From an uncultured Nitrososphaerota archaeon (GTDB lineage: Archaea; Thermoproteota; Nitrososphaeria; Nitrososphaerales; CADDZS01): DNA of 64,000 nucleotides. Of the stretch, positions 1 to 64,000 are shown piece after piece; positions within the stretch are counted from its first letter, which is position 1, and every line of letters begins with the position of its first letter. The stretch is from NCBI GenBank assembly GCA_963799845.1, contig CAWCYI010000004.1, positions 288,001 to 352,000 on the forward strand, given 5' to 3'. The notes under the pieces are model-generated. The model had not been told where the DNA came from. It saw only the letters and a program-made list of their open reading frames with translations, and made no database searches. The translations under genes were made by a program, and so were the position numbers.

Positions 1-123
1 AGGTTTCTGCGCATGTGAGCGCTTTTTGGGCACCTGCTTTCTCCAATTGAAACAGCTCGATTCATGACCTTTTTTCCCTGACCAAAACTCTGAAAGCGCC
101 TTAATCCTTTCAGAGTTAAGCAA

Positions 124-1026
124 ATGACTCAAGTCGAGATCATCGGCGTCCCACTCGATCTCGGGGCAGACAGAAGGGGTGTTGACATGGGCCCCTCTGC
201 CATCAGGTACTCCGGCCTGTCAGAGAAATTGAAGGCCCTGGGCATCAAAGTTGAGGACAGGGGAAACATCGAGACGCCTATCGCAGAGGCGATCAAAGTG
301 GAGTATTCGAACGCAAAGTATCTCTCTAATGTCAGGGGAGTCTGTCTCCGCCTCTCGAGGGAGGTCTCTGCGTCTCTGAAACAAAACAAGATCCCGATAG
401 TTCTGGGAGGAGACCACTCGATTGCTATCGGTACTCTCGCCGGGATTCATAACGGAATGAAGAACGAATTCGGTGTCATATGGCTGGACGCGCACGGTGA
501 TTTCAATACCCCGAACATTACTCCGAGCGGAAACATTCACGGCATGAGCCTAGCATTCTCCGCGGGTCAGGGCTCGAAATGGTTCCCCAGCCCTCCCTGG
601 CCAAAGAGATCCGTAGATCCCAAGAAGATCGCAATCGTAGGCGCAAGACAGCTGGACCCCGCCGAGCGAACGAACCTGAAAGAAATGGGTGTTCGAGTTC
701 TCTCTATGGAAGACATCGATAGATCAGGAATGAAATCGATCATGTCAGAAGCGATAAGTCTCGCATCAAGCGACGGGCAGAATAAGATCCACGTCAGCCT
801 CGACATGGACCTTCTGGATCCGACAGAGGCGCCGGGAGTTGGAACACCGGTCAGGGGAGGCGTGACATACAGGGAAGCGCATCTTGCGATGGAGATGATA
901 TACGAATCCGGGCTAATGAAATCTCTCGAAGTTGTCGAGGTGAACCCGATCTTGGACCAGCAGAACGCCACGGCGGAACTCGCGGTCGAACTGATTCTCT
1001 CGGCGATGGGGAAGCGAATAATATGA
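124..1026 (+). CDS. rocF: Arginase
   Basis: GGDHS, DAHGD, SGNIHGM, DMDLLDP and EVNP ureohydrolase/arginase motifs. Confidence 0.93.
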   Translation: MTQVEIIGVPLDLGADRRGVDMGPSAIRYSGLSEKLKALGIKVEDRGNIETPIAEAIKVEYSNAKYLSNVRGVCLRLSREVSASLKQNKIPIVLGGDHSIAIGTLAGIHNGMKNEFGVIWLDAHGDFNTPNITPSGNIHGMSLAFSAGQGSKWFPSPPWPKRSVDPKKIAIVGARQLDPAERTNLKEMGVRVLSMEDIDRSGMKSIMSEAISLASSDGQNKIHVSLDMDLLDPTEAPGVGTPVRGGVTYREAHLAMEMIYESGLMKSLEVVEVNPILDQQNATAELAVELILSAMGKRII

Positions 1027-1082
1027 CGAAAACTGATATCTGGAAAGGTTTTAATCCCTAATTCAGACCATTGATATTTGCG

Positions 1083-1292
1083 ATGCCTGAACAATCATGT
1101 CCAGAATGTGGGGCTTCGCTGTTCTATGACACCTCTACCAAGAGATATGCCTGCAAGGGTTGCGGTCTGTACGTTACAAAGGACGAGCTCGTTAACATCA
1201 GGGATAAACTTCACAACCAGACGGACGAGTCCAGGAAGAAAAGGGCCCAGCAGAGCGAATATCTGGAGTGGTGGCTGTCCTCCAAAAAGTAG
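1083..1292 (+). CDS. Small zinc-ribbon protein
   Basis: CPEC...CKGC; ATG at 1083 downstream of GGAAAGG-TTTTAAT (BRE-TATA). Confidence 0.75.
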   Translation: MPEQSCPECGASLFYDTSTKRYACKGCGLYVTKDELVNIRDKLHNQTDESRKKRAQQSEYLEWWLSSKK

Positions 1293-1365
1293 CAAGCCTC
1301 AAGTTACCGAGACTGGGAAACCTTCGGGTTTCACCAGTTATTTTAGAAAAAACAATTAGAGCGGA

Positions 1366-1683
1366 TTACTGTTTCGAAGAAAGGTTCACTTCAATGAAAA
1401 CGTCTTCAGGGACGCGCAGTCTCATGAGCTGTCGCATCGTTCGATCATCCGCATCAAGATCAATCAACCTTCGGTGTATCCTCATCTCCCATTTATCCCA
1501 GGTTTTTGTACCCTCGCCGTTCGGAGACTTCATAGTGGAAATCTGCAATTTTTTTGTAGGAAGCGGCTGAGGACCCTTGACCTTTACCCCAGTTTTTTCC
1601 GTAATGTCCTTGATCTCCTTGCAAACATCTTCAAGGCCTCTCAAGTTCGTACTGGTTAATTTAACGCGCGCAAAAGTTGCCAT
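1366..1683 (-). CDS. rps10: 30S ribosomal protein S10 (uS10)
   Basis: KGPQPLPTKK, WEMRIHRRLID. Confidence 0.97.
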   Translation of the reverse strand: MATFARVKLTSTNLRGLEDVCKEIKDITEKTGVKVKGPQPLPTKKLQISTMKSPNGEGTKTWDKWEMRIHRRLIDLDADDRTMRQLMRLRVPEDVFIEVNLSSKQ

Positions 1684-1761
1684 TTTCTTCGCTCTTTAAC
1701 TCTGCTCAAGGCAATCTGTCCGCATGCCTATTTAGTCTTAACTCAATTGCAGGGTGGTACG

Positions 1762-2449
1762 ATGCAGAAAGATACAACGCCCAGGAAAAAGTACAGGTTT
1801 GACCTTTCTATAGACCTCACTCATCCGTTGGAAAACGAAATGCCGGTTTATCCCGGAGATCCTTCACCGTCATTTGAGCCGGCCGCGACAATCGCAAAGG
1901 ACGGGTCAACTTGACGCGAATGACGCTTGGCTCGCACACGCGTACTCATATGGACGCACCGGTCCACTTTATTCCGAGTGGATTGGGATCGACCAGATCC
2001 CCGTTTCAAGTCTTTTTGGAGAAGAGCTTGTCCTCGATCTTTCCTCAAAGCCTGTCGGGTCTCGAATTTCAGCCAGCGACCTCAGAGAAAAGCTGGATGT
2101 CCTAGTCCAGAAGGATGATTTTGTCCTCTGCTATACCGGCACGAGCGATCTCTGGGGAAATCCGAAAGCGAACTCGAACTTTGGTTATCTTTCGGTTGAT
2201 GGTGCAAAATATCTTGTGTCATAGAAAATCAGGGCTTTCGGAATAGACTCTTTGAGTGTGGAAGAGTTCCATGACCGAGGCGCGCCCACCCACAAGATGC
2301 TGCTCTCAAACGGGATCTTTATCGTGGAATCACTGTCAAAGGAATTGAAGCGCATTTGCGGAAAGCGGATTTTTTTCATAACACTGCCGATAAGATTGAA
2401 GCCCGGAGACGAGGCTCCCTGCCGAGCCATTGCTGTTCCTGTAGAGTAA
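1762..2449 (+). pseudogene. Cyclase/kynurenine formamidase family, disrupted
   Basis: DLTHPL..MPVYPGDP, HTxTHMDAP, GIDSLS and APCRAIA motifs lie in three frames. Frameshifts at ~1905 and ~1988, in-frame TAG at 2222-2224. Confidence 0.8.
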
Positions 2450-2461
2450 TTTAGAGCAAAA

Positions 2462-3415
2462 TTGAAAGCTGATCAATGCAGAGTGGGAGTGGCGTACGGC
2501 CCGGAATCAGAGCTTTACTCCTTCCCGGAAAATCATCCCATGAACAGTTCCCGAACTAGACTATTTTTCGAAGCATTGAAAAAAGTGCCAGATGTCGAGA
2601 TCTCGAGACCTGCAAGGGCAACTGATGATGACCTGCTGCTCTTTCACGGGAAGGAGTACGTCGAGTTTGTCAAGGAGAAATCAAAATCAGGATATGGCTA
2701 TCTTGACTTTGGAGATACACCGGCATTTCCGGGAGTTTACGAAGCATCACTCTACACAGTAGGCAGTACCCTTTATGGCCTCGAGATGATTTCACGCCGA
2801 AAAATGGATCATTTTTTCAATCCGGTCGGAGGGCTTCATCATGCTCGGAGGGACAGAGCTGGCGGCTTTTGCGTTTTCAATGATGCCGCCATCGCGATCT
2901 CAAGATGTCTGAAGGAGGGAATATCTCGCGTGGCATATGTCGACATTGATGCGCACCATGGCGACGGTGTCTATTACGGATTGGAGGAGGATGAAAGGGT
3001 GATAATCGGTGACATCCACGAAGATGGCAGGTTCCTCTATCCTGGGACAGGTTCAGCGGATGAGACCGGAATCGGAAAAGCAAAAGGAACTAAAATGAAC
3101 ATACCGCTTTCTCCTAGAAGCGGAGACAAGGAATTCATTTCGAGCTTCGCGGAGATCGAGAATTTCCTTGAAGGTTTTGAGCCAGAATTTATCTTCTTCC
3201 AGTGCGGAGCGGACGGGCTGAAGAACGACCCGATAACCCATCTAGAATATTCTTCAAATGCACATAGCTACGCCACGAAAAGGCTCCATGAGCTGTCTCA
3301 CAAGATATGCGACGGAAGAATAATTGCGATGGGTGGGGGAGGCTATAATCCAGACAACGTGAGAGATGCCTGGATTTCAGTTGTAGAAGGTTTGAAAGAA
3401 AAAGACAGGAATTGA
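2462..3415 (+). CDS. Histone deacetylase/AcuC family deacetylase
   Basis: GGLHHA, GGFCVFND, DIDAHHGDG, GADG..DP, GGGGY. Confidence 0.92.
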   Translation: MKADQCRVGVAYGPESELYSFPENHPMNSSRTRLFFEALKKVPDVEISRPARATDDDLLLFHGKEYVEFVKEKSKSGYGYLDFGDTPAFPGVYEASLYTVGSTLYGLEMISRRKMDHFFNPVGGLHHARRDRAGGFCVFNDAAIAISRCLKEGISRVAYVDIDAHHGDGVYYGLEEDERVIIGDIHEDGRFLYPGTGSADETGIGKAKGTKMNIPLSPRSGDKEFISSFAEIENFLEGFEPEFIFFQCGADGLKNDPITHLEYSSNAHSYATKRLHELSHKICDGRIIAMGGGGYNPDNVRDAWISVVEGLKEKDRN

Positions 3416-3433
3416 GGACGAATAGTCCTCAAA

Positions 3434-4765
3434 CTAGGCTTTGGCGACAGCTTTCGCCGTCTCTGCAACGCCCTTCTCCGTTATTTCGCGAACGACTCCA
3501 GCAGCAATTGTCGTTCCCATGTCCCGTAACGCAAAACGTCCTAGTTCAGGGAACTCTTTGAAGGTCTCGATGCAGAGAGCTCTTAGTGGCTTTATGATGA
3601 CGATCGCAGAATCGCCCGTCTTGATCGATTTCGGCTTCTCCTCGACGGGCTGACCCGTTCTCGGATCGAGCTTTGACTCAATTTCTGTAATCGTCGCAGC
3701 TACTTGAGCTGTGTGAGCATGTAGCACCGGAGTATAACCTGCCGCAATTGCAGTTGGATGATGCACAACGATGATCTGCGCCCTAAAGGCTTTCGCGATG
3801 GACGGTGGATTATTTGCAGGGCCAAGAACCGAGCCTCGTTTGATTTCTCCTTTTCCAATTCCTCTAAGGTTAACGCCGATATTGTCGCCTGATTCAGCTT
3901 CCTGCATTTGCACATGGTGAGACTCGATAGTCTTGACTTCACCCGTTAGCCCTTCAGGCATTACGATAACCTGATCCCCGACTTTCATCTTGCCAGTCTC
4001 TATTCTACCGACAGGGACTGTTCCAACTCCGGTAATGGAGTAAACATCCTGCAACGGCATTCTCAACGGTTTGTCAGTTGGCTTTGGTGGCTGTTCAAAT
4101 TCGTCAAGGGCTTCCTTCAAAGTAGGGCCCTTGTACCAGGGCATGTTTGTGCTCTTCTTGACTAAATTGTCTCCCAGCCATCCGGATACCGGGATGAACC
4201 TGATTTTTGAAACGTTGAACCCGACCGTCTTGAGGAGCTTTTCCATCTCCGCCTTTACTTCGTTGTACCTCGCCTCTTTGAATCCGATAATCGGATCATC
4301 CATTTTGTTTATGCAACAAACGATCTGATTAACACCCAGGGTCTTTAGCAAGAAAGCGTGCTCCCTGGTCTGTCCGCCAGGACCCGTTCCGACTTCGGTC
4401 TCTCCGGGCTTGCCGGAAACGAGGACTACTGCGCAGTCCGCTTCAGAAGCACCGGTAATCATGTTCTTTATGAAATCGCGGTGGCCGGGCGCATCAATCA
4501 AAGTAAACGAATACTTTTGTGTCTCGAATTTTTGGAACGCAAGGTCAATAGTGACTCCTCGCTCTCTTTCGTCCTTGAGGCTATCCATGACCCATGCATA
4601 CTTGAAAGTGTCACCCTTTCCAGTTTTTTCCGATTCCTTTGCAAATTCATCTATAGTTCGCTGGTCAACAGCGCCCATGTCAAACAAAAAGTGACCCATG
4701 GTAGTGGACTTGCCGTGATCAACGTGTCCCGTAACAATTAGATTCAAGTGAGGTTTTACTGCCAA
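3434..4765 (-). CDS. tuf: Translation elongation factor EF-1 alpha
   Basis: GHVDHGKST, DAPGHRDF, NKMD, GRFALRDMG. Confidence 0.98.
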   Translation of the reverse strand: MAVKPHLNLIVTGHVDHGKSTTMGHFLFDMGAVDQRTIDEFAKESEKTGKGDTFKYAWVMDSLKDERERGVTIDLAFQKFETQKYSFTLIDAPGHRDFIKNMITGASEADCAVVLVSGKPGETEVGTGPGGQTREHAFLLKTLGVNQIVCCINKMDDPIIGFKEARYNEVKAEMEKLLKTVGFNVSKIRFIPVSGWLGDNLVKKSTNMPWYKGPTLKEALDEFEQPPKPTDKPLRMPLQDVYSITGVGTVPVGRIETGKMKVGDQVIVMPEGLTGEVKTIESHHVQMQEAESGDNIGVNLRGIGKGEIKRGSVLGPANNPPSIAKAFRAQIIVVHHPTAIAAGYTPVLHAHTAQVAATITEIESKLDPRTGQPVEEKPKSIKTGDSAIVIIKPLRALCIETFKEFPELGRFALRDMGTTIAAGVVREITEKGVAETAKAVAKA

Positions 4766-4845
4766 GTTTCATAGTACACCTTTGATAAGGCCCTAATACC
4801 CAACTATGTCTTTTAAACCTTTACCGTTTTCTTGAAAAAATTATT

Positions 4846-5442
4846 CTAACGAGAGGACATTGCGATCCTTTCTTGCTCGTTCTTTCTCTTTATGGAAAAA
4901 CTGTTAGTGTCATTGTTTGCTGCCTGGATAATTTCATCCGCAAGAATTTCTTCCACGCTTCGAGATGAAGAAAAGGCAGCTTGGCGCAAGCCTTCGGAGA
5001 TGAATCTCAAAGCCAAATCCACCCTTCTGCTTGGCGCAATATCAACGGCGACGTGATAAACCACTCCTCCATAAGCTATCCGCGTCGTATCTTCATTTGG
5101 GGCAGCGTTCTCAACCGCCCTAACGATAACTTCGATCGGATTATGCCCCGTCTTCAAGTAAACGATGTCCATGACGGAAGCGACAATTTTTAGGGCCCTT
5201 TGCTTCTTCCCGCCCATTCGGCCGGCATTTTTCGAATACTTCTTGCCAAAGTGCATGATGTTGTTAGCAAGCCTCTCGACGATGTTTACCTCCAGTTTTC
5301 CGAATTTCTTGTGCTCGTGCCTTCCCATCGAAGTCACGGCAATCGACGGCTTTAGCGATATGGCCCTTTGGAGGCCCGCGTCCTCGATCTTGATTCCCGC
5401 TACGTCCCACTTTTCAAATAAGAGTAATTTCGGTTCAGGCAA
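4846..5442 (-). CDS. rps7: 30S ribosomal protein S7 (uS7)
   Basis: Archaeal S7: NAAPNEDTTRI..GG, AVDIAPSRRVD, ERIAMSSR. Confidence 0.97.
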   Translation of the reverse strand: MPEPKLLLFEKWDVAGIKIEDAGLQRAISLKPSIAVTSMGRHEHKKFGKLEVNIVERLANNIMHFGKKYSKNAGRMGGKKQRALKIVASVMDIVYLKTGHNPIEVIVRAVENAAPNEDTTRIAYGGVVYHVAVDIAPSRRVDLALRFISEGLRQAAFSSSRSVEEILADEIIQAANNDTNSFSIKRKNEQERIAMSSR

Positions 5443-5447
5443 ATCAA

Positions 5448-5903
5448 TTACCTCCTCGGTTTTTCCTTGCGGCCATAAACCAGTTCGTTAAGGGAAACGT
5501 CATTTACCTTGTAGACTTCAAACCTTACTCCCGGGATATCGCCCATCGCGCCTCCCGTAGAGCCACCGATACCCTGGATTGCCACTTCGTCGTGCTCGTC
5601 TATGAAATTAAGCGCGCCGTCACCAGGGAGAAACGCCGTCACCTGCTTACCATTCTTCACAAGCTGGACCCTAACACACTTTCTGATCGCAGAGTTTGGC
5701 TGCTTGGATTCGATACCAATCTTTTCCAGGACAATGCCTCGCGCCTGCGGCGCACCTTCAAAAGGATCTGCTTTCTTGTCAAGCATAAGCATCCTACGTT
5801 TGTAATATTTATCAGACCAGCGCAGTCGCTGTCTTTTCTGAGCTTGCTTCCTAGCGGCAAACTCACCATTTGGAGACTTGGACTTGCTCAAAGTACTAAT
5901 CAA
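5448..5903 (-). CDS. rps12: 30S ribosomal protein S12 (uS12)
   Basis: [23 protein letters not shown]; true start may be a few codons downstream. Confidence 0.97.
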
Positions 5904-5936
5904 CCTCTCTGAATCTTATAAAAACGTATAGCCTTT

Positions 5937-6383
5937 TCATGAAGGGGTTACTATGTGGATCGTCTCGATCGAATAATATCGCTTCGCCAAAAGTCTCGCC
6001 TTTTCCGCGTTCCTTCCGCCCTTGCCGAGGATCGCGCCCTTTTTCTTCTCGTCGACGACAACCGTGGCGCTCTTAGATCCATCCGGTTTTTCGGTCATTC
6101 TAATCTCCGTGATCAACTGAGGGTTCAACGAGTTCATTATGAACTGCTTTGCGTCATCCGCCCATTCAACTAGTTCGACCTGCTTTCCGAGAGCTTTCTG
6201 GACTTTTTTGATCGTCTCGCCCGATTTTCCGATCGCGAGGCCCATCTCCCCACGACTGACCACAAATATCACTCTCTCAACCTTTGTGTCGATAACGCAA
6301 TCCCTTGCAGTTGCGCCCGAGATGTTTTGAAAAAGCGACATCAACCCGAGTTCTTCGGAAGTAAGTTTGATCTTGTCAGTCAA
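5937..6383 (-). CDS. nusA: Archaeal NusA (KH-domain)
   Basis: Two KH GxxG motifs (AIGKSG, ILGKGG); conserved position between rpl30e and rps12. Confidence 0.93.
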   Translation of the reverse strand: MTDKIKLTSEELGLMSLFQNISGATARDCVIDTKVERVIFVVSRGEMGLAIGKSGETIKKVQKALGKQVELVEWADDAKQFIMNSLNPQLITEIRMTEKPDGSKSATVVVDEKKKGAILGKGGRNAEKARLLAKRYYSIETIHIVTPS

Positions 6384-6471
6384 CTCGACGATGTCGCTCC
6401 TGGAAGTGTTTTACGCTTTGACGGCCGTGGGATTAAGTAATTTAAACGAAGCGTTTTACTGAAATTCGGAT

Positions 6472-7072
6472 CTATTCTTCGTCATCGGATTTTTTCGTCT
6501 TCGCTACCTTTTTCGGTTTCTTGGCATTCGTCTCTTCGTCTGACTTTTTCGGTTTCTTGGCATTCGTCTCTTCGTCTGACTTTTTCGGAGACTTCACTTT
6601 TTCAGAATCTTTTTTCTTCTCTTCTGTGGACTTTCTTACCTTCTTAGGTGCTGGCTTGTCAGTTTCGTCCTTTTTCTTCGATTCTTTCTTTGGCGTTGCC
6701 TTTTCAGTTTCCTTTGGCTTTGCTATCTCAGTCTCCGGTTTCGAGACAATCATGCTTCCCGAGTGGTAATCCGAAGAACTCATAAATCCGGACAAATCGG
6801 CATCGCCGGCAGCCCTTAGAGCAATTACCGAAACACGAAATGGAATTCCGCAAGCCCGCCCCAACTCCACCGAATTGCCGCTGAATTTTAATGCGGGTAC
6901 CGAGAGCTTCCGACACTCATCCAATATCATCTGTGGAACATTCGCCGACGCAGACCATACCAAGAGCTTCGTTCCCTTGATCGCGTTCGGAACCTCACGC
7001 CGGCCAACGATGTAGCTGCCCGTTTTTGCAGCTGAGCTTCAGTTGTTTTTGTAGTTCTACATTTTCCGGCAT
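6472..7072 (-). CDS. rpl30e: 50S ribosomal protein L30e with Lys/Glu-rich C-terminal extension (apparent +1 frameshift at ~7034)
   Basis: Removing one base in AGCTCAGCT joins MPENVELQKQLK to AAKTGSYIVGRREV...GNSVELGRACGIPFRVS; canonical operon position. Confidence 0.88.
6508..6588. repeat. 36-bp tandem repeat (2.25 copies) encoding PKKSDEETNAKK
   Basis: ctttttcggtttcttggcattcgtctcttcgtctga at 6508-6543 and 6544-6579, partial copy to 6588. Confidence 0.9.
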
Positions 7073-7085
7073 GATTACTCACTCA

Positions 7086-10000
7086 CTAGACTCCTCTCAT
7101 GAATACATCGATCATGCCCGTCCCGACAGGAATCGGAAGCCCCACAATGACATTTTCGGTGACTCCTCTTAGATCCTCTGTTTCCCCGCGAACAGCCGCT
7201 TCTGCGAGCGTCGGAACAGTGATTTCAAAAGCAGCTCTGGCAAGAACGCTTGTCTTCGTACCAGCGACGCCGTGTCTTCCGATTTGTTGCAGGAACCCCT
7301 TGCTCGTCATAAGGTCAGCAACCAAGTAAATGTGCCTGATATCGACTTCCAGTCCTTGTTCTTCGAGTGTACCTATAATTTCTCTAACGAGAGCAGCCCT
7401 GGCGGCTTCTATCCCCAGCGCCTGGTAGATTTCGAAGATGTTGTTGGTTGTTGTTCTCGCCTTGTCGACTCCCTCTATCGCTCTGACCTTTTGAAGGTTT
7501 GAGCCCGAAGTCTGAATTTTCCACTCCTCACCCTCTTTCACGACGGTGACTCGATCTATGCCTGGTATGCCCTTTACTTTCTGATTGAGAATCTTGTTCT
7601 TGTGAATATGCAGTGAAGCGAAATCAACGTCGATCTTTATCGTTATCACATTGGTCTTCTGGTCAACTGAGACTTCGCGTTTTGGAGACTCGATTGCGGC
7701 AATTATGTCAGACATCTCGCATTGCCTTTCTGCCATCTTCTCGTTGCTGACTGACAGGTATATCTCGCCAGACGGATCGACTTCAGCCTTTGAAATTACA
7801 TTTGCCACTTTGGTGAATCTGATTTGGTTCGCCACTTTGATTGCTTTTTCATTTGATTTCTTCGTTGCATCGTCCAACAGGACATCCATTGATGGTGTTG
7901 CGGGTTGCTTTCTTGCATCCACTAGTTCGATTAACCGGGGAAGACCCAGCGTGACGTCTCTTTCTTTGACTCCCGCAAAGTGGAAAGTCCTCAGGGTCAT
8001 CTGAGTACCAGGTTCTCCGATGGACTGTGCCGCGACAATTCCAGATGCTTCTCCCGGTTCAACGGTGCTTTTCTTGACGAGTGCGACAACTCTTTCGCAC
8101 GCCTTCTCGACTGATTTTGGATCAAGTTTCGAACCTATTAGTGCGTCCATCAGGTCCTGTCGCAATTTCGGATTCAAGTCGGATGAGTATTTTTCAACAG
8201 TTCTTACTATGGTACTCTCGGCAGCAGCTTTCGCTGGATCAGAGCTGAGGGCAATTGTATCGACTAGTCGTTCTAGGTTGACTGCTCTACCGTGGTCGCT
8301 TTTTGCAGGGTCTACTCCGTCTTCCCCGTACTTGAACTGGATGACGTTGCCATTCGGGTCCCGGACCGTTAGATCGTATTCGACCTTGAGGTGCTCGAGC
8401 GCGTTCACAAGACGTCGTTGCATGTAACCGCTTTGTTGTGTTCTGACCGCAGTGTCAACAAGCCCTTCTCTGCCGCCCATGGCGTGGAAAAAGAACTCGA
8501 TCGGATTTAGCCCGTCCCTGTAGTTCGAACGAACAAACCCTCTGGCATCCGGACTGGGATCGTTTTGAGAGAAGTGAGGTAAAGCGCGGCGCAAATATCC
8601 CTTTTCAATCCTCTTGCCACGAACAGACTGTTGCCCGAGAGCAGCTGTCATTTGACCCAAGTTCAGAGTTGATCCCCTAGCACCAGTTCGAGCCATGATG
8701 ATTCCCGCGTTCGTCGGCGAGAATGATTTGTCGGCAATTCTACCTGCCCTCTCTCTTGCCCTGGAAAGCTCGTTTGCAACGTAGAATTCGAGAGCATCCT
8801 CCGGTGAAAGGCCTCTAGTTTCCGGAAGAGTTCCATTCCTATACTGAGTATTGAGGTCGCTCACTTTCGCGTACGATTCATCAAGCGTCTCTGAGATCTT
8901 AGCCCGAATTTCTTCCGGAAGCTCTAGTTCGTCAAAACCGTAGCTGAATCCAGATCTCGTGATGAAGGCTTTCAGAAGTCTAAGAATCGAGTTGAGAAAG
9001 TTCCTCGCCTCGTCAGTTCCATAGTCCTTCGCAATCCTGTGGAGTATGGAGTCGGACTCTTCTGCACCGATCGCAGCTCTGTCAATAACGCCACTAAGGA
9101 GAGTCCCATTCTTTATGACGACATCCTTTCCTGCTCCCCTGGAGCTCTTTTCCCATTTTGATACGAGGACGTAGTTGAAGTCGGAAGGAAGGAAAAGTGA
9201 GAAGAGTTGTTTTCCGGAGTAAAGCGCCTGTGGCTCTGTTTTCTCAGGCTTTGGAAGATCAGCTCCGGCAGGATATCCACCGGCCACCGCCAAGTTCGTA
9301 AACTCCTCCCTCGTCACATATGTTCCGTCTTTCGTAAGCAAATACGCAGCAGTCAGAAAGTCCCTGATTCCGCCGATGATTGGACCGCCGTATCTCGGAG
9401 ATAAAATCTGATCTTGCACTCGCATAAGCGTCAAGGCTTCAGACCTTGCTTCCTCGCTCTGCGGTACGTGCAGGTTCATCTCGTCGCCGTCAAAGTCAGA
9501 GTTGTACGGGGGGCAAACTGCCGGATGAAGCCTGAATGTTCTGTAAGGCAATACTTTGACGTAATGAGCCATGACTGACATCCTGTGGAGCGAGGGCTGT
9601 CTGTTGAAAATTACAATGTCCCCATCGACAAGATGTCTTTCGACCACGAAACCTGGCGCGAGCGAATCGGCGTGCATTTGCAGATCAGTGACGTAATCGA
9701 GTCTGATCTTTATCCCATCCGGTCTGATGATGTAGTTAGCACCCGGATGCTTGAACGGTCCGTTGAGGATCAGTTTCTTTAGAAATTCGATGTTCCACGG
9801 CGAAGTTTTTTCTGGAATGGTAAGTTTTCTCGCAACTTCAAATGGAATACCGACCTCGGAGATATCAAGCGAAGGATCTGGAGAGATCACCGTGCGACTG
9901 GAAAAGTCGACACGTTTTCCCGAAAGACTGCCTCGAAATCTTCCTTCCTTGCCCTTTAGCCTCTGGCTGATTGTCTTGAGTGGCCGGCCGCTTCTGTGAT

Positions 10001-10877
10001 GAGCCTGAGGTATACCTGAAACCTCATTGTCAAAATAAGTCGTAACGTGGTACTGCAAAAGGTCTACGAGGTCCTGAACAATAAGCGGAGGTGTGCCAGA
10101 CTCTTTGCTTTCTCGCACCCTCTGGTTGACCCGAAGGATGTCTACGATCTTGTGGGTCAGATCATCTTCAGACCTGATTCCAGACTCCAGAGTTATAGAT
10201 GGTCTCACGGCAACGGGGGGAACAGGCAGGACCTGCAATATGAGCCATTCAGGTCTTGCGCTTGAAGGATCATAGCCAAGAAGTTTCAGATCGTCGCTGG
10301 TTATTCTCTCAAGCCGTTCCCTGATTGCGACCGGCAGCAATCTGGTGGCTCCACCAGTCTCGGTGATTTCGTGGAACACCGTGGGTTTTGTGAACTCGAT
10401 TTCGTACTGTCCGCGACCGCAGTGAAAACACTCCTTCGCTTTCTTTACCTTGGCCAAGATTTCTCTTGAAATGATCTCGATCAGCATCGGAGAAGAGGAT
10501 GACCTCTCATCAAGTCTCTTCCGATACTCGGCGATGTCTTCTTCCGATAACCGAAGCCGACCACAAGCTCTGCAGGTCGAAATCAATAGTTTGTGGACTT
10601 CGTCTACGAAAGCAATGTGAATGACCGGCTCGGCGAGCTCCACGTGGCCGAAGTGACCCGGACACTTTGGCGCCGTATTTCCGCAAGTAGCGCACTTCTG
10701 TCCTGGCTCAAGAGTTCCGAGGCGATTGTCCATCAAGCCGCCTTGGACCGACATTCCGTCTTCGTCGTAAGTTTCTGGTGCGGTAATCTCCGCTACGCTG
10801 TACTTTCTAATTTCGCTGGGCGAAAGGAAAGCGAACCTGATTCCGCCCACTGCCTTTATCGATTCTTCGAGCGACAT
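7086..10877 (-). CDS. rpo1: DNA-directed RNA polymerase subunit Rpo1 (A'+A'' unsplit)
   Basis: YNSDFDGDEMN active site and SIGEPGTQMTLRTFH trigger loop in one ORF. Confidence 0.98.
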   Translation of the reverse strand: MSLEESIKAVGGIRFAFLSPSEIRKYSVAEITAPETYDEDGMSVQGGLMDNRLGTLEPGQKCATCGNTAPKCPGHFGHVELAEPVIHIAFVDEVHKLLISTCRACGRLRLSEEDIAEYRKRLDERSSSSPMLIEIISREILAKVKKAKECFHCGRGQYEIEFTKPTVFHEITETGGATRLLPVAIRERLERITSDDLKLLGYDPSSARPEWLILQVLPVPPVAVRPSITLESGIRSEDDLTHKIVDILRVNQRVRESKESGTPPLIVQDLVDLLQYHVTTYFDNEVSGIPQAHHRSGRPLKTISQRLKGKEGRFRGSLSGKRVDFSSRTVISPDPSLDISEVGIPFEVARKLTIPEKTSPWNIEFLKKLILNGPFKHPGANYIIRPDGIKIRLDYVTDLQMHADSLAPGFVVERHLVDGDIVIFNRQPSLHRMSVMAHYVKVLPYRTFRLHPAVCPPYNSDFDGDEMNLHVPQSEEARSEALTLMRVQDQILSPRYGGPIIGGIRDFLTAAYLLTKDGTYVTREEFTNLAVAGGYPAGADLPKPEKTEPQALYSGKQLFSLFLPSDFNYVLVSKWEKSSRGAGKDVVIKNGTLLSGVIDRAAIGAEESDSILHRIAKDYGTDEARNFLNSILRLLKAFITRSGFSYGFDELELPEEIRAKISETLDESYAKVSDLNTQYRNGTLPETRGLSPEDALEFYVANELSRARERAGRIADKSFSPTNAGIIMARTGARGSTLNLGQMTAALGQQSVRGKRIEKGYLRRALPHFSQNDPSPDARGFVRSNYRDGLNPIEFFFHAMGGREGLVDTAVRTQQSGYMQRRLVNALEHLKVEYDLTVRDPNGNVIQFKYGEDGVDPAKSDHGRAVNLERLVDTIALSSDPAKAAAESTIVRTVEKYSSDLNPKLRQDLMDALIGSKLDPKSVEKACERVVALVKKSTVEPGEASGIVAAQSIGEPGTQMTLRTFHFAGVKERDVTLGLPRLIELVDARKQPATPSMDVLLDDATKKSNEKAIKVANQIRFTKVANVISKAEVDPSGEIYLSVSNEKMAERQCEMSDIIAAIESPKREVSVDQKTNVITIKIDVDFASLHIHKNKILNQKVKGIPGIDRVTVVKEGEEWKIQTSGSNLQKVRAIEGVDKARTTTNNIFEIYQALGIEAARAALVREIIGTLEEQGLEVDIRHIYLVADLMTSKGFLQQIGRHGVAGTKTSVLARAAFEITVPTLAEAAVRGETEDLRGVTENVIVGLPIPVGTGMIDVFMRGV

Positions 10878-10889
10878 CTTATTCCACCT

Positions 10890-13800
10890 TTAGACTTTGT
10901 CCTTCAGCTGCAACCTGGGAGCGATGTTGAGGCTCATCATCTCTTGAAGGAGAAGCTTGAACGCGTAGGCGATCACGACAGTCGATATCCTTGCCGTGTC
11001 TCCATCCACTCTGCACACATACTTGCGCTGCTTTGCATCAAAGTAAGCGATGAGACCACACTTTTCGCACACGTGAATTTCGGTCTTGTCCGCCTCATCA
11101 AGAAGACGATCTTTCAACACCATTGATGCACCGTATGCGATCAAACAGTCTCGCTCCATTTCACCGAACCTCAGACCTCCGCCTCTAGCCCTGCCTTCCG
11201 TTGGTTGTTTAGTAAGCATCTGAACCTGCCCGCGTGCTCTCGCGTGAATTTTGTCCGCGACCATGTGGTGAAGCTTCTGGTAGAAGACGACTCCAATGTA
11301 AACGTCCGCCGCGAATTTCTTGCCAGTTCTTCCATCATACATTACTTCCCTTCCGGTCGGAGCAAACCCGTTACTCTTGAGAGTCTCTTCCAGAGACTGT
11401 GCTGTTTCTCCCGTGAAAGCTGTGCCATCAACTGGTTTACCTCTTAGGGCTGCTGCCTTGCCCGCGAGCGACTCGATGAACTGCCCCGCGGTCATACGCG
11501 ACGGGAATGCGTGCGGGTTGATGATTACGTCTGGTACGAGACCTTCTTCGGTGTATGGCATATCTTCCTGATTAACGACCATGCCGATAACTCCCTTCTG
11601 ACCGTGTCTTGAAGCGAATTTGTCTCCAATCTCAGGGATTCGCATGTCCCTGACTCTCACCTTGTACATTTTTCCCCCTTCCTCGTTTTCGGTCAGGAAG
11701 ACGGCATCAACAACTCCGGTCTCGCTCGCTCGGACTCCAATCGAAGTATCGCGACGGTAAGGCCCCTTTACTTCGAATTCTTTGTACTCCTCCATGAACC
11801 TCGGAGGGCTCGTTCTTCCGATAATCACGTCTCCTCCAGTGACTTGAGCTTCGTGCATTACCACGCCGTCGGATTCGATTAGGCGGTAGTATTTTTCTCC
11901 TCGGTAACCTCTGATGTTGGCATCTGCTCTCGGGACCTCGAAGGTGTCTTTCATGCCACCGAGATACTGCTTTGCTTCAGCTTCGTAAATACGATAGAAG
12001 ATTGATCTGGCAAAGCCCCGGTCAATCGCTGACTTGTTGAAAATAATTGCGTCTTCAATGTTGTATCCTTCGAACGAAAGAACTGCGACTATTGCGTTCT
12101 GCCCAGTCGGCCTTTCATCAAGACTCAACAGAGAAGTGGACCTCGTCTTTACCAAGGGTGGCTGTGGATGAACCAACAGATGCTCACGCACGTACGTGCT
12201 GAACGGATAGGTCGGGGTGGGGAAGCCCAGCGATTGTTTTGCCATCGCCGACTCGTAGGTGTTCCTCGGTGACTGGTTATGCTCAGGATATGGAATGATG
12301 GAAGCAGCGATGCCAAGAATTGATGATGGATACATTTCGAGATGGGTGTTCCTTTCGCCCAGATGTCGAAAGTCGATTGCGATAAGCGAGTTCTCTTCCT
12401 CGTTCGCATCGATAAGTTCGATGACTCCCATCTGGACGATATCTCTCCAATTCAGCTGGCCCCCTTCTATTCTCTTGATCATCTCTGGAGCCAAGATTGG
12501 CCGGCCATTTTCGCAGATAATGAGAGCTCGAAGTACTCGACCAGAGTTGGTGGAGATGAATATCCTGTTTATTCCACCATCCTTCATGGCTGGGAAATAC
12601 GCAATTCCCGCGTGGGGATGTATCTGTCCCTCGCGCCGCAATTTTCTGAAGGATCTCGCAAGTGCTTCTCCATCTTTCACAAATCCTATGAATCTTCCTT
12701 CAACAAAAGCCCTGCAACCATCCAGCTTGATCTTCTCGTCCGCTTCCTTGAACGGCTTTACTCCCAGATCGTACAGCTTCGCAACTACCTGAGCGGAAGG
12801 AACGCTCACAGAAATTAGCGCAGACAGGGCGAGATTCTTTACCAGACCACAGTTCGATCCTTCCGGCGTCTCGCTGGGGCAGATCCTACCAAAGTGAGTA
12901 GCGTGCAAATCCCTTGCCTCAAAGTTCGGCTGGCTCCTTGACAGCGGCGATTGTATTCTTCGAAGGTGTGATAGCGTAGAAAGATAATTGGTGCGATCCA
13001 GAAGTTGTGTGACTCCAACCTTTCCTCGTCCCCAGTTTCCGGTTGCGATCGCGTTGTTGAGCTTGTCAGTAATTATTCCCGGTCTTATTGCGGCACCAAC
13101 TACGTTTAATCCTCGTCTTTGACCAGTACGCTCTAACTGGTACTTCATGTCTCGAGCTAGATTTCGGAAAGCAGTCCTGAAAAGGTCCGCGATCATCTGA
13201 CCCGCGAACTTGATCACTTTGTTTCCATAGTGGTCTTTGTCGTCTGGATCGAGTAGCCCGATTCTCAGCTCCGCAAGTTTGCAGACGGCTTCTCCGAGGA
13301 AAATCGCCTTGTCGTATCTGTCGTCTTTGGTCTTGCCGAGGTGAGGTAGAAGGCCCCAGTCCAGAACTGACTCCGCGCGCCTCAACCTGAATTCATCAAG
13401 CATTCCGTGGGCGACGCGGTTTCCGATATACATCAAAGCGTCCTTTGGAGTCTTCGCTTCGGAAGCTTTTTCGAACGAAACTTCGAGTCTGTCCTGAATT
13501 TCCTGCTTCAGAGAAATTGCGTCCGCAATCTCCTTGTCCGTTTCCAGGCCAAGAGCTCGCATTACGATGATAAGAGGAAGGTCAACCGGAGAGCTCGGTA
13601 ACTTTACACTGATTGATTCGTCCTGCTTCAGAGTAAGCTCGAGCTTCGCCCTGTAGCCGACGATCGAAGAGTAAACCTTCGCCTTGTAATTTGTGACGCC
13701 GCCGACCTTTTCTACGTCAACGAGAATCTTGTTGGGAGAAAGATCTTCCAGCCCGACGATCACTCTCTCCGAGCCGTTGATGATGAAATAACCTCCCGGA

Positions 13801-14246
13801 TCTTTCGGATCTTCACCGACCTCGATCAGCTGCTGGGGGTTCATCGTCGCAAGCATGCAACGGTCCGACTTTACCATGACCGGCAGGTCGCCGATGTGCT
13901 GTTCCTGAGACTCCCTGACGATGCCGTCTTCCTCGACCGTCATGTCGACGAAAATTGGAGAAGCATAGGAGAGATTTCTCAGCCTCGCTTCCAGCGGAAG
14001 GATGTTGCTGACTGAGCCATCAATCTCGACAACTCGCGGGAGTTTCAGCTTTACCTTGCCAAACTTTACTTTGTATGGAGTTCCGACCGTCTCGATATCA
14101 ATCGAGCCGATCTCGTCGATAATGCTCTGCAGCCCGCGCTGAATGAACTCGTTGTAGGAGTTCAGGTGCTGCCTCGCAACACCTTCTCGATTCAAAATAT
14201 CTTGAAGGACTGGCCACGCGTCATATTGCTGAATTTCTTTTTGCAT
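10890..14246 (-). CDS. rpo2: DNA-directed RNA polymerase subunit Rpo2 (B, unsplit)
   Basis: GGYFIINGSERV, GDKFASRHGQKG, GGLRFGEMERD. Confidence 0.98.
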   Translation of the reverse strand: MQKEIQQYDAWPVLQDILNREGVARQHLNSYNEFIQRGLQSIIDEIGSIDIETVGTPYKVKFGKVKLKLPRVVEIDGSVSNILPLEARLRNLSYASPIFVDMTVEEDGIVRESQEQHIGDLPVMVKSDRCMLATMNPQQLIEVGEDPKDPGGYFIINGSERVIVGLEDLSPNKILVDVEKVGGVTNYKAKVYSSIVGYRAKLELTLKQDESISVKLPSSPVDLPLIIVMRALGLETDKEIADAISLKQEIQDRLEVSFEKASEAKTPKDALMYIGNRVAHGMLDEFRLRRAESVLDWGLLPHLGKTKDDRYDKAIFLGEAVCKLAELRIGLLDPDDKDHYGNKVIKFAGQMIADLFRTAFRNLARDMKYQLERTGQRRGLNVVGAAIRPGIITDKLNNAIATGNWGRGKVGVTQLLDRTNYLSTLSHLRRIQSPLSRSQPNFEARDLHATHFGRICPSETPEGSNCGLVKNLALSALISVSVPSAQVVAKLYDLGVKPFKEADEKIKLDGCRAFVEGRFIGFVKDGEALARSFRKLRREGQIHPHAGIAYFPAMKDGGINRIFISTNSGRVLRALIICENGRPILAPEMIKRIEGGQLNWRDIVQMGVIELIDANEEENSLIAIDFRHLGERNTHLEMYPSSILGIAASIIPYPEHNQSPRNTYESAMAKQSLGFPTPTYPFSTYVREHLLVHPQPPLVKTRSTSLLSLDERPTGQNAIVAVLSFEGYNIEDAIIFNKSAIDRGFARSIFYRIYEAEAKQYLGGMKDTFEVPRADANIRGYRGEKYYRLIESDGVVMHEAQVTGGDVIIGRTSPPRFMEEYKEFEVKGPYRRDTSIGVRASETGVVDAVFLTENEEGGKMYKVRVRDMRIPEIGDKFASRHGQKGVIGMVVNQEDMPYTEEGLVPDVIINPHAFPSRMTAGQFIESLAGKAAALRGKPVDGTAFTGETAQSLEETLKSNGFAPTGREVMYDGRTGKKFAADVYIGVVFYQKLHHMVADKIHARARGQVQMLTKQPTEGRARGGGLRFGEMERDCLIAYGASMVLKDRLLDEADKTEIHVCEKCGLIAYFDAKQRKYVCRVDGDTARISTVVIAYAFKLLLQEMMSLNIAPRLQLKDKV

Positions 14247-14252
14247 TTTTTA

Positions 14253-14552
14253 TTACGCCGATTCTACTACAAATCTGTAGTACGTAGTTTCCCCCGCGGT
14301 ATCGCTTTTCCTAGTTATCCGAACCATATCGCCCGGTTTCGCTCCAATCTCCCTCGCAACCGGGTCAATGCTGAAGAGGAACGGAAACTGTTCCTCCGTC
14401 GCATTGAACTTTCCAAGGACTTCCTTTTTCTCGTCAGCCGAGAGGATCTCGTGTTTAGGAACGAGAACGTGATCTGTAACCTTTACTTCTTCTATTACCT
14501 CGTCTTTCTTACTCTTCTTAGCCACAGTAAAATGCGCTCTCTTCGATGACAT
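14253..14552 (-). CDS. rpo5: RNA polymerase subunit Rpo5 (H)
   Basis: HVLVPKHEIL, DPVAREIGAKPGD, YYRFV. Confidence 0.96.
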   Translation of the reverse strand: MSSKRAHFTVAKKSKKDEVIEEVKVTDHVLVPKHEILSADEKKEVLGKFNATEEQFPFLFSIDPVAREIGAKPGDMVRITRKSDTAGETTYYRFVVESA

Positions 14553-15048
14553 ACCCTACGGTAGAAAACAGATATCCAAAGATCTTGACGGGGATCGGTA
14601 TATACGGATTGTGCCTCGTTTAGCATCAAATCGCCAGGATCTTAGCTCGAAAACAGCTGAAAATCGGGTTCGGGAGTTTCCCTGAGTTCACCGGACTCGT
14701 TTTGAGCCCCGTCTGTTGTGGTTTTCAGGTGCGTCGAAAAGACCTGCGTAAGTCAAAGATTTCCAAAATAATTCTAAACGGGTCTGCTCTAACTAAAAAT
14801 CTCAAAATCAAGCTGTTTCAATCCATCAGAGCTTGAAACGAGCTCGTCGGTACGCAGAATTGCGCCCCGTGTAGAAAAGGGCAAAAACGGCATAATAAAT
14901 CAATAGAGTAAAACAATGGCTTTAGGGAGCAAGGCAGGTCCAAAGGTACGAGAAGAAGACCTGACCATTTGCAAAATACGGAAATTCTTTCCCGAAAGTC
15001 AATAAAAACTCGGACGCAAGCTATCGTTTCGATAGTGTCTTTTGAAAG

Positions 15049-16008
15049 TCAAGCCCTCCGCGCCTTGATTTCCGGGCTTTCGATCCCTGGGAAGATGGGG
15101 ATTCCCTCCTCCACATCGCTCCTTACTTTCACAAACTCTCCGTAGATTCTGGCTGTCACGGGGCCGACCTTTCCCAAACCGATAATCCTCCCATTGACTC
15201 TGATGACCGGGACGAGCTCCGCCAGAGTTCCCGTAAGAAAGACTTCATCGGCGTTGATGAGCTCGAACGGCGTGATTTCTCTTTCGCTGACGGGATACCC
15301 GAGATCGCCTGCAAGTTCTATGACTCTCTGTCTGGTAACGCCGTGAAGGATTGCAGAGTTGGTCGCTGGAGTTGCCAGCTGGTCCTTGCGGACGATGAAC
15401 ACGTTTTCCGCGGTTGCCTCTGATACGAAGCCCCTAGTGTCCAGCATGATCGCCTCATCCACGCCTGCCGCTATCGCCTCCCATCTCGCGAGGATACTGT
15501 TCATGTAGTTCAGGGATTTTACCTCGTGCGAAGTTGCATCGACCGGGTCTCGCCTGATGGATGAAATGATAGTAGTTTTCCCGATCGCGTTTGTCCTCGG
15601 GTCGCGTGATGGAGCAGAGGGTTCGGTGATTACGACGATAGAAGGATTCTTGCATATCGTCGGGTTGAGGCCAAGATCGCCCACGCCTCTGGTAACGAGC
15701 AGCCTGATGTAAGCGTCCTTGAGGTTATTCTTCCTCAGAGTTTCAAGTACGGCCTGAATTATTTCTTCTTTCCGCATCGGAATTGCGAGTCGGATGTAGT
15801 TTGCAGATTCGTAGAGCCGATCGATATGTTCCTTCAGTTTGAAGACGACCCCGTTGTAAGCTCGAATACCCTCGAAGACGCCGTCGCCGTAGAGGAGACC
15901 ATGATCGAAAACAGAAATCGTGGCTTTTGATCTCGGAAAAAGCTCTCCATCGACGTAGACAAAGAGGTTTTCTTTTGAGACTTTCGACGCGTCCGCGGAA
16001 TTTTTCAT
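15049..16008 (-). CDS. ilvE: Branched-chain amino acid aminotransferase
   Basis: DHGLLYGDGVFEGIR, KSLNY, ILHGVTR, ADEVFLTGT. Confidence 0.93.
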   Translation of the reverse strand: MKNSADASKVSKENLFVYVDGELFPRSKATISVFDHGLLYGDGVFEGIRAYNGVVFKLKEHIDRLYESANYIRLAIPMRKEEIIQAVLETLRKNNLKDAYIRLLVTRGVGDLGLNPTICKNPSIVVITEPSAPSRDPRTNAIGKTTIISSIRRDPVDATSHEVKSLNYMNSILARWEAIAAGVDEAIMLDTRGFVSEATAENVFIVRKDQLATPATNSAILHGVTRQRVIELAGDLGYPVSEREITPFELINADEVFLTGTLAELVPVIRVNGRIIGLGKVGPVTARIYGEFVKVRSDVEEGIPIFPGIESPEIKARRA

Positions 16009-16244
16009 TTCAAATATTCCCTACTAACAATTGAATTTCTTTGATAAAAACACATCTAGTTTTGGTTCTACCAGTACGGAGGTGAGAGTCATTCACTATT
16101 TGCTTCAAAGTATGTGGCAATTCTCTCATGGGTCACTTTGAGATGGGGAGATCAACAGTTTCTGATAAGGAGTTCATCTAGTTCCTGATGATATTCTGCG
16201 GCTACTCGGCCGACTTATTAGTCGGCTGATGGTCAACCGCCTAA

Positions 16245-16526
16245 CTAATCTTTTACACCAACTATTGAATAAACTATCAGAGAAAAGCCAATTACTTCTG
16301 CCCCTGCCTCGATCGTTTCGACGATGGTTAGATCATAGTTCAAAAACTCAAACAAGAGCCCGGCCAAAGCCGCACCGATTGTTACGAACACGAAACCAAG
16401 AGCCAGAAAAAGAAGAGACTTGCTCTTTGTTTTTCTGTAGCCTTTTTGTGAATAATAGACAACAATTATTCCTAGAATCAAAATGGCAATTTGGAAAATG
16501 CGTAACAGGTCGAGAGTTACGGTCAA
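16245..16526 (-). CDS. Small 3-TM membrane protein
   Basis: Three hydrophobic helices; 4 bp downstream of the wHTH gene. Confidence 0.75.
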   Translation of the reverse strand: MTVTLDLLRIFQIAILILGIIVVYYSQKGYRKTKSKSLLFLALGFVFVTIGAALAGLLFEFLNYDLTIVETIEAGAEVIGFSLIVYSIVGVKD

Positions 16527-16530
16527 TTAT

Positions 16531-16887
16531 TTACGCCCTCATTGAAGACCACAATCGCGACAGTCTCGTGGCAACGTCCTCGTTCAGCTCAACGTCCAAC
16601 ACAATCTCGCCCTGATTCAATTGTAATTTTATGCTCCTGAAAGAGCTCCTGTAAAGTTCAAATTTCTTGCCGTCGTCAGTGATGATCGTCTTTTCAACCG
16701 TGAGTAGACCAATATCCCGCATTTCATTTACGCGGCGATACGACGTACTAATCGGAATCTGTTCGGACGCGCTCAGCTCTTCAACCGACCTCGCTCGATC
16801 TATCGTTCCCAAGAGAATCTTCCTCGAATATTCGTCAGCCAGCGCCCTAATCAGCGCGTCGCGGACGTTCTGGCCTGTTATTCTCAT
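16531..16887 (-). CDS. Winged-helix (ArsR-like) transcription regulator, paralog 1
   Basis: LADEYSRKIL..SVEELS...IPISTSYRRVNEM..GLL...DDGKK wHTH. Confidence 0.88.
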   Translation of the reverse strand: MRITGQNVRDALIRALADEYSRKILLGTIDRARSVEELSASEQIPISTSYRRVNEMRDIGLLTVEKTIITDDGKKFELYRSSFRSIKLQLNQGEIVLDVELNEDVATRLSRLWSSMRA

Positions 16888-16956
16888 TTCTTCGACCCGG
16901 CATTGAAAAGACCTAGCTTTCGGAACTTTTTGATTGATCTAATAAGGCAGTACACG

Positions 16957-16974
16957 ATTCTCACGAGTGATAAT
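16957..16974 (-). promoter_or_regulatory. 18-bp regulon palindrome for wHTH/3-TM operon
   Basis: ATTCTCA-cgag-TGATAAT, 11 bp upstream of TTATTAGA on minus strand. Confidence 0.75.
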
Positions 16975-16992
16975 GATCTGAAGGGGTAGAAA

Positions 16993-17008
16993 CCCGAACA
17001 GATTCGGG
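16993..17008. promoter_or_regulatory. Second palindrome CCCGAA-N4-TTCGGG
   Basis: Perfect inverted repeat cccgaa-caga-ttcggg; near-identical copy at 29871. Confidence 0.55.
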
Positions 17009-17021
17009 ATTTTCAAGAGTT

Positions 17022-17039
17022 GCTATCAATTTTGATGAT
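17022..17039 (+). promoter_or_regulatory. 18-bp regulon palindrome for 17096 gene
   Basis: GCTATCA-attt-TGATGAT + CGT, 11 bp to TTTAAGTA. Confidence 0.65.
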
Positions 17040-17095
17040 CGTCTCCCGGCTTTAAGTACCAATGCCCCCCAAATGACTCACAAGTGAAAAACTAA

Positions 17096-17671
17096 ATGCT
17101 AAAGTCTCAAGAACAAACTGTAAAGCAAGTACCCGTAACGACTAGCAGATGGGCAAGCAGATTTACCTGGGCAGCCGTGGTCCAGGGTCTGATCCTAACA
17201 ATCATCACGGTGCTCATCGTGGAGCCGCTCAGCTACTTCGGCATCAATTCGTACTACAGCCCGTCTAAAGTTATAGCGGGAGGCGGAGGAGGAACATGGC
17301 TGTTCACTGGCTACATTCTATATCTTACGGTAGGCGTTATCGCGGTCGCAGTCACTGCAATGTTCTACTTCTTCATCGAAGGAGTCAACGGCAAGGTGTA
17401 CCATGGTCTGACGAACTACCTCGCCTGGGGGCACTATATATTCATGAATGTGGGAGTCGCTGGTTCTATGCTCCTCATGATCTGGGGTGGTTATATGGCA
17501 GGTTATGCCGCAGCTCCAGTTGCCTCGGGAGGCCTGGGTTACACAGATCTACAAATCCACGTGAACTATCTCGGTCAGCTAGTCAACCCAATTGGCGGAT
17601 TCGTCCTTCTGGCAGCAGTCGGTGCAATCCTCGGAGGACTTGGATTCATACTCAGAAGCAGGATGAAGTAA
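17096..17671 (+). CDS. Multi-pass membrane protein of unknown function
   Basis: 4-5 hydrophobic helices; own TATA promoter. Confidence 0.75.
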   Translation: MLKSQEQTVKQVPVTTSRWASRFTWAAVVQGLILTIITVLIVEPLSYFGINSYYSPSKVIAGGGGGTWLFTGYILYLTVGVIAVAVTAMFYFFIEGVNGKVYHGLTNYLAWGHYIFMNVGVAGSMLLMIWGGYMAGYAAAPVASGGLGYTDLQIHVNYLGQLVNPIGGFVLLAAVGAILGGLGFILRSRMK

Positions 17672-17685
17672 TCATCGAAATCTAT

Positions 17686-17716
17686 GCGGGGATAAAATTC
17701 CCCCACCTATTTTTTA
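17686..17716 (+). terminator. Possible terminator (short hairpin + T-tract)
   Basis: gcggggat...attccccc followed by tatttttt. Confidence 0.35.
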
Positions 17717-17762
17717 TTCGGAGAAATAATTTTTAGAGAAATAAAATGGTGAAATTGGTAAA

Positions 17763-17987
17763 ATGAGAGCAAAGTACGCAACAGTCAAGATTCCACAAGA
17801 ACTCGCCATGAAGCTGGATGAGTTTGTCGTGGACTTGGGTTATAGAAGCAGGGCAGAAATTGTGAATGACGCTATCAGAAGGTTTATCGATGAAAGGAAA
17901 AGGTTGGATAATCCATCGGCAGTCAGCGAATCGGAAGTACCTACTCGGAATCTCAAACGGAATGAACCGATCAAGTTAACTCCATGA
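17763..17987 (+). CDS. CopG/ribbon-helix-helix regulator
   Basis: TVKIPQEL..KLDE....GYRSRAEIVNDAIRRF. Confidence 0.85.
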   Translation: MRAKYATVKIPQELAMKLDEFVVDLGYRSRAEIVNDAIRRFIDERKRLDNPSAVSESEVPTRNLKRNEPIKLTP

Positions 17988-18030
17988 GTTTAAGCTCGGT
18001 TAGGTTAAGTTGCAACGTTCTCCTTCAGTC

Positions 18031-18459
18031 ATGAAAGTTCTCGATGTCATGTCAACGGATCTTGTCACCAGTCAGGCTGATGAACCACTTAACGAAGCCG
18101 TGCATCGAATGCTGCAGCGAGATGTCGGGTGTATAATAGTAATGGATGATTCGGTTGTGGAGGGGATCATAACGAAGGGTGACGTGTTGAAGAAGGCATT
18201 TCTTCTCGATCTGGATGCTCGGGAAGTTTCTTCGAAAAAGGTGATGTCGAAACCGGTAATAGCAATCGACCCGGACTCGACGCTTGAAGAAGCTTCGCGA
18301 ATGATGACTAGAAACAACGTGTCGAAGCTTGCGGTCGTCAAGGGAAAGAAACTTGTCGGTGTTGTGACTTCCAGCGATATCATCAGGGCGGAGCCAATGC
18401 AGGTGGGCTATCTTCAGGAACTCATCAAAGCAAGGTTTGTGCCCCACGACATCGGCTAA
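18031..18459 (+). CDS. CBS-pair protein
   Basis: VLDVM...GIITKGD, VM...VGVVTSSD. Confidence 0.9.
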   Translation: MKVLDVMSTDLVTSQADEPLNEAVHRMLQRDVGCIIVMDDSVVEGIITKGDVLKKAFLLDLDAREVSSKKVMSKPVIAIDPDSTLEEASRMMTRNNVSKLAVVKGKKLVGVVTSSDIIRAEPMQVGYLQELIKARFVPHDIG

Positions 18460-18485
18460 ATCCCTGGGGCCGATGATGATCGTTC

Positions 18486-18644
18486 ATGAAAGTAGATTCG
18501 AAGAGGGCGAAAGCTGCTGGAAGAAAATGTCCCAAGTGTGGCACGGTTATGATAAACGGTGTTTGTCCTAAATGCAAATACTCGGCAAAGACAGCCTACA
18601 AAAGTAGACGGGAAGCTAAGGAATTCACTTTTGCTGGCGACTGA
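18486..18644 (+). CDS. 52-aa zinc-finger microprotein (not in ORF track)
   Basis: MKVDSKRAKAAGRKCPKCGTVMINGVCPKCKYSAKTAYKSRREAKEFTFAGD; two CPKC motifs. Confidence 0.7.
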   Translation: MKVDSKRAKAAGRKCPKCGTVMINGVCPKCKYSAKTAYKSRREAKEFTFAGD

Positions 18645-18843
18645 AATGTTATTCTCTTTAGGAGAATCATTAGTAACTTCCGTTCAACACAAATTCAATA
18701 TTGTTAATTGTTGATTACTTCTCTTCAGAGTTTCTCGACTATGACGAAAAGAATCGTGAAAAAGAGACACATCGAGCAATCTGTAGTCTCCCACAGAAAG
18801 TCGAAAAAGTGCCAATTCAGAGCGAAGGCTTTGCCTTCCCCCA

Positions 18844-19682
18844 TCAAGAAGTGCGGGTTGTCTCGGCTATATTCAACTGGCCTAATTCCCACGTCTTCAC
18901 GGTCAGATCCCAAGGAGTTACAATACCTCGATCTGTAAGAGCACAGTCATTGTCCTTCAGCGACAGCAATTCGGCTGCATCTGAGATTTGTTTTCTGCCG
19001 TCGATCCAGGGGACTTCTCCAAGTTCGATATCATCCAATGTTCCATCAAGCAATCTGTTCTGAAACCTCAAGATGTGGCCGAGTCTCTCTTGTTGGAACA
19101 AGTACGCAAGAATCTGTTTGTCAGAGATCACAGTCCTTGTACCTGAAATCTGGACACGTCTGAATTTTCGACGCCCAATCTCCTTCAAGGATACGTCGAG
19201 CTTGTTCCCCGAGAAAGTTGGAAGACAGGGAATGTCACTATATCATCGACTACAAGCTTCGACGAAAAAATTCCAAGATGATACAATTTCAAAAGATCTT
19301 TTACAGAAATTTTTTCATACTGACTTTTTTTTCCATGAACCAGGGCAAATCCAAAAGTGGATGATTGGAAGACATGCAGTAGAGAAAGAATGTCATCGTT
19401 CGAACTGATCGTTCCGGCCAGAAGGGAACTCTCGAGACAAGGAGAATTGAGAAACGAAGCGTAATTATGCGGATTCATTTGCATCATTTTCGAAACAATT
19501 GAATATCCGGAAATAACCAGTGGCCTTGCCTCCGAGGATCCCTGATTCGATTCTATTAACAGAAGGTCGAAATCATTTTCACGAAGTTTTTGAATCGCCT
19601 CTAGGATTATTGTCCTGCCGGATATAGTCTTGAGAGGTCTCACATCCAGACGTGGAAGGATTTCTTCTAGGTTAGCTGCCAA
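18844..19682 (-). CDS. Divergent 4xCBS-like protein (apparent frameshift at ~19200)
   Basis: ORFs 19185-19682 and 18844-19188 join by adding one base; aligns end-to-end with 30782-31588 (GYS, FGFA.V, TPWDL). Confidence 0.75.
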
Positions 19683-19696
19683 TTTATTTATTCATC

Positions 19697-20114
19697 CTAT
19701 GGAAATATTTGTTCGCCGGACTCTGCATCCTTCACAGTAATCGCTTTGTAGGGACACATCTGTGCTGATACGATTATCTTTTCGCTTGGAACTTCTCTGT
19801 CCTGGACATCCTTCATCCCAAGTGGTTCGTCCGCATTTCTTCCAAAGCCCAAGTTGGAGTAATCCAGTGCGAATACTTCCGGTGCAAGTGCCACGCAGAC
19901 TTTCAACTCCCATGCATTTCCCCTGCTCGATGCTCAAAATTAGCCTGCGATTGTCCCGAGTCACGATTTCCTTCTCCCCTCTTCTTTGCAAGCTATCCAG
20001 AGTGCCGGAAACTAGACGAATTATCACGTCAGAATAATCTTCGTTTTGTTTCTTAGCCCTTTGTATCGTATCGTATGCTCTTGCAGAGATTTCTATCGTT
20101 ATTTCGTCAGTCAT
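19697..20114 (-). CDS. RHH/VapB-like DNA-binding domain fused to monocluster ferredoxin (apparent frameshift at ~19899)
   Basis: TIEISARAYDTI..AKKQNEDYSDVIIRL + KCMGVESCVALAPEVF...AQMCPYKAI after removing one base. Confidence 0.75.
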
Positions 20115-20162
20115 GAAACTCAAACAGTTAAGCACAGATTATGATAATAAAGAGCCACCACG

Positions 20163-20180
20163 ATTACCAAGTTTGGTTTT
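20163..20180 (-). promoter_or_regulatory. 18-bp regulon palindrome for RHH-ferredoxin/CBS operon
   Basis: ATTACCA-agtt-TGGTTTT; CGT then 11 bp to TTTATTAT on minus strand. Confidence 0.55.
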
Positions 20181-20373
20181 GAGACTTCTCTTACAGACTG
20201 GAGCTCTGAGAGTCAGCGATTCGCGATCCCCAGTTTTGACGGTAAGAATTGTGAATCCAGGTTGAGGGTACTCAACGGCCGGGCCCCCTCGAGACAATCG
20301 TCAAACTAGGATTCTAATCTTCGAGAGTAAGGAGGTGTCGTTTGAAATGGAGGTTCTCCGCTTGTAATTCCAC

Positions 20374-21306
20374 TCACGACATTGTCGTTCCTGCGTTACC
20401 ATCCAGTGCTTGCCTGCCTTGCTCCAGGGATGCAATTATCGCCTTCTCTCCCCCTGCTTCCAAAAAATTGATGGCGGCTTGAACTTTGGGTCCCATGCTC
20501 CCGGGAGGAAACTGCCCCTCTGTCAAGTATTTTCTTGCCTCCTCGATTGTTAGCGAATCAAGCTGCTTTTCATTAGTTTGACCATAATTTAGTGCAAGTT
20601 TCTCAACATCAGTCAGGATCAGTAGCACATCGACTTTCATCAACGAAGCAATCAAACTGGCGCTCAGGTCTTTATCGATCACTGCTTCAACTCCCACCAG
20701 GCTTCCGTCATCATTTCTTACCACTGGGATACCTCCTCCCCCTGAATGAATAATCATGAATCCTTCGTCGAACATTTTCCGAATTACCTTGAGTTCGACA
20801 ATCGATTTTGGTTTTGGTGATGGAACAACCCTGCGATACCCCTTGTTACTATCGTTCACGACGATCCACCCCTTCTCACTTGCGAGGTTTCTCGCCTCTG
20901 TTTCTGAATAGTAAGGGCCGATTGGTTTGGTCGGATTTGCAAATGCCGAGTCGTTCCTGTCTACTATTGTTTGCGTGAGGATCGTGACCATTGGAATGTC
21001 CAACCCCGCCTTCCTTAGTTCATTGTCTAGGGACTGTTGCAACATATAACCGATCATGCCCTGACTTTCTGCCCCACAAACATCGAGAGGCATTGGCGGG
21101 AGAACATTTTTCGCGAGATCGTCTCTTAGTAGGATATCTCCGACTTGGGGGCCGTTTCCGTGAGTGATTGTTAACAGTGCTCCGTGAAGAAACAAATCTA
21201 CAAGTTGAGAAGATGTGTGACGTATGTTGGCAAACTGCTGTTCGGAAGTTCCAGTTTCTTTCCGTTGAAGAATCGCGTTTCCCCCGAGAGCTACAAGAAC
21301 TTTCAT
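20374..21306 (-). CDS. arcC: Carbamate kinase
   Basis: VALGGNAIL, THGNGPQVG, RRVVPSP, VIDKD, GSMGPK. Confidence 0.96.
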   Translation of the reverse strand: MKVLVALGGNAILQRKETGTSEQQFANIRHTSSQLVDLFLHGALLTITHGNGPQVGDILLRDDLAKNVLPPMPLDVCGAESQGMIGYMLQQSLDNELRKAGLDIPMVTILTQTIVDRNDSAFANPTKPIGPYYSETEARNLASEKGWIVVNDSNKGYRRVVPSPKPKSIVELKVIRKMFDEGFMIIHSGGGGIPVVRNDDGSLVGVEAVIDKDLSASLIASLMKVDVLLILTDVEKLALNYGQTNEKQLDSLTIEEARKYLTEGQFPPGSMGPKVQAAINFLEAGGEKAIIASLEQGRQALDGNAGTTMS

Positions 21307-21366
21307 CTGGCTAACCAAATCCTCACCTGAATACAATTATAGTTTGGCAATTTAAGCTGAGAGAAC

Positions 21367-21384
21367 GTTTTCAAATTCGAAAAT
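21367..21384 (-). promoter_or_regulatory. 18-bp regulon palindrome for arcC
   Basis: GTTTTCA-aatt-CGAAAAT, 11 bp from TTAAATT on minus strand. Confidence 0.6.
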
Positions 21385-21432
21385 GACCGATCTCTGTTTC
21401 GATACTGATACCTCTTTATCTATAACCTCGAA

Positions 21433-21450
21433 ATTATCAAAATTGGCGAT
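21433..21450 (+). promoter_or_regulatory. 18-bp regulon palindrome for CBS-HPF gene
   Basis: ATTATCA-aaat-TGGCGAT, 11 bp to CTTAAATA. Confidence 0.6.
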
Positions 21451-21493
21451 CATCCTCGTTTCTTAAATAGCTCAATCGGCAACTAATTCCAAA

Positions 21494-22648
21494 ATGTCCT
21501 ATTCACATTCAATCGATCATCTCAGAGTTTCAGATTTTGTTGAACCTGCTTCTATGTTTAATTCATCTGATTCTGTATCGCATTTGATCGGAACTTTGAA
21601 GAGATCCAAGGGGTATGAGGGTTTCGTCGAGGAAACCAGTCGGACTTGCACGATAACTCTCCGCGAAATTCTAGATGTTGAGAGCGCAGATACGACTAAG
21701 GTCTCCGCACTAATGCTTCCAGTACCGAGATTGAACGCAGGCGATTCGATTATCTTTGCAGCAAAACTGATGTTCGAAAACAAATTGAGGGCGCTCCCAG
21801 TCTACGAAAATGGGAAACTGCAGGGAAAAGTAACTTCGCCATCGATTGTCAGAAGAATGATAGAATCAAATCCTCCCGAAGAAACGCTCCCAAAGATTAT
21901 GACTCCGGGTCCTATTTGCCTTGTAGATTCGGATGCAATGTCGAAAGCGAGGAGTATAATGATAAGAAGAAAAATCGACCAGCTCCCGATTCTCAGAGCG
22001 GGAGAACTGAGCGGCGTAATAACCTCGGAAGATATCGTCTTCAGCTTTCTTTCTGCTCCGCTGGATAGAGATTCGAAGGGAGGGCGAGAAGACAGCCGAT
22101 TTAGTGCCCCGGTGTCAACTCTTGCCTCCGTCGAAACGACATCTAACGACATCAAGGACTCACTTTCAAATGTCGCTCAGGAGATGCTGAGGATGCGGAC
22201 GAACTATTCAGTAATATTGGGCGGTGGATCTGTCAAAGGCATAGTTACGTTTAGAGACTTTCTGAAGTTGCTGCCGATCAGTGGAGCAAATGAGGACGTA
22301 CCAGTCTCGATCATTGGACTGCCCGACAATCCACTAGAAGCAGAACTGGTCACGTCGAAATTCACCGCTTCGGTGCGCATGCTGCAGAGGATGGATCCCA
22401 CCGTGAGCGAGGTCAGAGCCGTAATCAAGAACAAGGAGGTTAATTCGAATACGATACTGCATCAGGTACAGGTCTTCATCGACAGTTCAAAGTGGCACGA
22501 AAGCTATGAAGCTTCCGGGTACGACATCTCGAAAGTATTCGCCGAGATTGATACATGGATTAAGCGAATAGCCTCAAAGCATGACTTCAAACCTGACCGG
22601 GAAAGAATGTCATTCAAGACTGTCAGGCACTCTGACGGAAACGTCTAA
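21494..22648 (+). CDS. 4xCBS protein with C-terminal HPF/RaiA-like domain (putative Hib-type ribosome hibernation factor)
   Basis: Four CBS repeats then a ~110-aa beta-alpha-beta-beta-beta-alpha-like domain (VSIIGLP...EASGYDISKVFAEI). Confidence 0.7.
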   Translation: MSYSHSIDHLRVSDFVEPASMFNSSDSVSHLIGTLKRSKGYEGFVEETSRTCTITLREILDVESADTTKVSALMLPVPRLNAGDSIIFAAKLMFENKLRALPVYENGKLQGKVTSPSIVRRMIESNPPEETLPKIMTPGPICLVDSDAMSKARSIMIRRKIDQLPILRAGELSGVITSEDIVFSFLSAPLDRDSKGGREDSRFSAPVSTLASVETTSNDIKDSLSNVAQEMLRMRTNYSVILGGGSVKGIVTFRDFLKLLPISGANEDVPVSIIGLPDNPLEAELVTSKFTASVRMLQRMDPTVSEVRAVIKNKEVNSNTILHQVQVFIDSSKWHESYEASGYDISKVFAEIDTWIKRIASKHDFKPDRERMSFKTVRHSDGNV

Positions 22649-24561
22649 TCCCGGATCATACCTTCTCTTCGGAAGTTCCGGGTCTGATCAAATATTCCGT
22701 ACTGCTCGGTAAATTCTCTGAATATCTGTCGTTTCTTCAGCTGATGTTTCTCTTCCGTAGCCAGTAAGTTCGCCAATGTTCTTGTGGCATCCAAAATATG
22801 TGGACCCTTGTTCAGCATGACGCACTCTGCCCGAATTCCCATTACTGCATCGGTTATCTCTGCCCTTGAAGGCAATCCACTTTTCGCCATGGTCTCCAAG
22901 ACCTGAGTTGCAAAGATAACTGGAATGTGAGATGCTTCACACATACAAAGAATGTCTTCTTGGACGAAAGCAAGATTTTCAAATCCGACCTCAACTGCCA
23001 GATCTCCTCTTGCGATCAAGATTCCGAATTTCGGAAGGTTCAGTCCAGCCAGTAGAATTTCTCCGAGCTTGTGTACAGCTTCTCTGGTTTCTATTTTCGC
23101 GATGATTCCGAAATCGTCGTGACCCAATTTCTTGAGCGCCTCGTGTAAAGAATGCAAGTCCTCGGCGCGATGAACGAAAGATAGTCCAACTGCGGTTGCA
23201 TGAGAGGTAATGAAGTCCAGATTATTCTCGTCCTCGGGTGTAAGAGCTGGAATTATGATTGATGAATCAGGAAAGTTCAGCCCCTTCTCCGACTTGATTC
23301 CCGCCGTGCCTTCAGTCGGAGAAAGAATTTCAAGCTCCAAGAACTCGTCGTTTATTTTCCGAATGATACAACCGATCTTTCCATCGTCAATGAAGACACG
23401 TTCCCCGATTTTTGCAAAGTCTAACGCCCTTGGCAACGTACAGCTGATCCCTGCTGGTTCCTCATTTGTCTCAGGGGTACCTAGCCGTGTTGGATCTCGA
23501 AAGAGATTCAATTTGTCTCCAGTCTTCACCTGAATTTCTACGGGCTGCGGCTTCATTGCCCCAGTAGTCAGTTTAATCCCGCTTTCTGATTCAATTGAAA
23601 TTCCTTCTTCCAGATATGCTGTTCTGGCTAAACCTACTCTGATTTTAGTCGGAGTTACCTTCTGAAGGACGACGAAAATTCTTTGTCGATCTCGCGCGTC
23701 GTTGAACTTTAGCCTCTCACCCACTTTCAGGTTCGAAATATTGGGATGATCCTTCAAGGCTATCGTAAACCCGGGCATCATCCCGGTCAGGTTTTGCTTT
23801 TCGGTCAGTGTTGCATCGCAATCCAACAATCCCTCCAGCAGTCTCGAAGTCTTTCCCGCGAAGTCCTTAGGGACTGAGAGTTTTAGAGGCCGTTCTACAA
23901 GCGCAAGAGGGCCCGTTCGAATCTTCGGGCCGGCAAGATCCATCAGAATTCGACAAGTCCTTCCGATCCCTTTTCCTCGTTGTACCAATCTCTCTTCGGC
24001 CGTCCTGATTGAGTTGATCAACATCAACCATTCACTTTCGGAATCGTGGGCGCAGTTAATTCGAGCGATGTCCATTCCTGAGAGCAACAACTGCTCTAAC
24101 AGTTCAGGTTGGTAAATGTACGGGGAATCGAGGGTCACCATTATTCGAGTCTTCCTTCCATCACGTGGTCGACCGAGAAGCTGTTTGCTTCGTTCTTCGA
24201 GAAGGGAATTCGCGAGAGAAAACGTGGTCTTATGAAGAGAAGTCTTGGTCGGAGGTATCCCTAGGTTTCCAAGCACCTTCACTATGTTTGATAAAGTGTC
24301 TCCTTCCAATCTTCCAAGAGAGGACAGTCCTAGATTTGAGAGTGATATTTGAAGCAGCGAAAGGTCATGCTCTCGTAGGGCAAGATACAACAGAAAGTTG
24401 TCTCGACTGTATTCATTCTGCGGAGAAAACACGGGAAATCTCGGAGCAACAGTTTCAGATTTTCTCAAAATTTCCGAGTATAGATCGTAGAGTTGTTTTC
24501 CAACCTTAACTCGATCTGGATCGTCTCTTTCCACAACAAGAGGAACTTGACTGTCTACCAT
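22645..24561 (-). CDS. pyk: Pyruvate kinase, long form
   Basis: ARINCAH, MDLAGPKIRTG, AKIET, IARGDLAVE, ATQVLE, PSRAEITD, CVMLNKG. Confidence 0.92.
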   Translation of the reverse strand: MVDSQVPLVVERDDPDRVKVGKQLYDLYSEILRKSETVAPRFPVFSPQNEYSRDNFLLYLALREHDLSLLQISLSNLGLSSLGRLEGDTLSNIVKVLGNLGIPPTKTSLHKTTFSLANSLLEERSKQLLGRPRDGRKTRIMVTLDSPYIYQPELLEQLLLSGMDIARINCAHDSESEWLMLINSIRTAEERLVQRGKGIGRTCRILMDLAGPKIRTGPLALVERPLKLSVPKDFAGKTSRLLEGLLDCDATLTEKQNLTGMMPGFTIALKDHPNISNLKVGERLKFNDARDRQRIFVVLQKVTPTKIRVGLARTAYLEEGISIESESGIKLTTGAMKPQPVEIQVKTGDKLNLFRDPTRLGTPETNEEPAGISCTLPRALDFAKIGERVFIDDGKIGCIIRKINDEFLELEILSPTEGTAGIKSEKGLNFPDSSIIIPALTPEDENNLDFITSHATAVGLSFVHRAEDLHSLHEALKKLGHDDFGIIAKIETREAVHKLGEILLAGLNLPKFGILIARGDLAVEVGFENLAFVQEDILCMCEASHIPVIFATQVLETMAKSGLPSRAEITDAVMGIRAECVMLNKGPHILDATRTLANLLATEEKHQLKKRQIFREFTEQYGIFDQTRNFRREGMIRD

Positions 24562-24643
24562 TCTCTAAGTCTCATCTGGGACTGAAAAATATACTAAAAA
24601 TTATTATTTTTTCGGCTCTCTTCCACCTAAAAAGATGACCTCG

Positions 24644-24661
24644 ATTTTCAAAAACAGTAAT
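24644..24661 (-). promoter_or_regulatory. 18-bp regulon palindrome for pyk (weaker)
   Basis: ATTTTCA-aaaa-CAGTAAT, ~11 bp from TTTTTAG on minus strand. Confidence 0.45.
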
Positions 24662-24671
24662 CACCCGAATA

Positions 24672-24689
24672 ATTCTCAGTGTTGGGAAT
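24672..24689 (+). promoter_or_regulatory. 18-bp regulon palindrome for APC-arcB-arcA operon
   Basis: ATTCTCA-gtgt-TGGGAAT + CGT, 11 bp to ATAAATAT. Confidence 0.75.
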
Positions 24690-24744
24690 CGTCTCCATGG
24701 ATAAATATCGTCAGAGTGGTCTTTCAAAGTCAGGTCACTGAGAA

Positions 24745-26334
24745 ATGCAGTCAAGTCAGAGCCACAAAGAGGAAGACAAACCTGCGCTGAAGAAGGAACT
24801 TGGTCTCTGGAGCCTCGTGGGCCTGGGCGCTGGCGGTATCATCGGATCTGGGATATTTGGGCTGATAGCCGCTTATGGTGCAGACGCAGGACCTGCGCTG
24901 ACTTTGGCCATCGTCTTTGTCGGGATCATCATGACCATACTTGCGCTAATCTATGCGGAGTTAGGCTCAAGGTTCCCACTTACGGGAGGTCCCTACTCAA
25001 TCCCAAGACTTGCACTGGGTAATTCTGCGGGCTACCTCATCGGCTGGGGATACTTCATTTACGCTTTCACCGGCACTGCCGCGATTATAGATGTCTTTGT
25101 AACCTATCTCGGTTTCTATGTACCCGGCCTCGCTGTCGGTCTGACACTTACCCCTCTCGGGATAGCGATCTCTCTGGTGGCGCTGGTCGTCTTTACCGTA
25201 ATCAACGTCCTGGGAGTCAAGTGGGGTGGACTATTTAGTATAGTGACCACAGTCACGAAGCTGATTCCACTAATTCTTTTTGCGGCCGTGGGCTTGTTTT
25301 ACTTGAATTTCGGAAATTTCACGCCGTTCATGCCCTTCGGCTGGACTGGGATCGCTGTGGCGATGGCTCTCGCTGTGTTCATGTTCACGGGCTTCGAGGG
25401 TGTCGTCATTCCGAGCGGCGAGGTAAAGAATTCATCCAAGACTATTCCACGCGCCATGATAATCACGATGGCAATAGTCGTCGTAGTCTATGTGCTAATT
25501 GGGGTGGCTTTCGTCGGCATGATCAATTGGTCGGGCCTCGGTATTCATGTGGGTGACTGGTCCTATAGCACAGGCATAGGGAGCCTATCTTCACCGCTCT
25601 CTGATGTCGCGAAGGGTGCGGGCTACGGAATACTTGCGGCTGTGGTGACCATTGGCGCAATCATCAGCACGGCAGGAGCTGGTAGCGACTGGGTCCTTTT
25701 CCAGGGTCGGATCCCATATGCGATGGCCGACGACGGGCTCTTCCCCAAGGTCATGGACAGGGTCAATAGCAAATATCGTACTCCCGCTCTTTCGATTATC
25801 TTTGCCGCGATCCTGACCGGAATAATCCAGGTGCTCTTTCCGTTCTTCCCAAACGTTGTGCTACTCGCATCAATCACGACCCTCATCCCATACGCAGCCG
25901 CTTCGGTATCGCTCGCAATCTTGAGAAAGAGCCCTCAGTCAGGAGTCGCGGATCACTTCAGACTCCCTGCAGGCATGATATTCGCCTTCCTAGGGTTCGT
26001 CTTATCAAGCGTGCTGATCTACTGGGCTACCTGGCCACTGACACTAGTGGGAGTGATTTTGACACTCATCGGGTTTCCCCTCTATTTGTTCACGAAGAAC
26101 AAGAAGATGGAGTGGCGCAGGCAGGTATGGTTGTGGGTTTACGTATTGGGGCTGACAGTGATATCGTTCATCGGAGATACGAACTTCGTCACTTCAGGCA
26201 TCCTGCCTATTCCAGGCCCGCTTGGGTACCTACCTTTACCGTACGACATAGTGGCCGTAGAGGTGTTTTCAGCGTTGATATTCTTCTGGGCTTACAAGGC
26301 CAATGTAGGAAAGGTCGTTGAGCTAAAAGCATGA
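24745..26334 (+). CDS. APC-family amino acid permease (probable arginine/ornithine transporter)
   Basis: GGIIGSGIF, FTGFE motifs, ~14 TM; first gene of the arc operon. Confidence 0.88.
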   Translation: MQSSQSHKEEDKPALKKELGLWSLVGLGAGGIIGSGIFGLIAAYGADAGPALTLAIVFVGIIMTILALIYAELGSRFPLTGGPYSIPRLALGNSAGYLIGWGYFIYAFTGTAAIIDVFVTYLGFYVPGLAVGLTLTPLGIAISLVALVVFTVINVLGVKWGGLFSIVTTVTKLIPLILFAAVGLFYLNFGNFTPFMPFGWTGIAVAMALAVFMFTGFEGVVIPSGEVKNSSKTIPRAMIITMAIVVVVYVLIGVAFVGMINWSGLGIHVGDWSYSTGIGSLSSPLSDVAKGAGYGILAAVVTIGAIISTAGAGSDWVLFQGRIPYAMADDGLFPKVMDRVNSKYRTPALSIIFAAILTGIIQVLFPFFPNVVLLASITTLIPYAAASVSLAILRKSPQSGVADHFRLPAGMIFAFLGFVLSSVLIYWATWPLTLVGVILTLIGFPLYLFTKNKKMEWRRQVWLWVYVLGLTVISFIGDTNFVTSGILPIPGPLGYLPLPYDIVAVEVFSALIFFWAYKANVGKVVELKA

Positions 26335-26468
26335 TAAGAAGCCTTCCGCTCGGCGACTCTGCATCCTTCCTCCTTGAATCGATTCTTAGACGAGCCGCCA
26401 AACTGAACAAAGAAATAAAGCAGGAAATGGAGCTCGATTTGTTGAATCGAATGGTGGTCAGTGTATGA
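26331..26468 (+). CDS. 45-aa ORF resembling the OTCase N-terminus
   Basis: MIRSLPLGDSASFLLESILRRAAKLNKEIKQEMELDLLNRMVVSV; ATGA overlaps with both neighbours. Confidence 0.5.
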   Translation: MIRSLPLGDSASFLLESILRRAAKLNKEIKQEMELDLLNRMVVSV

Positions 26469-27388
26469 CTCGATCGTTCCTTTCAGTTTCAGATATCTCT
26501 GCCGTGGAAATGGACGTGATACTAACGCGGACCAGGAGCATCAAGGCGAGCATCAAATCAAGGGAGAAGATTGCAACTCTCGCGGATTACGTTGTATGTC
26601 TTCTGTTCGAAAAGCCCTCAACTAGAACGAGCGCGGCTTTCGAAGTTGCGACCCTCCGGCTTGGGGGCAATCCGCTTTACTTTTCGTCGCAAGAACTTCA
26701 ACTAAGCAGGGGCGAGCCCGTCAAGGACACAGCTAGAGTACTAGGTTCAGATATGGACGGGATAGTGGCGAGAGTATTCGCTCACGATACCGTCAATCAG
26801 CTGTCGATGTATTCTGGGATTCCGGTAATAAACGGTCTGAGCGATTTAGAACACCCGACACAGATCGTATCGGACTTCTTCACCATTCAGGAGGTCAAGG
26901 GCAAGTTGAAAGGATTGAAAATGGCCTACATAGGAGATGGTGACAACGTCTGTAATTCTCTGCTTCTCGGGGCGGCCATGGTCGGAATGAACTTGTCGGT
27001 TGCCTGCCCTATAGGATACGAGCCAAATAGCGAGATCCTGGAAAGAGCTTTGGTGGATGCCAAGATTACAGGATCATCATTAGTTGTCACAAACAGCCCG
27101 AGTGAAGTAGTCAGGGACGCTGATGTCCTCTATACCGATGTCTGGGTGAGCATGGGAGAGGAGGCAGAGCAGGAAAAGCGAATGAAAGCCTTTGTGGGAT
27201 ACCAGATCAACTCTCAACTAATGAAACTGGCGAAAGGCAACGCAGTTGTGATGCACTGTCTCCCGGCACACAGAGGCCTTGAAATCACTGATGACATTAT
27301 CGAGGGAGCCCAGTCAATTGTGTGGCAGCAGGCGGGCAACAAACTTCCCGGCGCTGCTAGCGTTCTAGAATTTTTCCTGAGAAAATAA
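26465..27388 (+). CDS. arcB: Ornithine carbamoyltransferase (catabolic context)
   Basis: FEKPSTRT, HPTQ, DVWVSMG, HCLP. Confidence 0.93.
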   Translation: MTRSFLSVSDISAVEMDVILTRTRSIKASIKSREKIATLADYVVCLLFEKPSTRTSAAFEVATLRLGGNPLYFSSQELQLSRGEPVKDTARVLGSDMDGIVARVFAHDTVNQLSMYSGIPVINGLSDLEHPTQIVSDFFTIQEVKGKLKGLKMAYIGDGDNVCNSLLLGAAMVGMNLSVACPIGYEPNSEILERALVDAKITGSSLVVTNSPSEVVRDADVLYTDVWVSMGEEAEQEKRMKAFVGYQINSQLMKLAKGNAVVMHCLPAHRGLEITDDIIEGAQSIVWQQAGNKLPGAASVLEFFLRK

Positions 27389-27392
27389 ATAA

Positions 27393-28709
27393 GTGAAAAG
27401 GAAATTGGTAGCAAAAATTAGGGCGGAGTTCGATCGACTGAGACGAGTGGCGATTCACAGGCCGGGAATCGAAATGTTCTTCGGCTTGCTGGCGCCAGAA
27501 GCGTCTCTTTACGAGAGAGTGTTCAACAGGTACGGGGCAAGAATGGAGCATGAAAGGCTCGAATATACGCTCAGGCACGAATTCGGAATTGAAGTTTTTC
27601 GAATCAAGGAAAGATTGCTCGAGCTGGCGGACAAAAAACCGGAAATCAGGGACAAATTAGTTGTCGCCGGCCTGAACGATCTCAAGTTCACCGGAGACGA
27701 AAAAACAGTAGCCGAAGCAAAAAAAGAAGTTCAAGAAGGATCTGCAATGTACGACGGTGGCCACTTTTTCAATCTGCTTTTACTCCACCCGACATTGGAC
27801 CTTGAAAAAGGAGGAAAGGCGGCCAGGGCAATTCATCTGGGTGTCACCGAAAATGATCCTCTTGCAAACCTCTATTTCATGAGAGACCAACAGGCTGTAA
27901 CTGACAAAGGGATCTTCCTATCGCGAATGTCGAAACCCCAAAGAGCAGGGGAACCTTCCCTGACCAAGTTCGTATGGCAGGCGTTGGGAGAGCAGATAAT
28001 TCACGAAACCCAATCCCCTGGGACCTTTGAAGGCGGGGATTTCATTCCCATGAAAGATTTCGCCCTCGTCGGCTTCGGAGATAGAACCAACAGAAGCGGA
28101 GTTGATCAGATGCTTGAATTTGGTTTAAATTTTGATGAAGTGGCGGTGGTCCATCAACCCAGCCACCCCCTGATACCCGGAGACGAGATTGATCCGATGA
28201 TCGACATGCACGTCGACACCTACTTTAACATCGCAGGCAGTGGAGTCGCAGTAGGATCTGAACTGTTACTGAAACGGGCTAAAGTCGAAATTTACGACCA
28301 CGAAGGTGAGAATGTTTACAAGAAATCTGAACGCGAAACAAACCTGCATGATTACATCACGAAGAAAGGTTTTGACATCATAAATCTAACCACACTCGAA
28401 CAGCTATGCTATGCTTCAAATTTTCTATGCATAAAAGACGGGCAGATTTTGGCAATTGAAGTTGAAAGAGAAGTAAAAAATGTCCTCAAGACCCTTGCCT
28501 CGCAGGCTGAAGAGAACCCACATCGCTATGGTAGGCTCCTTGACCAAGCCCGAAAGGATTACCAGGACCTTCAGGATTTAGGCGGTTTCTTTCCTCACAA
28601 GAAGGAGATTTACCAACACGGAATAGATGCGTATGCGATCGTCATGACAAACCTGACCGGCGGATATGGGGGAGCGCACTGCATGACGGCGGTGCTAGAA
28701 AGAAATTAG
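27393..28709 (+). CDS. arcA: Arginine deiminase
   Basis: NLYFMRDQ, FEGGD, MHVDT, GGAHCMT amidinotransferase-superfamily motifs; next to OTCase. Confidence 0.9.
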   Translation: MKRKLVAKIRAEFDRLRRVAIHRPGIEMFFGLLAPEASLYERVFNRYGARMEHERLEYTLRHEFGIEVFRIKERLLELADKKPEIRDKLVVAGLNDLKFTGDEKTVAEAKKEVQEGSAMYDGGHFFNLLLLHPTLDLEKGGKAARAIHLGVTENDPLANLYFMRDQQAVTDKGIFLSRMSKPQRAGEPSLTKFVWQALGEQIIHETQSPGTFEGGDFIPMKDFALVGFGDRTNRSGVDQMLEFGLNFDEVAVVHQPSHPLIPGDEIDPMIDMHVDTYFNIAGSGVAVGSELLLKRAKVEIYDHEGENVYKKSERETNLHDYITKKGFDIINLTTLEQLCYASNFLCIKDGQILAIEVEREVKNVLKTLASQAEENPHRYGRLLDQARKDYQDLQDLGGFFPHKKEIYQHGIDAYAIVMTNLTGGYGGAHCMTAVLERN

Positions 28710-28719
28710 CCCCAAGACG

Positions 28720-29196
28720 CTACCTTACGACAAGTACTGAACAGTGCGCATGGGCAATTATCGCGTTAGATACGCTGCCAAGCAGCAGTTTCTTGAAACC
28801 GCCTAAGCCTCTCGTTCCGACAATGAGCAGATTGATTTTCTCATTGGAAGCCTCTTCCAAGATCGTCTCGGCAACAGAGGTAACTGTCCTCAAAACAATC
28901 CCTCTTGCGTTGACGGATTCGTTCTTCGCATCCGCTACAGCGTCATTTACCAATTTCTTCGCGTCATTCTCTGCAAGCTCCAGATAGTTCGAATAATCGA
29001 CTGCAGGAACATTCACTCCGATCGGAGAGAAAACCGGAGGAACCATTTCCGCAACCACGTTCAAGATCAGCAGTTCCGATTGAAACTGCTTTGCAATACT
29101 AATAGCTGCCTTTGCTGCCCTTGTCGCATTTTCCGATCCGTCGATTGAAACGAGGATCTTGCTCAACGGCAATAAATGTGATGATTCGTCTGACAT
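28720..29196 (-). CDS. Universal stress protein
   Basis: KILVSIDGS, GTRGLGGFKKLLLGSVS, CSVLVVR. Confidence 0.93.
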   Translation of the reverse strand: MSDESSHLLPLSKILVSIDGSENATRAAKAAISIAKQFQSELLILNVVAEMVPPVFSPIGVNVPAVDYSNYLELAENDAKKLVNDAVADAKNESVNARGIVLRTVTSVAETILEEASNEKINLLIVGTRGLGGFKKLLLGSVSNAIIAHAHCSVLVVR

Positions 29197-29245
29197 CTGA
29201 TTTCAACAATACATTCGCATTCAAGTTAATTAAATAATCCACAGG

Positions 29246-29263
29246 ATCTCCATGATTGAAAAC
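29246..29263 (-). promoter_or_regulatory. 18-bp regulon palindrome for USP
   Basis: ATCTCCA-tgat-TGAAAAC, 11 bp from TTTAATTA on minus strand. Confidence 0.55.
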
Positions 29264-29370
29264 AAGTGGATACGGAACGGATATGAATCTGGAGCTTGCT
29301 CTTCGCGCTAGATCATGACGAAATTGTCGAGTTTTTTGTTCATCGCCCTTGTTCTTGCGGTAAGCGACGA

Positions 29371-29826
29371 TTAAAGAATAGGAGCTATTTTCTGGAGAGC
29401 TGAGGTACCGATCGCTGCCGACTCTTGCAATTTTTCAGGGATTGCTTGGCTAGCTTCTTTCGGTCTCAATGTTGACCAGATGTCACTCAACTTATCCGCT
29501 GGATCTCTATTGGAAACAAGATCTACCTTCAGTTCTCCTGATTCTAGCTGAATAGTCGCGTTCCTGAATGACGACTTGTAACACACGAATTTCTTACCGT
29601 CATCATGAATTATTGTTCTATCCGGTCTGACGATACCGTATTCCAGCATCTCGTGAATCCTTCGATAACAAGTGCTGACAGGAATGTGCTGTTCTTTGCT
29701 GATCTCCTCGATTGGAAGGGAATTTGAGATGATCGTAAGAACAATTTTTCGAGAATATTCGTCCGCGAGTACCTTTATGACTTCAAGGGCCTTTTCCTCG
29801 TCAGAGACGAGCAATGAATGATTCAC
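29371..29826 (-). CDS. Winged-helix (ArsR-like) regulator, paralog 2
   Basis: LADEYSRKI...IPVSTCYRRIHEM...DDGKKF..YKSSFR, closely similar to 16531-16887. Confidence 0.88.
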   Translation of the reverse strand: MNHSLLVSDEEKALEVIKVLADEYSRKIVLTIISNSLPIEEISKEQHIPVSTCYRRIHEMLEYGIVRPDRTIIHDDGKKFVCYKSSFRNATIQLESGELKVDLVSNRDPADKLSDIWSTLRPKEASQAIPEKLQESAAIGTSALQKIAPIL

Positions 29827-29868
29827 TTCCTGTGACTCACATATGGATTCTGCTCGTTATTGGATATA

Positions 29869-29888
29869 ATCCCGAATAGATACGGGAT
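29869..29888. promoter_or_regulatory. Second palindrome upstream of wHTH paralog 2
   Basis: atcccgaa-taga-tacgggat (one mismatch), abutting TTATAT on minus strand. Confidence 0.55.
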
Positions 29889-30045
29889 AGGAGTATTCGA
29901 CCAATCTACATGCAAAGATTTTTTCCGGGTCGAAGTTTAGAACGGAAACTTAAGAGCACTGATTACGACTACGATGAGATGATTCGGTTATACTTACGAT
30001 AGTACTACTGTCGGTTGTTTTGTCGATTTTGACCATCGTCGTGGG

Positions 30046-30678
30046 TTAGGACTTTTCAAAATATCCGGTTATTATCCTTCTTTCCGCCCTTCTCAGGATC
30101 TCGGATGCGGTGCTTGGGGAAATCCCGACTGCTTTGGACAATTCTTCCGTAGAAATACGCTTTGGATAATCATAGTACCCAAGTTCCAGTGCAGATTTCA
30201 TGACGCGCTCCTGCTTGGGAGTCAAAGCCCTAGTTGGGCTCATCTTCGCAATCTCTCCAATCTTGTAGATAACCCCATTCTCGTGCAAAGATTGAAGAAA
30301 ATTTGGAATGCCCTCACCACTCATGAAAAGCTTGTACGTCATCTGGCAATTACTCTCGGTCACGGCAGGGCCGACAAAGTATCCGCTCTGGGATTGCATG
30401 ATCAAAAAGCATACTAGGCAGTCCTTGCTGGTTACTGCGCCTACTAGTCTATTCGGTCCCACGCTCGCAAGATCGCATTCCGTAACATCAGGCAGGTTAC
30501 CCAAATCCTTTCTCAGATGTTCCGCGGTAACTTTCTCGGATGTAATCTCGACAAAGTGAGTGATGTTCCGTTCAGAGTCCTGCGACTTCATACTTAGTAC
30601 CCTTACGATTGCAGAATCATTGCGGCAGATGTTATCGATCCAGCTTTCTGGGTTGACGCTGAACTGTAGCTGGATCAC
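30046..30678 (-). CDS. HTH-10 (Bat/DmsR/NarO-like) transcription regulator with Cys-rich N-domain
   Basis: LTPKQERV...ALELGYYDYPKR...ELS...GISPSTASEILRRAE; five Cys including CLVC in the N-domain. Confidence 0.88.
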   Translation of the reverse strand: MIQLQFSVNPESWIDNICRNDSAIVRVLSMKSQDSERNITHFVEITSEKVTAEHLRKDLGNLPDVTECDLASVGPNRLVGAVTSKDCLVCFLIMQSQSGYFVGPAVTESNCQMTYKLFMSGEGIPNFLQSLHENGVIYKIGEIAKMSPTRALTPKQERVMKSALELGYYDYPKRISTEELSKAVGISPSTASEILRRAERRIITGYFEKS

Positions 30679-30781
30679 AGATGAATGCCTTTGTCACGCG
30701 ATTAAAGAAAATATCGTCTATAACTTTGGAAGAGATAATCTCGGAAACGCTAATAGAGCTAACCGGTCTGGAACCTCCCCT

Positions 30782-31588
30782 GTGCAGATTGGAGAAGCGC
30801 TTCCACAAGTGTTCAGGAGAACGTATCCGATCATTGAACCAACCACACAGCTGTTATTGGCTCTTTCACTCCTGAGATTTCATGAAATTGATGCACTTCC
30901 AATTGGAATCAAAGCGAGTCAGAAAAAGAGGCTCGCCGTGTTCGGCTATTCCTGTCTTTCCTTGCTTCTTAAGACGCCGCCCAAGAACTATGGTAAATTC
31001 CTAGAACTCCCGGCCAAGAAGGCCGCACTCGAACTTGCTACTATCGGCATCAACAAAGACATCTATTCATTGGTTAAGATTTTCAAGAGAACAAGGTTTG
31101 GTTTCGCCTGGGTGGAATCGGAGAAACTGGCAGGATTCGCAAGTCTCAGAGATCTACTCGAGCTTTACGAAAGCGGTGTGTTAGAAACCAGGATGACGCT
31201 TGGTGAATTGGCGTCTCCGATTTTTTCTATGCCCAGGGGCGAAAAAGTCAGAAACGTGTTGAAAGAAATGTTCGACAGACGAATTCGTAGAGTATTCGTT
31301 GAGGGGAAAAAAACCGTCGTTACGGATAGGAGAATCATAGGGTTCCTTTTTAGCACTTCAAGACTAGACAGCACAACAAAGAATCCGGAATCACTACTCG
31401 ACTTCAATTTGGGTGATATCGAACCGCTAGAACCGTTTTTCGTTCGAGGCAGTTCTAGCGTAAAAAAGGGGGCGCAGTCAATTGCCTATCACAGCGAGGA
31501 ATGTCTGATATGTGAGAAAGGAGTCATCACTCCCTGGGATCTAATAATGAAGCCTCTTGCTCTGGGCGCCCTTAAAATCAGGGACTGA
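30782..31588 (+). CDS. Divergent 4xCBS-like protein
   Basis: LASPIFSM..RRIRRVFV, VITPWDL; paralog of 18844-19682; start uncertain (GTG 30782). Confidence 0.75.
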   Translation: MQIGEALPQVFRRTYPIIEPTTQLLLALSLLRFHEIDALPIGIKASQKKRLAVFGYSCLSLLLKTPPKNYGKFLELPAKKAALELATIGINKDIYSLVKIFKRTRFGFAWVESEKLAGFASLRDLLELYESGVLETRMTLGELASPIFSMPRGEKVRNVLKEMFDRRIRRVFVEGKKTVVTDRRIIGFLFSTSRLDSTTKNPESLLDFNLGDIEPLEPFFVRGSSSVKKGAQSIAYHSEECLICEKGVITPWDLIMKPLALGALKIRD

Positions 31589-32126
31589 GTCCGTGGGCTC
31601 CTTTGAGCATCTCTTCTCGAATATGGACGTTATCGATGTGGTTAGAAAGATCTTCTCTATCCTTCAAGATAGAGCCGCAATATGGGCAACGAGCTCCTCT
31701 CGACGGCTCCAGCATCGTTAAGGATATGGAACCTTCTCGAGAATTCCCCACTACTTGACTGAGTGTAATTATCCCGAGCAATCTCGTTCCCTCTTTCACG
31801 ACGAGCCGCCTGTACTTGTTATGAACCATCAGCGAAATTGCCTCCCCTGCTTTCATCTGTGCGGGGACCGACAGTACGGGAGAGGACATTACATCTTTCA
31901 CTGCAGTCTTGCTGGCATCTTTTCCCTGAGCGACTACACGCGAAAGGACATCCCATTCAGTCACTATTCCTACTGGCTCGCCGTTCCTTGTGACTACAAT
32001 TGAACCCGATTTGTGATCTACCATGAGCTTCACTGCGTGGTTCACCGATTCATTTACGTCAACCAGAATCGGAGATTGAACGAACTTCGACACGGGTTCA
32101 TTAATTGCAATATTTATTTCCGACAA
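31578..32126 (-). CDS. CBS-pair protein with C-terminal C2H2 zinc finger
   Basis: CBS pair (GIVTEWD) + CPYC-x12-H-x4-H. Confidence 0.88.
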   Translation of the reverse strand: MSEINIAINEPVSKFVQSPILVDVNESVNHAVKLMVDHKSGSIVVTRNGEPVGIVTEWDVLSRVVAQGKDASKTAVKDVMSSPVLSVPAQMKAGEAISLMVHNKYRRLVVKEGTRLLGIITLSQVVGNSREGSISLTMLEPSRGARCPYCGSILKDREDLSNHIDNVHIREEMLKGAHGLSP

Positions 32127-32137
32127 TTTCTTTTACC

Positions 32138-32578
32138 TTAGGGATTCTGTGCAATTAGTTTTCTTAAATCGTCCGGGATGTTTGGCTCATATGCTACCTT
32201 CACCGCCCATTTGAATAGGTCTCTCTCTGTGACAATCCCCAAGAGCTTTCCGTCTTTTACAACCGGCAGACGTCTTATCCTATTCTTCAACAATATCGCG
32301 AAAGCTTCCCAAAGCGGAGTGTTCAGACTAACCGTTATGACTGAACGTTTTCCTGTTTCTGCCAATTTTCGATCCAAGTAATCGAAGCTCTTCGTTATCT
32401 CCCTCACAATATCTCTCTCGGTAATAATGCCCACAACTTTTCCATCATCTAGAACGACTACAGCTCCGATGTCGTTCTTAACCATCAAGTTGAGCGCGTC
32501 GATTGTTTTATTCTTTGGACTTAAGGTGAAAACTGTTCTGGTCATAACTTCCTTTATCGTGTCTCTGTCTTCGCTCAA
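32138..32578 (-). CDS. CBS-pair protein
   Basis: GIITERD, RRLPVV..GIVTERD. Confidence 0.92.
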   Translation of the reverse strand: MSEDRDTIKEVMTRTVFTLSPKNKTIDALNLMVKNDIGAVVVLDDGKVVGIITERDIVREITKSFDYLDRKLAETGKRSVITVSLNTPLWEAFAILLKNRIRRLPVVKDGKLLGIVTERDLFKWAVKVAYEPNIPDDLRKLIAQNP

Positions 32579-32636
32579 AATTGCATCATCCGCTCAGGGG
32601 TAAAGGAGCAAGTGTCAGTATTTATGGGAGGCTACG

Positions 32637-32654
32637 ATTCCCACGGTTGAGAAC
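32637..32654 (-). promoter_or_regulatory. 18-bp regulon palindrome for CBS/CBS-ZnF operon
   Basis: ATTCCCA-cggt-TGAGAAC; CGT and 11 bp to ATAAATAC on minus strand. Confidence 0.75.
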
Positions 32655-32674
32655 CAAAAATCCTAGGCAATTCG

Positions 32675-33424
32675 CTAGATGAGATTTACGAGGAAGCCGA
32701 TCAAAAACCCCAAGAAGATCCCTATGTAACCAACCCTCTGGGTGATCCTATCGGATTCTCTGAAAAGCATTCGAAGCATCGGTAAAATTGCATAAAGTAT
32801 CGCCCCGATTGCAACCCCGTCAAACGCCACGTCGAGTATTGGACCATTATAGAAGTATCCTATGGCTCCTCCGAGTATCGTCGGGATCGAGCCAACAAGG
32901 AAAAGCAGGAACATTACTAGGACCTTACCTTCAGTACGTCCTAAAAATGGAGAAGCAATCGGAAAGCCTTCTGTAATATTTTGAAAAACAAATCCAACCA
33001 GCACGACTAGCGTTGTTCCCGTGAGACCAATGGTTTCTCCGAGAGCGCCAAAAACGAGACCTTCGGTGAGGTTTTGAAAGCCCATCCCCAAAGCGATGAT
33101 TAGCGCGAGCTGCGTGGTACTTAATCCAGCGCGTGACCGATTTTCCGCAATGAACAGAACGAGGAATCCCGCCGCAAAAGAAAGGCCGAATGCGAGATCG
33201 GCTGAAACGGATGACCCGTAACCGTATAATGAGCCGTTGTATAATAATGGAGACGCATCGGAAAATACATCAGCGATCAAGAAGACCAAAATTCCGATCG
33301 CAACGGCGTTCAGGAGTCTAGTTTTAAGCTCGCCAGTTTTCTTCCGAAGTACTATTGGGAGCGAAATAAAAATCGACAACCCCATGATGGCGGAAAATAG
33401 GAGTATTTCGGCGAGGCTAGCCAT
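32675..33424 (-). CDS. ZIP-family metal transporter
   Basis: QNLTEGL and QNITEGF (variants of the HNxxEG motif), ~8 TM. Confidence 0.82.
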   Translation of the reverse strand: MASLAEILLFSAIMGLSIFISLPIVLRKKTGELKTRLLNAVAIGILVFLIADVFSDASPLLYNGSLYGYGSSVSADLAFGLSFAAGFLVLFIAENRSRAGLSTTQLALIIALGMGFQNLTEGLVFGALGETIGLTGTTLVVLVGFVFQNITEGFPIASPFLGRTEGKVLVMFLLFLVGSIPTILGGAIGYFYNGPILDVAFDGVAIGAILYAILPMLRMLFRESDRITQRVGYIGIFLGFLIGFLVNLI

Positions 33425-33527
33425 TTACAAATTATATGACATACGGCATATTTCAGCGTTCAGCTTGCTTCCAGCAAACGAGTCTACCTCCCTTCAATTT
33501 GGCTTGCTCCTTCCTAAATTTCAATCC

Positions 33528-33545
33528 ATTCTCACAAAAGAAAAT
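33528..33545 (+). promoter_or_regulatory. 18-bp regulon palindrome for 33586 gene
   Basis: ATTCTCA-caaa-AGAAAAT + CGT, 10-11 bp to TTTATTT. Confidence 0.65.
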
Positions 33546-33585
33546 CGTATCTGCGTTTATTTGCTCTGGATGCAATAATAGTCCG

Positions 33586-33897
33586 ATGCAAACCAACCGA
33601 GAATGCTTTCAGATGTGTGTCAATTTCGTATTGAAAAATCCTGATTTCAAGCTCGTTCACGGAGTAGTAAACTCAGTTGACCGGTCCGACATGCAGTACG
33701 CTTGGGTGAAAAAAGACTCTAAGGTCTACGATGCAGAGAATGACAAGTGGTTTGAGCTAAGTGAATGGTCTAATCAAGCGGTGGAGCAGAATACGTATGC
33801 GTATCCGGAAGTAGAAAGGCTCATCGATTATACGGGACATCCTGGCCCATGGTCTAGGGAAGAGTACGAACTATCGTCGGCAAAACTATCTCGCTGA
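33586..33897 (+). CDS. Hypothetical protein (103 aa)
   Basis: ATG ~30 bp after TATA; LVHGVV..YAWV..VYD...GPW. Confidence 0.65.
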   Translation: MQTNRECFQMCVNFVLKNPDFKLVHGVVNSVDRSDMQYAWVKKDSKVYDAENDKWFELSEWSNQAVEQNTYAYPEVERLIDYTGHPGPWSREEYELSSAKLSR

Positions 33898-33954
33898 CAG
33901 AGACGAACAGTCTTTTCATTGACTGTTCGTGATTTTACTAGAGCATCGATTGAC

Positions 33955-34407
33955 TCAAGATCCGGAAGTAGGGCGGACTGTTGAAGATGACTTTGAGTGC
34001 ATCAGATCTTCGAGATACTTGACATATTCTGGTTCGACTCTGATTACATCCGTCGAAGTTATGATCCCGACCAACAATCCTTCAGGGTCCAATACTGGAA
34101 GTTTAGAAACGTGACGCTCTGACATTATCTTGGCTGCATCCTCAAGCGAAGCCTCTTGATCAATAGAGATTACCGGAGTAGACATTATCGACGAAACCTT
34201 AGTCGACTTGAGATCCAGCTGTTTCAAAACCGAGTTTTTCAAAATGTCACCTTTTGTTACGATTCCTGCTATATCGTCCTGTCGCATCGCGACAACGCAT
34301 CCGACGTTACTCTCTATCAGCTTTTTTGCGGCCTCCAATACAGAATCTGAGACGTCGACGACTGTAACCTTCGTTGCCATGCAGTCACTTACGGACGGCG
34401 AAGCCAT
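33955..34407 (-). CDS. CBS-pair protein
   Basis: GIVTKGD, SKLPV..GIITSTD; paralog of 18031-18459. Confidence 0.92.
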   Translation of the reverse strand: MASPSVSDCMATKVTVVDVSDSVLEAAKKLIESNVGCVVAMRQDDIAGIVTKGDILKNSVLKQLDLKSTKVSSIMSTPVISIDQEASLEDAAKIMSERHVSKLPVLDPEGLLVGIITSTDVIRVEPEYVKYLEDLMHSKSSSTVRPTSGS

Positions 34408-34455
34408 TTTGTTTTCAACCTTAATCTAATTTAGACAGAGATAAAGACCGTGACG

Positions 34456-34473
34456 ATTCTCAACGGTGATAAC
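34456..34473 (-). promoter_or_regulatory. 18-bp regulon palindrome for CBS gene
   Basis: ATTCTCA-acgg-TGATAAC; CGT and 10 bp to TTTATCT on minus strand. Confidence 0.75.
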
Positions 34474-34701
34474 GAAGTCTCAAAGTTCCGAATACGAATT
34501 CAGATTCGGAGAACATCGATTGTAGATTGGCGGTTGAATTGTTGATATTTCTACGTTTGTAGCAGACGTGATAAATCAACTAGAAATAATTGAATTCGCA
34601 AGATTATGTTACAGAACCATTTCTTTAAGGGCAAAGAGTCGTGCAAGAATAGCATAAGGGAATTATTTCATAAAAACCTCTAGGGCCTGGTTTGTAATAA
34701 A

Positions 34702-35224
34702 ATGAACAGACGGGAGTTTATTCAAAGCCTGGTTGTGACGGCTGCCCTTGTAGGAACTGCAGGAGCTGGCTTGCTGGAGCTAGGGAATCTGGTCGAAAAA
34801 AGTCAGAACAATCAAGTTTCGCTGCCAACGATACAGCAATCAGGCACACAACAGAGTACCTCTATTGAAACTTCCAATTCAGCATCCGCTCAAATCAGTT
34901 CTAATTCTACAATCCCAACGGGTTATTCCCTCATCAATGAGTCAGCTATCAGGAAAGAGCTACGCATATTTTACGCATCCTACTTTCGGGAGTTCGATAG
35001 TGATTAGCATCACGGGACAGTGGAAGGCATTCAGCGCCACTTGCACTCACCGCCCGTGTACCGTCCAATACCAGAGCACGTTGATTTACTGCCCGTGTCA
35101 TGGCGGCACGTTCAATCCTAACGATGGAAGCGTCGAGGGAGGGCCGCCCCCGACTCCGTTGCCAGAGTACGCGGTTTTGATTCAAAATAACAATCTATAC
35201 GTCGGCGACACACAAATCAACTAG
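34702..35224 (+). CDS. Tat-exported Rieske [2Fe-2S] protein (apparent frameshift ~34930-34960)
   Basis: MNRREF Tat signal in one frame; CTHRPC and CPCHGG, GPPPTPL in the next. Confidence 0.82.
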
Positions 35225-35484
35225 CTTTTATCTTTCACTTCGAGATTCCTCGCATTACCGATCATCTAGATTATTTGCTAGTTTGGGCATGGCTGAGATT
35301 TCCACCTAGCGCAAAGGGCTTCAGCCGCCTGCGTAAATGGGAATTAAATCAACTTCCGTCTGGTCTTGAAGCGCAGGATTATCTTATGCGGGAACACCAT
35401 TCACAACTATCTGCATCGTCGGAAGCATTGTGGTTAGCACCGCATGCGAAATTGTGATCGAAGGAAGCGTCTCAGCTCGTTCTA

Positions 35485-37890
35485 TTATTCTCGTTGGTGC
35501 CGTTTTCTGAGAATCAATCCAATGCACGACACTACCGCAGCCAGAAGTGCGACTATAATTCCAAATGACAAAAGGTTGCAGGCGAATGAAACGCTCAATG
35601 TAGTCGGAGAGGAAACGGCCAAAGAGTAACTGTTCGAGGAGCTCGCGCTGTCATTCCCTGAGTTCCAATCGCCAACGCTGTAAATCAGTGAAGAGGGTGT
35701 CGCATCAAGAGTCACGCTCGTTCCTGGAGGGACATAGATCGTCTTTGACGAAGCCTCATCCACCTCTCCAGCAATCGAGCCGTAACTGTATGATAACTGA
35801 CCGTTTGTCCCCGTGCTAAGGGTGAGAGATGCGTCAAACTCTGCCGTCTCGTTCACCGGACCGTTGACTCGCAGAACTCCATATCCAGGCGCGCTCGCAT
35901 TAGAGGATGTCTGGCCGTTCCCCACCCAGTTTGCAAACTCCCAACCTTCATTCGCTGTTGCAGAAAGCACGACCGAATCATTTTCGTCATACCAGCCGTC
36001 CGATGGGAGGACCGAGCCGCCCTTCAAAGTGTTCTGGTCAATGACAACGAAGTATTGCCTTCCATATTCAAGTACAATATGCGATTGCGAATCGATCGAG
36101 CCTGATGTGGTCGAATTTTCTGCTATCCAACGTTCAACGACGGAGGACCCGAACAGCAACGACGGGGCAGACCAAGTCGAAAAGGCATCTATCCAAATCT
36201 CGTTTTGATTCAGTTGCAGCGCAATTTCCAAAGATGATCCAAGACTCTGGAAGTCGAATATTGGGGCTGGTAACCCCGAGTCTCCGCCAGTCAGTTCAAG
36301 CGTCACAACGATCAGGAACTGATGGCGGTAGCTGGGATTCTCAGTTACAGATCCTGAAACTCTTCCCGTTTGATTTGATTCCACAGCCCATCTTTCCGAG
36401 GAAGATGCGTCGATAACGCGGGAGTACGAATAGTAAGATGCTGCGTCGACCCACATCTTTGATCCGGAAGGAGTCGCAGTTATGACTGATGGAGAGCCAA
36501 AGGAGACAAGTGTCACATTTGGATCTTGCGGAATCGATACTCCTCCATCAGTCTGAAATCCAAAGTTTACGTTATACTGATGATAGTAAACAAAAGTTTC
36601 AGTCAATGCATTTGTTGCATTTCCCCCCATCATTTGGTTAGACATCCATCTTTCAGAGGAAGTTGATCTAGTGAGTGGATTCGTAACAGCCCACATTGAC
36701 CCGTTGTCCATGAGGTACTGAGTCGGATGCTGGCTCAGCTCTGCGGTAACCCGAAATCCATTTGAGAAAAATGTCAGCACGGGAGAGGTGTAAGCAGATT
36801 CACCTCCTTGAACTTTGTAGCTCATAGTGATTCCGATCAGGCCCGTCGAACCGGTAATGAAATCATAAGAATTGGATGTTTCCGTCGCCCCATTCGAGGA
36901 GAATGATTGTAACAGATTCGGATTGGAGTAAGTTATTTCCCCAGATGACGCCCTGAAAACTGACTGATTATTGGTGGGGTTCCACTCATCAATCCACGAG
37001 ATCGCAGATGAAATTGCAAAATAAGGATCACTATAGCTAACTTTTGACTCGGAGCCATAGTATGGATAAGCATGATACTGCTCTGTCATCAGTCCGGTGA
37101 AAAAACCATTCGAATCCGAAGTGTTCGATGAGCCGAGGAACTCTGTAGCGCCTTCATCACTGAAACTCTGGTAAGCGGTCGCGGTAGTATTCCAGTCTAT
37201 CGAGTACATGTTGACGAGGCCGTCTGAGAAATACAGATTCAACAAAACGATGTCCCCTTGATTTACAGGTCCGGAATATGCCATGATACCTCCTCCATTG
37301 GCTGCAGGGAAAATCGAGTTACCAGAAGGATCAAATGTTTCATAGATCAAATAGAAGCCAGACAGATGTCCTCCCGCCAGCACCGGCCAATCCCAAGACA
37401 ATCCCATCTGATACCAATAACCTTGATCAGAAAGTCCGTTCAGAAGGTATGCTGGGCCGTATCCATAACTATCAGATTGCTCGACAGCAGTAACATTGTA
37501 CGCAAGGCTGGTAAAGTTCTGCAAAAATGTAACAGCAATCTGCTCGTCATAGTTTGCTGGCGGTGGAAGAGCGAGATTACTATCGTTTGATTGCTGAATT
37601 CTTCCCAGTGCTTTTTGAGTCGCGGGAATGAATTGTGCTTGTCTCGGTATATCTTCGAAAGAAGATCCGCTTGGAGCATTTGACGGAACAAGACTCGCGA
37701 AGACATTATCTGTCGAGTTGTTAATTGCAGCCTCCGAATGAATGTATCCAGAAAAAGGCGATTTTTCTGCAGGAACCATAGTGAAATTTGGATGGTATGC
37801 AACCGAGAACTGAGTCGAACCCAAAAGAAGAACTAGAGCGACGATGATCAGTGTATTCTTTTTTGAAAAGATCACGTAATTTCCGAACAA
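35485..37890 (-). CDS. Large secreted, C-terminally membrane-anchored surface protein
   Basis: N-terminal hydrophobic segment, Ser/Thr/Asn-rich beta repeats, GWEFANW motif, C-terminal TM + RKRH. Confidence 0.78.
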   Translation of the reverse strand: MFGNYVIFSKKNTLIIVALVLLLGSTQFSVAYHPNFTMVPAEKSPFSGYIHSEAAINNSTDNVFASLVPSNAPSGSSFEDIPRQAQFIPATQKALGRIQQSNDSNLALPPPANYDEQIAVTFLQNFTSLAYNVTAVEQSDSYGYGPAYLLNGLSDQGYWYQMGLSWDWPVLAGGHLSGFYLIYETFDPSGNSIFPAANGGGIMAYSGPVNQGDIVLLNLYFSDGLVNMYSIDWNTTATAYQSFSDEGATEFLGSSNTSDSNGFFTGLMTEQYHAYPYYGSESKVSYSDPYFAISSAISWIDEWNPTNNQSVFRASSGEITYSNPNLLQSFSSNGATETSNSYDFITGSTGLIGITMSYKVQGGESAYTSPVLTFFSNGFRVTAELSQHPTQYLMDNGSMWAVTNPLTRSTSSERWMSNQMMGGNATNALTETFVYYHQYNVNFGFQTDGGVSIPQDPNVTLVSFGSPSVITATPSGSKMWVDAASYYSYSRVIDASSSERWAVESNQTGRVSGSVTENPSYRHQFLIVVTLELTGGDSGLPAPIFDFQSLGSSLEIALQLNQNEIWIDAFSTWSAPSLLFGSSVVERWIAENSTTSGSIDSQSHIVLEYGRQYFVVIDQNTLKGGSVLPSDGWYDENDSVVLSATANEGWEFANWVGNGQTSSNASAPGYGVLRVNGPVNETAEFDASLTLSTGTNGQLSYSYGSIAGEVDEASSKTIYVPPGTSVTLDATPSSLIYSVGDWNSGNDSASSSNSYSLAVSSPTTLSVSFACNLLSFGIIVALLAAVVSCIGLILRKRHQRE

Positions 37891-38057
37891 GAGGGGAGGG
37901 GGCCTTCATTCGTTCACATGAGATCAATCAAGCTAAACTGGAATAGCAAGTTCCTGCATGCGACTTTCTCATTTACCAACTACAAGGGAATTCCGACTAA
38001 CCAAACGAAACTTCTACCAGCTTCAATTCCCGCGGCTAATTGCATTCGTGCACCGTT

Positions 38058-38354
38058 TCAGACGACGAGGCCTGCGATAAGGAGGACCACGATGAAGGAG
38101 GCTCCCGCGATTATCGGGATCCTTCCGAACCGATCATGCTCCATTATTGATCTTACCAAGTATGAAATCATGAAGAAGGCGACGAGGTCGATGGCTAGGT
38201 AGACTGCAAAGCTTGACTCGACACTGCCCCCGATTGGATTGAGGATCCACAAGAAATAAACCGTGAGAAGCTCGAGAAGTATAAGCAACGCGACAATCCG
38301 GACTGCAAGCTTCTCGTACGCGTCAGAGATGCTACCACTGCTCACTTCTTCCAC
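38058..38354 (-). CDS. Small 3-TM protein, last gene of Rieske/cyt b operon
   Basis: Overlaps the cytochrome b stop; three helices. Confidence 0.7.
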   Translation of the reverse strand: MEEVSSGSISDAYEKLAVRIVALLILLELLTVYFLWILNPIGGSVESSFAVYLAIDLVAFFMISYLVRSIMEHDRFGRIPIIAGASFIVVLLIAGLVV

Positions 38355-39874
38355 CCCACCTCAAACGCCCTGACTCGTTTCTTTAACGAACCCGTTGAGA
38401 GGTCGAGCCTGTACAGCAGGTACGCAGCACCACACACCGCAACTGAGATCAGCGCCAATGATGCACTCAGCGAGTAAAGCAGAGTTGTTGAGAGCGCATC
38501 AACGGTCATCATACTCCCGATCGCAGTTATTGAACCACTGATACCGAAAGTCCCCAATACGAGGAGAATCACGAAACTACCAGCGGTCCAAAATGAGGCG
38601 GAACGCAGCGCCGACTGCACGGGCGGCGCTCTAACCGCAGCTCCTCCTGAAGGTGGAGAAGCTTGCGTGACTTTAGAGATTCCTCCGAAGACGAGCCTAT
38701 ATGCCGCCACCGAGCAGAGTGTCACCAGAAGAGCGGTACCGCCGAGCACGAGAACTGCCTGTTCGTTTGATATTATCTGCCCCGGCGTTAGCCTACCCCA
38801 AACAGTGAGCACTGCAATCTCAGCCACGAAGATGAGTCCGAGGGTGATGTACTTCATTCTTTTCGTGATTGCCCTGGTCTGGCCTCTGTCTATGAAGGGC
38901 AGAAAGATCAATGCTAGGAAAATCAATGTAATAACGCTGAGGGCAACAGGCAGGCCCCAAGTCTCGAAAGCCTGTATCTTCAGAATCTGATAGATCCAGA
39001 GAAAGTACCAGTCCGGTTGCGCCGTGAACTGAGCCGCCGCAGTTGCCGAGTACTCCGGAGGTAGACTCAAAGGAAAGATGATTGAGATGAGGAGCATCGC
39101 TGAACCGAACAGGGCAGCGAGTTCAAGCAGGTAAAAGGAGACGTCTGGAAAGATAGGTATAAGCTTCCGTTTCGTTGTCGCGGAGGCAGTCACGGGTTCG
39201 GCTATTCCGTGCACCTCCAGCATGTACATCTTCACCGCCAGCAACACAAGAAGTACCGCAGGGAGTACGACAACGTGCAAGTCATAAAACCTGAGCAGCT
39301 CCCCCGCGTCTCCTCCGCTTCCCACTATTAGGAAGGTTAGGAACGATGAAAGTTGGCTCGGCAACGCGCTAATCATCCCCATCCCCACGTCCGTAGCAGA
39401 TTTCGAGACGACCGTCCACGGGAGAAGATATCCGGTGAACCCAAATCCGAGTGTGACGAATCCCATCAACATCCCGACAATCCACATCAGCTCCCTGGGT
39501 TTCTTCTGGACGGAGACGAAGTATCCACGCATCAAGTGCATGAATGCTAGGAAGATCATCGCGTAAGCCGTGTACAGGTGCACGGTCTCGAGAAAGGTCC
39601 CGTAACTCACATTCTGGAAGATGTACTGCGTGGTGGCGTACGCTTGGGTCGGCCCCGGAACGTAGTACAACATCAATAACACTCCCGTAATCCCCTGAAT
39701 TACGAAGGCAACTACAGCCAAGGCCCCCAACCAGTAGAACGGATTTATCGAGTACTCAGGAGCCGGGCGCAGTAAAGGATAGGAAAGTCCCAGCCTGTCA
39801 TCGAACCAACCAGTCAATTTTTCGGCCGGCGTCGTCCTAACCGGTTCGGACGGGTCTTCTGTGCTCTCAACCAA
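38342..39874 (-). CDS. Cytochrome b of a Rieske/cytochrome b complex (b + subunit IV fused, extra TMs)
   Basis: QGITG.LL..YYVP, H-x13-H in helix B, FTGYLLPW, PDWY. Confidence 0.92.
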   Translation of the reverse strand: MVESTEDPSEPVRTTPAEKLTGWFDDRLGLSYPLLRPAPEYSINPFYWLGALAVVAFVIQGITGVLLMLYYVPGPTQAYATTQYIFQNVSYGTFLETVHLYTAYAMIFLAFMHLMRGYFVSVQKKPRELMWIVGMLMGFVTLGFGFTGYLLPWTVVSKSATDVGMGMISALPSQLSSFLTFLIVGSGGDAGELLRFYDLHVVVLPAVLLVLLAVKMYMLEVHGIAEPVTASATTKRKLIPIFPDVSFYLLELAALFGSAMLLISIIFPLSLPPEYSATAAAQFTAQPDWYFLWIYQILKIQAFETWGLPVALSVITLIFLALIFLPFIDRGQTRAITKRMKYITLGLIFVAEIAVLTVWGRLTPGQIISNEQAVLVLGGTALLVTLCSVAAYRLVFGGISKVTQASPPSGGAAVRAPPVQSALRSASFWTAGSFVILLVLGTFGISGSITAIGSMMTVDALSTTLLYSLSASLALISVAVCGAAYLLYRLDLSTGSLKKRVRAFEVGWKK

Positions 39875-39875
39875 G

Positions 39876-40673
39876 TTAGGACACCAATGTCCCGCCTTGC
39901 AGATCGTATAGCACATTATCGCTGCCCGTGTGGTAGCCGAAGATGGTTGGAGGTGACATTCCCGTTGCGTAGATGTCTCCGGTCGAGTCGTCGTAGCTCA
40001 GCATCACTTGGGGTACCGGCCTCGGAGCTGGTCCTCCCAGCACCTTCGCGCTGTTTGCCAAGTCGTAAGAGGAACCGTGACAGCAGCAGTAGCCCACAGG
40101 CCCGGATGCCTTGTATGTGTTATCGCATCCTGGTGATGCACCCGGCGCCACGAAACCGTAGATGCAACCCAAGTGCTGGCAGATCTGACTGAAAGCGACG
40201 ATGTCGCCGTCGGGGCCTACCCCGTTCAGTGCCTTCTCGCCTAGCTTCACGAGAAGATTCGGCGTCTCTTCAAGCGGATAGTTGAACGTGACGGTACTAC
40301 CTCCCGTCAAGTCACTAATGTTTGCGACCTTGATTGTGGGAAAAGGACCTGATGACGATGATGATGTCGTGGTCGAAGACTCTGAAGCGGTGCTCTCAGT
40401 GCTTTCTGTGCTGCTCTCGCTCGTCGGCTGTGATGCTACAGTCGAAGTGACGGTCACAGTTGCGGTCTCAATCTGAGTCTGGGTGGGGATGACCTCAGCA
40501 GGCAGCGCTTCAGACGGGCTCACTATAGAACGTGTTACTGATCCTATTCCCAGAGCGGCCAAGACCACCCCAAAGGTTAGGCCGACCTTAAGAAAATTCC
40601 TTCGGGAGTTTTCCTTTGCATCTGTGCGGGCATTGTCTGGAGCACTCTCACCGCCATCGTTCTCTTGTGGCAT
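39876..40673 (-). CDS. Rieske iron-sulfur subunit (SoxL-like), Tat signal
   Basis: SRRNFLK, CQHLGC, CCCHGSSY, GPAPRP. Confidence 0.92.
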   Translation of the reverse strand: MPQENDGGESAPDNARTDAKENSRRNFLKVGLTFGVVLAALGIGSVTRSIVSPSEALPAEVIPTQTQIETATVTVTSTVASQPTSESSTESTESTASESSTTTSSSSSGPFPTIKVANISDLTGGSTVTFNYPLEETPNLLVKLGEKALNGVGPDGDIVAFSQICQHLGCIYGFVAPGASPGCDNTYKASGPVGYCCCHGSSYDLANSAKVLGGPAPRPVPQVMLSYDDSTGDIYATGMSPPTIFGYHTGSDNVLYDLQGGTLVS

Positions 40674-40712
40674 TGTATCACCCGCTCACGGAGTTCTACA
40701 GCAGTGATATGC

Positions 40713-42243
40713 TTACCGCCCCGCGCTTTCACGAATCGGTCTTGCAACCATTCCTGCTATCAGGCCCACAATTAGGGTTACCACTGCTGTGATGAGGGCC
40801 AGGTCGAAGGATAATCCCCCACTACTAGAGGATGTCGTGGAGGTGATTGTCGTTGACACGGGAGCAGCTGTCGAGGTTACCGTTTGGGTGATGACTGACG
40901 CCGTACTCGTCTCGGTGACCGAGGCAGGTACTCGTCTGGGTGAATGACGCCGTACTCGTCTGCGTGACTGATACGGTCACGGTCGATGGAGAACTAGTTC
41001 CTGTTGCTGAACCCTTACCGGATGATATTTCCGTCACAGTTCCATTGTATGCGAGTTTAACGGTGGCGTCCATAGTGTTTCCACCTACCATCGTATTGTT
41101 GCCGTTGACGACTAAGACTCCAATGGCCTCGTTCTGGAAGGTGTTCCCCGTAATCACAGTATTCACGGCAGCAACTGGCCCTTCGCCGCCGACGATGACT
41201 CCTTCGAGGGTCGGGAGATATCCATCTCCGCTTATGACGTTGTTCAAGATGGCGTTGCCTGTAACGACATCGCCTGGCGCATTATTGTGAACTATTACTC
41301 CGCCTTCGCCGTTGTCGATGATGTTGTTGCCAATAACTGTGTTATTGATCGCGACGGTGTTGGGTGTGTCTGCTGCCACTATTATGCCGTTCTGGTTGTC
41401 GATGACAACGTTGTCGCTGACTACGTTATTCGAGACGCCCTCTCCCTTGTCGTACGAAGAGACCACAATGGCGCAGTGATTCGGTCTGTTGTTAATTATT
41501 GTATTGCCGCTGATAGTGTTGTTGTTTCCGGGGTTCGGTGTTCCAGTCGGGATGTTCGAGCCTGGGGCGGCTGTAGCATTCCAGGACGGGTCGATAGCTC
41601 CGTCATCAGTTATGCCCACCCCACCGTACAGATTGCCTACAATCGTGTTGCCGTCGATTGCAGAGTCCGATGTTCCCGCTAACTGGATGGCTTTGTCTTC
41701 GCCTAGGCCAGCTTGTATGTTTAGGCCGTTGTTAGAGGCGAAGTCGTTCTCCACTCTTACGTTGGAGCTGTCTTGGACGAAGATTCCGTGGTTGTTAGCA
41801 TTAATGGTCGCGAACCCTTCGACGACCGTGCCCGAGGCAGACTCGCCGACGACTACGATGCCGTTCGCCAGTCCCGTCGCGTTTATGATAGTGCTCAGTG
41901 GCATCCCATTCTCTGACATCAGGTCAATGGGTGTCGTGATGACTACCATTTCATTATACGTGCCGGGTTCGACGATTATAGTCGAAGCGTTTTTTGAGCT
42001 CGCGTAGAAGCTCGTCGCCTGAGCTACCGCGTGAGTAATGGTGGCGAAGGGGCTAGCAAACGAACCGGTGCCAGTAGTGTCACTACCCGTTGGGCTTACG
42101 TATAATACACTGCTGTTGTCCGTTGGTGCAGCCGCACTTACTGTCCGGCCAAGAAGAGCACCGGACGATAAGGCAAATAGGATGACCAAGCATGTCGCCG
42201 TGAACATTTTCGTACTCAAGGTGAAATTTGCATTCTGTTGCAT
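40713..42243 (-). CDS. Secreted right-handed beta-helix protein with S/T linker and C-terminal anchor (apparent frameshift ~40926)
   Basis: YVSPTGSD..G...PFATI, NNT/GN PbH repeats. Removing one base restores TQTSTAS repeats and a TM helix ending at TAA 40713. Confidence 0.8.
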
Positions 42244-42284
42244 AGACGAAGTCGCTTAGTCTTAGTCTCATAAACTCTAAGACG

Positions 42285-42302
42285 ATTCTCAAAAATGATA
42301 AT
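42285..42302 (-). promoter_or_regulatory. 18-bp regulon palindrome for beta-helix/Rieske/cyt b operon
   Basis: ATTCTCA-aaaa-TGATAAT; CGT and 10 bp to TTTATGA on minus strand. Confidence 0.78.
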
Positions 42303-42345
42303 GAACAGGATAACCCTCCTCAGCAATTCTGAGAGTCTGGAATGC

Positions 42346-42363
42346 ATTTTCAAAAGAGAGAAT
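42346..42363 (+). promoter_or_regulatory. 18-bp regulon palindrome for hsp20
   Basis: ATTTTCA-aaag-AGAGAAT + CG, 11 bp to TTATAAGA. Confidence 0.7.
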
Positions 42364-42413
42364 CGCCTCAAGTGTTATAAGAAACTCGTGCCCGGATCTA
42401 CCAGTGGTTTGAA

Positions 42414-42935
42414 ATGGCAAAGAAAGATAGAGCCGAAAAAGAATCAAACAAGAATAATCGGATTGCAGTTTGGAGTCCGGATGAATACGCTCGTGAAATG
42501 GATCGAGTCTTTTCAGACTTTGAGCAACGGATGAACAAATCTTTCCCCGGTTCATTCGGCGGTGGTTTTCCATTCCCGAGATGGAGATCCTTTGAATTAC
42601 CTGAAGTGAGGCGCCCGTTCGCCGATTTGATAGATGCGGGTTCGGAGTATCGGGCCCGCGTGGAAGTACCGGGAATTCCAAAAGAGAAACTCAACATCTC
42701 AGTAACGCCAAAAGAAATCAAGATTGAGGGAGAGGCAGAGTCCAATTTTGACGAAAAGAAGGAGGGCTTCGTCAGGAGGGAAAGGACTTACTCGAAGGTT
42801 AGGAGAGAGTTGGCCTTCCCTGAGGACGTGATCGCGGAAAAAGCAGAAGCGACGGTTAAAGACGGGGTACTCGAAGTTAGGGTCCCAAAAAAGGTCCCGA
42901 GTGAGGCGAAAACTCACAAAGTTCAAATAAAGTGA
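42414..42935 (+). CDS. hsp20: Small heat shock protein Hsp20
   Basis: Alpha-crystallin domain: EVPGI.KE, RERTY, A..KDGVLEV.VPK, VQI. Confidence 0.94.
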   Translation: MAKKDRAEKESNKNNRIAVWSPDEYAREMDRVFSDFEQRMNKSFPGSFGGGFPFPRWRSFELPEVRRPFADLIDAGSEYRARVEVPGIPKEKLNISVTPKEIKIEGEAESNFDEKKEGFVRRERTYSKVRRELAFPEDVIAEKAEATVKDGVLEVRVPKKVPSEAKTHKVQIK

Positions 42936-43026
42936 GACGTCCCTCACTATCGTCCGGAACTCGGTCTAGAAAACTTCTAACAGTGGCCGAGATCAACTTT
43001 TTCGGATTACTCAATTGTTAGACACT

Positions 43027-43500
43027 ATGCTAATTCAGGTTGAAGTTCCCGACGGGACAAACGTGATTATCGGTCAATCTCATTTTATCAAGACAACAGA
43101 AGACATCCATGAAGCCCTGGTAAGTTCTGTTCCGGGGATTCAATTTGGACTTGCATTCTGTGAGTCATCGGGTCCAAGATTAGTACGCGTCGAGGGGACC
43201 AGCGAAGAGCTAAGGAAACTCGCCATTAAGAATGTTGTTGAAATCGGTGCTGGTCATTCCTTCATCATCTACATCAAGGGAGCTTTTCCAATCAACGTAT
43301 TGAACGCTCTGAAAAATCTGGGAGAGGTGTGCCAAATCTTCTGTGCTACTGCAAATCCGGTTCAGGTTATTGTGGCTCAGTCAGAGCAGGGCAGGGGAAT
43401 TTTGGGGGTCATTGATGGTGGCTCTCCGATGGGTGTTGAATTAGAACAGGATGTCAAGGAGCGACGGGCTTTTCTGAGGAAAATCGGGTACAAACTCTGA
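43027..43500 (+). CDS. Adenosine-specific kinase family (DUF355)
   Basis: NVIIGQSHFIKT.ED, AFCESSG, CATANP, GRGILGVIDG. Confidence 0.9.
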   Translation: MLIQVEVPDGTNVIIGQSHFIKTTEDIHEALVSSVPGIQFGLAFCESSGPRLVRVEGTSEELRKLAIKNVVEIGAGHSFIIYIKGAFPINVLNALKNLGEVCQIFCATANPVQVIVAQSEQGRGILGVIDGGSPMGVELEQDVKERRAFLRKIGYKL

Positions 43501-43558
43501 CCAATCTGATTGATCCTGCCCAATCCTTTAATTCTGCACTAAATTCCTCTTCTTTGAA

Positions 43559-43987
43559 GTGAGCAAATTGCCAGCCTCTCTTATGGCTAAGGACGTGATG
43601 GATTCGAAAGTCGTAATGATGGATGCCTCGGCTATCGTGAATGATGCGATAAAGAAAATGGTATCTTCGGATACCTGGTCGATCTTGATCGAAAAGAATG
43701 GCCTTCCAATCGGTGTTCTGACAGAACGGGATATATTCAGGCGATGCCTAGGAATCGGGAATTCCCCTGACAAGATGATGGTTGAAGAAATCATGAGTTC
43801 TCCCATCGTTTCGGTAGCTCCGGACGATCGGATGGGAACGGTCATGGACACGATGGTTCAGAAGAATATTCGCCGTGTATTCGTAATAGAGAATGGCAAA
43901 GTTATTGGAAGGATTACTCAGACGAAGTTGTTTGATGATGCAGTCAATCTGATGGAGAGCCTTTCTTCCTTGAGGTACCAGATGTGA
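43559..43987 (+). CDS. CBS-pair protein
   Basis: GVLTERD, IMSSP, IRRVFV. Confidence 0.9.
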   Translation: MSKLPASLMAKDVMDSKVVMMDASAIVNDAIKKMVSSDTWSILIEKNGLPIGVLTERDIFRRCLGIGNSPDKMMVEEIMSSPIVSVAPDDRMGTVMDTMVQKNIRRVFVIENGKVIGRITQTKLFDDAVNLMESLSSLRYQM

Positions 43988-44106
43988 GCGCTTCAGTGTA
44001 TTCTGCCCTAGATCATTCTTCTAGTGAGATTTGATCTATCCCGCGTTATCGATTGTCGAAACTGCGACCGAAATTGGTTCAGGGATTTTTTCACCGGTGC
44101 GAAATT

Positions 44107-44608
44107 TCACTTTATGACAAGGACGTTGCAAGGGGCATGAAGTACTACCCCGCTCGAAACGCTTCCCAGCAGAAGCTTCTTGAAACCTCCCAGACCACGG
44201 GTGCCCATTACGATCAGGTCGATTTTTTCTCCGGTTGCCATATCGGTTATAGTCTCCACGATGGTCGAAGCTGTCCTCAGCACCTCTGATCTTGTACTAA
44301 CACCAAGCTGGTTTGCATTCAGCTACCATTTCTCCGACTGACTTTCTTGCATCCTGGTCCATGTAATCATAGTATTCATCAAATGTTTTCCGGGGCACAT
44401 CAAGGCCACCGACAAATCGAGGCATCGGTATGACACTGAGAACGATCAATTCCGCTCCGTATTCTTTTGCAATTCGTGCAGCAACCTCGGCTGCCTTCTT
44501 GGACATCGGTGAACCGTCGATCGGGACGAGAATCTTGGAAGGAGGAAAGGCCGATTCGAATTTTTCTTGCGATGATTCTGCGCTCAAAGTAGAATCCAGG
44601 TGCTCCAT
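44107..44608 (-). CDS. Universal stress protein (apparent frameshift ~44300-44322)
   Basis: KILVPIDGS in one frame; DLIVMGTRGLGGFKKLLLGSVS...CNVLVIK-TGA(44107) in the next. Confidence 0.85.
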
Positions 44609-44644
44609 TTTACGTGTGAGGATCACTAATAAGAGAATTAGACC

Positions 44645-44662
44645 ATTATCAATCTTGGGAAA
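44645..44662 (-). promoter_or_regulatory. 18-bp regulon palindrome for USP (minus)
   Basis: ATTATCA-atct-TGGGAAA, 11-12 bp from TTATTAG. Confidence 0.65.
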
Positions 44663-44702
44663 CTTTCTCAGACACCAAGTTTTTGTCCTGGCGAGAGAAG
44701 CT

Positions 44703-44720
44703 GCTCCTACGGTTGAAAAT
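44703..44720 (+). promoter_or_regulatory. 18-bp regulon palindrome for USP (plus)
   Basis: GCTCCTA-cggt-TGAAAAT + CGT, 11 bp to TTTAACTA. Confidence 0.6.
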
Positions 44721-44762
44721 CGTATACTAAGTTTAACTACCATATGCTCTTGAAACCGGCGC

Positions 44763-45207
44763 ATGGATCAAATTCTCGTGGCGGTTGACGGCTCCAAACA
44801 TTCCTTCAATATCGTGGACAAAGGTTGCGAACAGGCAAAGGCATTCTCTTCTTCCATTTTGCTGGTTTATGTGATGAAAGAGTATGTAGAGGAACCGGAA
44901 GGAATAGTGTCCTATGAAAAGTCTGAGGGTTATCAAGACGCGTTTTCCGATTATCTACAGCAACTGGGGGACCAAATAACGGGCAAGCTCAGCTGAGAAG
45001 ATCCAACAAGCGGGCATCCCTTTCCGCACAATTACTCCTTCAGGTAATGTGGCCGATGAAATTCTTAATGTCGCAAACGTGGAGAAGGTCAGAATGATCG
45101 TGATAGGAATCAAAGGTCTACATGGTCTGGCCAAAATTAGATCGCTCGGCAGCGTGACTAGAAGGGTCGCCGAAAACGCAGAATGTCCCGTACTTGTGGT
45201 GCCCTGA
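44763..45207 (+). CDS. Universal stress protein (apparent +1 frameshift at ~44990)
   Basis: ILVAVDGS then, after AGCTCAGCT, AEKIQ...IVIGIKGLHG..SLGSVTRRV..CPVLVVP-TGA. Confidence 0.85.
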
Positions 45208-45254
45208 CTAGATTCAATATCGTTTCTACAACAAGCTTCAGAAACGAGTTTCTA

Positions 45255-45740
45255 TCAGGTGCGACGCTCAAGAATCATGTACCACGTTCCTAGCGCCTTA
45301 GCACACAATCTCCCATCTCCATCTCGTATTTCAGCTTCGGCAACGGAAACATTCCGTCCGTGTCGGAGGACTCTACCTGTTGCCGTGAAGGGTTCCTTTC
45401 TTAGTGGTTCGAGAAAATTGATCTTGAGTTCCAGAGTGACTTGATCTATTCCGGTGTTATTCGTCATAACTGCTATTCCACCGACGTTATCTAGTGCAAA
45501 CGAGATTATTCCTCCATGAACTATCCCGCCGTGACGCGCAACTTCTTGACTGTAGGGAAAAGTCAGCTCCGCATAGCCGTCACCGACCTTCTTGACCGAG
45601 AACTTTGCTATAGAGAAAAGACCGCTCTCTCCCTGCAGGAACCTCTCCAGTTCGGATTCAACGCTCAGACCCTGGTTTCTCACAATTTCGAAGAGGCCCC
45701 TGAATCCACCAGAGCTCTTCAGCATTTCTTCGAAGCTCAT
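45255..45740 (-). CDS. PaaI-family hotdog thioesterase
   Basis: GIVHGG...LD, TLELKINFL.P. Confidence 0.9.
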   Translation of the reverse strand: MSFEEMLKSSGGFRGLFEIVRNQGLSVESELERFLQGESGLFSIAKFSVKKVGDGYAELTFPYSQEVARHGGIVHGGIISFALDNVGGIAVMTNNTGIDQVTLELKINFLEPLRKEPFTATGRVLRHGRNVSVAEAEIRDGDGRLCAKALGTWYMILERRT

Positions 45741-45818
45741 ATCTTCGGCAGGGAACGGTTTCTTTTCTTATTACATTAACGAATAGCCTCACTATTCCAA
45801 GAAGGCGCTTCCTTTCCG

Positions 45819-45836
45819 AATATCAAAAATGATAAT
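45819..45836 (+). promoter_or_regulatory. 18-bp regulon palindrome for small zinc-ribbon gene
   Basis: AATATCA-aaaa-TGATAAT + CGT, 11 bp to TTCAAATA. Confidence 0.7.
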
Positions 45837-45892
45837 CGTCTCTTCCTTTCAAATACGACAATCGAGGGTAGACGTCTCAGGGATCGACGGGA

Positions 45893-46072
45893 ATGCCAAT
45901 AAAATGTCCTGATTGTTCCTTGGAAATGGTGAAGCACAAGAAATCCTTCATCCTCAATGAAAAGGGTGATGGTGGAACCACAAGGCACGTCATTGCCTAC
46001 GCATGTTTGAAATGTGGAATGCTCCGTCTCTATTTCGAGCCGACGAATCTGTCGCTCGCAGGGATGGAATGA
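45893..46072 (+). CDS. 59-aa zinc-ribbon microprotein (not in ORF track)
   Basis: MPIKCPDCSLEMVK...YACLKCGMLRLY...; has its own regulon promoter. Confidence 0.75.
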   Translation: MPIKCPDCSLEMVKHKKSFILNEKGDGGTTRHVIAYACLKCGMLRLYFEPTNLSLAGME

Positions 46073-46073
46073 A

Positions 46074-47576
46074 CTAACGAAACGCCGAAAGAAATCCGAC
46101 GATGCAGTCCTTTATGGACAATAGTGTCATGTGTTTCACCGGACGCCCGTCTCTCGGAAAATTTGCGAGTCTATCGATCCTGAAATAAATCGGGGGATGA
46201 GGGTCGAACTGGAACCAGTCCAGCAGTTTGGCCATCGGACTATATTTTTCATGATAAAATTGCCTCATGCCGATTGATGTCAGAGCAGCCGCCAAGACTT
46301 GAGGATTTCCCAAGGTCACGGCCGACTCCGTGTCCGCTCTGGTCTCGAGGACTTTTCCCACTGCGAAGATCGCCCCGAAAGCGACGATGAAATACAGTAT
46401 CGGCTGGTAGATGAATAAAGGGTACCAGATGTAAAACCTCGCGAATAACTCGAACGAAGTCACGGCGAAAAGAATGATAGGGTCGTGACCCTTGATGTGT
46501 CCGAGCTCGTGTCCTATCACGGATTCCAACTCTTCCTCGCTCAAGTCCTCCAAAGATCCCGCCGTTATCATGATCGACGAATGATTTGTGGAAATACCGG
46601 TTGCGGCGGCGTTGGACACCAAGCTGTTTGCTATCACGATTTGCGGAGGAGCTCGATGGAATTTGGCGGAGACTCTCTCGACGATCGCGTATACATTGCG
46701 TGTCTTGATCTCGACGTCGTTCACGTTTGCGTGGATTCCGTGCTTTGAGAGAATCTGAAGGACAGTTGTTTTCACGCCGAGTCTCTCGGAAACCGTTGTC
46801 GGAATTTCGATTGACTTCATTACTTCGTCTCTAATCTCTGGCAAAATTTTCTTCCCATAGGTCGAGAGAGACTTGAGGGTTTCCTTGTCCGATCTTACAC
46901 TGACGATAGTCACAAGCGGCTTCTCGGCCGTAGGGTGAACGTTCCCCATGCTCATCGCAATTCTGTCTGAGAAAATCAGGTAGACCAATTGGAGCGCGAT
47001 CAACACGAATACTGTATAGATGCCGATTATGAAAAAAAGGACGAAACTCAGAAAAAGGAAAGTCAGAAAGACATTGGCGGTATTTCCCCTGAACAGCCGC
47101 TTCAAAATGCTCCGAAGCGGCGAGTCCTGCTGACCCGGGGCTTCGGAATGTTCTTCATGGCCTCCGATCACGAAGTAGAGCGTACTCAGCTTTGTATTTT
47201 GCATATACTGCCAGACTATGCTCTGAAGGTCGTCAATCACTCTAGAAGACAGGGCGACCTGCTGAGAGTTACTGACATCAAGAGCCTCGAATCTAAGCTC
47301 TACAGCAAGCTGACTGATTGAAAGGTTGATAGCGAGCGGAACTGTCGCTCCACCTTCGTGAAGCTTGAATCTCCAATAAAGCTCAACAGTTCCCTGAGAG
47401 TCAACCCGCCTGAATGATGCCGGCTCAATAAATTGCATATTTGGAGTGATGTAATACCTTTGGATCGCCTCAGCCAGGCCGTCGACCGCGGCCGCAGGAA
47501 TATTTTCTTGAATAACTACTCGTTTTGTTGAGGTTGATTGGATTGCCAAACGCCTAATTCCCCACTGATATTCCAA
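46074..47576 (-). CDS. M48 (HtpX-like) membrane zinc metalloprotease with N-terminal extension
   Basis: NAAATG, HELGH, ETRAD, HPP..FRI. Confidence 0.88.
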   Translation of the reverse strand: MEYQWGIRRLAIQSTSTKRVVIQENIPAAAVDGLAEAIQRYYITPNMQFIEPASFRRVDSQGTVELYWRFKLHEGGATVPLAINLSISQLAVELRFEALDVSNSQQVALSSRVIDDLQSIVWQYMQNTKLSTLYFVIGGHEEHSEAPGQQDSPLRSILKRLFRGNTANVFLTFLFLSFVLFFIIGIYTVFVLIALQLVYLIFSDRIAMSMGNVHPTAEKPLVTIVSVRSDKETLKSLSTYGKKILPEIRDEVMKSIEIPTTVSERLGVKTTVLQILSKHGIHANVNDVEIKTRNVYAIVERVSAKFHRAPPQIVIANSLVSNAAATGISTNHSSIMITAGSLEDLSEEELESVIGHELGHIKGHDPIILFAVTSFELFARFYIWYPLFIYQPILYFIVAFGAIFAVGKVLETRADTESAVTLGNPQVLAAALTSIGMRQFYHEKYSPMAKLLDWFQFDPHPPIYFRIDRLANFPRDGRPVKHMTLLSIKDCIVGFLSAFR

Positions 47577-47621
47577 CTAAGGTTCGAATATTCTTTTGAT
47601 CAGTCTCGTCAATTACTAAAC

Positions 47622-48749
47622 TAACCTGGCCGACATAAGTTCATAGACACCTGTTGGTCAGAAGGAATTTCTTCATGTCAAGATGCGAGCAAAACCTTCG
47701 CGTTCGATAGTATTCTGCCAGGATTGATTTCAGTTCTTTCAATGACGTCGGAAAGGTTGGAAGCCTTGAGAGATCCTTCTCACCCTCGCGCCAACACTCC
47801 TCCATCATGTTGAACTCTGGCGAAGCTGTCGGGATCCATCTGACTCTGAGAGTCTTCCTGTTCTTACCCAAATAATCAGTTACGATCCTGGTTTTGTGGT
47901 GTTGCCTTGCTTTGTCAAGGAAGAGATAGAGTGATCCAAACTTCCTGTGCACCTTCTTCAGGTAGTCGAGGAATGTCTCGCCATTGAATTTCTCGTACTG
48001 CCTGAAGATTTGTGTCCCGTCCAGGCTGATCGCTCCAAACACCACGGTGTTGCCGTGCGAGCCTGACACAATCCGAATCGGTCGAATCCCTTTGACCGCC
48101 CACACCCTTTTGGTTTCTATGTTCTGGACGAAGATTGATTCGTCTTCGGATGCTACGGTGAAGCCTTCCGGGATATTCCTGAGGAGTCTTGCGGTCCTTT
48201 TTTAAATTCGAGCCTCTCTTCGAGGGAAGCCTTGTGAAGTAACCTCTTGTCAGGGACAATTGCTCTCACTCCCCACTTCTGCATCAACCTGTAGATGTGT
48301 CTCTCAGTGTATGCCACGTCTGCTTCCTTGCGGATCATCTCCCTGACCTCCTTCACGGTCCAGCCGCATTCGTTCTTCACGACCTTCCTCTTCACCGCAA
48401 TGAACTTGTTGTGATCGAGCTTCGGAGGTCTCCCGCTCCTTTCCATCGTCTTGAGTCCTTCTAGCCCATCTTTCTCGAAACGTCTAAGCCACGGTGTCGT
48501 CCATGATTTGTGCCGGTGAACTTCCCTTGCTACGTGCGACGCCGGGACACCCTCGTACTTGACCTTCAGAACGAGGAATATCCTCTTGCTTACGTTTGCG
48601 TCCCTCTCCTCTCTATAAGCCTCTTCAACAATCTCCTTCGGTGCCTGTAATCGAGACATACAACCTGAGATAGGAAGGGAAGTTGGCCAAAAATGAGAAT
48701 GTCTAGGTCTGTGGCCCTTTCAGTCTAATAATTTATGTCGGCCAGGTTA
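47622..48749 (-). mobile_element. IS630-family insertion sequence
   Basis: TIRs TA-acctggccgacataa (47622-47638) and ttatgtcggccaggt-TA (48733-48749); TA target duplication; split transposase. Confidence 0.92.
47641..48659 (-). CDS. IS630 transposase, two ORFs joined by -1 frameshift at T TTA AAA AAG (~48200)
   Basis: HTH OrfA (RSGRPPKL) and DDE OrfB (EDES, LDKA, SPEFNMME). Confidence 0.88.
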
Positions 48750-48871
48750 ATTAGGAATATTGAAAACACCATGATCTTGGTCAGCATATCTCAATTTTCG
48801 ATACTATCATCGTAGTAAAGAATTAGGCAGAACTATATAATCTCCAAAACTGTTACTTGTATGACTCCTTA

Positions 48872-48952
48872 ATGTCAAAGTCTGACGCACTGTTTTACTT
48901 CCTGACGGCCGTCCTTGTTTTCATAATAGCGACAGCCATAAGAACTTCTTAA
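48872..48952 (+). CDS. Possible 26-aa single-TM peptide
   Basis: MSKSDALFYFLTAVLVFIIATAIRTS; TATATAA ~32 bp upstream. Confidence 0.35.
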   Translation: MSKSDALFYFLTAVLVFIIATAIRTS

Positions 48953-49126
48953 TTTATTTTCAGTGGAATGAAATTATGGAAGATGTGTCTAATTAAGGAT
49001 ATCAAGAGTTTCATTCACCTCAAATTAGAGCCAAAACCGTTCATACTATGATCGATATTATACCTTGCTTGATTTGAAATTTGAAAGAGAAGAGTTAATT
49101 CCATGGAATAAGGTTAGTTTTTTCTT

Positions 49127-49504
49127 GTGGCAATAACAAACAGCGATTTCTCGTCAATCGGAGAATCTCTTTCAAACATTCTGTCAGGTACTCTAACCGT
49201 CAACGTCAATAACTTTCCATTTCTGAAGATCGACGGAGAAACGAAAACATTAGACGTTGAAATCAAGGGGCTAAAAGCCTCCGGAATCCAGGCTTCCGAT
49301 TTGGTGGGCGATTCTCGTCGAGGGTTACTGGAGACCCTCAAGATCTCTCAAAGGATTGCGAAGGACCTCCATCAAAAGGGCTGGAGGCTGCGCGTCTTCG
49401 AAGGGGGTAGTTCGCTCTTTTCGATGGGAAGGGGAGTCTCTTCATTGACCAGCTTTGTTTGGGGAGATCCGACCAAGCTTCTAAAAATCCTGAGCTCTAC
49501 TTGA
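49127..49504 (+). CDS. Hypothetical protein
   Basis: 125-aa globular-looking ORF. Confidence 0.6.
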   Translation: MAITNSDFSSIGESLSNILSGTLTVNVNNFPFLKIDGETKTLDVEIKGLKASGIQASDLVGDSRRGLLETLKISQRIAKDLHQKGWRLRVFEGGSSLFSMGRGVSSLTSFVWGDPTKLLKILSST

Positions 49505-49772
49505 GCGGAGAGAATTGTTCCTTTCCCTGCTGACTTGAAATATTCGCGACATTCTTGGAGACAAGAGCGTTCTTTTCCTCATCCGTGAGCTCGCGCATAT
49601 GAACAACCATGCTAATTGTGCCGTTGATCTCCACGCTGAATGATGTGCCGGGAAACCTCACATTCGTCCTCTGAAACGTGAGATCAACCTGTGATTGCTT
49701 GTTAGCGAGAGTCGTAATCAGACCTTCGAACAGATTCTTTTCCGTGTCTTCGGTGTTTGACATACTTTGCAT
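49497..49772 (-). CDS. Hypothetical protein
   Basis: Convergent ORF; start uncertain. Confidence 0.55.
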   Translation of the reverse strand: MQSMSNTEDTEKNLFEGLITTLANKQSQVDLTFQRTNVRFPGTSFSVEINGTISMVVHMRELTDEEKNALVSKNVANISSQQGKEQFSPLK

Positions 49773-49906
49773 CGTCTTGGATAGTGTTTGGGAAGTATTT
49801 ACGAATTCTCTCAATTCATCTCGCGAATCTTCGGCTTTGACGAGCTCCGAGCATAGGATGGTCGGAAATCTGTAATCCTGACTGATAGGCTAAAATGCTG
49901 TAAAGT

Positions 49907-51577
49907 TTGCGTTCGCGATCAGAAACTGAATTGAAAAAATTGCCCAGCAAGCTGGTATCAATTTCTGAGGCGCTGTCACCGGTCCGAGACGAATCGGTTG
50001 TTGCGATTTCTGGGTTCAACATGGCGGCAACTCCAGAACACCTGATTCTCTCACTTTTTGAAATGTATCAGAAGACTGGTCATCCAAGAGGTCTTTTTCT
50101 TGTGTGCGATTCCCTCCCCGCAATCCCTGGAAGGGCGCTCGACTTCGTCAGTGAGCAGATCTACAGGGGGAAGGACGAAGGTTTCCTGAGTGGACTGCTG
50201 ATCCCATTTCTCGGTTTTTCGCCGTGGACTCAGAAGATTGTCGAGGAAAATATGCTCGAAACATATAGCTGGCCGATTGGAGTTGTAGCCTATTGGTTTC
50301 GAGAGGTGGCTTCTGGTAGGCCCGGATTGATAACGACCATCGGCATCGACACCCTCCTTGACCCGAGGAAGGAAGGAGGAGCTATGAATCAAAAGGCGGA
50401 CCAGAAAAAGACCTGCAAAGTAAATCTTGTTCAGATCGAAGGAAACGATTTTCTTTTTTATCACGCGCCGAAGCCGACTTTTGCCCTAATACGTGCCAGT
50501 GTGTCCGATGAATTGGGTAATCTGTCTATGACGGACGAAGGAATCCGTGGAACGGTACTGAATATCGCGCAGGCAACAAAGGCAAGACCCGAGCCGGGGA
50601 GCGTTGTTGCTCAGGTCAGATGGATTACGAAATCCGGAACGATGAATCCAAGGGACGTGGACGTACCCTCGCCGCTCATCGATACCGTCGTCATCTCACC
50701 GAAGCAGCACCACTGGCAGGGAGGAACTTTCGAGTATGATCCGAGAATCTCTTATCGAGTCATGCAACCGGTGACGGAGGAGATCGTTTCTGATATTTTG
50801 CCGCCCCCAGAAAGGGAGTTTGAAAGGGTGATTGCAAGACGGGTGCTGGTAGAACTGATCAAAGTCCTCGACGAAAAGGATTCTCCAGTGCTTGTCAATT
50901 TGGGAGTGGGAATCCCTGCTCTTGTCTCCGCTGTTGCGGCGGAAGAAAATGTCGCTGACTGCATCCTGACAGTCCTTGAATCGGGGCCGTGGGGCGGTAT
51001 TGCACTTTCAGGGGTCGATTTCGGGTTGGCGTTCAGTCCGTTCGCCCTTTCTTCGATGCCAGACATGTTCTCCAATTTTGAAGGCGGCATCATCGACGCG
51101 GCCTCTCTGGGCTTCCTACAAGTGGATCAGGCAGGAAACGTAAACCCATCAATGCTTCCGGGAAGGATCTACGGCCCGGGTGGTTTCCCCGTGATAGCGG
51201 GCGGTGCTCCCAGGACCTATTTCTCGGGTGCATTTGCCGGTGGGCCGAGCAAACTTCGAGTCGAGTTAGGTGCCCTAAACATTATCGAAGACGGGCCGGT
51301 CAGCAAGTTCGTCCCTAAGGTCTACCGCGTGTTCTTCAGCGGAAAGGAAGCAATCAAGCATGGAAAGGAAATTCTGTATATCACAGAGCGTGCAGTTTTT
51401 CGACTATCAAGAGACGGCTTGGTGCTGGAGGAAATTGCGCCGGGAGTAGACCTGGACAGAAACGTTCTTCAGAAAATGGAGTTCAAACCGGAGGTCAGCC
51501 CGAAGTTAAGGGAAATGGACAGGATGCTCTTCTTGGACCGGAAGATGGGAATCAGGGACTCTCTCTTCGACGAGTAG
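49907..51577 (+). CDS. Acyl-CoA:acetate/propionate CoA-transferase (YdiF/Pct-type, fused alpha-beta)
   Basis: NLGVGIP, ESG, LGFLQVD..GNVN, GPGGF, YITERAVF, EIAPGVD. Confidence 0.9.
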   Translation: MRSRSETELKKLPSKLVSISEALSPVRDESVVAISGFNMAATPEHLILSLFEMYQKTGHPRGLFLVCDSLPAIPGRALDFVSEQIYRGKDEGFLSGLLIPFLGFSPWTQKIVEENMLETYSWPIGVVAYWFREVASGRPGLITTIGIDTLLDPRKEGGAMNQKADQKKTCKVNLVQIEGNDFLFYHAPKPTFALIRASVSDELGNLSMTDEGIRGTVLNIAQATKARPEPGSVVAQVRWITKSGTMNPRDVDVPSPLIDTVVISPKQHHWQGGTFEYDPRISYRVMQPVTEEIVSDILPPPEREFERVIARRVLVELIKVLDEKDSPVLVNLGVGIPALVSAVAAEENVADCILTVLESGPWGGIALSGVDFGLAFSPFALSSMPDMFSNFEGGIIDAASLGFLQVDQAGNVNPSMLPGRIYGPGGFPVIAGGAPRTYFSGAFAGGPSKLRVELGALNIIEDGPVSKFVPKVYRVFFSGKEAIKHGKEILYITERAVFRLSRDGLVLEEIAPGVDLDRNVLQKMEFKPEVSPKLREMDRMLFLDRKMGIRDSLFDE

Positions 51578-51595
51578 ATTTGGCCGAAATCCCTT

Positions 51596-51607
51596 CGAAT
51601 ATGTTCG
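51596..51607. promoter_or_regulatory. CGAA-N4-TTCG palindrome upstream of ppk2
   Basis: cgaa-tatg-ttcg, 16 bp before TTTTATTT. Confidence 0.4.
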
Positions 51608-51656
51608 TAGCGACCATAATCACTTTTATTTTTTTGTTAATTCTCTCGACCACACA

Positions 51657-52469
51657 ATGCTGGACACGAGCTCATTCCGGATAAATCCGGGACAGAAGAT
51701 CAACATCGCAGAACTTGATCCCAACGACACCTCAGCCGCGGACGAGAAAAAAAGCGATTCGAAGGACGAAATTAAAAAACTTGTAGAGAAACTGGATGAT
51801 CTTCAAGAAATGCTGTACGCCGAGCATCGGCATAAAGTTCTGATCGTGCTTCAGGCGATGGACACTGGAGGAAAAGATGGGGTCATTCGCCGGATCTTCG
51901 AAGGCGTGAACCCTTCAGGAGTTCGTGTCGCACATTTCAGAGAGCCATCGCAGGAAGAGAAAGACCACGGCTTCCTTTGGAGGGAGTACAAAGAAGTTCC
52001 TGGAAATGGCGAGATCGTTATCTTCAACAGGAGTCATTACGAGGGTGTTCTGGTAGAGCGGGTCCATAACATTGTACCTAAAGATGTCTGGGAGAAACGC
52101 TATGATGAAATCAATGAGTTCGAAAGACTCCTAGTGGAGGAAGGAACGACCATTATCAAATTCTATCTTCACATCGATTCTCAAGAGCAGAAGAAGCGGA
52201 TTAGGGAAAGACTCGATGATCCCACGAAGGAATGGAAATTCAGCGCTGACGATCTGGTCGAGAGAAAAAAATGGGACGATTACATGAAAGCTTACGAAGC
52301 ATTACTGAACAGGACGAGCGCGGAAAAATCTCCTTGGTACGTCATACCCTCGAATCATAAATGGTTCAGAGATCTTTTGGTGGCCACAATACTCGTTGAG
52401 ACACTTGAAAGCTTCCGGATGAAATATCCGAAACTGCCAACGCAGTTCAAGTCTGCGAAATTGGGCTAG
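51657..52469 (+). CDS. ppk2: Polyphosphate kinase 2 (class III-like)
   Basis: QAMDTGGKDG, FNRSHYE, KEWKFS, PWYVIPSNHKWFR. Confidence 0.93.
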   Translation: MLDTSSFRINPGQKINIAELDPNDTSAADEKKSDSKDEIKKLVEKLDDLQEMLYAEHRHKVLIVLQAMDTGGKDGVIRRIFEGVNPSGVRVAHFREPSQEEKDHGFLWREYKEVPGNGEIVIFNRSHYEGVLVERVHNIVPKDVWEKRYDEINEFERLLVEEGTTIIKFYLHIDSQEQKKRIRERLDDPTKEWKFSADDLVERKKWDDYMKAYEALLNRTSAEKSPWYVIPSNHKWFRDLLVATILVETLESFRMKYPKLPTQFKSAKLG

Positions 52470-52800
52470 GGAATGGCCAGGCTTTCGACTAGTTCGTTCA
52501 GCCAGTCGTCCCCGAAAATTAAATCCTGCAACACCGTTTCATTGTCGGCCCCAGCTTCTTGGCGAGGTTCGAGGATGATTCTCTAAAGTTCCGCCAGATC
52601 GGTTCAATCAAACGGAAACGGACATTAAAGAGGTAAGCATGTCTAGATTCCAAATAATATTAGGCACCAGAATATAGATATGCCGAAAATATCGCTCTGA
52701 ATGGAACCTAAATCCCAACTGAAATATATTCTGGAATTATTTTACAGAAAGGTGAATATTCGCAATCGTACAAGATTCGAAGAGCTTCGATGCAGGGGAG

Positions 52801-53244
52801 ATGTCCAAACCACCATCTCGTTCGACTCATAGGTTAAGAATCCTGCTCGTGATTATGCTCGTAATTCTAACCGTTCAGGGCTGGTTAGGGGACACTACTA
52901 ATCTTTTCGTGATCACATCCGGTACTTCGTCAATTCCTTTCTCCTTGAGCGCAATTATTCAGAGTATAGTCAACAATGGACCGATTCTCATCTGGCATGC
53001 AACTGAAGGATTCTTGCTACTGATCTTGTCATTGGTTGCGATTGGACTTTCATTCAAATGGTCGGGCAAGAGAAACGTGCGGATTGCGTCTATCTTCGGT
53101 GCACTGATGATAATTTCGGCCGTGATTGGAGGAGTAAGCTTCCTGCTTTCCGGGTACAATGCCGCCGGCTCTTCAGCCGAAATGGGCGGGAGTTTTATTG
53201 GAGCGTACGCGTTCTACTTCATGGAACTCTATTTTACAAAATAA
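52801..53244 (+). CDS. 4-TM membrane protein
   Basis: Four hydrophobic helices, QGWLG and WHA..G. Confidence 0.7.
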   Translation: MSKPPSRSTHRLRILLVIMLVILTVQGWLGDTTNLFVITSGTSSIPFSLSAIIQSIVNNGPILIWHATEGFLLLILSLVAIGLSFKWSGKRNVRIASIFGALMIISAVIGGVSFLLSGYNAAGSSAEMGGSFIGAYAFYFMELYFTK

Positions 53245-53390
53245 ATTCGGGCATGGCAGTAGATGTGGACGCAAGATCCGGAGTGCGTCTTCATTTTTGA
53301 TTTATACAATCTTCCGCCACATCATTCAAAATCCCTTAAATTGCCGCATATTTCATTTCTCGCGGGTTATTCCGGGCCCTAGTTTCGCAA

Positions 53391-54089
53391 GTGATCATCA
53401 TGATAGTCCTGACACCCATAATTGCGGAGTTGGGAGCGTTCATCATAGCCGGGTTTGTATTCTACGGTTTGAAAATAAGGTACGGCTGGACGGTAGCGTT
53501 TCTTTTCCTGATTGGATCGATTATCTGGACGACCCCTCTTGAAACTCTGGGGATACTTACCGGGTCTTACTCGTATACTACATTTGCAGGTTCTCTATTT
53601 CCAAGCTACCGGGGCTACCTGTTGTGGATCGGCGTCGTACCGTTATGGATCGAAATGGGATGGTTCATCGTGTCCGCATCGTCCTTCGTGTTGTTTCATG
53701 ATGTCCTACTTCCAAAGTCGAAAACTCTCGCGGCAACTCTCTTTGCGGGGCTTTTCGCGGTAAACCTCGATCTCATGATAGATCCGGTCGCCTCGTCAAA
53801 CAGGCTGTGGGTCTGGATCGGCCCGTCGCTGAACCTCTTTGACATCCCGGTATACAACTATGTGGGATGGTTCGTAATGATATTTTTCTATGACATTATT
53901 ATCTGGAATACGGTCGTCGGCTTCCGGCAGATAAAGGGTCTGAGCGTTATCGAAAAGAGACTCTTCTCGTTCAAAGGCACGGTGACTTCTGTTAGCTTTA
54001 GGAAAAGAGCGACTGGTTTCCTTTTTAGGATGCTAGTTTTTGAATTTGTTGCAATCATCCTGATCAAGATGGTATCGATGGTGACCTAA
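53391..54089 (+). CDS. CruF/DUF422-like (carotenoid hydratase-type) membrane protein
   Basis: E.LG..TG.Y.Y, GVVPLWI..GW, DLMIDPVA, IPVYNYVGW. Confidence 0.78.
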   Translation: MIIMIVLTPIIAELGAFIIAGFVFYGLKIRYGWTVAFLFLIGSIIWTTPLETLGILTGSYSYTTFAGSLFPSYRGYLLWIGVVPLWIEMGWFIVSASSFVLFHDVLLPKSKTLAATLFAGLFAVNLDLMIDPVASSNRLWVWIGPSLNLFDIPVYNYVGWFVMIFFYDIIIWNTVVGFRQIKGLSVIEKRLFSFKGTVTSVSFRKRATGFLFRMLVFEFVAIILIKMVSMVT

Positions 54090-54092
54090 CAA

Positions 54093-54356
54093 ATGAGCAG
54101 GGATTCCATGTCATACGAGGAAAAAGGTGCGAAAGAACAACTGGAGAAAAAAGACAGCAAGGGAGCGCGAATTGTTGTCTTCGGAGCGCTCGCCTCGATG
54201 CTTCTCTGGTTTACTGTCCTGCTGTCTGGAGATCCGATAAAGTACTTTGGCAGCCCGGAAGCGAGCAATTTCTATGCTATCGCGATTAGCGCGCCTGCTG
54301 CGATAATTTCGATCTTTGCTCTGATTAAAGTTGGGAAACGGAAAAAAGCTTACTGA
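54093..54356 (+). CDS. Small 2-TM protein
   Basis: Two hydrophobic helices, 3 bp after the previous gene. Confidence 0.55.
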   Translation: MSRDSMSYEEKGAKEQLEKKDSKGARIVVFGALASMLLWFTVLLSGDPIKYFGSPEASNFYAIAISAPAAIISIFALIKVGKRKKAY

Positions 54357-54470
54357 TTTTTTGCTACCTGTTACTAACTCCGATCTAATTCAAGATTTTA
54401 CGACAGTATCTCGAAATTGGCGAGGCGGTTTACCTGACGTTATCAATCGAAAAGTTGGTTTTAATTGATT

Positions 54471-55322
54471 CTACGCCAGGCCAGTGAGTTTCAGACTAAC
54501 ATCCCACAGGCGCTTTGCTTCGTCCCCGTCGTAAGATTCTTTTGAAGACTGATTTTCTTTTTTCTTGTAAAAGTACTTGCCGGTCACTCCTTCGACTTCT
54601 GGGGAAGACGCCAAGTAAATGGGAGTCTCAGCCCCCTTTTTCGGACTGATCATGAACGGCCTTCCCAACCTTATCCCAATTCCCAACGCGCCACCTTCGT
54701 CCCCCCACCTCGTCCTGACCACTCCGGGATGTACGGCGTTCACGGTAACTCCAGTGCCGGCCAGTCTCCTTGAAAGTTCGTAGGTAAAAAGAACCTGTGC
54801 CAGCTTGGACTGTGAGTACGACTTCATCGCGCTGTATCCCTTCTTCTCCTGAAGATCATCAAAGTCTATGTGACCACTCAAGCTCGCGCTCGAACTGACA
54901 TTCACTATTCTCGATGGCGCTGAGACTTTCAAAGTATCCAGCAGAAGCATTGTGAGAAGGAAGTGGGAGAGGTAGTTCACTTCAAATGTGGTTTCGAGAT
55001 TGTCTACGGTTATCATCTTTTTTCCCATGATCAACCCCGCGTTGTTTACAAGGACGTGCAGCCGATCATGAGTTTTCTTGAAGTCGTCAGCAAGTTTTCT
55101 GACAGAGGCGAGCGAGGAAAGATCCGCAAGCAAAAGCTCAACCGATTTGTTTCCGGTCCTCTCAATGATCTTGCTTTTCGCCGCTTCTCCCTTCGTTTGA
55201 TCGCGGCAAACGAGAACTGTGGTCGCTCCCAGCTGCGCGAGACCCGCAGCAACCTCTCCGCCGATACCGCTGTTCGCCCCCGTAATCGTGCATGTTTTAC
55301 CTGAAAGGGAAACGCTCGACAA
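54471..55322 (-). CDS. Short-chain dehydrogenase/reductase (retinol-DH/WWOX-like)
   Basis: TGANSGIG, NNAG, YSQSK, HPGVVRT. Confidence 0.93.
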   Translation of the reverse strand: MSSVSLSGKTCTITGANSGIGGEVAAGLAQLGATTVLVCRDQTKGEAAKSKIIERTGNKSVELLLADLSSLASVRKLADDFKKTHDRLHVLVNNAGLIMGKKMITVDNLETTFEVNYLSHFLLTMLLLDTLKVSAPSRIVNVSSSASLSGHIDFDDLQEKKGYSAMKSYSQSKLAQVLFTYELSRRLAGTGVTVNAVHPGVVRTRWGDEGGALGIGIRLGRPFMISPKKGAETPIYLASSPEVEGVTGKYFYKKKENQSSKESYDGDEAKRLWDVSLKLTGLA

Positions 55323-55455
55323 TCATACCACCAAATTTTGTAACTATACAACGGCTCTAATCGAATGTTTACTATGTATGCATGTCCCTCCCCCAAAATC
55401 AATGTTAATACCATGTATTTTCTGATGTGGGCACATTCCTCCGCGGGCCTTGCAA

Positions 55456-56932
55456 ATGAAATACAAGTGGGTGGCGCTCACCGTCACATCTGTTGGAACC
55501 GTGATGGCAGGCGTAGATACACGAATTGTGATCGTCGGACTGCCCACGATCGCAAAGCAGCTCGGTGCTGACGTCGAGAGCATCATATGGGTCAGTCAAG
55601 CCTATCTCCTGGCCAGTACCGTCGGTCTTCTTCTGATCGGGAGAGTAACTGATCTTATCGGCAGGGTCAAGATCTACAACCTCGGGTTTGCCGTGTTCAC
55701 GATAGGTTCTCTGCTGTCCTCAATTTCCTTCTCTTCCGTGGAATTAATCGCGGCGCGGACTGTCCAGGGGACTGGAGCAGCTGATGCTTCTCACGAACAG
55801 CACCGCAATTCTAACAGACGCGACACCCAAGGAAGAACTCGGCACAATCCTCGGTCTCAATCAGATTGCATTCAGAGTCGGGTCGGTCGCCGGTCTAACT
55901 TTGGCCGGAGTAATACTCGCAGTTGCAGACTGGCGCGCGCTCTTTTACATCAACATACCGATTGGGATTTTCGGAACGCTGTGGGCTCATCTAAGGCTGA
56001 AGGAAATCTCTACCAAAGACGTAGCTCGCAAAATGGACTGGTGGGGCTTCATAACTTTCACTCTGGGCATAACGTCGATCCTACTTTCCATCACGTTCCT
56101 GAGTTACGGACTTTCGGACACTCGGATCGGCTTGGGGCTGGCAGTGTTCGGATCGTTTCTTCTAATTGCGTTCGTCCAAATTGAGTCGAGGATAGAAGCT
56201 CCCATTCTTGATCTTCGTCTATTCAAAATCAGGGAGTTCATGGGAGGAAATCTAGCACAGTTGCTAAACGCCCTCGCTTGGTCTGGCGTCATTATCATGC
56301 TTTCCTTTTACCTGCAGCTGGTGTTGAGCATGTCAGCCCTCCAGGCCGGCTTGTCCCTTCTTCCACTCGAAGCAACTTATGCCATATTCGGCCCGTTAAG
56401 CGGTAGATTATCGGACAAATACGGTACCAGGTGGTTTTCAACGATCGGGCTCATTGTAAGCAGCGCGGGCTTTTTCCTGTTGTCCACGGTCAGTACCGGA
56501 ACAACTTACCTTCAGCTTGCGCTTCCTCTCGCATTACTGGGAGTCGGAAACGGAATGTTCGTTTCTCCAAACATTTCGTCAATTATGGGCTCGGTGCCTC
56601 CCAATAGAAGGGGCGTCGCCTCCGGATTTAGAGTAACGGTATTCAATATTGGCTTGACAGCAAGCTCTGGAATCGCAATCCTCCTGATTACACTGGGCCT
56701 GCCCTATTCTGTTTTTTCATCCTTCATCGAAGGTCTGGCCCCAGCGAGCGTTACCGCTACAGCAATCGAAGGATTCGTCAAAGGTTTTAGAATCGCAGCT
56801 TTTGTTCTCGCAATAATTAACACCATCGCAATTATTCCATCGTTCTTGAGAGGACCGCGACACTATTACAAAGCCGTCCAAGAAACTAGTCCCGAAAACT
56901 CTGTACCCGGCATAGGCATGGACAAATCCTGA
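55456..56932 (+). CDS. MFS (DHA2/EmrB-like) transporter (apparent +1 frameshift at ~55783)
   Basis: GRVTDLIGR, RTVQGTGA continuing as AMLLTNS after removing one base; WRALFYINIPIG. Confidence 0.87.
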
Positions 56933-56998
56933 AACTTTCAGAGATCCCTTGATTACAGTTATTGCTTAAATAGTTCGCAGAGTCCCATTCACCCAATT

Positions 56999-57451
56999 AT
57001 GAAACTCCCGCTTAGTCCAAAGGAAGAAACCGAAATAGTCGATATGCTTCAAAATGTTGTTCCGATCTTTTCCGGGCTTCCGAAAAAGGAGTTAAAGGCA
57101 ATGTCACATTCGTTTGTCGAACGAAGTTACGAGCCTGGGAAAGTGATCGAAGCCGAAGGTGACAAGGGTCTTTCGTTCTATCTGATAATCGACGGTTCGG
57201 TAGACGTTCGCAAGGGGGGAAAATCAATCGCGAAACTTTCGAGGGGGCAGTTTTTCGGAGAGCTTTCGTTACTTGACAAGCAGCCCAGATCCGCTACTAT
57301 CGAGGCGGTGGAGCCTACCAAGTGTCTAGTCATGACGGCGTGGGTGTGGAGCGGATTCCTGGAAACCCAACCGAAACTTGCAGTGCCGGTAATGCGGGAA
57401 CTCGCCAGACGACTTAGGGAGACCGACCAGAAACTAAGCACTTTGAACTAG
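56999..57451 (+). CDS. Stand-alone cyclic-nucleotide-binding protein
   Basis: FYLIIDG.V.V, GQFFGELSLLD..PRSAT; no HTH. Confidence 0.9.
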   Translation: MKLPLSPKEETEIVDMLQNVVPIFSGLPKKELKAMSHSFVERSYEPGKVIEAEGDKGLSFYLIIDGSVDVRKGGKSIAKLSRGQFFGELSLLDKQPRSATIEAVEPTKCLVMTAWVWSGFLETQPKLAVPVMRELARRLRETDQKLSTLN

Positions 57452-57475
57452 TAGTAAATATCGCGCATCTTCGAA

Positions 57476-58138
57476 TCATTGCTCCTGCTTCAGAGACTTA
57501 CCCTTTACCGTGACCTTGTAAATTGAATTCTTGTCTTCGGAGATCACATTGATATTCGCATAATCGTCGTGGAACAGGGAGAATTTGTATTTTTTCGGAT
57601 CTAGATCTTGCGATCTTACTATCATGGCCAGCTTGTCGATTAGCCTCTGGTTATCGATCTTGATATGTCTCCTCTGCCTTGCAACTTCACCCATATGACT
57701 TTCGTAAAAGGCGTTCACCATCCTAGTCAACTTCCTGTTCAGCCTAAAGTATACACCAAATCCAACAAAGTACGCTCCAATAAAAGCACCAAGAAAGGCG
57801 TAGGCACCGACGATTCCAAGGTGCGCGATAACACCTGTACCGAGCAAAATGAAATAAATCGTGAACACGATAAGACCCAGGAACATTATCACCGGCCTCA
57901 GTATTCCTAAGCGTCTTGATAGCTTCATTATTTGATCCGATTCGGAAGGCAAGCCGGCAATGTCGTCCACGTCTTTGGATATATCCTTCCAGACTGCCTT
58001 AACATCAGGGTCGTCGGAATTGTTCTTGACGATCCTCTTTATCCGTGCCGGGTCTGTTACCGAAAGAGCAGCGTATCCATCAAGCAGGGGTATCAATGTT
58101 GCAAGCTGTTTTGGATCTATCGACTTTTTGTCCGCCAC
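57476..58138 (-). CDS. Hypothetical 2-TM protein
   Basis: 220-aa ORF with a central hydrophobic hairpin. Confidence 0.7.
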   Translation of the reverse strand: MADKKSIDPKQLATLIPLLDGYAALSVTDPARIKRIVKNNSDDPDVKAVWKDISKDVDDIAGLPSESDQIMKLSRRLGILRPVIMFLGLIVFTIYFILLGTGVIAHLGIVGAYAFLGAFIGAYFVGFGVYFRLNRKLTRMVNAFYESHMGEVARQRRHIKIDNQRLIDKLAMIVRSQDLDPKKYKFSLFHDDYANINVISEDKNSIYKVTVKGKSLKQEQ

Positions 58139-58187
58139 ATCAGATCTCCAATTTCTTTTGAAAGCAAACCAGACAAGAATCGCGTAC

Positions 58188-59222
58188 TCAATTTACTTTA
58201 GCTATCAGCTCATCGAGTCCCAAATAGTCTTTCCTGTCCACCAGACCCCTCAAAGGCTCGCCCTTGGTAAACCTTACGATATTCTCGAATGAACTCAGGA
58301 GTGCGAGTTCCTGTGTTTCTGGAACGGCGCCAGAGTCATGCGGTGTCCCAAGGAAATTAGGCAGGTCGAAGAATGGGAATTTTTGCTCGAATTTTTCTCC
58401 CTTTTTCGGATAGTGCCACCAAACGTCAAGCGCACATTTGAAACTCGGATTTTCCTTGAGGTGTTTGTATAATGCAGCTTCGTCGATTATGTATCCCCTC
58501 GCGATATTGACGAGAACGCACTTTGGCTTCATTTTCGACAGGGCTGATTCGTCTAGCAAGTGGAACGTGCTTACAGTCAGAGGAAGCGCGATCACAACTG
58601 CATCAGCTTCCTTCGCCAAATCTTCAAATTTGTCCAGACTCACAACCTGATCGAAGTCGGGCACTGACTTTCCGCTCGTGTTCACGCCGAGAGTTTTCAT
58701 TCCAAAGCTTGTAGCAAGTTTAGCGACTGGTTCACCGATTCCCCCCGCACCGAGGACAAGAATCGTCTTTCCTTTGAGAAAAATCGATTCAGGAATTTGC
58801 CAGATGCCTTTTGCAAGCGACTGGTTCGACAATCCGATGTTGCGCGCAAAATATAGTATCATGCCAAAAACATGTTCGGCAATCTGCTCGCCAAAGGCGC
58901 CAACATTTCCACAAACAAGGACTCCGGGGGGTATATTTTCAAACTTGATGACGTCGAGTCCGGCTCGGGTTGATTGTATCAGCTTCAGATTCGAAAATCT
59001 CCCGAGGTTCTCTGGAGAGAGCCACTCCAGGTCGTTTTGGAGAACTGTGTCTAGCAACAATATTTCGACGCTCGGAAAATCCTCATCCCGCAGAGTCTCA
59101 GATGGTTTTATCTCATACCCCCTTCCCAAAGAACTTGAGAACTTATCGCTCAAACTTTGTGGCAGTTCTCTTGTGATGAGAATGATTTTCTTTATTGAGT
59201 TATTGCTCATCTCATTTTTCAA
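58188..59222 (-). CDS. D-2-hydroxyacid dehydrogenase family
   Basis: GAGGIG, VNIARG, ALDVWW, TPH. Confidence 0.9.
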   Translation of the reverse strand: MKNEMSNNSIKKIILITRELPQSLSDKFSSSLGRGYEIKPSETLRDEDFPSVEILLLDTVLQNDLEWLSPENLGRFSNLKLIQSTRAGLDVIKFENIPPGVLVCGNVGAFGEQIAEHVFGMILYFARNIGLSNQSLAKGIWQIPESIFLKGKTILVLGAGGIGEPVAKLATSFGMKTLGVNTSGKSVPDFDQVVSLDKFEDLAKEADAVVIALPLTVSTFHLLDESALSKMKPKCVLVNIARGYIIDEAALYKHLKENPSFKCALDVWWHYPKKGEKFEQKFPFFDLPNFLGTPHDSGAVPETQELALLSSFENIVRFTKGEPLRGLVDRKDYLGLDELIAKVN

Positions 59223-59236
59223 ATCCTACAACCACT

Positions 59237-60712
59237 CTATTTCAGTACAGCAGTAAGCAGGTGATTCCCAAGTCGTCGTGACAGCGCCATTATCGTGAGG
59301 GACGGATTTGCATCAATTACCGAAGGTATGATGCTGCCATCCATCACATACAATCCTTCGACATCGTGCGATCGGCAATTTGAGTTCACGGCGCTTCGTT
59401 TGGTATCGCCGCCCATCCTGCAAGAGCCTTGTACATGGTGGCTGAGGTATATCGAATCGACAGTTTCTGTAGCACCTGCCGCATAAAGACCATCCCTGCA
59501 CATCGATTTCGCGGCCCGGAATCTCGACTTATCTTCTGGGGTGACTGGCTTGTAGATTTTTTCTTGACCGGTTTCAGGATCACGAAATATCCTGCCATCG
59601 TTCTTATCGTGAATATTGATGAAGATGCCAGCGAAGTGTCGGTAGTTCTCGAGAATCTCTTTCTGTTTCCGTCCCCAGAGAGGAATTTCGTCTTCATCTA
59701 CCATCACTTCCGAAAAAGTCAGAGGCCCCTCCATAATTTCAGAGGCTTCCAAGAGGAAGCCGCCTTTTTCCTTCTGAGCGAACTCCTCCATCTGTCCGGA
59801 AAGAGGATGCATGAGCCAGTTGTTCAGTACTCGGTCGAATTTGCCAAAAACTACTGCCGCGGTGTTTGCCCCAAAGTTCCTTCCGATCTGCAAGACGCTC
59901 GGGGAATCTCCCGCAATTTCAGCTATTTTCGAATCCATGAGGAGGCCGGGTGTGTTTAGAGCGCCCGCGGCAATGATGACGATTTTGGAAGAAATCCTCT
60001 TCCTTTCGCCGTCGTCTCCCACGAGTTCGACTCCTTCAACAAAAGGAAGTTTGCCAGCCGATCTGGCTTTTGAAAACAATATTTTCGTAACCGTCGAATT
60101 GTAGAAAATTTCAGCGCCAAGAAAGATTGCTGGCACGATGTAAGAAAGTTGCGTCCCCCTCTTGGCTTCGGTTGGACAGCCGAAAAGGCAGCCTGACTTG
60201 TCGCACTGGGCGGTAATATACGCATCAACCGGGTGGAACGGATGGCCCATCTTCTGGAAGCCCTCATCGATTAGTTTCATGCCATCGTCCCACTCGGTGT
60301 ACTTTCGAACGCTCGTGTCTCGCTCGACCTGATCGTAATATGAGGAAAGATCGGAAGACGTAAATTTCTCACCTGATTCGTTAGTCAGCCCGGTTGCCTC
60401 ATGCCACTCCTGGAAATTGAAATCTGGCGCGCGGTGGGCGACCGCGGTGAATATAGTTGTCGATCCTCCAACGCATCTTCCCATTCCAAGAGCAATCTCT
60501 CCATCAAGCCCCAGTTCGTAATTCTGAGTCCACCTCGGCTTCGCCCAGAGTTTCCTCAGTGCCATTAGCTCAAAACGATTGAACTCGTTGGCTGTGTAAA
60601 ATCCGCCGGCCTCAATGATTGCAACTTTTTTGCCTGCCTGGGCTAGCTGCCAAGCTACAGGGCCGCCCCCTGCGCCGGATCCGATTACTATCGCGTCATA
60701 CTCGTGAGGCAT
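59237..60712 (-). CDS. GMC-family FAD oxidoreductase
   Basis: IGSGAGG, GRCVGGST, C..GC..GC, H..GSCRMG, NPSLTI. Confidence 0.9.
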   Translation of the reverse strand: MPHEYDAIVIGSGAGGGPVAWQLAQAGKKVAIIEAGGFYTANEFNRFELMALRKLWAKPRWTQNYELGLDGEIALGMGRCVGGSTTIFTAVAHRAPDFNFQEWHEATGLTNESGEKFTSSDLSSYYDQVERDTSVRKYTEWDDGMKLIDEGFQKMGHPFHPVDAYITAQCDKSGCLFGCPTEAKRGTQLSYIVPAIFLGAEIFYNSTVTKILFSKARSAGKLPFVEGVELVGDDGERKRISSKIVIIAAGALNTPGLLMDSKIAEIAGDSPSVLQIGRNFGANTAAVVFGKFDRVLNNWLMHPLSGQMEEFAQKEKGGFLLEASEIMEGPLTFSEVMVDEDEIPLWGRKQKEILENYRHFAGIFINIHDKNDGRIFRDPETGQEKIYKPVTPEDKSRFRAAKSMCRDGLYAAGATETVDSIYLSHHVQGSCRMGGDTKRSAVNSNCRSHDVEGLYVMDGSIIPSVIDANPSLTIMALSRRLGNHLLTAVLK

Positions 60713-61208
60713 TTTCCGGATTCGTTCTCCCCGAATCATAATCTTTCCAGACTTTTAGAAACATCCAATCTTTCTTCAGATCCGAGATTCTTTTGCCCTC
60801 GAATTTTACCAGTTTCCAGGGAGTAATGCCCCTGTACCATGGATCGTGGTAGTCGGAGTAAAATCCCTCAAGTGCGATCGATCTCAGATCAAAAACTCCT
60901 TCTCTGGTCTTGGGATCCAAAAAAAGACTCTTCAGAACGAGATTCTTGTCGGAATCACTTATTTCACAAAAATCGCTACCAAACTTTTTCCTTGATTTTG
61001 CATTCACTTGGGATATGATTCCGCGAAAATATCTTTGAACTTCTTTTGGGAAATCAAATAGGGTCGAATCGACATAGTTAACCGAGCCTACTTCCAAAGC
61101 GCCCGGGTCGGTCATTGGTTCTTTGCCGGTCGGAATCACTAGAGCGCAGAAAGCCTGGAAAAACTTCGCTTCATCCTCCGACAAGAAATATCTGCTGTTG
61201 TTCGACAA
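60696..61208 (-). CDS. Gluconate 2-dehydrogenase subunit 3-like partner
   Basis: IP.....PGA.E.G.V.YVD, EGFYSD; overlaps the GMC gene start. Confidence 0.78.
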   Translation of the reverse strand: MSNNSRYFLSEDEAKFFQAFCALVIPTGKEPMTDPGALEVGSVNYVDSTLFDFPKEVQRYFRGIISQVNAKSRKKFGSDFCEISDSDKNLVLKSLFLDPKTREGVFDLRSIALEGFYSDYHDPWYRGITPWKLVKFEGKRISDLKKDWMFLKVWKDYDSGRTNPENASRV

Positions 61209-61254
61209 TGAATATCAGGCACTCTCCATCGGAGTAGATCAAGAAGATAATTAG

Positions 61255-62217
61255 TCAGCCCGAAACCAGCAGATGAGACTTGAGCTTCTCTCCTTCTATC
61301 TGGAATAGCAGCCCCTTCAGGATTCCGGAACCGTACTCGCTACCGGGATTGAAACACATCGTCTTTCCGATTTTTACGGCCCCCTTTGATTCATGTATGT
61401 GCCCGTGAATTCCAACAAGCGGCTGGTACTTTTCTATAATTTTTCGGGTCGCAGTACTACCTGCAGAAGTCATCTGCAATTGGCCACCCGAGGTTACAGG
61501 CTTCAGAGTTGCGTCCAGCTTTGGAGCCTGATCCAGGATTGTGTTGATTGGAGGGACGTGCAGGTTGAAGATAGTAGTTTTCATATTATTGACCTGAGAC
61601 GCCATCGCTTCAATTTTCTTTTCTAGAACATCTTCATCCGCTTCCCGGGGACTATTCCAGGGGGTGTGGTTTGCGTACCCTAGAGTGATCATCTCGTGCT
61701 CCCCGTCAACCAGGACAACTTTCTCCTCCGGATTTACCACGTAGGTCGCAGAATTTAGAGCGGTGTCGATTTCAAATTCATCATCGTTTCCCGGAGAGAT
61801 GTAACACTTTATGCCAGTGCCCTTGAGTCTTTCTCCGGCAAGATCCATCCAACGCTTGACATTTTCAACCATGATTTTTGAAAAGAGTCTTTTCACTGCC
61901 TCAGGGCTTGCCTGAAGCTCCTCGTACTCCTTTCTTTCGGTCATGTATGGGTATGTGCCTGAATCTCGAAATGCTTTCACTGCGTCATCCAGCTCCTTCT
62001 CGGTCTTCATTCTCATCTCCTGACCAAAGCCAGGAGAAGTCCATGTGCCGTCGTTCAGTTTGATTATCGGAATAATCATTTTCCCCGTTATGTCTCCGCC
62101 AAGGATGAGGACTTGGGCCTGGTAGAATTTTCCCGCGTTCAAGAACTTTCGAAAGCACCTGTCCGAGCCGTGTACGTCGGTGACAAAGTAAATCGTGGTT
62201 TTCGCCACAGTGACCAA
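61255..62217 (-). CDS. Icc-like metallophosphoesterase
   Basis: DVHG, GGD, PGNDD, H.PP, HGHIHE, NPGS. Confidence 0.88.
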   Translation of the reverse strand: MVTVAKTTIYFVTDVHGSDRCFRKFLNAGKFYQAQVLILGGDITGKMIIPIIKLNDGTWTSPGFGQEMRMKTEKELDDAVKAFRDSGTYPYMTERKEYEELQASPEAVKRLFSKIMVENVKRWMDLAGERLKGTGIKCYISPGNDDEFEIDTALNSATYVVNPEEKVVLVDGEHEMITLGYANHTPWNSPREADEDVLEKKIEAMASQVNNMKTTIFNLHVPPINTILDQAPKLDATLKPVTSGGQLQMTSAGSTATRKIIEKYQPLVGIHGHIHESKGAVKIGKTMCFNPGSEYGSGILKGLLFQIEGEKLKSHLLVSG

Positions 62218-62487
62218 AACACGAACCGATTTTGGCGGGATTAAAACTTTGAGCGAGAGTGTTTATCGAAACCAATTGCCGGTTGGAATCGAAAAGCAAA
62301 AGTGCCGAAAGAGGATGAATCCGCCATCGCAAGCAGCGAACAAACGTTTCAAATGGAACTCCTTTGGAGTTTGCAGTATATTCGCGAGCGGTGCGGGGGG
62401 TCAATTCATCATTGTCGCCGAGACAGTGGCAGCCGATTTGGACGGCGATGCTCAGGGGATGACAATGAATTTCTCCAGAGACTGGGG

Positions 62488-63381
62488 TTAGAGCAGTCTC
62501 GAAACCGGATTATCCTTTGGGAGATAGCCTTTTTCAAGAAGGCTTCTCGTGACGGTCTTCCAATTCTGGTTTCTCGAAAATATTTCCTTTATCATCTCCA
62601 ATCCCTTTTCTCGGTTCGGCTCCGATTCCAGAAGAGTTATTCCGACCCAGAATCTGATCTCCTCGTTTCCGGACGCCAGTTCTTCCGCTTTCTTGAATGC
62701 CGTCATCGATTCTTCGACTTTGCCAAGAGAGAGAAAATCATCCCCCTTGTCCACCCAATCGTAGGCCCTCTTTATTCGGACGAGTCTTTTTAGCTCGGGG
62801 ATCGGCTCTTCGTTGTCCTCGACCCTAAGTTCCATAGCCCTTCCCATCCAGGGGTTTGGAAAAATCTTCGAAGTCACCACAAGTAATGCAGCAGATTGTT
62901 TTCCCCTGGCATCACCCCCGGCAGACTCTGCAGCTTCTAGAGTTGCTACCAGCCTTTCAGGCAACTCCAGATCGGATCGTTTTTTGTATGCCTTTTCCAT
63001 TTCGCCCCAAATCGAACCGTTTGACATCAGGTTCGCCTGGCAGCTAAATCCATCGCCGGTCACGTGTCCCGCGTAATCTATGCATCTAGAGCCAGTGTGG
63101 GCGCTAACCAATCCATTTGAATCAACCATTCCCACCTGTCTCGTATCGGCTCTACCATCTGATTTGAGAAGCGAGGCTAAGGCTTCCGGAGCGGATTTTC
63201 CTGCCGCCAATAGGTCGAGCCCAAGAGGACCGTAACTAATTTCGGCCATCGATTGCGTTGCGATCGCGCCAACTCCAGATCTTGCCCACGTCACAACCGT
63301 GCCAACGGAAAAGTAATGTGATTGAACGGCGACGCCCAACTCTCCCGTTTTCGGATCTCTTGCAACGACTGAATAGGTCAA
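62488..63381 (-). CDS. DUF1028 Ntn-hydrolase-like protein with TPR tail
   Basis: MTYSVVARD..TGELGVAV, GAIATQS, GGDARG.QSAALLV, LRVED...P..EL. Confidence 0.88.
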   Translation of the reverse strand: MTYSVVARDPKTGELGVAVQSHYFSVGTVVTWARSGVGAIATQSMAEISYGPLGLDLLAAGKSAPEALASLLKSDGRADTRQVGMVDSNGLVSAHTGSRCIDYAGHVTGDGFSCQANLMSNGSIWGEMEKAYKKRSDLELPERLVATLEAAESAGGDARGKQSAALLVVTSKIFPNPWMGRAMELRVEDNEEPIPELKRLVRIKRAYDWVDKGDDFLSLGKVEESMTAFKKAEELASGNEEIRFWVGITLLESEPNREKGLEMIKEIFSRNQNWKTVTRSLLEKGYLPKDNPVSRLL

Positions 63382-63432
63382 TGATTGTCTTCCTATCAGA
63401 AATTCTAATATCGACTATAAGTTTTGAATCAA

Positions 63433-63894
63433 TTACTCCTTGGGCAGATACTCTAGAAGTCTCTTTGCCACTATCTTTGCGTCGTCCTCTGAATCGAAGG
63501 TCCAGATTGCGACTTTGCGATTAGGTGCCGATCTGTATCCAAGTTCATTCGGTCCGTCAACGTCTAGAACTAAAATCCCAGATTTTATCTCGCCAATCTT
63601 ATTCCCGCGAAAGGTGGCCTCAACAGGATCGGTCCTCAAGTGCAGTGATATTCTAACTGGCTTTTGCGACTTTCGTATGAAGATCAAATCATATCCGGCT
63701 GCCAGGACAATAAAAAATGCAAGAGCGACGTAGCCACCTGGCGGTGCGAGTATCGCGAAAATGATTCCTAAAATCACGACCGCCGACGCGATAAGATGAA
63801 TTTGCAGCAGCGACACGTTGCCGACTCCTTGAAACTCGACAACCTCAGGGTACTCAGAAAGGTCTAGGTCTGCCACACGCACATCAGCGGCCAA
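63433..63894 (-). CDS. Hypothetical 2-TM protein
   Basis: 153-aa ORF with two TM helices. Confidence 0.65.
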   Translation of the reverse strand: MAADVRVADLDLSEYPEVVEFQGVGNVSLLQIHLIASAVVILGIIFAILAPPGGYVALAFFIVLAAGYDLIFIRKSQKPVRISLHLRTDPVEATFRGNKIGEIKSGILVLDVDGPNELGYRSAPNRKVAIWTFDSEDDAKIVAKRLLEYLPKE

Positions 63895-64000
63895 AGCCGG
63901 TTGTTGAAGCTCTTACTTATCGTTTGAGAGGAATGACTCCATAGTCTCATTCGCTATCATGTATAAGGGCAAAACGTTTTCGTATGATTTTGCCATTCTC

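Follow-up and report, generated by a model that had tools for sequence, protein, structure and literature searches.

The predicted regulon headed by a shared palindrome spans about 70 promoters across the genome, and the island at 16531-46072 of the window (the whole stretch of DNA analysed, 64,000 nucleotides) is just one of its two hot spots. From its gene content and shared promoter signal, the island resembles a programme for surviving spells of low energy or low oxygen. The best explanation as a whole, to which we give a probability of about 0.5, is a family-specific palindrome regulon that would be controlled by a winged-helix activator and serve such a programme in a facultatively aerobic, non-ammonia-oxidising soil Nitrososphaerales archaeon. 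The host is a Nitrososphaerales archaeon with a haem-copper oxidase (COX1 present), and no match to amoA was found in its assembly (86.7% complete, 4.9% contamination).

The palindrome, proposed earlier from the sequence alone, is a 20-bp site, GATTMTCA-N4-TGAKAATC, with the extended consensus (a)cGATTMTCA-N4-TGAKAATCg in member promoters. The pattern GATTMTCANNNNTGAKAATC matches the window nine times at up to three mismatches against 1.44 expected, a count that none of 100 shuffles of the window reaches, and all nine matches fall within 16956-45837. Genome-wide, 53 palindrome matches at up to two mismatches were counted versus about three in an order-3 Markov simulation, 68 sites of at least 17 bits by position weight matrix (PWM) versus 7 simulated, and 73 composite sites (PWM, GT and TATA) versus 6 simulated. 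These counts support a real palindrome that heads a co-regulated gene set. The earlier picture of a clustered island holds in that sites are dense here (9 against 0.47 expected), but a second and larger cluster at C4:1.02-1.07 Mb carries 19 sites against 0.78 expected (Poisson P 2e-9 for site clustering).

In the promoters, GT(C) stands on one flank of the palindrome, a TATA-like box follows 9-10 nt beyond, and from the box it is about 37 nt to the start codon. Of the 44 sites that score 20 bits or more, 38 have GT on one flank and not on the other (genome frequency of GT 5%), and 48 of the 73 composite sites show a TATA offset of 9-10 nt. With GT and the TATA-like box on one side, the palindrome is therefore a directional upstream promoter element, sitting immediately ahead of BRE/TATA at a predicted position of about -60 to -41. 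Activation is read from site position alone, and the palindrome could instead be a repressor operator, the genes being induced when the protein comes off and not when it recruits the transcription machinery; we regard this as possible but somewhat unlikely. Because the near edge of the site directly adjoins the expected BRE, a bound dimer could block TFB, and a related palindrome in G025 (19.5 bits), about 30 bp before the aligned start of the winged-helix orthologue, would overlap the promoter. Small ArsR-type proteins are also usually repressors. However, repressor sites usually overlap or follow the TATA box or transcription start (Ptr2, TrmBL1/Tgr), whereas a fixed spot upstream of the TATA-like box is the known layout of archaeal activators.

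Domain searches recovered the arginine deiminase (ADI) pathway genes arcA, OTC and arcC, the permease and the pyruvate kinase named by the sequence-only reading, as well as its Hsp20, adenosine-kinase-family gene and Rieske/cytochrome b module (Table 1). Its CBS-HPF factor is the protein at 21494-22648, for which a profile built from 38 homologues matched Pyrococcus abyssi HibA best (9sr9_H, E 5e-30); in an AF2 model (pLDDT 83.5), residues 265-373 align to RaiA, HPF, pY and RafH chains with Z 10.4-11.8. Seven of the eight proposed CBS proteins have Pfam matches, but the eighth, 19185-19682, is merely CBS-like, as judged from similarity to the 30560 protein. All three proposed universal stress protein (USP) loci are present, but only one is intact, the other two being frame-split. 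Several genes are frameshift-split. The 'ferredoxin fusion' was not found: there is no Fer4 or Fer2 Pfam match, CxxCxxCxxxC is absent from every frame of the window, and the sole relaxed four-cysteine cluster in the window, at 6835, lies outside the island. The closest candidate is the Rieske-domain ORF 34865-35224. PPK2 (51657-52469) and a CoA transferase (49907-51577), placed just outside the island by the same reading, lie 4-6 kb beyond it.

Table 1. Features of the island. Pfam matches come from a search of 40 ORFs in the interval 15049-48105; promoter assignments are predicted.
Feature	Position	Strand	Remarks
Palindrome site, 25.7 bits	16956..16975	-	GT and TATA-like box; promoter of winged-helix regulator gene
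Winged-helix protein, 118 aa	16531..16887	-	HTH_20-like, Pfam 26.0 bits, cut-off 27
Weaker site, 14.6 bits	17021..17040	+	Then GTC and TATA-like box; promoter of 17096-17671
Membrane protein, 191 aa	17096..17671	+	Divergent from regulator gene; no Pfam or NCBIfam match
Ribbon-helix-helix-like ORF (74 aa, by eye), CBS pair (18010-18459), 52-aa zinc-ribbon ORF (18486-18644)	17763..18644	+	May be co-transcribed with 17096-17671
Carbamate kinase, arcC	20374..21336	-	Pfam; TIGR00746 416 bits, cut-off 358; weak site (8.0 bits) and TATA-like box upstream at 21366
Site, 12.9 bits	21432..21451	+	TATA-like box; upstream of HibA-like gene
HibA/AHA-type ribosome hibernation factor	21494..22648	+	Four CBS, then C-terminal HPF/RaiA-fold domain
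Pyruvate kinase, long form, 638 aa	22645..24561	-	PRK14725 630 bits, cut-off 642; weak site (11.1 bits) upstream at 24643
Site, 23.8 bits	24671..24690	+	Then GTC and TATA-like box; promoter of permease-OTC-ADI operon
Amino-acid permease (24745-26334), OTC (26465-27388), arcA/ADI (27393-28709)	24745..28709	+	Pfam
USP, intact	28720..29196	-	Pfam; no upstream site of at least 7 bits
Winged-helix regulator paralogue, 151 aa	29371..29826	-	49% identity; no palindrome site upstream
HTH_10 (Bat-type) regulator	30046..30678	-	HTH_10 E 2.3e-21; conserved N-terminal CxxC
CBS protein	30560-31588	+	Pfam, weak match, 25.5 bits
CBS protein with C-terminal zinc ribbon	31578-32126	-	Pfam
CBS protein	32138-32578	-	Pfam
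Site, 21.6 bits	32636..32655	-	Then GT and TATA-like box; promoter of CBS genes 32138-32578 and 31578-32126
CBS pair gene (33955-34407) and its own site (34455-34474, 22.0 bits)	33955..34474	-	
Rieske-domain protein, split gene	34702..35224	+	Tat-like leader from 34702 in a different frame; domain ORF 34865-35224
Beta-helix/NosD-like, Rieske (39876-40673), cytochrome b (38342-39916)	38342..42243	-	Transcribed from site 42284
Two sites between divergent operons	42284..42364		42284 minus-oriented, 26.2 bits; 42345 plus-oriented, 13.6 bits, GC and not GT after palindrome
Hsp20 (42414-42935), Adenosine_kin (43015-43500), CBS pair (43559-43987)	42414..43987	+	Pfam; PF04008 ('adenosine-specific kinase' family) E 1.6e-74
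USP, split over two frames	44107-44764	-	Own site at 44644
USP, split over two frames	44763-45207	+	
Site, 26.2 bits	45818..	+	Last of island cluster; then GTC and TATA-like box; drives 59-aa zinc-ribbon ORF 45893-46072

By Pfam, the genes behind the sites across the genome include the ADI pathway, two carbamate kinases, the second alongside an oxamate carbamoyltransferase, pyruvate kinase, Hsp20, DnaK, USPs, CBS proteins and the HibA-type factor, together with nitroreductase, a P-type cation ATPase, phosphoribosyltransferase, xanthine-dehydrogenase-type genes and class II and class III ribonucleotide reductases (RNRs). CBS genes (6 of 28, P 1.4e-7) and USP genes (3 of 11, P 1.1e-4) are enriched among the 56 first genes behind sites, the gene calls under these statistics coming from a crude purpose-written ORF caller. 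The oxygen-sensitive class III enzyme, NrdD, directly follows a radical-SAM activase behind site C7:34843. The genome has two class II-type RNR large subunits, and no class I R2 subunit was found in it. Other members, namely an SDR, hydrolases, ABC transporters, BioY, VKOR and DUF proteins, have no evident link to anoxia.

In the mechanism that we propose, a dimer of the small winged-helix protein (16531-16887 or a paralogue) would bind the palindrome and activate transcription, including that of its own gene, giving a positive loop. A failing energy supply, most likely through loss of oxygen, would switch the programme on. ATP could then be made by substrate-level phosphorylation through the ADI pathway, oxamate carbamoyltransferase with the second carbamate kinase, and pyruvate kinase, while the second class II and the class III RNR would supply dNTPs independently of oxygen. 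Hsp20, DnaK and the HibA-type factor would preserve proteins and ribosomes, and the many adenylate-binding CBS and USP proteins are possible sensors or effectors. Against a hypoxia reading, the Rieske/cytochrome b operon, a respiratory module, lies behind the same site, some members are patchily distributed (see below), cytochrome bd was not found in the host, and the regulator shows no sensor feature, its HTH_20 match falling just under the cut-off.

The same regulon could also respond to proteotoxic stress, heat or stationary phase and not to oxygen or energy, the winged-helix protein then corresponding to those archaeal heat-shock regulators that act on hsp20 as well as on their own gene; we consider this unlikely, if well worth weighing. 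Hsp20 is the most consistently site-linked target, 6 of 7 orthologues being preceded by a site of 15 bits or more, and the DnaK gene lies behind a site with a regulator paralogue downstream in the same orientation. As the best-conserved chaperone targets, these two fit equally well here; USPs are general stress proteins, and HibA/AHA are described as acting in stationary phase. However, heat would not explain two carbamate-kinase pathways, pyruvate kinase, and a class III and a second class II RNR. In addition, two sponge-symbiont Thaumarchaeota are reported from hypoxia transcriptomes to induce UspA, HSP20, CBS-domain proteins and transcription regulators. Hypoxia is a plausible trigger for the survival programme.

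As the sequence-only reading had expected of one-component regulators, Pfam found no receiver domain in those of the island. The winged-helix protein at 16531-16887 is the best candidate for the palindrome-binding regulator and appears to be a target itself. A site lies 65-70 bp upstream of its gene in G000, G003, G007 and G010, while the G009 orthologue has none upstream. Sites of at least 15 bits occur at 11 of 14 loci of the winged-helix family, compared with 3 of 10 for the HTH_10 gene, 1 of 12 for HibA and 0 of 14 for hsp20 of ammonia-oxidising archaea. The genome holds three full-length winged-helix paralogues, all within the two clusters. The divergent membrane protein 17096-17671 has two recent paralogues at C8 and C3 (DNA 86-87% identical), and its homologues adjoin the winged-helix family in L007 and L021. 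The winged-helix protein has no cysteine, histidine or sensor domain, so the signal must arrive via a ligand or partner, for which the neighbouring cysteine-bearing HTH_10 protein or the CBS and USP proteins are candidates.

The HTH_10 protein at 30046-30678, a candidate redox or metal sensor, might itself bind the palindrome as an oxygen- or redox-sensing Bat-like activator in place of the winged-helix protein, which we think quite unlikely. Its Pfam match is strong, 9 of 10 aligned sequences keep its CxxC and most orthologues two more cysteines, and orthologues of at least 49% identity occur in six family genomes. The gene neighbours a winged-helix paralogue in four relatives, and Bat-family activators of anaerobic genes are known in haloarchaea. 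Nevertheless, the site frequency at its loci falls well behind that at winged-helix loci, no palindrome precedes its own gene, and in G010 and G012, which have 6 and 11 copies of the motif, the HTH_10 paralogues reach just 35% identity.

By genome counts, the palindrome is family-specific, being almost absent outside its non-ammonia-oxidising Nitrososphaerales family. At up to one mismatch it occurs in 10 of 12 other family genomes, in up to 39 copies, whereas of the 18 genomes from other families 17 have 0-2 copies and G028 has eight; the reversed pattern gave no matches in the family. A search of relatives, as the earlier reading had suggested, thus recovers the motif but not the island, which is kept only as sub-blocks. 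Conserved sites stand ahead of orthologous genes in two genera. The order pyruvate kinase-site-OTC-ADI recurs in L001, sites precede the permease gene in L007 and L021, ADI operons with a site occur in all three, and the counterpart of the HibA-gene site 21432 scores 17.0 bits in G003, although sites precede only 3 of 11 HibA orthologues. Of the 13 family genomes, three encode a full-length ADI. The nrdG-like activase heading the nrdGD operon was found in this genome alone among the 13, and the operon adjoins a recent segmental duplication, so that its presence does not characterise the family. Both ADI and nrdDG count as accessory members.

This accessory standing of ADI also counts against a further reading, in which ammonia from ADI and from oxamate carbamoyltransferase with carbamate kinase buffers the cytoplasm in acid soil. 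In its favour, Sheridan et al. (2023) interpreted the arcA of heterotrophic terrestrial Thaumarchaeota and of Gagatemarchaeum in terms of acid tolerance. The regulon contains a cation P-type ATPase, and both carbamoyl-phosphate routes release ammonia. However, RNRs, HibA, CBS proteins, nitroreductase and xanthine-dehydrogenase-type genes are not evidently involved in pH homeostasis, and we find this explanation improbable. That stress genes and a chance motif are adjacent by accident, as the missing family-wide synteny and a flanking IS element might suggest, is almost certainly wrong, being contradicted by the site counts, their strict directionality, their clustering and their conservation upstream of orthologues.

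The low-energy survival programme favoured here would work like the mycobacterial DosR regulon while being unrelated to DosR. A DosR-related gene list in the literature includes seven USPs, nrdZ (a class II RNR), a phosphoribosyltransferase, ctpF and hrp1. The regulon described here likewise holds USPs, a CBS pair, Hsp20 and an HPF-fold factor, as well as a class II RNR, a phosphoribosyltransferase, a nitroreductase and a P-type cation ATPase, and this striking resemblance reaches past the island into the wider regulon.

The sites in the window belong to a degenerate 20-bp palindrome first spotted by eye in a listing of the intergenic sequence; a search for exact palindromes (half-sites of 5-7 nt, gaps of 0-13 nt) returned none with three or more copies. 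Within the window, the pattern GATTMTCANNNNTGAKAATC has nine matches with at most three mismatches compared to 1.44 expected, all located between 16956 and 45837. A weight matrix, with scores given in bits, placed all 16 sites of at least 8 bits at 16956-45818, and the three sites outside the island reach only 7.1-7.8 bits. Because of this confinement, the site cluster coincides with the borders that a sequence-only reading had proposed for a hypoxia and dormancy island (16245-46072). Across the genome, 53 matches with at most two mismatches were found compared to about three in an order-3 Markov simulation, and 68 sites score at least 17 bits compared to seven simulated. Just beyond the search pattern, a C at position -1 and a G at +21 are conserved; the flanks past these positions carry no information, so the palindrome is not a repeat element. 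The dinucleotide GT, which has a frequency of 5% in the genome, is present on exactly one side in 38 of 44 sites of at least 20 bits. Composite sites were defined by a matrix score of at least 12 bits, the GT, and a TATA-like octamer matching at least five of eight positions, and number 73 in the genome compared to six simulated. The octamer begins 9-10 nt after the palindrome on the GT side in 48 of the 73, and the first start codon lies a median of 37 nt downstream of the octamer. The one-sided GT and the fixed TATA offset indicate a directional element just upstream of the core promoter. This position is typical of activators in Archaea, and the site probably activates transcription.

The claim of a clustered system held in that the site cluster is real, with nine composite sites in the island compared to 0.47 expected. 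However, the island is only one of two hot spots of a genome-wide set of about 70 promoters, the other being C4:1,020,000-1,069,000 on contig C4 (19 composite sites compared to 0.78 expected). Pfam searches of 23 genes in this second cluster (batches of 13 and 20; of the 20, 10 were promoter-proximal) identified an FAD-binding oxidoreductase, DnaK, a P-type cation ATPase and a unit of CoxG, an amidohydrolase, a split molybdoprotein of the xanthine-dehydrogenase type and a nitroreductase. A USP is paired with an ABC exporter, a receiver-like protein with a phosphoribosyltransferase, and a PnrA-type binding protein with an ABC importer; a second ABC-2 exporter is also encoded. Of two CBS proteins, one is encoded by the first gene of an operon that includes a split class II-type RNR. 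The gene for AllG, a subunit of oxamate carbamoyltransferase, diverges from that for a second carbamate kinase. The receiver-like match, seen in one target gene, scores 26.4 bits, below the cut-off of 30.2. Outside both clusters, sites precede two further USP genes, another CBS pair, an SDR, hydrolases, a CitMHS transporter and others, and also a Radical_SAM/Fer4_12 activase (C7:34306-34779) directly followed by NrdD, a class III oxygen-sensitive RNR (PF13597, 353 bits, C7:32622-34289). A second class II-type RNR large subunit lies outside the regulon, and no class I RNR small subunit was found in the genome. The 56 first genes behind composite sites include six of the genome's 28 CBS genes (P 1.4e-7) and three of its 11 USP genes (P 1.1e-4), both values being built on crude ORF calls made for this analysis. 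Among 64 provisional targets, blastp recovered CBS, USP and two small paralogue groups only; the several 191-aa targets are mutually unrelated.

The island gene for a 191-aa membrane protein (matching region 16990-17966) has paralogues with 86-87% DNA identity at C8:48419-49394, where the match spans about 100 nt upstream including a site of 13.5 bits, and at C3:43983-44504, adjoining a tandem USP gene. In addition, C7:35761-42589 and C4:1961285-1969443 share 94-97% identity over a stretch that takes in a weak site and the gene for a 623-aa CBS protein. Either this segment was duplicated recently or a strain variant was co-assembled; on C7, the nrdG-nrdD operon falls immediately beyond the duplicated part.

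The host assembly (4.6 Mb, 47% GC, nine contigs, 86.7% complete, 4.9% contamination) fits in size and GC the "heterotrophic terrestrial Thaumarchaeota" as characterized in the accessible part of Sheridan et al. 2023, and the closest relatives of its arginine deiminase (ADI) come from Nitrososphaerales and Thaumarchaeota MAGs from soil and peat. The genome encodes a haem-copper oxidase, and a search for cytochrome bd in this 86.7%-complete assembly gave no match. Neither the host nor any of the other 12 family genomes gave a match to archaeal amoA, and the search itself works, since it gave matches in four of 18 genomes from other families of the order. With at most one mismatch, the motif occurs in 10 of the 12 other family genomes at 3-39 copies, the two lacking it being 58% and 68% complete, and a reversed control pattern gives no match in the family. 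In the other families, 17 of 18 genomes hold 0-2 copies and one (G028) holds eight. As to whether ammonia oxidizers lack the island, the four amoA-positive genomes have 0, 2, 0 and 0 motif copies, and no site reaching 11 bits was seen at any of their 13 hsp20 loci (0/14 including G028). Full-length ADI occurs in only three of the 13 family genomes and is missing from all 18 genomes of other families. An unpublished genome, G001, was counted in denominators only. In six of seven genomes, the 260 bp upstream of the Hsp20 orthologue (at least 60% identity) contain a site scoring 15 bits or more; CBS-HPF orthologues have an upstream site of at least 12.9 bits in only 3/11, and the nrdG-like activase heading the nrdGD operon was found in the host alone among the 13. 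We consider it very probable that this is a real, directional and family-specific promoter element with two clusters.

Synteny with relatives was proposed as a further check, and the outcome was mixed. Sub-blocks recur along with the motif; however, the 30-kb block is not syntenic, with only short contigs matching in the closest genome (G003) and homologues spread over 116 kb of one contig in G007. One recurring sub-block has the order pyruvate kinase, site, ornithine carbamoyltransferase (OTC), ADI, CBS and winged-helix (locus L001), and another has membrane protein, winged-helix and CBS-HPF, site, USP, site, permease, ADI and arcC (L007). A third comes from another family, in the Gagatemarchaeum MAG AcS1-27, with membrane protein, winged-helix and CBS-like genes, site, permease, OTC, ADI and arcC (L021). 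Its permease is 88% identical to that of the window compared to 61% for OTC and 66% for ADI (L021:4357-8161), a mosaic operon that points to exchange between families.

In the island, 40 ORFs from 15049 to 48105 were searched with Pfam. The three ADI-pathway enzymes, namely arginine deiminase, catabolic OTC and carbamate kinase, are all encoded (Pfam, NCBIfam), and the permease, pyruvate kinase, Hsp20, PF04008 protein and Rieske/cytochrome b module named in the sequence-only reading are likewise present, as are PPK2 and a CoA transferase, which lie 4-6 kb past the right edge of the island. The three USP loci were recovered with two of them split, and seven CBS proteins were identified by Pfam rather than the eight claimed. 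The ferredoxin fusion was not upheld: Pfam found no ferredoxin among the 40 ORFs, CxxCxxCxxxC is absent from the window, and a relaxed search gave one match, outside the island. Sites were ranked as clear or moderate, or as weaker (8-13 bits), and the statement that most genes lie behind the shared palindrome is fair, as roughly two thirds do. Besides the genes so marked in the table, no site precedes the ZIP-like membrane protein, the small Rieske gene, the second split USP or the thioesterase.

Features of the island and its flanks, with the class of site preceding each transcription unit
Feature	Position	Match or remark	Site
rpoB/rpoA/EF-1alpha region		left flank	
Winged-helix gene	16531-16887		clear or moderate
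Membrane protein	17096-17671		clear or moderate
CBS protein	18010-18459		perhaps in unit of membrane protein
Carbamate kinase (arcC)	20374-21336	TIGR00746, 416.5 bits (cut-off 358); apart from OTC/ADI	weaker
CBS-HPF protein	21494-22648		weaker
Pyruvate kinase	22645-24561	long form, 638 aa	weaker
APC-type permease	24745-26334	AA_permease_2, E 1.2e-54; antiporter role candidate only	clear or moderate
OTC	26465-27388	PF00185 and PF02729	in permease operon
ADI	27393-28709	PF02274, E 3.9e-39	in permease operon
USP	28720-29196		none
Two regulators	29371-30678		none
CBS-like protein	30560-31588		none
CBS protein	31578-32126	minus strand	in unit of next gene
CBS protein	32138-32578		clear or moderate
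103-aa ORF	33586-33897		clear or moderate
CBS protein	33955-34407		clear or moderate
Beta-helix/Rieske/cytochrome b operon	38342-42243		clear or moderate
Hsp20	42414-42935	heads Hsp20-PF04008-CBS unit	clear or moderate
PF04008 "adenosine-specific kinase" protein	43015-43500		in Hsp20 unit
Two split USP genes	44107-45207		clear or moderate (one)
Zinc-ribbon ORF	45893-46072		clear or moderate
147-aa ORF			weaker
Zinc metalloprotease and IS630-like element		right flank	

Both split USP genes are broken across two adjacent frames, and a second Rieske gene (34702-35224) is cut off from a Tat-like leader by a frame change. The molybdoprotein and the class II-type RNR of the second cluster are also each in two frames (L081:8678-11195; L082:5483-7581). 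Since split genes are found elsewhere in the genome too, we suspect indel errors of long-read assembly rather than decay, the alternative being several pseudogenes. In the pyruvate kinase, about 300 aa precede the barrel domain as an N-terminal extension (22645-23600, minus strand), and the protein aligns over the full length of the NCBIfam model PRK14725 (614 positions). The CBS pair at 31578-32126 ends in a C2H2/zinc-ribbon-like tail with weak Pfam matches (E 0.006-0.04). At the island edge, the IS630-like element comprises an HTH_32/33 ORF and a DDE_3 ORF (47641-48659, minus strand; L098:1-507); its HTH ORF and the ORF at C6:476032-476538 have identical Pfam scores and thus probably stem from copies of one IS, and the copy on contig C6 likewise lies amid palindrome sites. 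In the left part of the window, one 1263-aa ORF with Rpb1 domains 1-5 (7086-10877, minus strand) encodes the whole largest subunit of RNA polymerase, which is therefore not divided into A' and A''.

The regulators encoded in the island are HTH_20-like, HTH_24-like and HTH_10 proteins, none with a Response_reg domain by Pfam, in agreement with the proposal that control is not two-component. The best candidate to bind the palindrome is the 118-aa winged-helix protein, which lacks Cys and His and matches HTH_20 at 26.0 bits (cut-off 27); it has no NCBIfam match and, save for a chance match, no PDB relative at E ≤1. Its gene lies behind a strong, correctly oriented site in the host, G003, G007 and G010, not in G009, and all three full-length paralogues of the host are inside the two clusters. 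In locus groups of similar length, sites of at least 15 bits occur at 11/14 winged-helix loci compared to 3/10 for HTH_10, 1/12 for CBS-HPF and 0/14 for hsp20 of ammonia oxidizers. Because a site at its own genes is the usual signature of an autoregulated factor, we infer that the winged-helix family is the binder. Orthologues of about 45% identity in other families have a related palindrome within 150 bp upstream in three of five cases. One of these families includes G025, where the palindrome TATTATCAAGCTTGATTATC (L118:1449-1468, 19.5 bits) is located some 30 bp ahead of the orthologue's aligned start and no strong sites occur elsewhere in the genome, which may reflect an ancestral, purely autoregulatory state. 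The HTH_10 gene, a conserved neighbor of a winged-helix paralogue, is a candidate sensor or rival binder. Its product has a C-terminal PF04967 domain (E 2.3e-21, profile positions 1-53 of 53) and a CxxC in nine of 10 aligned sequences, with C18 and C111 in most orthologues and not in paralogues.

The CBS-HPF protein was filed as a putative member of the HibA/AHA family of ribosome hibernation factors described in 2026 (PMC13324472, PMC13728122). Its fifty homologues of about 380 aa are annotated at most as "CBS domain-containing protein". A profile of 38 homologues has P. abyssi HibA as best match (9sr9_H of the HibA-ATP entry 9SR9, E 5.3e-30, positions 10-262), and the profile's PDB matches also include the solved CBS-zinc-ribbon and CBS-rubredoxin-like proteins 3ghd and 2qh1. 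In an alignment-based AF2 model (pLDDT 83.5), the CBS tetrad is closest to SriC/D, MJ1225, Dri and AMPK-gamma (Z 22-28), and nine HPF-type chains align to residues 265-373 (Z 10.4-11.8 over 91-106 residues), giving the C-terminal domain of the model an HPF/RaiA fold. The mycobacterial proteins Hrp1 (1xkf, against the CBS pair) and RafH (8whx_w) align with Z of 12.2 and 10.7. Searches with other methods did not detect the C-terminal domain: Pfam gave no S30AE (PF02482) match at E ≤1 and none in the 31 genomes, phmmer with this domain gave one chance match and no relevant PDB match, Foldseek with the good model returned CBS tetrads only, and a protein atlas search with residues 268-384 gave no usable match. 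The protein is of the same length class as HibA (384 aa compared to 392 aa) and its four-CBS tetrad matches in sequence; ribosome binding and a translation block are predictions here. The accessible parts of PMC13324472 and PMC13728122 report CBS-module gene clusters in 10% of archaeal genomes and do not describe a context like the present one, in a stress regulon beside ADI genes. SriA-D of M. acetivorans and Dri of P. calidifontis are stand-alone CBS-module hibernation factors and the best fold matches of this tetrad (Z 23-28), whereas the other six island CBS proteins are single Bateman pairs (142-182 aa) or weak matches and not tetrads.

A programme for oxygen or energy limitation is the best single reading of this gene content, with a probability of about 0.5. 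The regulon unites three steps that yield ATP without oxygen, two RNRs that are likewise independent of oxygen, chaperones, a hibernation factor and numerous proteins that bind adenylates; its overlap with the mycobacterial DosR regulon is wide; and, according to the accessible part of the published report, two sponge-symbiont Thaumarchaeota under hypoxia in situ induce UspA, HSP20, CBS-domain proteins and transcription regulators. Against this reading, the most telling anaerobic genes are accessory and the respiratory Rieske/cytochrome b module is included. The best conserved chaperone targets, moreover, are general stress genes, which would suit general stress as the trigger equally well, an explanation we consider unlikely. 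An acid response is improbable; acid tolerance was proposed for arcA in this archaeal group in the accessible part of Sheridan et al. 2023.

The oxygen and energy reading can be extended to a tentative and, taken as a whole, rather doubtful scheme in which a soil family of Nitrososphaerales evolved a DosR-like dormancy programme independently of bacteria. Loss of energy or oxygen would switch the programme on; a sensor-less, positively autoregulated winged-helix activator would read the composite upstream element at about 70 promoters, its signal being supplied by adenylate-binding CBS/USP proteins or by the Cys-bearing HTH_10 partner. The output would combine carbamoyl-phosphate fermentation, oxygen-independent dNTP supply, chaperones and HibA-mediated ribosome hibernation, and an aerobic heterotroph could thereby survive anoxic spells in waterlogged soil.

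No prior description of the motif or regulon in Thaumarchaeota or Nitrososphaerales was found in the literature searched, and where the accessible parts of genome papers on these lineages name arcA, they do so in passing and solely for acid tolerance. What is new is the cis-element together with its candidate regulator family, how large and how clustered the regulon is, and its DosR-like composition in an archaeon; a regulon with upstream sites, the ADI pathway, HibA and stress proteins under one regulator are of known kinds. Non-ammonia-oxidizing soil Thaumarchaeota are abundant yet uncultured, and whether they live with or without oxygen is disputed in the accessible literature. The cis-element, candidate regulator and list of about 70 promoters make this question testable, as the gene list can be set against any soil or peat metatranscriptome over an oxygen gradient. 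This would be one of few large archaeal regulons with a clear promoter grammar; HibA gains a regulatory context, and the likeness to the best-studied bacterial dormancy regulon provides an example of convergent evolution.

Among archaeal regulators, Ptr2 of M. jannaschii and activating TrmBL1/Tgr of Thermococcales use a palindrome just upstream of BRE/TATA. The palindrome described here is placed likewise, a likeness of arrangement. Phr and HSR1 are small winged-helix proteins controlling hsp20 and their own gene; the present candidate regulator is likewise a small winged-helix protein with hsp20 and its own gene behind the site. However, Phr and HSR1 are repressors with sites overlapping the promoter. 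The ADI pathway is induced in anoxia in many bacteria. As in the arc operons of bacteria and haloarchaea (ArcR/ArgR/ANR-type control), arcA, arcB, arcC and a permease are clustered and a dedicated activator-type upstream site is apparent, but the regulator family and site differ, arcC is separate and divergent from arcB-arcA, and the site serves about 70 promoters rather than one operon. DosR (DevR) controls about 50 genes, including its own, hspX, nitroreductases and RafH, through a 20-bp palindrome upstream of promoters. A DosR-related gene list, in its accessible part, adds seven USPs, nrdZ (class II RNR), a phosphoribosyltransferase, the P-type ATPase ctpF and hrp1. The two systems share several USPs, a CBS pair, Hsp20/alpha-crystallin, an HPF-fold factor, a class II RNR, a phosphoribosyltransferase, a P-type ATPase and nitroreductases. 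DosR, however, is a NarL-type response regulator with haem kinases, whereas the candidate regulator here, a winged-helix protein of 118 aa, has no receiver domain; the palindromes are unrelated in sequence, the promoters here are of the archaeal TATA type, and the ATP sources are carbamoyl phosphate and pyruvate kinase instead of nitrate handling. The likeness to DosR is convergence, not descent.

What the first reader, a model, noticed from the sequence alone, without database searches (positions are those of the whole stretch)
16957..45836. Undescribed archaeal activator regulon: 16 promoters share an 18-bp palindrome fixed 10-12 bp upstream of TATA
Seen: ATT(C/A/T)TCA-N4-TG(A/G)(G/T/A)AA(T/C)-like sites start at 16957, 17022, 20163, 21367, 21433, 24644, 24672, 29246, 32637, 33528, 34456, 42285, 42346, 44645, 44703 and 45819. 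Each is intergenic and 10-12 bp from a TATA-like hexamer facing the adjacent gene. The TATA-proximal side is usually followed by CG(T). Divergent gene pairs carry one site per promoter. The spacers are often pyrimidine-rich (cgtctcccggc, cgtagcctccc, cgtctcttcct), so they lack the purine-rich BRE seen at housekeeping promoters here (e.g. AAAGG-TTTAAA at tuf). I saw no such sites before 16 kb or after 46 kb. Established: archaeal activators such as Pyrococcus TFB-RF1 and Ptr2 bind just upstream of BRE/TATA and recruit TFB or TBP. Inference: one dimeric activator co-induces the island. I know of no described Nitrososphaerota regulon with this box.
Basis: partly seen in the sequence, partly recalled or inferred. 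Interest (0 to 1): 0.93.

Follow-up and report, generated by a model that had tools for sequence, protein, structure and literature searches.

The report
Conserved stress-regulon promoter box in soil archaea
An 18-base palindrome sits at a fixed distance in front of the TATA box of dozens of stress and energy-metabolism genes in this soil archaeon and its relatives, marking an undescribed gene-control circuit whose likely regulator is encoded right beside it.

Summary
All 16 sites exist at the stated coordinates. Read toward the gene they are RTTMTCA-N4-TGAKAAT, usually followed by CGT, then 7-8 nt and a TATA box.

It is not chance. At 20 bits or more the genome gives 54 hits against 1-2 in Markov-3 simulations. 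The N4 spacing gives 23 exact matches against 1-2 for N3 or N5.

The box marks about 55-70 promoters across the 4.6-Mb genome, with a second large cluster. It recurs at 12-85 copies per genome in 9 of the 12 sampled genomes of the family, and in smaller sets in other families of the order.

The genes served are CBS-domain proteins, universal stress proteins, Hsp20, the arginine deiminase pathway, two carbamate kinases, oxamate carbamoyltransferase, an NrdG-like activase, flavodoxin and a Rieske/cytochrome b operon. This reads as a stress or energy-limitation programme.

The best regulator candidate is a small ArsR/Phr-like winged-helix family. Its four copies all lie inside or next to box clusters, and several orthologues carry the box in their own promoter.

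Activation is inferred from position only. The trigger and the binding protein are unproven. I found no description in print.

The parts
16957..16974 (-). Box 1 (26.6 bits), serving the wHTH regulator candidate A
16531..16887 (-). Regulator candidate A: 118-aa ArsR/Phr-like winged-helix protein with the box in its own promoter
   Evidence: Pfam HTH_20 at 26 bits, below the cut-off of 27. Paralogues. Model and fold matches.
17022..17039 (+). Box 2, serving the 191-aa four-helix membrane protein
17096..17671 (+). 191-aa membrane protein with no Pfam family; a conserved neighbour of candidate A in other lineages
20163..20180 (-). Box 3, serving the RHH/VapB-like 147-aa protein (19692-20135)
21367..21384 (-). 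Box 4 (weak, 14.9 bits), serving carbamate kinase (20374-21336)
21433..21450 (+). Box 5, serving the 384-aa CBS-pair protein (21494-22648)
24644..24661 (-). Box 6 (16.2 bits), serving the 638-aa pyruvate-kinase-like protein (22645-24561)
24672..24689 (+). Box 7, serving amino-acid permease, ornithine carbamoyltransferase and arginine deiminase (24745-28709)
29246..29263 (-). Box 8, serving a universal stress protein (28720-29196)
29371..29826 (-). Regulator candidate B: 151-aa paralogue of A (49% identical); its own 220-bp upstream region has no box
30046..30678 (-). HTH_10 protein (210 aa, 5 Cys), a conserved neighbour of B; rival or upstream regulator
32637..32654 (-). Box 9, serving CBS proteins (32138-32578, then 31578-32126)
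33528..33545 (+). Box 10, serving a 103-aa protein with no family (33586-33897)
34456..34473 (-). Box 11, serving a CBS protein (33955-34407)
42285..42302 (-). Box 12 (26.8 bits), serving NosD-like beta-helix (40825-42243), Rieske (39876-40673), cytochrome b (38342-39916) and an 801-aa surface protein (35485-37890)
   Evidence: That these form one operon is inferred from same-strand packing.
42346..42363 (+). Box 13, serving Hsp20 (42414-42935) and an adenosine-kinase-family protein (43015-43500)
44645..44662 (-). Box 14, serving a 103-aa USP-like ORF (44297-44608)
   Evidence: Assigned to USP by BLAST cluster.
44703..44720 (+). Box 15, serving a 77-aa USP fragment (44763-44993)
45819..45836 (+). 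Box 16 (24.4 bits); only a 59-aa ORF (45893-46069) lies downstream, convergent with an M48 peptidase gene

Best explanation
The box is the operator of a conserved stress / energy-limitation regulon in Nitrososphaerales archaea. This genome has no detectable amoA.

Shown:
- A 7-4-7 palindrome, RTTMTCA-N4-TGAKAAT, lies 10-13 nt upstream of the TATA box of about 55-70 promoters.
- In this family a one-sided CGT on the TATA side marks the direction of the promoter.
- The genes served include CBS-domain and universal stress proteins, Hsp20, two carbamate-kinase routes to ATP (arginine deiminase and oxamate carbamoyltransferase), an NrdG-like activase, flavodoxin, a flavocytochrome-type reductase and a Rieske/cytochrome b module.

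Inferred:
- A dimer of a small ArsR/Phr-like winged-helix protein (window proteins A and B and their paralogues) binds the palindrome.
- From a position just upstream of BRE/TATA it helps TBP/TFB to load, so that scattered promoters fire together.
- A sits in the regulon itself, which would give positive feedback. B lacks the box and may be the constitutive entry point.

Open: the trigger. Oxygen or energy limitation fits the gene content best. Heat or proteotoxic stress is the alternative.
For: Cis-element:
- Enrichment, strict N4 spacing, intergenic position and fixed distance to TATA are shown.
- Strict pattern in relatives: at least 13 matches against 0-2 reversed-control matches in 8 of the 12 family genomes; G002 has 10 against 0. 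The other three have 1 against 1 (G001), 2 against 0 (G005) and 2 against 2 (G008). G028, of another family, has 15.
- Palindrome alone in relatives: 12-85 copies against 0-2 reversed controls in 9 of the 12 family genomes.
- The same palindrome-to-TATA offset holds in other lineages. 28 of 36 TATA-like starts fall at offsets 11-13 in 76 oriented hits from loci L087-L119. The G023 island shows the same peak.

Regulon content:
- An independent island in G023, a different family, has 10 of that genome's 12 matches within 50 kb. They serve 5 CBS proteins, 2 USPs, 2 PII proteins, Amt, thermosome and an amino-acid permease.

Regulator:
- All 4 genomic copies of the A/B family lie inside or beside box clusters. 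A and the C8 fragment are within about 130 bp of a site. B's gene end lies about 110 bp from box 8. The third paralogue is inside the second cluster, 3.4 kb from the nearest site.
- Of the 30 homologue loci scanned, 9 have a palindrome of 14 bits or more within about 130 bp upstream of the homologue's gene: G000, G003, G007, G010, G012, G021, G025, G032 and G039.
- A MAG locus of 71% GC also has one 52 bp upstream.
- Sites of 16 bits or more occur at 1.19 per 10 kb in the 34 loci fetched around homologues (39 sites in 326,538 bp). This genome's simulations give about 0.06 per 10 kb.
- The residues that are invariant or 90% conserved in 19 homologues (P45, Y50, R51, R52) lie in or at the start of the predicted recognition helix, 46-59.
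- The fold is wHTH plus a beta sheet and a C-terminal helix. The best matches are PH1932 and the heat-shock regulator Phr (TMq 0.65), followed by SmtB/HlyU.

Activation: the site lies wholly upstream of TATA with a fixed phase. Passages of PMC4706686 state that upstream binding activates and downstream binding represses.

Weak expression hint: peat metatranscriptome contigs with 0 differences lie on two box-driven genes, 17099-17790 and 33876-34192.
Against: - No binding, transcription-start or expression experiment exists. Every step from 'site' to 'activator' is inference.
- A box in a regulator's own promoter shows regulon membership, not that this protein binds it.
- Of the 30 homologue loci scanned, 21 have no site directly upstream. 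One of these (G008) has no upstream sequence on its contig.
- The closest structural relative, Phr, is a repressor (passages of PMC10746257).
- The homodimer prediction gave no verdict.
- The HTH_10 protein is also a conserved neighbour.
- G017 and G013 show palindrome counts above control but no A-family homologue. However, 5 of the 6 sampled sites in those two genomes lie inside open frames of 144-826 aa, so they may not be operators.
- Hsp20 genes in 5 genomes of other families (13 loci) lack a box directly upstream, so the chaperone part is not conserved.
- The functional theme is my reading of a mixed gene list. Among the outside-window first ORFs scanned, 9 of 38 had no family at all and about 5 more had only weak hits.
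Confidence: 0.55

Rival explanations
1. Same box and same wHTH family, but the protein is a repressor, as Phr is. It would hold the promoters shut by blocking TFB/TBP access next to the BRE, and stress would release it.
For: - The best fold matches are Phr and PH1932. Phr is described as a negative regulator that recognises a palindrome (PMC10746257, passages).
- A wHTH dimer footprint could reach the CGT and part of the BRE.
- The box-bearing promoters have ordinary TATA boxes.
- In G025 and G039 the palindrome lies only about 6 nt from a TATA-like element of the regulator's own gene.
Against: - The palindrome never overlaps the TATA or the start region in this genome.
- For TrmBL1, upstream sites activate and downstream sites repress (PMC4706686, passages).
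- The spacers are poorer in A and in purines than generic promoters: 41% against 50% purine. That fits promoters that need help.
Confidence: 0.25
2. The palindrome is bound by a different protein, such as the Cys-containing HTH_10 protein (30046-30678) or the RHH-like protein (19692-20135). The A/B wHTH proteins would then be only regulon members or partners.
For: - The HTH_10 gene lies next to a B-type gene in G000, G004, G006, G007 and G011.
- RHH-like genes lie on the same contigs.
- HTH_10 has 5 Cys while A has none. HTH_10 could therefore sense redox state and A could not.
Against: - No HTH_10 homologue at E of 1e-8 or better was found in G023, which has a clear box island with A-family genes. 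Homologues were found in G022, G024 and G038, which have no A-family match at E of 1e-5 or better and 0-1 strict-pattern matches.
- The RHH protein was found in only 9 of the 40 relatives searched, and not in G023, G025 or G039.
- The HTH_10 paralogues in G000 are mostly not near sites.
Confidence: 0.2
3. The box plus CGT is an extended promoter element read directly by one of the many TFB paralogues, working like an alternative sigma factor, with no separate regulator.
For: - The genome has about 9 TFB-like genes (17 repeat matches).
- The one-sided CGT sits at a fixed distance from TATA.
Against: - A symmetric 7-4-7 palindrome centred about 20 bp upstream of TATA suits a dimer, not TFB. Placing the BRE directly beside TATA is general knowledge that I recalled, not a call result.
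- No TFB gene lies inside a box cluster. The nearest, at C4:1462491, is 5-9 kb from single sites.
- The CGT is degenerate in G023 although the palindrome and spacing persist there.
Confidence: 0.05
4. The islands are integrated mobile elements, and the box is their own promoter signal.
For: Thaumarchaeal integrated elements are reported to carry many UspA, CBS, Zn-ribbon, RHH, multicopper oxidase, hemerythrin and PII genes (PMC6563490, passages and Table 1). That list resembles this regulon.
Against: - The window holds no tRNA.
- The only three integrase-family matches in the genome all lie far from the clusters.
- There is no marked GC break.
- Sites are scattered on 5 contigs and serve core metabolic genes.
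Confidence: 0.05

Closest known systems
TGM / TrmBL1 system of Thermococcales (TATCAC-N5-GTGATA)
   Same: A palindromic operator of a global regulator marking tens of promoters. Sites upstream of BRE/TATA activate (PMC4706686, passages). The half-site core TATCA/TGATA looks alike.
   Different: The spacing differs: TCA-N4-TGA here against TCAC-N5-GTGA. The N3 and N5 versions are not enriched here. All sites here are upstream and strictly phased, whereas the TGM lies at variable distances on either side. The candidate protein gives no TrmB family hit.
Phr heat-shock regulator of Pyrococcus furiosus, and PH1932
   Same: These are the best structural matches to candidate A. Phr recognises a palindrome, and its targets include hsp20 (PMC10746257, passages). 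PF1932 is reported there as a heat-induced Phr target.
   Different: Phr is about 200 aa and a repressor. A has 118 aa and 17-19% identity over the fold alignment, and its site lies upstream of TATA. No sequence-level PDB match was found.
ArsR/SmtB metal and redox sensors
   Same: Winged-helix fold, small size, and fold matches to SmtB, HlyU, CzrA, SqrR and BigR. Pfam HTH_20 is the only family hit.
   Different: A has no Cys and no His, so the usual metal or thiol sensing sites are missing. It has an extra beta sheet and C-terminal helix. HTH_20 scores below Pfam's cut-off (26 against 27 bits).
Archaeal upstream activators Ptr2, TFB-RF1, SurR and EarA (recalled, not read here)
   Same: They bind just upstream of BRE/TATA and recruit TBP or TFB.
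   Different: They belong to different protein families and use different motifs. To my recollection none has a regulon with so uniform a distance to TATA.

Membership tests
Archaeal upstream activating operator (activator site upstream of BRE/TATA) | Site lies wholly upstream of BRE/TATA of the gene served | tested here: met
   The palindrome ends 10-13 nt before the TATA start in the window, genome-wide and in other lineages.
Archaeal upstream activating operator (activator site upstream of BRE/TATA) | A specific protein binds the site and raises transcription | not testable with these tools
   No binding or transcription data. The homodimer prediction gave no verdict.
TGM / TrmB-family regulon | Consensus TATCAC-N5-GTGATA | tested here: not met
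   Spacing here is TCA-N4-TGA: 23 matches, against 1 for N5 and 2 for N3.
TGM / TrmB-family regulon | Regulator of the TrmB family | tested here: not met
   Candidates A and B hit only HTH_20, HTH_24 and IclR-type HTH models weakly. No NCBIfam hit for A.
Phr-type heat-shock regulator | Fold of Phr (wHTH plus a C-terminal dimerisation part) | tested here: inconclusive
   Foldseek E 2e-4 and TMq 0.65 over about 103 columns, but the target has about 198 aa and the query 118.
Phr-type heat-shock regulator | Operator at or downstream of the promoter, giving repression | tested here: not met
   All sites lie upstream of TATA. Repression itself is not testable here.
Phr-type heat-shock regulator | Controls hsp20 / chaperone genes | tested here: inconclusive
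   Hsp20 in this window and thermosome in G023 carry the box. 13 Hsp20 loci in 5 genomes of other families do not carry it directly upstream.
ArsR/SmtB family | Pfam/HMM membership | tested here: inconclusive
   HTH_20 scores 26.0 bits against a cut-off of 27 for A. Many homologues carry PF12840 in the precomputed column.
ArsR/SmtB family | Metal- or thiol-sensing Cys/His residues | tested here: not met
   A has 0 Cys and 0 His. B has 2 Cys and 4 His.
Integrated mobile element | Integrase and a tRNA or repeat border | tested here: not met
   No tRNA in the window. The three integrase-family matches lie elsewhere. Flanking repeats were not searched.

The most novel reading that the evidence does not exclude
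An ancient, order-wide Nitrososphaerales stress circuit. A new Phr/ArsR-like winged-helix family works with a conserved four-helix membrane partner that has two invariant histidines and may be a haem or redox sensor. It reads a strictly phased upstream operator. In large-genome heterotrophic soil and peat lineages the circuit has grown to about 70 promoters. There it would switch the cell to substrate-level ATP production (arginine and oxamate/carbamate-kinase routes) when oxygen or energy runs out. Ammonia oxidisers would keep a small core of CBS, USP, PII and Amt genes.
Probability: 0.3. Interest if true: 0.75.

Novelty: new member of a known kind. Interest (0 to 1): 0.6.

Why it matters
Almost nothing is known about gene regulation in Nitrososphaerota, and the non-ammonia-oxidising soil lineages are uncultured. 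A single, easily recognised operator that marks dozens of promoters gives three things:

- a computational way to list a whole stress or energy-limitation programme in any related genome or metatranscriptome;
- a specific, small candidate regulator to test by EMSA or DAP-seq without needing a culture;
- a very regular natural set of promoters for studying how an archaeal factor placed one fixed distance from TATA acts on TBP/TFB.

It also bears on ecology. It places arginine deiminase, which has been read as an acid-tolerance gene in related soil lineages (PMC10640624, passages), inside a co-regulated set with carbamate kinases and an anaerobic-type reductase activase. That points to survival of oxygen-poor periods in peat and soil.

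Tried and rejected
Tried without useful result:
- Homodimer prediction of candidate A gave no verdict (score 0.15, mark 0.42). It is not used either way.
- Exact 6-mer dyad enumeration ranks TTATCA-N4-TGATAA only 22nd (8 against 0.35 expected). The box is degenerate at position 4, and other repeat families dominate the list. It is not a good discovery method here.
- The generic-promoter BRE profile rests on only 75 crudely chosen promoters, so the BRE comparison is weak.
- amoA search: no match in a genome that is 86.7% complete, but the control rang in no reference genome. Absence is therefore not shown.
- PDB sequence search for A gave only two insignificant chance rows (E 0.85), which were ignored.
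- NCBIfam gave nothing for A.
- The Atlas and fold searches of the 191-aa membrane protein gave only weak leads to haem-copper oxidase or NOR subunit I (no Foldseek match at E of 0.001 or better).
- RNA contigs: most of 15001-35000 has no cover in the four peat RNA runs. Contigs cannot rank genes or show starts, so nothing is concluded from the uncovered parts, and co-expression could not be tested.

Considered and rejected:
- Hsp20 as a conserved regulon member, because 13 loci in 5 genomes of other families lack a box directly upstream.
- Palindrome counts in G017, G013 and G037 as evidence of operators, because 7 of the 9 sampled sites lie inside open frames of 144-826 aa.

Tools and literature:
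- Supplements of the papers were not opened. Dataset S3/S4 of PMC12974425 and the supplementary data of PMC10640624 may bear on which USP and CBS genes respond to stress.
- Literature searches that found no description of the box.
- Papers were seen only as passages through 'find': PMC10640624, PMC3379541, PMC6563490, PMC12974425, PMC10746257 and PMC4706686. All other papers were seen as search listings only.
- The names Ptr2, TFB-RF1, SurR, EarA, Bat, DmsR and NarO come from my recall and from no call. SurR and EarA also appear in passing in passages or abstracts I saw.

Full report
**What is there**

The window is G000:C4:288001-352000 of a 4.6-Mb, 9-contig, 47-48% GC genome. All 16 claimed sites exist. 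Turned toward the adjacent gene they align as (A/G)TTNTCA-N4-TG(A/G)NAAT. The next three bases are CGT in 10 of 16 sites, followed by 7-8 unconserved bases and a TATA-like hexamer. Five divergent gene pairs have one box per promoter.

A PWM built from the 16 sites finds nothing of 13 bits or more in the window outside 16.9-45.9 kb.

**Is it more than chance?**

Yes, on four counts.
- The exact pattern TCA-N4-TGANAATCGT occurs 23 times in the genome against 0.68 expected. With N5 it occurs once, with N3 twice, and reversed controls give none.
- PWM hits of 20 bits or more number 54, against 1, 2 and 1 in three third-order Markov genomes. At 18 bits or more there are 79, against 4, 9 and 9. An earlier simulation had an overflow warning and is superseded.
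- After merging the two strands of each palindrome there are 70 loci of 18 bits or more. 56 lie outside the window and so are independent of the training sites. 53 of those 56 lie outside crude ORFs of 150 aa or more, while only 37% of the genome does.
- The logo from the 70 loci is R-T-T-M-T-C-A-NNN-t-T-G-R-N-R-A-T, then C-G-T on the TATA side only. T/T/T/A peaks at columns 30-33. The distance to TATA is therefore fixed, and the CGT gives the symmetric box a direction.

**The regulon is genome-wide and conserved**

Sites lie on five contigs. There is a second dense cluster at C4:1,020,000-1,068,400 and smaller ones at C4:1.76-1.81 Mb, C6:475-482 kb and elsewhere.

Among 40 relatives the picture is graded.
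- Strict pattern with CGT: at least 13 matches against 0-2 reversed-control matches in 8 of the 12 genomes of the same family. G002 has 10 against 0. G001, G005 and G008 have 1-2. G028, of another family, has 15. The remaining genomes have 0-3.
- Palindrome alone with at most one mismatch: 50 against 1 in G000, and 12-85 in 9 of the 12 family genomes. Other families give 4-22 against 0-9 for controls, and 0-1 in five genomes.
- Some of these low counts are not operators. 7 of the 9 sampled sites in G017, G013 and G037 lie inside open frames of 144-826 aa.

G023, a complete 1.62-Mb genome of another family, is a clear case. 10 of its 12 matches fall within 50 kb. They show the same palindrome-3-8-TATA layout, although the CGT is degenerate there.

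In MAG loci of further lineages, TATA-like starts peak at offsets 11-13 after the palindrome. That accounts for 28 of the 36 starts between offsets 0 and 25, among 76 oriented hits.

**What the box serves**

In the window:
- the regulator candidate A;
- a 191-aa membrane protein;
- an RHH-like protein;
- carbamate kinase;
- a pyruvate-kinase-like protein;
- the permease / ornithine carbamoyltransferase / arginine deiminase operon;
- three CBS proteins and USPs;
- Hsp20 with an adenosine-kinase-family gene;
- a NosD-like / Rieske / cytochrome b gene string.

Elsewhere in the genome I predicted a first ORF for 69 of the 82 loci of 17 bits or more. 55 of the 69 lie outside the window, and I sent 38 of those 55 to Pfam. 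The other 17 were shorter than about 80 aa or fell into the CBS or USP BLAST clusters. The hits were:
- a flavocytochrome-type FAD reductase;
- oxamate carbamoyltransferase AllG, divergent from a second carbamate kinase;
- an NrdG-like radical-SAM activase;
- flavodoxin and a hemerythrin-like protein;
- alcohol and short-chain dehydrogenases;
- a cupredoxin / multicopper protein;
- ABC transport parts;
- an Lrp/AsnC regulator and a receiver-domain protein;
- VKOR, an F420H2-quinone-reductase-like protein, and several families of unknown function.

9 of the 38 had no family at all. BLAST clustering adds three more CBS and two more USP genes.

The second cluster also holds AllH, a CoA-ligase, a xanthine-dehydrogenase-type molybdoenzyme, ribonucleotide reductase and NikR/NicO. 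In G023 the box serves 5 CBS proteins, 2 USPs, 2 PII proteins, Amt, thermosome, an amino-acid permease and phosphoribosyltransferases.

The shared core is CBS plus USP. My reading is a stress or energy-limitation programme. This lineage has added substrate-level ATP routes and anaerobic-type functions. That reading is an inference from annotation.

**Who binds it**

The window protein A (118 aa) and its paralogue B (151 aa, 49% identical) have two further copies in the genome. One lies inside the second cluster. The other is a fragment about 110 bp from site C8:72200. A has the best-scoring box of the window in its own promoter. B's 220-bp upstream region has none.

Evidence from relatives:
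- The family is found in 29 of the 41 genomes searched.
- Of the 30 homologue loci scanned, 9 have a palindrome of 14 bits or more within about 130 bp upstream of the gene: G000, G003, G007, G010, G012, G021, G025, G032 and G039. The other 21 do not, and one of them (G008) has no upstream sequence on its contig.
- In G020, G035, G023 (twice) and at B in G000, the regulator gene is directly followed by a box promoter.
- Around the 34 homologue loci from named MAGs, sites of 16 bits or more occur at 1.19 per 10 kb. The simulations give about 0.06. One of these sites lies 52 bp upstream of the homologue in a contig of 71% GC.
- In 7 scanned MAG loci labelled Bathyarchaeia (L097, L098, L101, L103, L107, L108, L109), a conserved box-TATA lies directly upstream of a CBS gene about 1 kb from the homologue.
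- The invariant or nearly invariant residues P45, Y50, R51 and R52 lie in or at the start of the predicted recognition helix.

The AlphaFold model (pLDDT 84.7) is a winged helix followed by two more strands and a C-terminal helix. Its best PDB matches are PH1932 and the Pyrococcus heat-shock regulator Phr, then SmtB/HlyU-type ArsR proteins. There is no sequence-level PDB hit and no NCBIfam hit. Homologues carry only generic names.

The rival regulators fit less well.
- The HTH_10 protein is a conserved neighbour of B-type genes. It was not found in G023, yet it is present in G022, G024 and G038, which have no A-family match at E of 1e-5 or better and 0-1 strict-pattern matches.
- The RHH-like protein was found in only 9 of 40 relatives.
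- No TFB paralogue lies in a cluster.
- Integrases and tRNAs are absent from the island.

**A conserved partner**

The 191-aa four-helix membrane protein, divergent from A, lies next to an A homologue in G003, G009, G020, G035 and a further MAG. It has three copies in G000 and two invariant histidines. It belongs to clusters of hypothetical proteins whose recorded members are mostly Nitrososphaerota, with only weak likeness to haem-copper oxidase subunit I. It may feed a signal to the regulator. This is speculation.

**How it most likely works**

The position of the site is shown. It lies entirely upstream of TATA, one fixed distance away. For TrmBL1, passages of PMC4706686 state that such upstream sites activate and downstream ones repress. 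I therefore infer recruitment of TBP/TFB by a dimer on the palindrome, with the CGT-side half-site facing the basal factors.

The spacer is somewhat poorer in purines than generic promoters, 41% against 50%. That gives mild support to the idea that these promoters need help.

A repressor mechanism cannot be excluded, because Phr is a negative regulator (PMC10746257, passages).

**The trigger is open**

Gene content points to oxygen or energy limitation. On the other hand, in Nitrosopumilus maritimus the USP, CBS and Hsp20 proteins were reported to appear only at the highest growth temperature and not under ammonia starvation (PMC12974425, passages). The fold relatives also belong to a heat-shock network. 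Against a conserved heat-shock role, 13 Hsp20 loci in 5 genomes of other families lack a box directly upstream.

**Expression**

Four peat metatranscriptome runs hold contigs that match two box-driven genes without any difference, at 17099-17790 and 33876-34192. This shows presence in RNA libraries only.

**Novelty**

Six full-text searches found no description of the box. In kind it is an upstream operator of an archaeal regulon, which is a known kind. The motif, the regulon, the candidate regulator family and the very uniform phasing are new.

**Limits**

- There are no experiments behind any of this.
- The other genomes could be searched by pattern only.
- Gene calls are crude.

Noticed in passing
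window 17096-17671 (+); also G000 C8:48719-49276 and C3:43932-44501: A 191-aa four-helix membrane protein with no Pfam family. It has three copies at 87-100% identity and two invariant His. It lies next to the wHTH regulator homologue in at least five other genomes. It is also the part of the stretch best covered by peat RNA-library contigs.
   Followed up: partly
G000 genome-wide: Other over-represented exact dyads: TTTACT-AGTAAA occurs 40 times (0.32 expected), and AGAGCT-N7-AGCTCT / AGCTCT-N11-AGAGCT occur 36 times each (0.6 expected). These probably belong to another repeated element or operator family.
   Followed up: no
G000 C4:1,020,603-1,068,633 (loci L018-L020): The second box cluster encodes what looks like an allantoin/oxalurate-type route: AllG, AllH, a CoA-ligase, carbamate kinase and a xanthine-dehydrogenase-type molybdoenzyme. 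It also encodes ribonucleotide reductase, NikR/NicO and a third paralogue of the wHTH protein.
   Followed up: partly
window 29371-30678 (-): The gene pair of HTH_10 protein (5 Cys) and wHTH paralogue B is conserved in G004, G006, G007 and G011. RHH-like genes lie on the same contigs. This suggests a small regulatory gene cluster inside the islands.
   Followed up: partly
window 44297-44993 and 45819-46069: Boxes 14 and 15 serve short USP-like ORFs (103 aa, and a 77-aa fragment matching only the first third of the USP model). Box 16 has only a 59-aa ORF and points into the 3' end of an M48 peptidase gene on the other strand. These could be decayed genes, a small RNA or an antisense transcript.
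   Followed up: no
locus L102 (MAG contig, GC 0.71), position 978: A homologue of the wHTH protein (45% identity) in a very GC-rich genome has GTTCTCGGTGGTGGGAAT-CGT 52 bp upstream, so the half-site core is kept against the base composition.
   Followed up: partly
G023:C1:1,385,000-1,434,000 (loci L078-L080): A complete small genome of another family has its own box island. The island holds Amt, two PII genes, thermosome, CBS and USP genes and two wHTH homologues.
   Followed up: partly
window 35485-42243 (-): A string of NosD-like beta-helix protein, Rieske protein, cytochrome b and an 801-aa protein with InlB B-repeat lies behind one box. It may be an alternative membrane electron-transfer module.
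   Followed up: no

Follow-up and report, generated by a model that had tools for sequence, protein, structure and literature searches.

A 20-bp palindrome linked to a Cys-bearing HTH_10 gene: a probable operator of a redox and nitric-oxide stress regulon in Nitrososphaerales

Introduction

To our knowledge, hardly any transcription factors and operators have been charted in the Nitrososphaerota, the phylum that includes the ammonia-oxidising archaea, and the same applies to the control of nirK and to the ways in which these organisms cope with nitric oxide (NO) and low oxygen. A stretch of 64,000 nucleotides from the genome of an uncultured member of the Nitrososphaerales (hereafter, the window) raises this question for a small set of genes: it contains two small winged-helix regulator genes, wHTH1 and wHTH2, with palindromes ahead of them, and the gene for an HTH_10 regulator next to wHTH2. 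An initial annotation proposed a cascade in which the HTH_10 protein would sense redox state and act, through CGAA-N4-TTCG boxes, on both wHTH genes, and these in turn on an 18-bp-box regulon, in a circuit like that of the haloarchaeal regulator NarO. Here we ask which element is conserved, which protein is likely to bind it and which genes it would control.

Results

The conserved element is a 20-bp palindrome

The source genome from the Nitrososphaerales is designated G000; the other G-codes denote genomes among 41 relatives, L-codes denote loci and C-codes contigs. The amoA profile (PF12942) gave no match in G000, which is 86.7% complete; as the control genomes were equally silent, this absence carries no information.

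The palindromes that the initial annotation had placed at 16993, 29869 and 51596, ahead of wHTH1, wHTH2 and ppk2, respectively, have the reported sequences at all three positions; the first of them, CCCGAACAGATTCGGG at 16993-17008, is the shorter form of what we call box 1. Their presumed common motif, CGAA-N4-TTCG, is nevertheless too short a definition to serve as a regulon marker and occurs at chance level, with 5 sites in the window versus 2.62 expected, a number that 10 of 100 shuffles also reach. The genome-wide intergenic count that the annotation had suggested as a check gave 38 non-coding sites out of 198 (19%), which shows no enrichment in non-coding DNA and matches its 20% share of G000 (80% coding, according to a crude ORF mask). 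Moreover, box 2 lies outside the strict motif, because its half-site reads TACG.

The longer palindrome, with the consensus ATCCC[G/T]AA-N4-TT[C/A]GGGAT (20 bp; that is, ATCCCKAA-N4-TTMGGGAT), is a real element that occurs above chance. Four sites in G000 show at most one mismatch to ATCCCGAANNNNTTCGGGAT, versus none in each of five third-order Markov genomes. Up to two mismatches to the 20-mer, with G/T and C/A permitted at the two variable positions, retrieve 16 sites in G000, 14 of them intergenic; with three mismatches, the intergenic share drops to background (17 of 83). Across the 41 related genomes, exact CCCKAANNNNTTMGGG occurs 47 times, versus 17 for the reversed pattern. Exact boxes in G027 and in G021:C66 are located within ribosomal protein, Rad51 and similar genes, and were treated as chance occurrences.

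The third site is a different case:

51596..51607, no strand assigned: CGAATATGTTCG, a minimal core match before ppk2, without CCC/GGG flanks

It was absent from the G000 sites with up to three mismatches to the long consensus. Having more than three mismatches to the 20-mer, no flanks and only the unenriched short motif, it does not qualify as the third regulatory box that had been proposed, and is most likely a chance match.

wHTH2 as a conserved target of the box

The wHTH2 promoter region contains the following features:

29371..29826, minus strand: wHTH2 (wHTH paralog 2), a small winged-helix regulator of 151 aa; conserved box target
29833..29845, minus strand: catatgtgagtca, a conserved element past the TATA-like stretch and ahead of the start codon of wHTH2
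29856..29868, minus strand: A/T-rich, TATA-like stretch adjoining box 2 on its downstream side; reads TATATCCAATAAC on the gene strand
29869..29888, no strand assigned: box 2, 20-bp palindrome ATCCCGAATAGATACGGGAT, with one mismatch to the consensus

Box 2 precedes the wHTH2 start codon by 42-43 nt. The initial annotation made its reading depend on the conservation of the box in orthologous promoters, and the box is indeed kept 38-45 nt ahead of wHTH2-type starts in seven genomes (G000, G002, G004, G006, G007, G009 and G011), corresponding to 7 of the 10 wHTH2-type loci of the family; it is missing at L043, at L047 and at the second L004 copy. G002 has its HTH_10 orthologue on one contig and the wHTH2 orthologue, with the box, on another. 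Between the end of the box and the A/T-rich stretch, presumably the TATA element, there are 3-8 nt, and CAATAA or CATAAG is kept at this position in orthologous wHTH2 promoters. The catatgtgagtca element is nearly identical among the promoters of G000, G002 and G004, and may mark where transcription starts or serve as a further operator. This pattern of conservation supports wHTH2 as a conserved target of the 20-bp box.

In Pfam, the wHTH2 product shows only weak matches to HTH_24, HTH_20 and IclR, each under its cut-off; with the HTH_20 profile (PF12840; cut-off 27 bits), the scores are 26.0 bits for wHTH1 and 19.3 bits for wHTH2. The annotated paralogy of these genes is confirmed, their products showing 49% identity over 107 aa.

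Box 1 tracks a divergent membrane-protein gene

The surroundings of wHTH1 are organized as follows:

16245..16526, minus strand: small membrane protein of the DUF7521 family, encoded after wHTH1 (Pfam PF24365, E 2.5e-19)
16531..16887, minus strand: wHTH1 (wHTH paralog 1), 118 aa, with the DUF7521 membrane protein gene next to it
16956..16975, no strand assigned: a different palindrome, GATTCTCA-CGAG-TGATAATG, in the wHTH1 promoter
16991..17010, no strand assigned: box 1, 20-bp palindrome AACCCGAACAGATTCGGGAT, between the divergent wHTH1 and membrane-protein genes
17096..17671, plus strand: 191-aa membrane protein without family assignment, likely controlled through box 1

Box 1 had been assigned to wHTH1, but its spacing tracks the divergent membrane gene instead. 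The distances from box to wHTH gene are unequal, with 43 nt for wHTH2 and 104 nt for wHTH1, and box 1 is separated by 85 nt from the membrane gene, a distance of 84-88 nt being kept in five loci, some of them without a wHTH match on the contig. Because of this fixed spacing of about 85 nt, box 1 would mainly belong to the membrane gene. The genome contains three copies of the latter, with paralogs at C8 and C3, and homologues were found in 26 of the 41 relatives; its 191-aa product did not match any Pfam or NCBIfam family.

The wHTH1 promoter has a palindrome of its own, of the form GATTCTCA-N4-TGAGAATC, which is kept 64-71 nt before wHTH1-type genes in four of nine loci, is not conserved ahead of wHTH2-type genes and is probably the 18-bp box of the initial annotation. 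The neighbouring small membrane protein belongs to DUF7521, with 69.8 bits versus a cut-off of 27 and, hence, above the gathering score. Of the proposed cascade from the HTH_10 protein through the wHTH regulators to the 18-bp box, the step to wHTH2, as a conserved box target, is supported, and the step to wHTH1 is not, since box 1 follows the membrane gene.

These data also bear on the idea that the palindromes before the two paralogs play no part in regulation, being a by-product of the gene duplication or alike by chance. It would agree with the paralogy of the wHTH genes and with the chance-level frequency of minimal CGAA-N4-TTCG; however, the unequal distances to the two genes, the association of box 1 with another gene and the recurrence of the 20-mer at unrelated promoters, almost exclusively intergenic and conserved across genomes and phyla, make it exceedingly improbable.

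A CxxC-containing family of HTH_10 regulators

The gene next to wHTH2 is:

30046..30678, minus strand: HTH_10 regulator of 210 aa, with an N-terminal alpha/beta domain and a C-terminal HTH_10 (Pfam PF04967)

In agreement with the initial annotation, it is directly upstream of wHTH2 and its product contains five Cys (C18, C68, C87, C90 and C111), including a CxxC. The HTH_10 match spans residues 152-204 (E 2.3e-21; 75.8 bits versus a gathering cut-off of 23.1), and PF04967 was matched by all 20 aligned relatives. Only C87 and C90 are conserved family-wide, in 76 and 78 of 81, and this CxxC is the family hallmark; C18 and C111 are kept in the close subgroup and C68 is not conserved. The recognition helix is nearly invariant across the HTH_10 family, and is also well conserved in the wHTH family; given this conservation, no covariation of the helix with the box, be it G-type or T-type, was seen. 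G000 contains eight HTH_10 genes, and the only two that combine the CxxC domain with the SEILRRAE helix are both less than 1 kb from a box, although the promoter of the gene at 30046..30678 does not itself contain one.

No PAS, GAF or BAT domain was detected (E 0.1) in the regulator or in the 20 aligned relatives, and membership in the Bat (bacterio-opsin activator) family was discarded because none of these domains precedes HTH_10; Protein Atlas leads to BAT-like N-terminal domains all scored below 0.9. With the N-terminal domain alone, phmmer (no profile iteration) retrieved 26 representatives at E 1e-3 or better, and a PDB sequence search with the family profile found nothing below E 0.36. 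In an AF2 model (pLDDT 87.4), the CxxC is situated at a strand-to-helix junction. In structure, the N-terminal domain best matches Ta1207 from Thermoplasma acidophilum (PDB 5m86; Z 10.5, rmsd 3.5 A), over 135 residues within model residues 1-146 and with a Foldseek probability of 1.00; sequence identity is only 6-16%, and Ta1207 was missed by sequence search. No paper on Ta1207/5M86 was found in the literature searched. The entries heading the Foldseek list, such as DapE and YajQ, were rejected, with TM below 0.27 and rmsd above 11 A, as was EnfR (8hno), a member of the Tfx family according to the accessible part of PMC10570040, for which the structural match is limited to the HTH part.

Haloarchaeal counterparts

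NarO from Haloferax volcanii, which Hattori and colleagues are said to have characterized in 2016, is reportedly an HTH_10 protein that controls nar, nir and dms genes, activates respiratory genes under anoxia in a Cys-dependent manner and contains an N-terminal four-Cys motif, CXnCXCX7C. The regulator studied here resembles it in size (about 210 aa), in having a Cys-bearing N-terminal domain and a C-terminal HTH_10, and in the core of the palindrome, which is CGAA-N4-TTCG before respiratory and denitrification genes, including nirK, for NarO, and C[G/T]AA-N4-TT[C/A]G here. The accessible part of PMC5746218 describes CGAA-X4-TTCG in denitrification promoters of H. volcanii as essential for nirK activation, and that of PMC10062603 gives the H. 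mediterranei motif as CGAAYATDKTYG, both in accordance with the haloarchaeal box given in the initial annotation; NarO is described as an oxygen sensor in the accessible part of PMC11218638. In pHV3 from H. volcanii, we found an exact box 39 nt ahead of the annotated narO itself.

The two also differ in several respects. The hosts are Halobacteria for NarO and Nitrososphaerales here, the recognition helix reads TEHLSAAQ in NarO and SEILRRAE here, and our box has extra conserved ATCCC/GGGAT flanks. The Cys layouts, C..CxC..x7..C in the pHV3 translation and C18, C87-x-x-C90 and C111 here, are analogous but with a different motif. In BLASTP comparisons only the HTH domain aligned with NarO (E 1e-9; residues 152-203; 33% over 52 aa), with no significant match for the N-terminal segments, and hhalign reached a probability of 97.5% over the C-terminal 120 columns only. 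With homology confined to the HTH domain and the four-Cys motif absent, the regulator was rejected as a NarO orthologue.

Full-length homology was found with a different group of haloarchaeal HTH_10 regulators (30% identity over 205 aa with that of Haloprofundus, E 2e-22; tblastn coverage of haloarchaeal homologues, 97-98%), and this, together with the small HTH_20 neighbour, places the regulator in the HTH_10 subfamily of the haloarchaeal nirK-norB clusters. The neighbours of these homologues are small HTH_20 wHTH, DUF2249, copper protein and nirK genes. For instance, in pHl5678-2 from Haloferax larsenii the homologue is situated between norB and nirK, adjoining a small HTH_20 gene, and the 14.6-kb nirK-norB locus contains eight exact CGAA-N4-TTCG boxes, one of them between the wHTH gene and nirK. 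Likewise, Haloprofundus pMHR1-2 carries a wHTH and DUF7521 pair, as at wHTH1 here. The small HTH_20 genes adjoining haloarchaeal HTH_10 genes show 28% identity, over the full length, with wHTH1, and the haloarchaeal wHTH homologues score 42.6 and 45.3 bits with the HTH_20 profile. The regulators from H. larsenii and Haloprofundus are probably the counterpart of E6P09_00735 from H. mediterranei, discussed as a candidate denitrification regulator in the accessible part of PMC11218638. Unlike ours, the closest haloarchaeal homologues do not contain the CxxC, indicating that Cys-based sensing is not clade-wide, and one of them matches Pfam BAT.

In all, these sequence comparisons support homology as the basis of the likeness to the haloarchaeal NarO circuit. 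The suggestion of a NarO-like circuit outside the haloarchaea is borne out with respect to the homologous regulator pair and the shared core box, but not with respect to NarO orthology; we found no earlier description of such a circuit in the literature searched.

The box is linked to HTH_10 genes

We examined 80 loci picked solely for containing an HTH_10 relative, amounting to 480 kb from Nitrososphaerales, Thermoplasmata and Methanomassiliicoccales. They contain 29 boxes, in 23 loci, versus 2 for the reversed control; the other 57 loci are without a box within 3 kb. No wHTH match was found within 3 kb in 18 of the 23 box-bearing loci, and only 6 of the 80 have a wHTH neighbour. Among the 41 related genomes, 12 of the 47 exact CCCKAANNNNTTMGGG boxes are within 5 kb of an HTH_10 match. 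The link drawn in the initial annotation between a Cys-bearing HTH_10 regulator and a palindrome with a CGAA-N4-TTCG core is thus supported across genomes and, given the excess of boxes (29 versus 2) and the 18 box loci without a wHTH gene, the HTH_10 protein is favoured as the binder. Linkage alone cannot fully separate the candidate binders, because wHTH genes also adjoin HTH_10 genes in both lineages.

In our reading, the 20-bp palindrome is probably the operator of a redox and NO stress regulon, with the HTH_10 protein encoded at 30046-30678 as its most likely binder. Alternatively, wHTH2 itself might bind the palindrome, and so regulate its own gene along with these stress genes, while the HTH_10 protein would be a neighbour that uses another operator, or a partner. 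Autoregulation is common among small winged-helix regulators, the box keeps a fixed distance of 38-45 nt before wHTH2-type genes in seven genomes, including G002 with its HTH_10 gene on another contig, and in haloarchaea a wHTH gene adjoins the box-rich nirK-norB cluster, with a box between it and nirK. We consider this rather unlikely, though: most box-bearing HTH_10 loci (18 of 23) are without a wHTH match; in the distant genomes G028, G029, G030 and G039, with boxes beside HTH_10 genes, the promoters of the wHTH homologues do not contain the box; and the other conserved palindrome of wHTH1-type promoters suggests that the wHTH family reads another site.

Both proteins could also act at or close to the same promoters as a conserved pair, perhaps touching each other directly, with the HTH_10 protein as sensor and activator and the wHTH as an induced co-regulator or feedback repressor, which would make a loop out of the linear cascade. 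The pair recurs, in tandem, convergent and divergent arrangements, in seven genomes (G000, G004, G006, G007, G009, G010 and G011), and also in two haloarchaeal plasmids; moreover, wHTH2 promoters have a second conserved element, catatgtgagtca, past the TATA-like stretch. Such joint action appears improbable, as HTH_10 loci outside this family are mostly (74 of 80) without a wHTH neighbour.

The predicted regulon

The genes behind a box in G000 are wHTH2, a NirK-like gene, a hemerythrin, an AhpC/TSA peroxiredoxin, a hemerythrin with a cupin, a Rieske/cytochrome b operon, an aminotransferase and the 191-aa membrane protein. In the relatives, boxes are associated with genes for DUF2249-cupin, hemerythrin, NnrS, CMD, ferritin, ferredoxin, NDH-2, Hsp20 and Usp proteins. 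The NirK-like gene (G000:C4:1282083-1283468) has as its best NCBIfam match TIGR02376, the copper nitrite reductase equivalog (E 2e-54), with 185 bits versus a cut-off of 296, and matches Cu-oxidase_2, Cu-oxidase_3 and a cupredoxin domain in Pfam. The theme suggested by these annotations, redox and NO stress, is coherent.

Bacterial NO regulons have among their targets nirK, nnrS and hemerythrin-like, DUF2249 or cupin genes. They thus share with the regulon predicted here similar kinds of targets and a palindromic operator beside the regulator gene. The regulators NsrR, NnrR and DNR, with NO and nitrosative-stress regulons reconstructed in PMC1274295 according to its accessible part, are nevertheless unrelated proteins (Rrf2, CRP/FNR) working with bacterial transcription machinery, and the likeness is one of function and not of membership.

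Discussion

We infer the identity of the binder, the signal and the sign of regulation as follows. The HTH_10 protein would bind the palindrome as a dimer, with one recognition helix (S-T-x-S-E-I-L-R-R-A-E) in each half-site. Its N-terminal CxxC domain, together with the two Cys of the subgroup, may respond to oxygen, to NO or to the redox state of thiols, by way of a disulphide, a metal or an Fe-S centre; the cofactor is a guess, because just two Cys are invariant. From a box next to the TATA-like stretch, the protein would control transcription, probably as an activator, a sign suggested by the haloarchaeal palindrome being required for activation. Repression would fit too, since the box borders on the expected BRE or overlaps with it. 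Being among the box targets, wHTH2 would be a second-tier regulator or a feedback partner.

A wider reading, which we advance tentatively and hold to be possible rather than probable, is that a single ancient archaeal module runs oxygen and NO stress and nitrite-reductase genes in Nitrososphaerota, Thermoplasmatota and Halobacteriota. It would consist of a CxxC HTH_10 regulator, the 20-bp palindrome and a small winged-helix partner, often with DUF7521 next in line; the haloarchaeal denitrification box, together with NarO, would form a derived branch, and the wHTH would be an induced feedback partner and not a simple downstream tier.

From this locus come a candidate regulator, the precise sequence of its probable operator and, within a single genome, around a dozen predicted target promoters; all three recur in Thermoplasmata. 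It also ties the NarO-type denitrification box, until now a speciality of halophiles, to a wider archaeal family, and draws attention to the small wHTH, alone or together with DUF7521, as a conserved partner that is not addressed in the accessible parts of the haloarchaeal denitrification literature examined. If the CxxC domain is a redox or NO sensor, it would be a new sensor domain, without a Pfam family; and, if the ancient-module reading is true, nirK would have in the HTH_10 protein its first predicted regulator in the phylum of the ammonia oxidisers.

A 20-bp palindrome recurs in intergenic regions

The initial annotation had pointed to palindromes of the type CGAA-N4-TTCG before two paralogous wHTH genes and before ppk2, and each of the three is present in the window (from 16993, 29869 and 51596). 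As a motif, CGAA-N4-TTCG is not above chance: the window holds 5 sites against 2.62 expected, with at least 5 in 10 of 100 shuffles, and a genome-wide count gave 198 sites, 19% of them non-coding, equal to the non-coding share of the genome as taken from a crude ORF mask. Indeed, box 2 falls outside the strict pattern. The features concerned are:

16531-16887, minus strand: wHTH1, 118 aa, 49% identical to its paralog wHTH2 and followed by a DUF7521 gene
16991-17010: box 1, between wHTH1 and the membrane gene
17096-17671, divergent from wHTH1: 191-aa membrane protein of no Pfam or NCBIfam family
29371-29826, minus strand: wHTH2, 151 aa, directly downstream of the HTH_10 gene
29869-29888: box 2, before wHTH2
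30046-30678, minus strand: HTH_10 protein, 210 aa (PF04967, E 2.3e-21, residues 152-204)

The sequence common to boxes 1 and 2, CCCGAAYAGATWCGGGAT, far exceeds this core, and a scan of the genome studied (G000) revealed a family of 20-bp palindromes, ATCCCGAA-N4-TTCGGGAT. With at most one mismatch there are 4 sites in G000 and 0 in five third-order Markov genomes, and with two mismatches 9 sites against 0-4 in the simulated genomes. Tolerating G/T and C/A at the two variable positions gives 16 sites with two mismatches or fewer, 14 of which are intergenic; among sites with three mismatches the intergenic share (17/83) is that of the background. Because the consensus was built from the G000 sites themselves, the independent checks are this preference for intergenic DNA and what was found in other genomes. 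The ppk2 palindrome lacks the flanks and is not among the 20-mer sites listed, and is therefore treated as a chance occurrence.

The G000 assembly, of which the window is C4:288001-352000, comprises 4.6 Mb in 9 contigs (47% G+C; 86.7% complete, 4.87% contamination), against 1.4-3.7 Mb in relatives, and near-identical stretches recur on separate contigs (G000:C7:10153 and G000:C8:6447; G000:C2:29926 and C3:866); it may include duplications or a mixture of strains. Relatives and protein matches of the window are labelled Nitrososphaerales or Thaumarchaeota archaeon, and the nearest sequencing runs are soil metagenomes. A search of G000 for amoA, uninformative in itself, gave no match. Elsewhere in the window, 6508-6579 is a perfect tandem duplication (two identical 36-nt copies) within a minus-strand ORF, and 26465-29196 carries ornithine carbamoyltransferase-like and arginine deiminase-like ORFs, judged from translations only. 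A universal stress protein (Usp) gene (Pfam E 2e-29) lies directly 3' of wHTH2, and Usp genes also adjoin the HTH_10/wHTH2 pair in two relatives (G007 and G011). A long plus-strand ORF with a weak CBS match (30560-31588), followed by three further CBS-domain genes (31578-32578), shares 119 nt with the 5' end of the HTH_10 gene; the ORF probably starts at a more downstream position.

The box is conserved before wHTH2 and tracks a membrane gene at wHTH1

Among 41 genomes of the same order, relatives of the HTH_10 protein were found in 25 and of the wHTH in 29, and exact CCCKAANNNNTTMGGG has 47 occurrences, compared with 17 of its reversed pattern; an unpublished genome (G001) is counted only in these tallies and in that of membrane-gene homologues, and underlies none of the claims made. 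The proposal of a box before each wHTH paralog holds for wHTH2, where the box ends 38-45 nt 5' of the start codon in seven genomes (G000, G002, G004, G006, G007, G009 and G011). It remains with wHTH2 where the HTH_10 gene is convergent (G007) or where the two orthologues occupy separate contigs (G002); within the family, the wHTH2-type loci without it number three, namely L043, L047 and a second copy in L004. wHTH2-type promoters have in common, 3' of the box, a stretch rich in A/T (CAATAA or CATAAG), and the closest three additionally share catatgtgagtca. In the sister genus, wHTH2 orthologues (L005:2140-2769 of G007; L053:1501-2082 of G011) have a C-terminal extension of ~60-80 aa, absent from wHTH2 of the window, with four Cys as two CxxC pairs and a zinc-ribbon-like look.

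For wHTH1 the proposal is not supported. Box 1 is separated by 104 nt from wHTH1 and by 85 nt from the divergent membrane gene, and a box occurs 84-88 nt 5' of homologues of the latter at five loci (the window, G000:C8, G003, G004:C253, counted with three mismatches, and G007:C65:9655) and at 45 nt in G011:C61; in total, 6 of 31 homologue loci have it, all within the same family. No wHTH match is found nearby at G000:C8, G004:C253 or G007:C65:9655, and sister-genus wHTH1 orthologues have no 20-bp box. Box 1 thus probably belongs mainly to the membrane gene, of which G000 has three copies (C4, C8 and C3), rather than to wHTH1. The two genes adjoin in several families of the order (window 16531-17671; G020:C1:120249-121244; G035:C84:22622-23603; G028:C180:1436-2442; G009:C12:8249-9576).

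Another palindrome, GATTCTCA-N4-TGAGAATC, is found 64-71 nt 5' of wHTH1-type genes at 4 of 9 loci (at most three mismatches; G000, G003, G007 and G028), and at that distance in 0 of 6 wHTH2-type promoters, where the one match, with three mismatches, lies 118 nt upstream. Its copy in the wHTH1 promoter (16956-16975) is probably the 18-bp box of the initial annotation, and the palindrome may serve the wHTH family as operator. Similar sites lie at 34441-34476 and 42270-42305, and also at 24673-24707 and 32619-32653; the left arm is often a degenerate ATTATCA that overlaps a TATA-like stretch. TKAGAATCGT has 45 sites in the genome, 14 of them intergenic.

The HTH_10 protein as candidate binder

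Of the 47 exact boxes counted in relatives, 12 have an HTH_10 match no more than 5 kb away. We also examined 80 public loci (480 kb) from Nitrososphaerales, Thermoplasmata, Methanomassiliicoccales and one Thermoprotei, picked solely for encoding a relative of the HTH_10 protein: allowing one mismatch in 12 positions, they contain 29 boxes in 23 loci, against 2 in the reversed control. The box is often situated directly 3' of the HTH_10 stop codon and 5' of a hemerythrin, NnrS or DUF2249 gene. Only two of the eight HTH_10 genes of G000 encode a protein in which the CxxC domain is combined with the SEILRRAE helix, and both are less than 1 kb from a box. Since the box is close to HTH_10 genes, enriched in the 80 loci and near both CxxC paralogs, we favour the HTH_10 protein as the candidate binder, with somewhat better than even confidence. 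Certainty is tempered by the 57 of 80 HTH_10 loci that have no box and by the HTH_10 gene of the window, which has none of its own. The wHTH is likewise a conserved neighbour, which also tells against certainty; that wHTH2 alone would bind the box is nonetheless rather unlikely, a wHTH match being absent from 18 of the 23 box-bearing loci and present in just 6 of the 80. A joint or feedback arrangement of both proteins is quite improbable.

The HTH_10 protein had been described as a five-Cys regulator with a CxxC. All five are present (C18, C68, C87, C90 and C111), but only C87 (76/81) and C90 (78/81) are conserved among 81 family members; C18 (13/81) and C111 (11/81) are limited to a close subgroup, C68 is not conserved, and many Thermoplasmata members have only the C87 and C90 pair. 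In an AlphaFold model (pLDDT 87.4) the CxxC sits where strand 77-85 ends and helix 88-95 begins. No Pfam family matches the N-domain (residues 1-146), and Ta1207 of Thermoplasma acidophilum is its sole clear structural match (Z 10.5, rmsd 3.5 A, 135 residues); the C-terminal part is similar in structure to sigma region 4 and to LuxR-type HTH domains (Z 7-7.8). The Cys of the N-domain may bind a metal, link subunits through a common Fe-S cluster, or be joined as a disulphide.

Predicted regulon

Genes behind well-matching boxes in G000, the predicted targets:
NirK-like multicopper protein; a divergent hemerythrin gene, then the second CxxC HTH_10 paralog
AhpC/TSA peroxiredoxin
hemerythrin and cupin pair
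operon with two boxes: four membrane proteins of no known family, Rieske and cytochrome b
class-III aminotransferase
two copies of the 191-aa membrane protein
wHTH2

At most of these, a TATA-like A/T-rich stretch starts 3-8 nt 3' of the box. Genes flanking boxes in relatives encode DUF2249-cupin, Fe-S assembly, hemerythrin, DUF438-hemerythrin, NnrS, CopD, CMD (AhpD-like), ferredoxin, ferritin, molybdopterin oxidoreductase, radical SAM, NDH-2, Usp and Hsp20 proteins. Such a gene set is typical of regulons for NO, nitrosative or low-oxygen stress, as in the bacterial NsrR, NnrR and DNR regulons. Two paralogous small proteins of no Pfam family (G000:C4:1286014-1286331 and G000:C3:31030-31395; 105 and 121 aa) are encoded, one near the nirK/HTH_10 locus and the other behind a weaker box, TACCCGTATTGATTCGGGAG.

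Relation to haloarchaeal systems

The haloarchaeal motif named in the initial annotation is borne out: H. volcanii denitrification promoters contain CGAA-X4-TTCG, essential for nirK activation (PMC5746218). Other papers give the mutagenesis-tested H. mediterranei motif as CGAAYATDKTYG (PMC10062603), describe NarO as an oxygen sensor, include DUF2249 genes in the denitrification set and put forward an HTH_10 gene within the nirK-nor cluster as regulator (PMC11218638).

NarO (annotated on pHV3) aligns with the HTH_10 protein of the window in the HTH domain only and differs in its Cys pattern; the window protein is not a NarO orthologue. Full-length homology links it instead to uncharacterised haloarchaeal HTH_10 proteins. 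For instance, that of Haloprofundus (30% identity over 205 aa, E 2e-22) adjoins DUF2249, redoxin and a wHTH and DUF7521 pair, and that of Haloferax larsenii is flanked by norB and nirK and has as neighbour a wHTH 28% identical to wHTH1, in a 14.6-kb locus with 8 exact CGAA-N4-TTCG boxes, some with CCC/GGG flanks. Unlike the window protein, both lack the CxxC. Full-length homologues in box-bearing clusters therefore indicate a related circuit. The NarO-like circuit proposed outside haloarchaea is partly supported, as a circuit related to the NarO-type system and predicted to work like it.

In the limited library of literature searched, we found no prior account outside haloarchaea of the regulator family, the box or the regulon. 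With haloarchaea it shares its DNA-binding family, core operator and partner gene. The sensor domain differs and is undescribed, the phyla are new, and the predicted targets include a nirK-like gene, here in the phylum to which the ammonia oxidisers belong.
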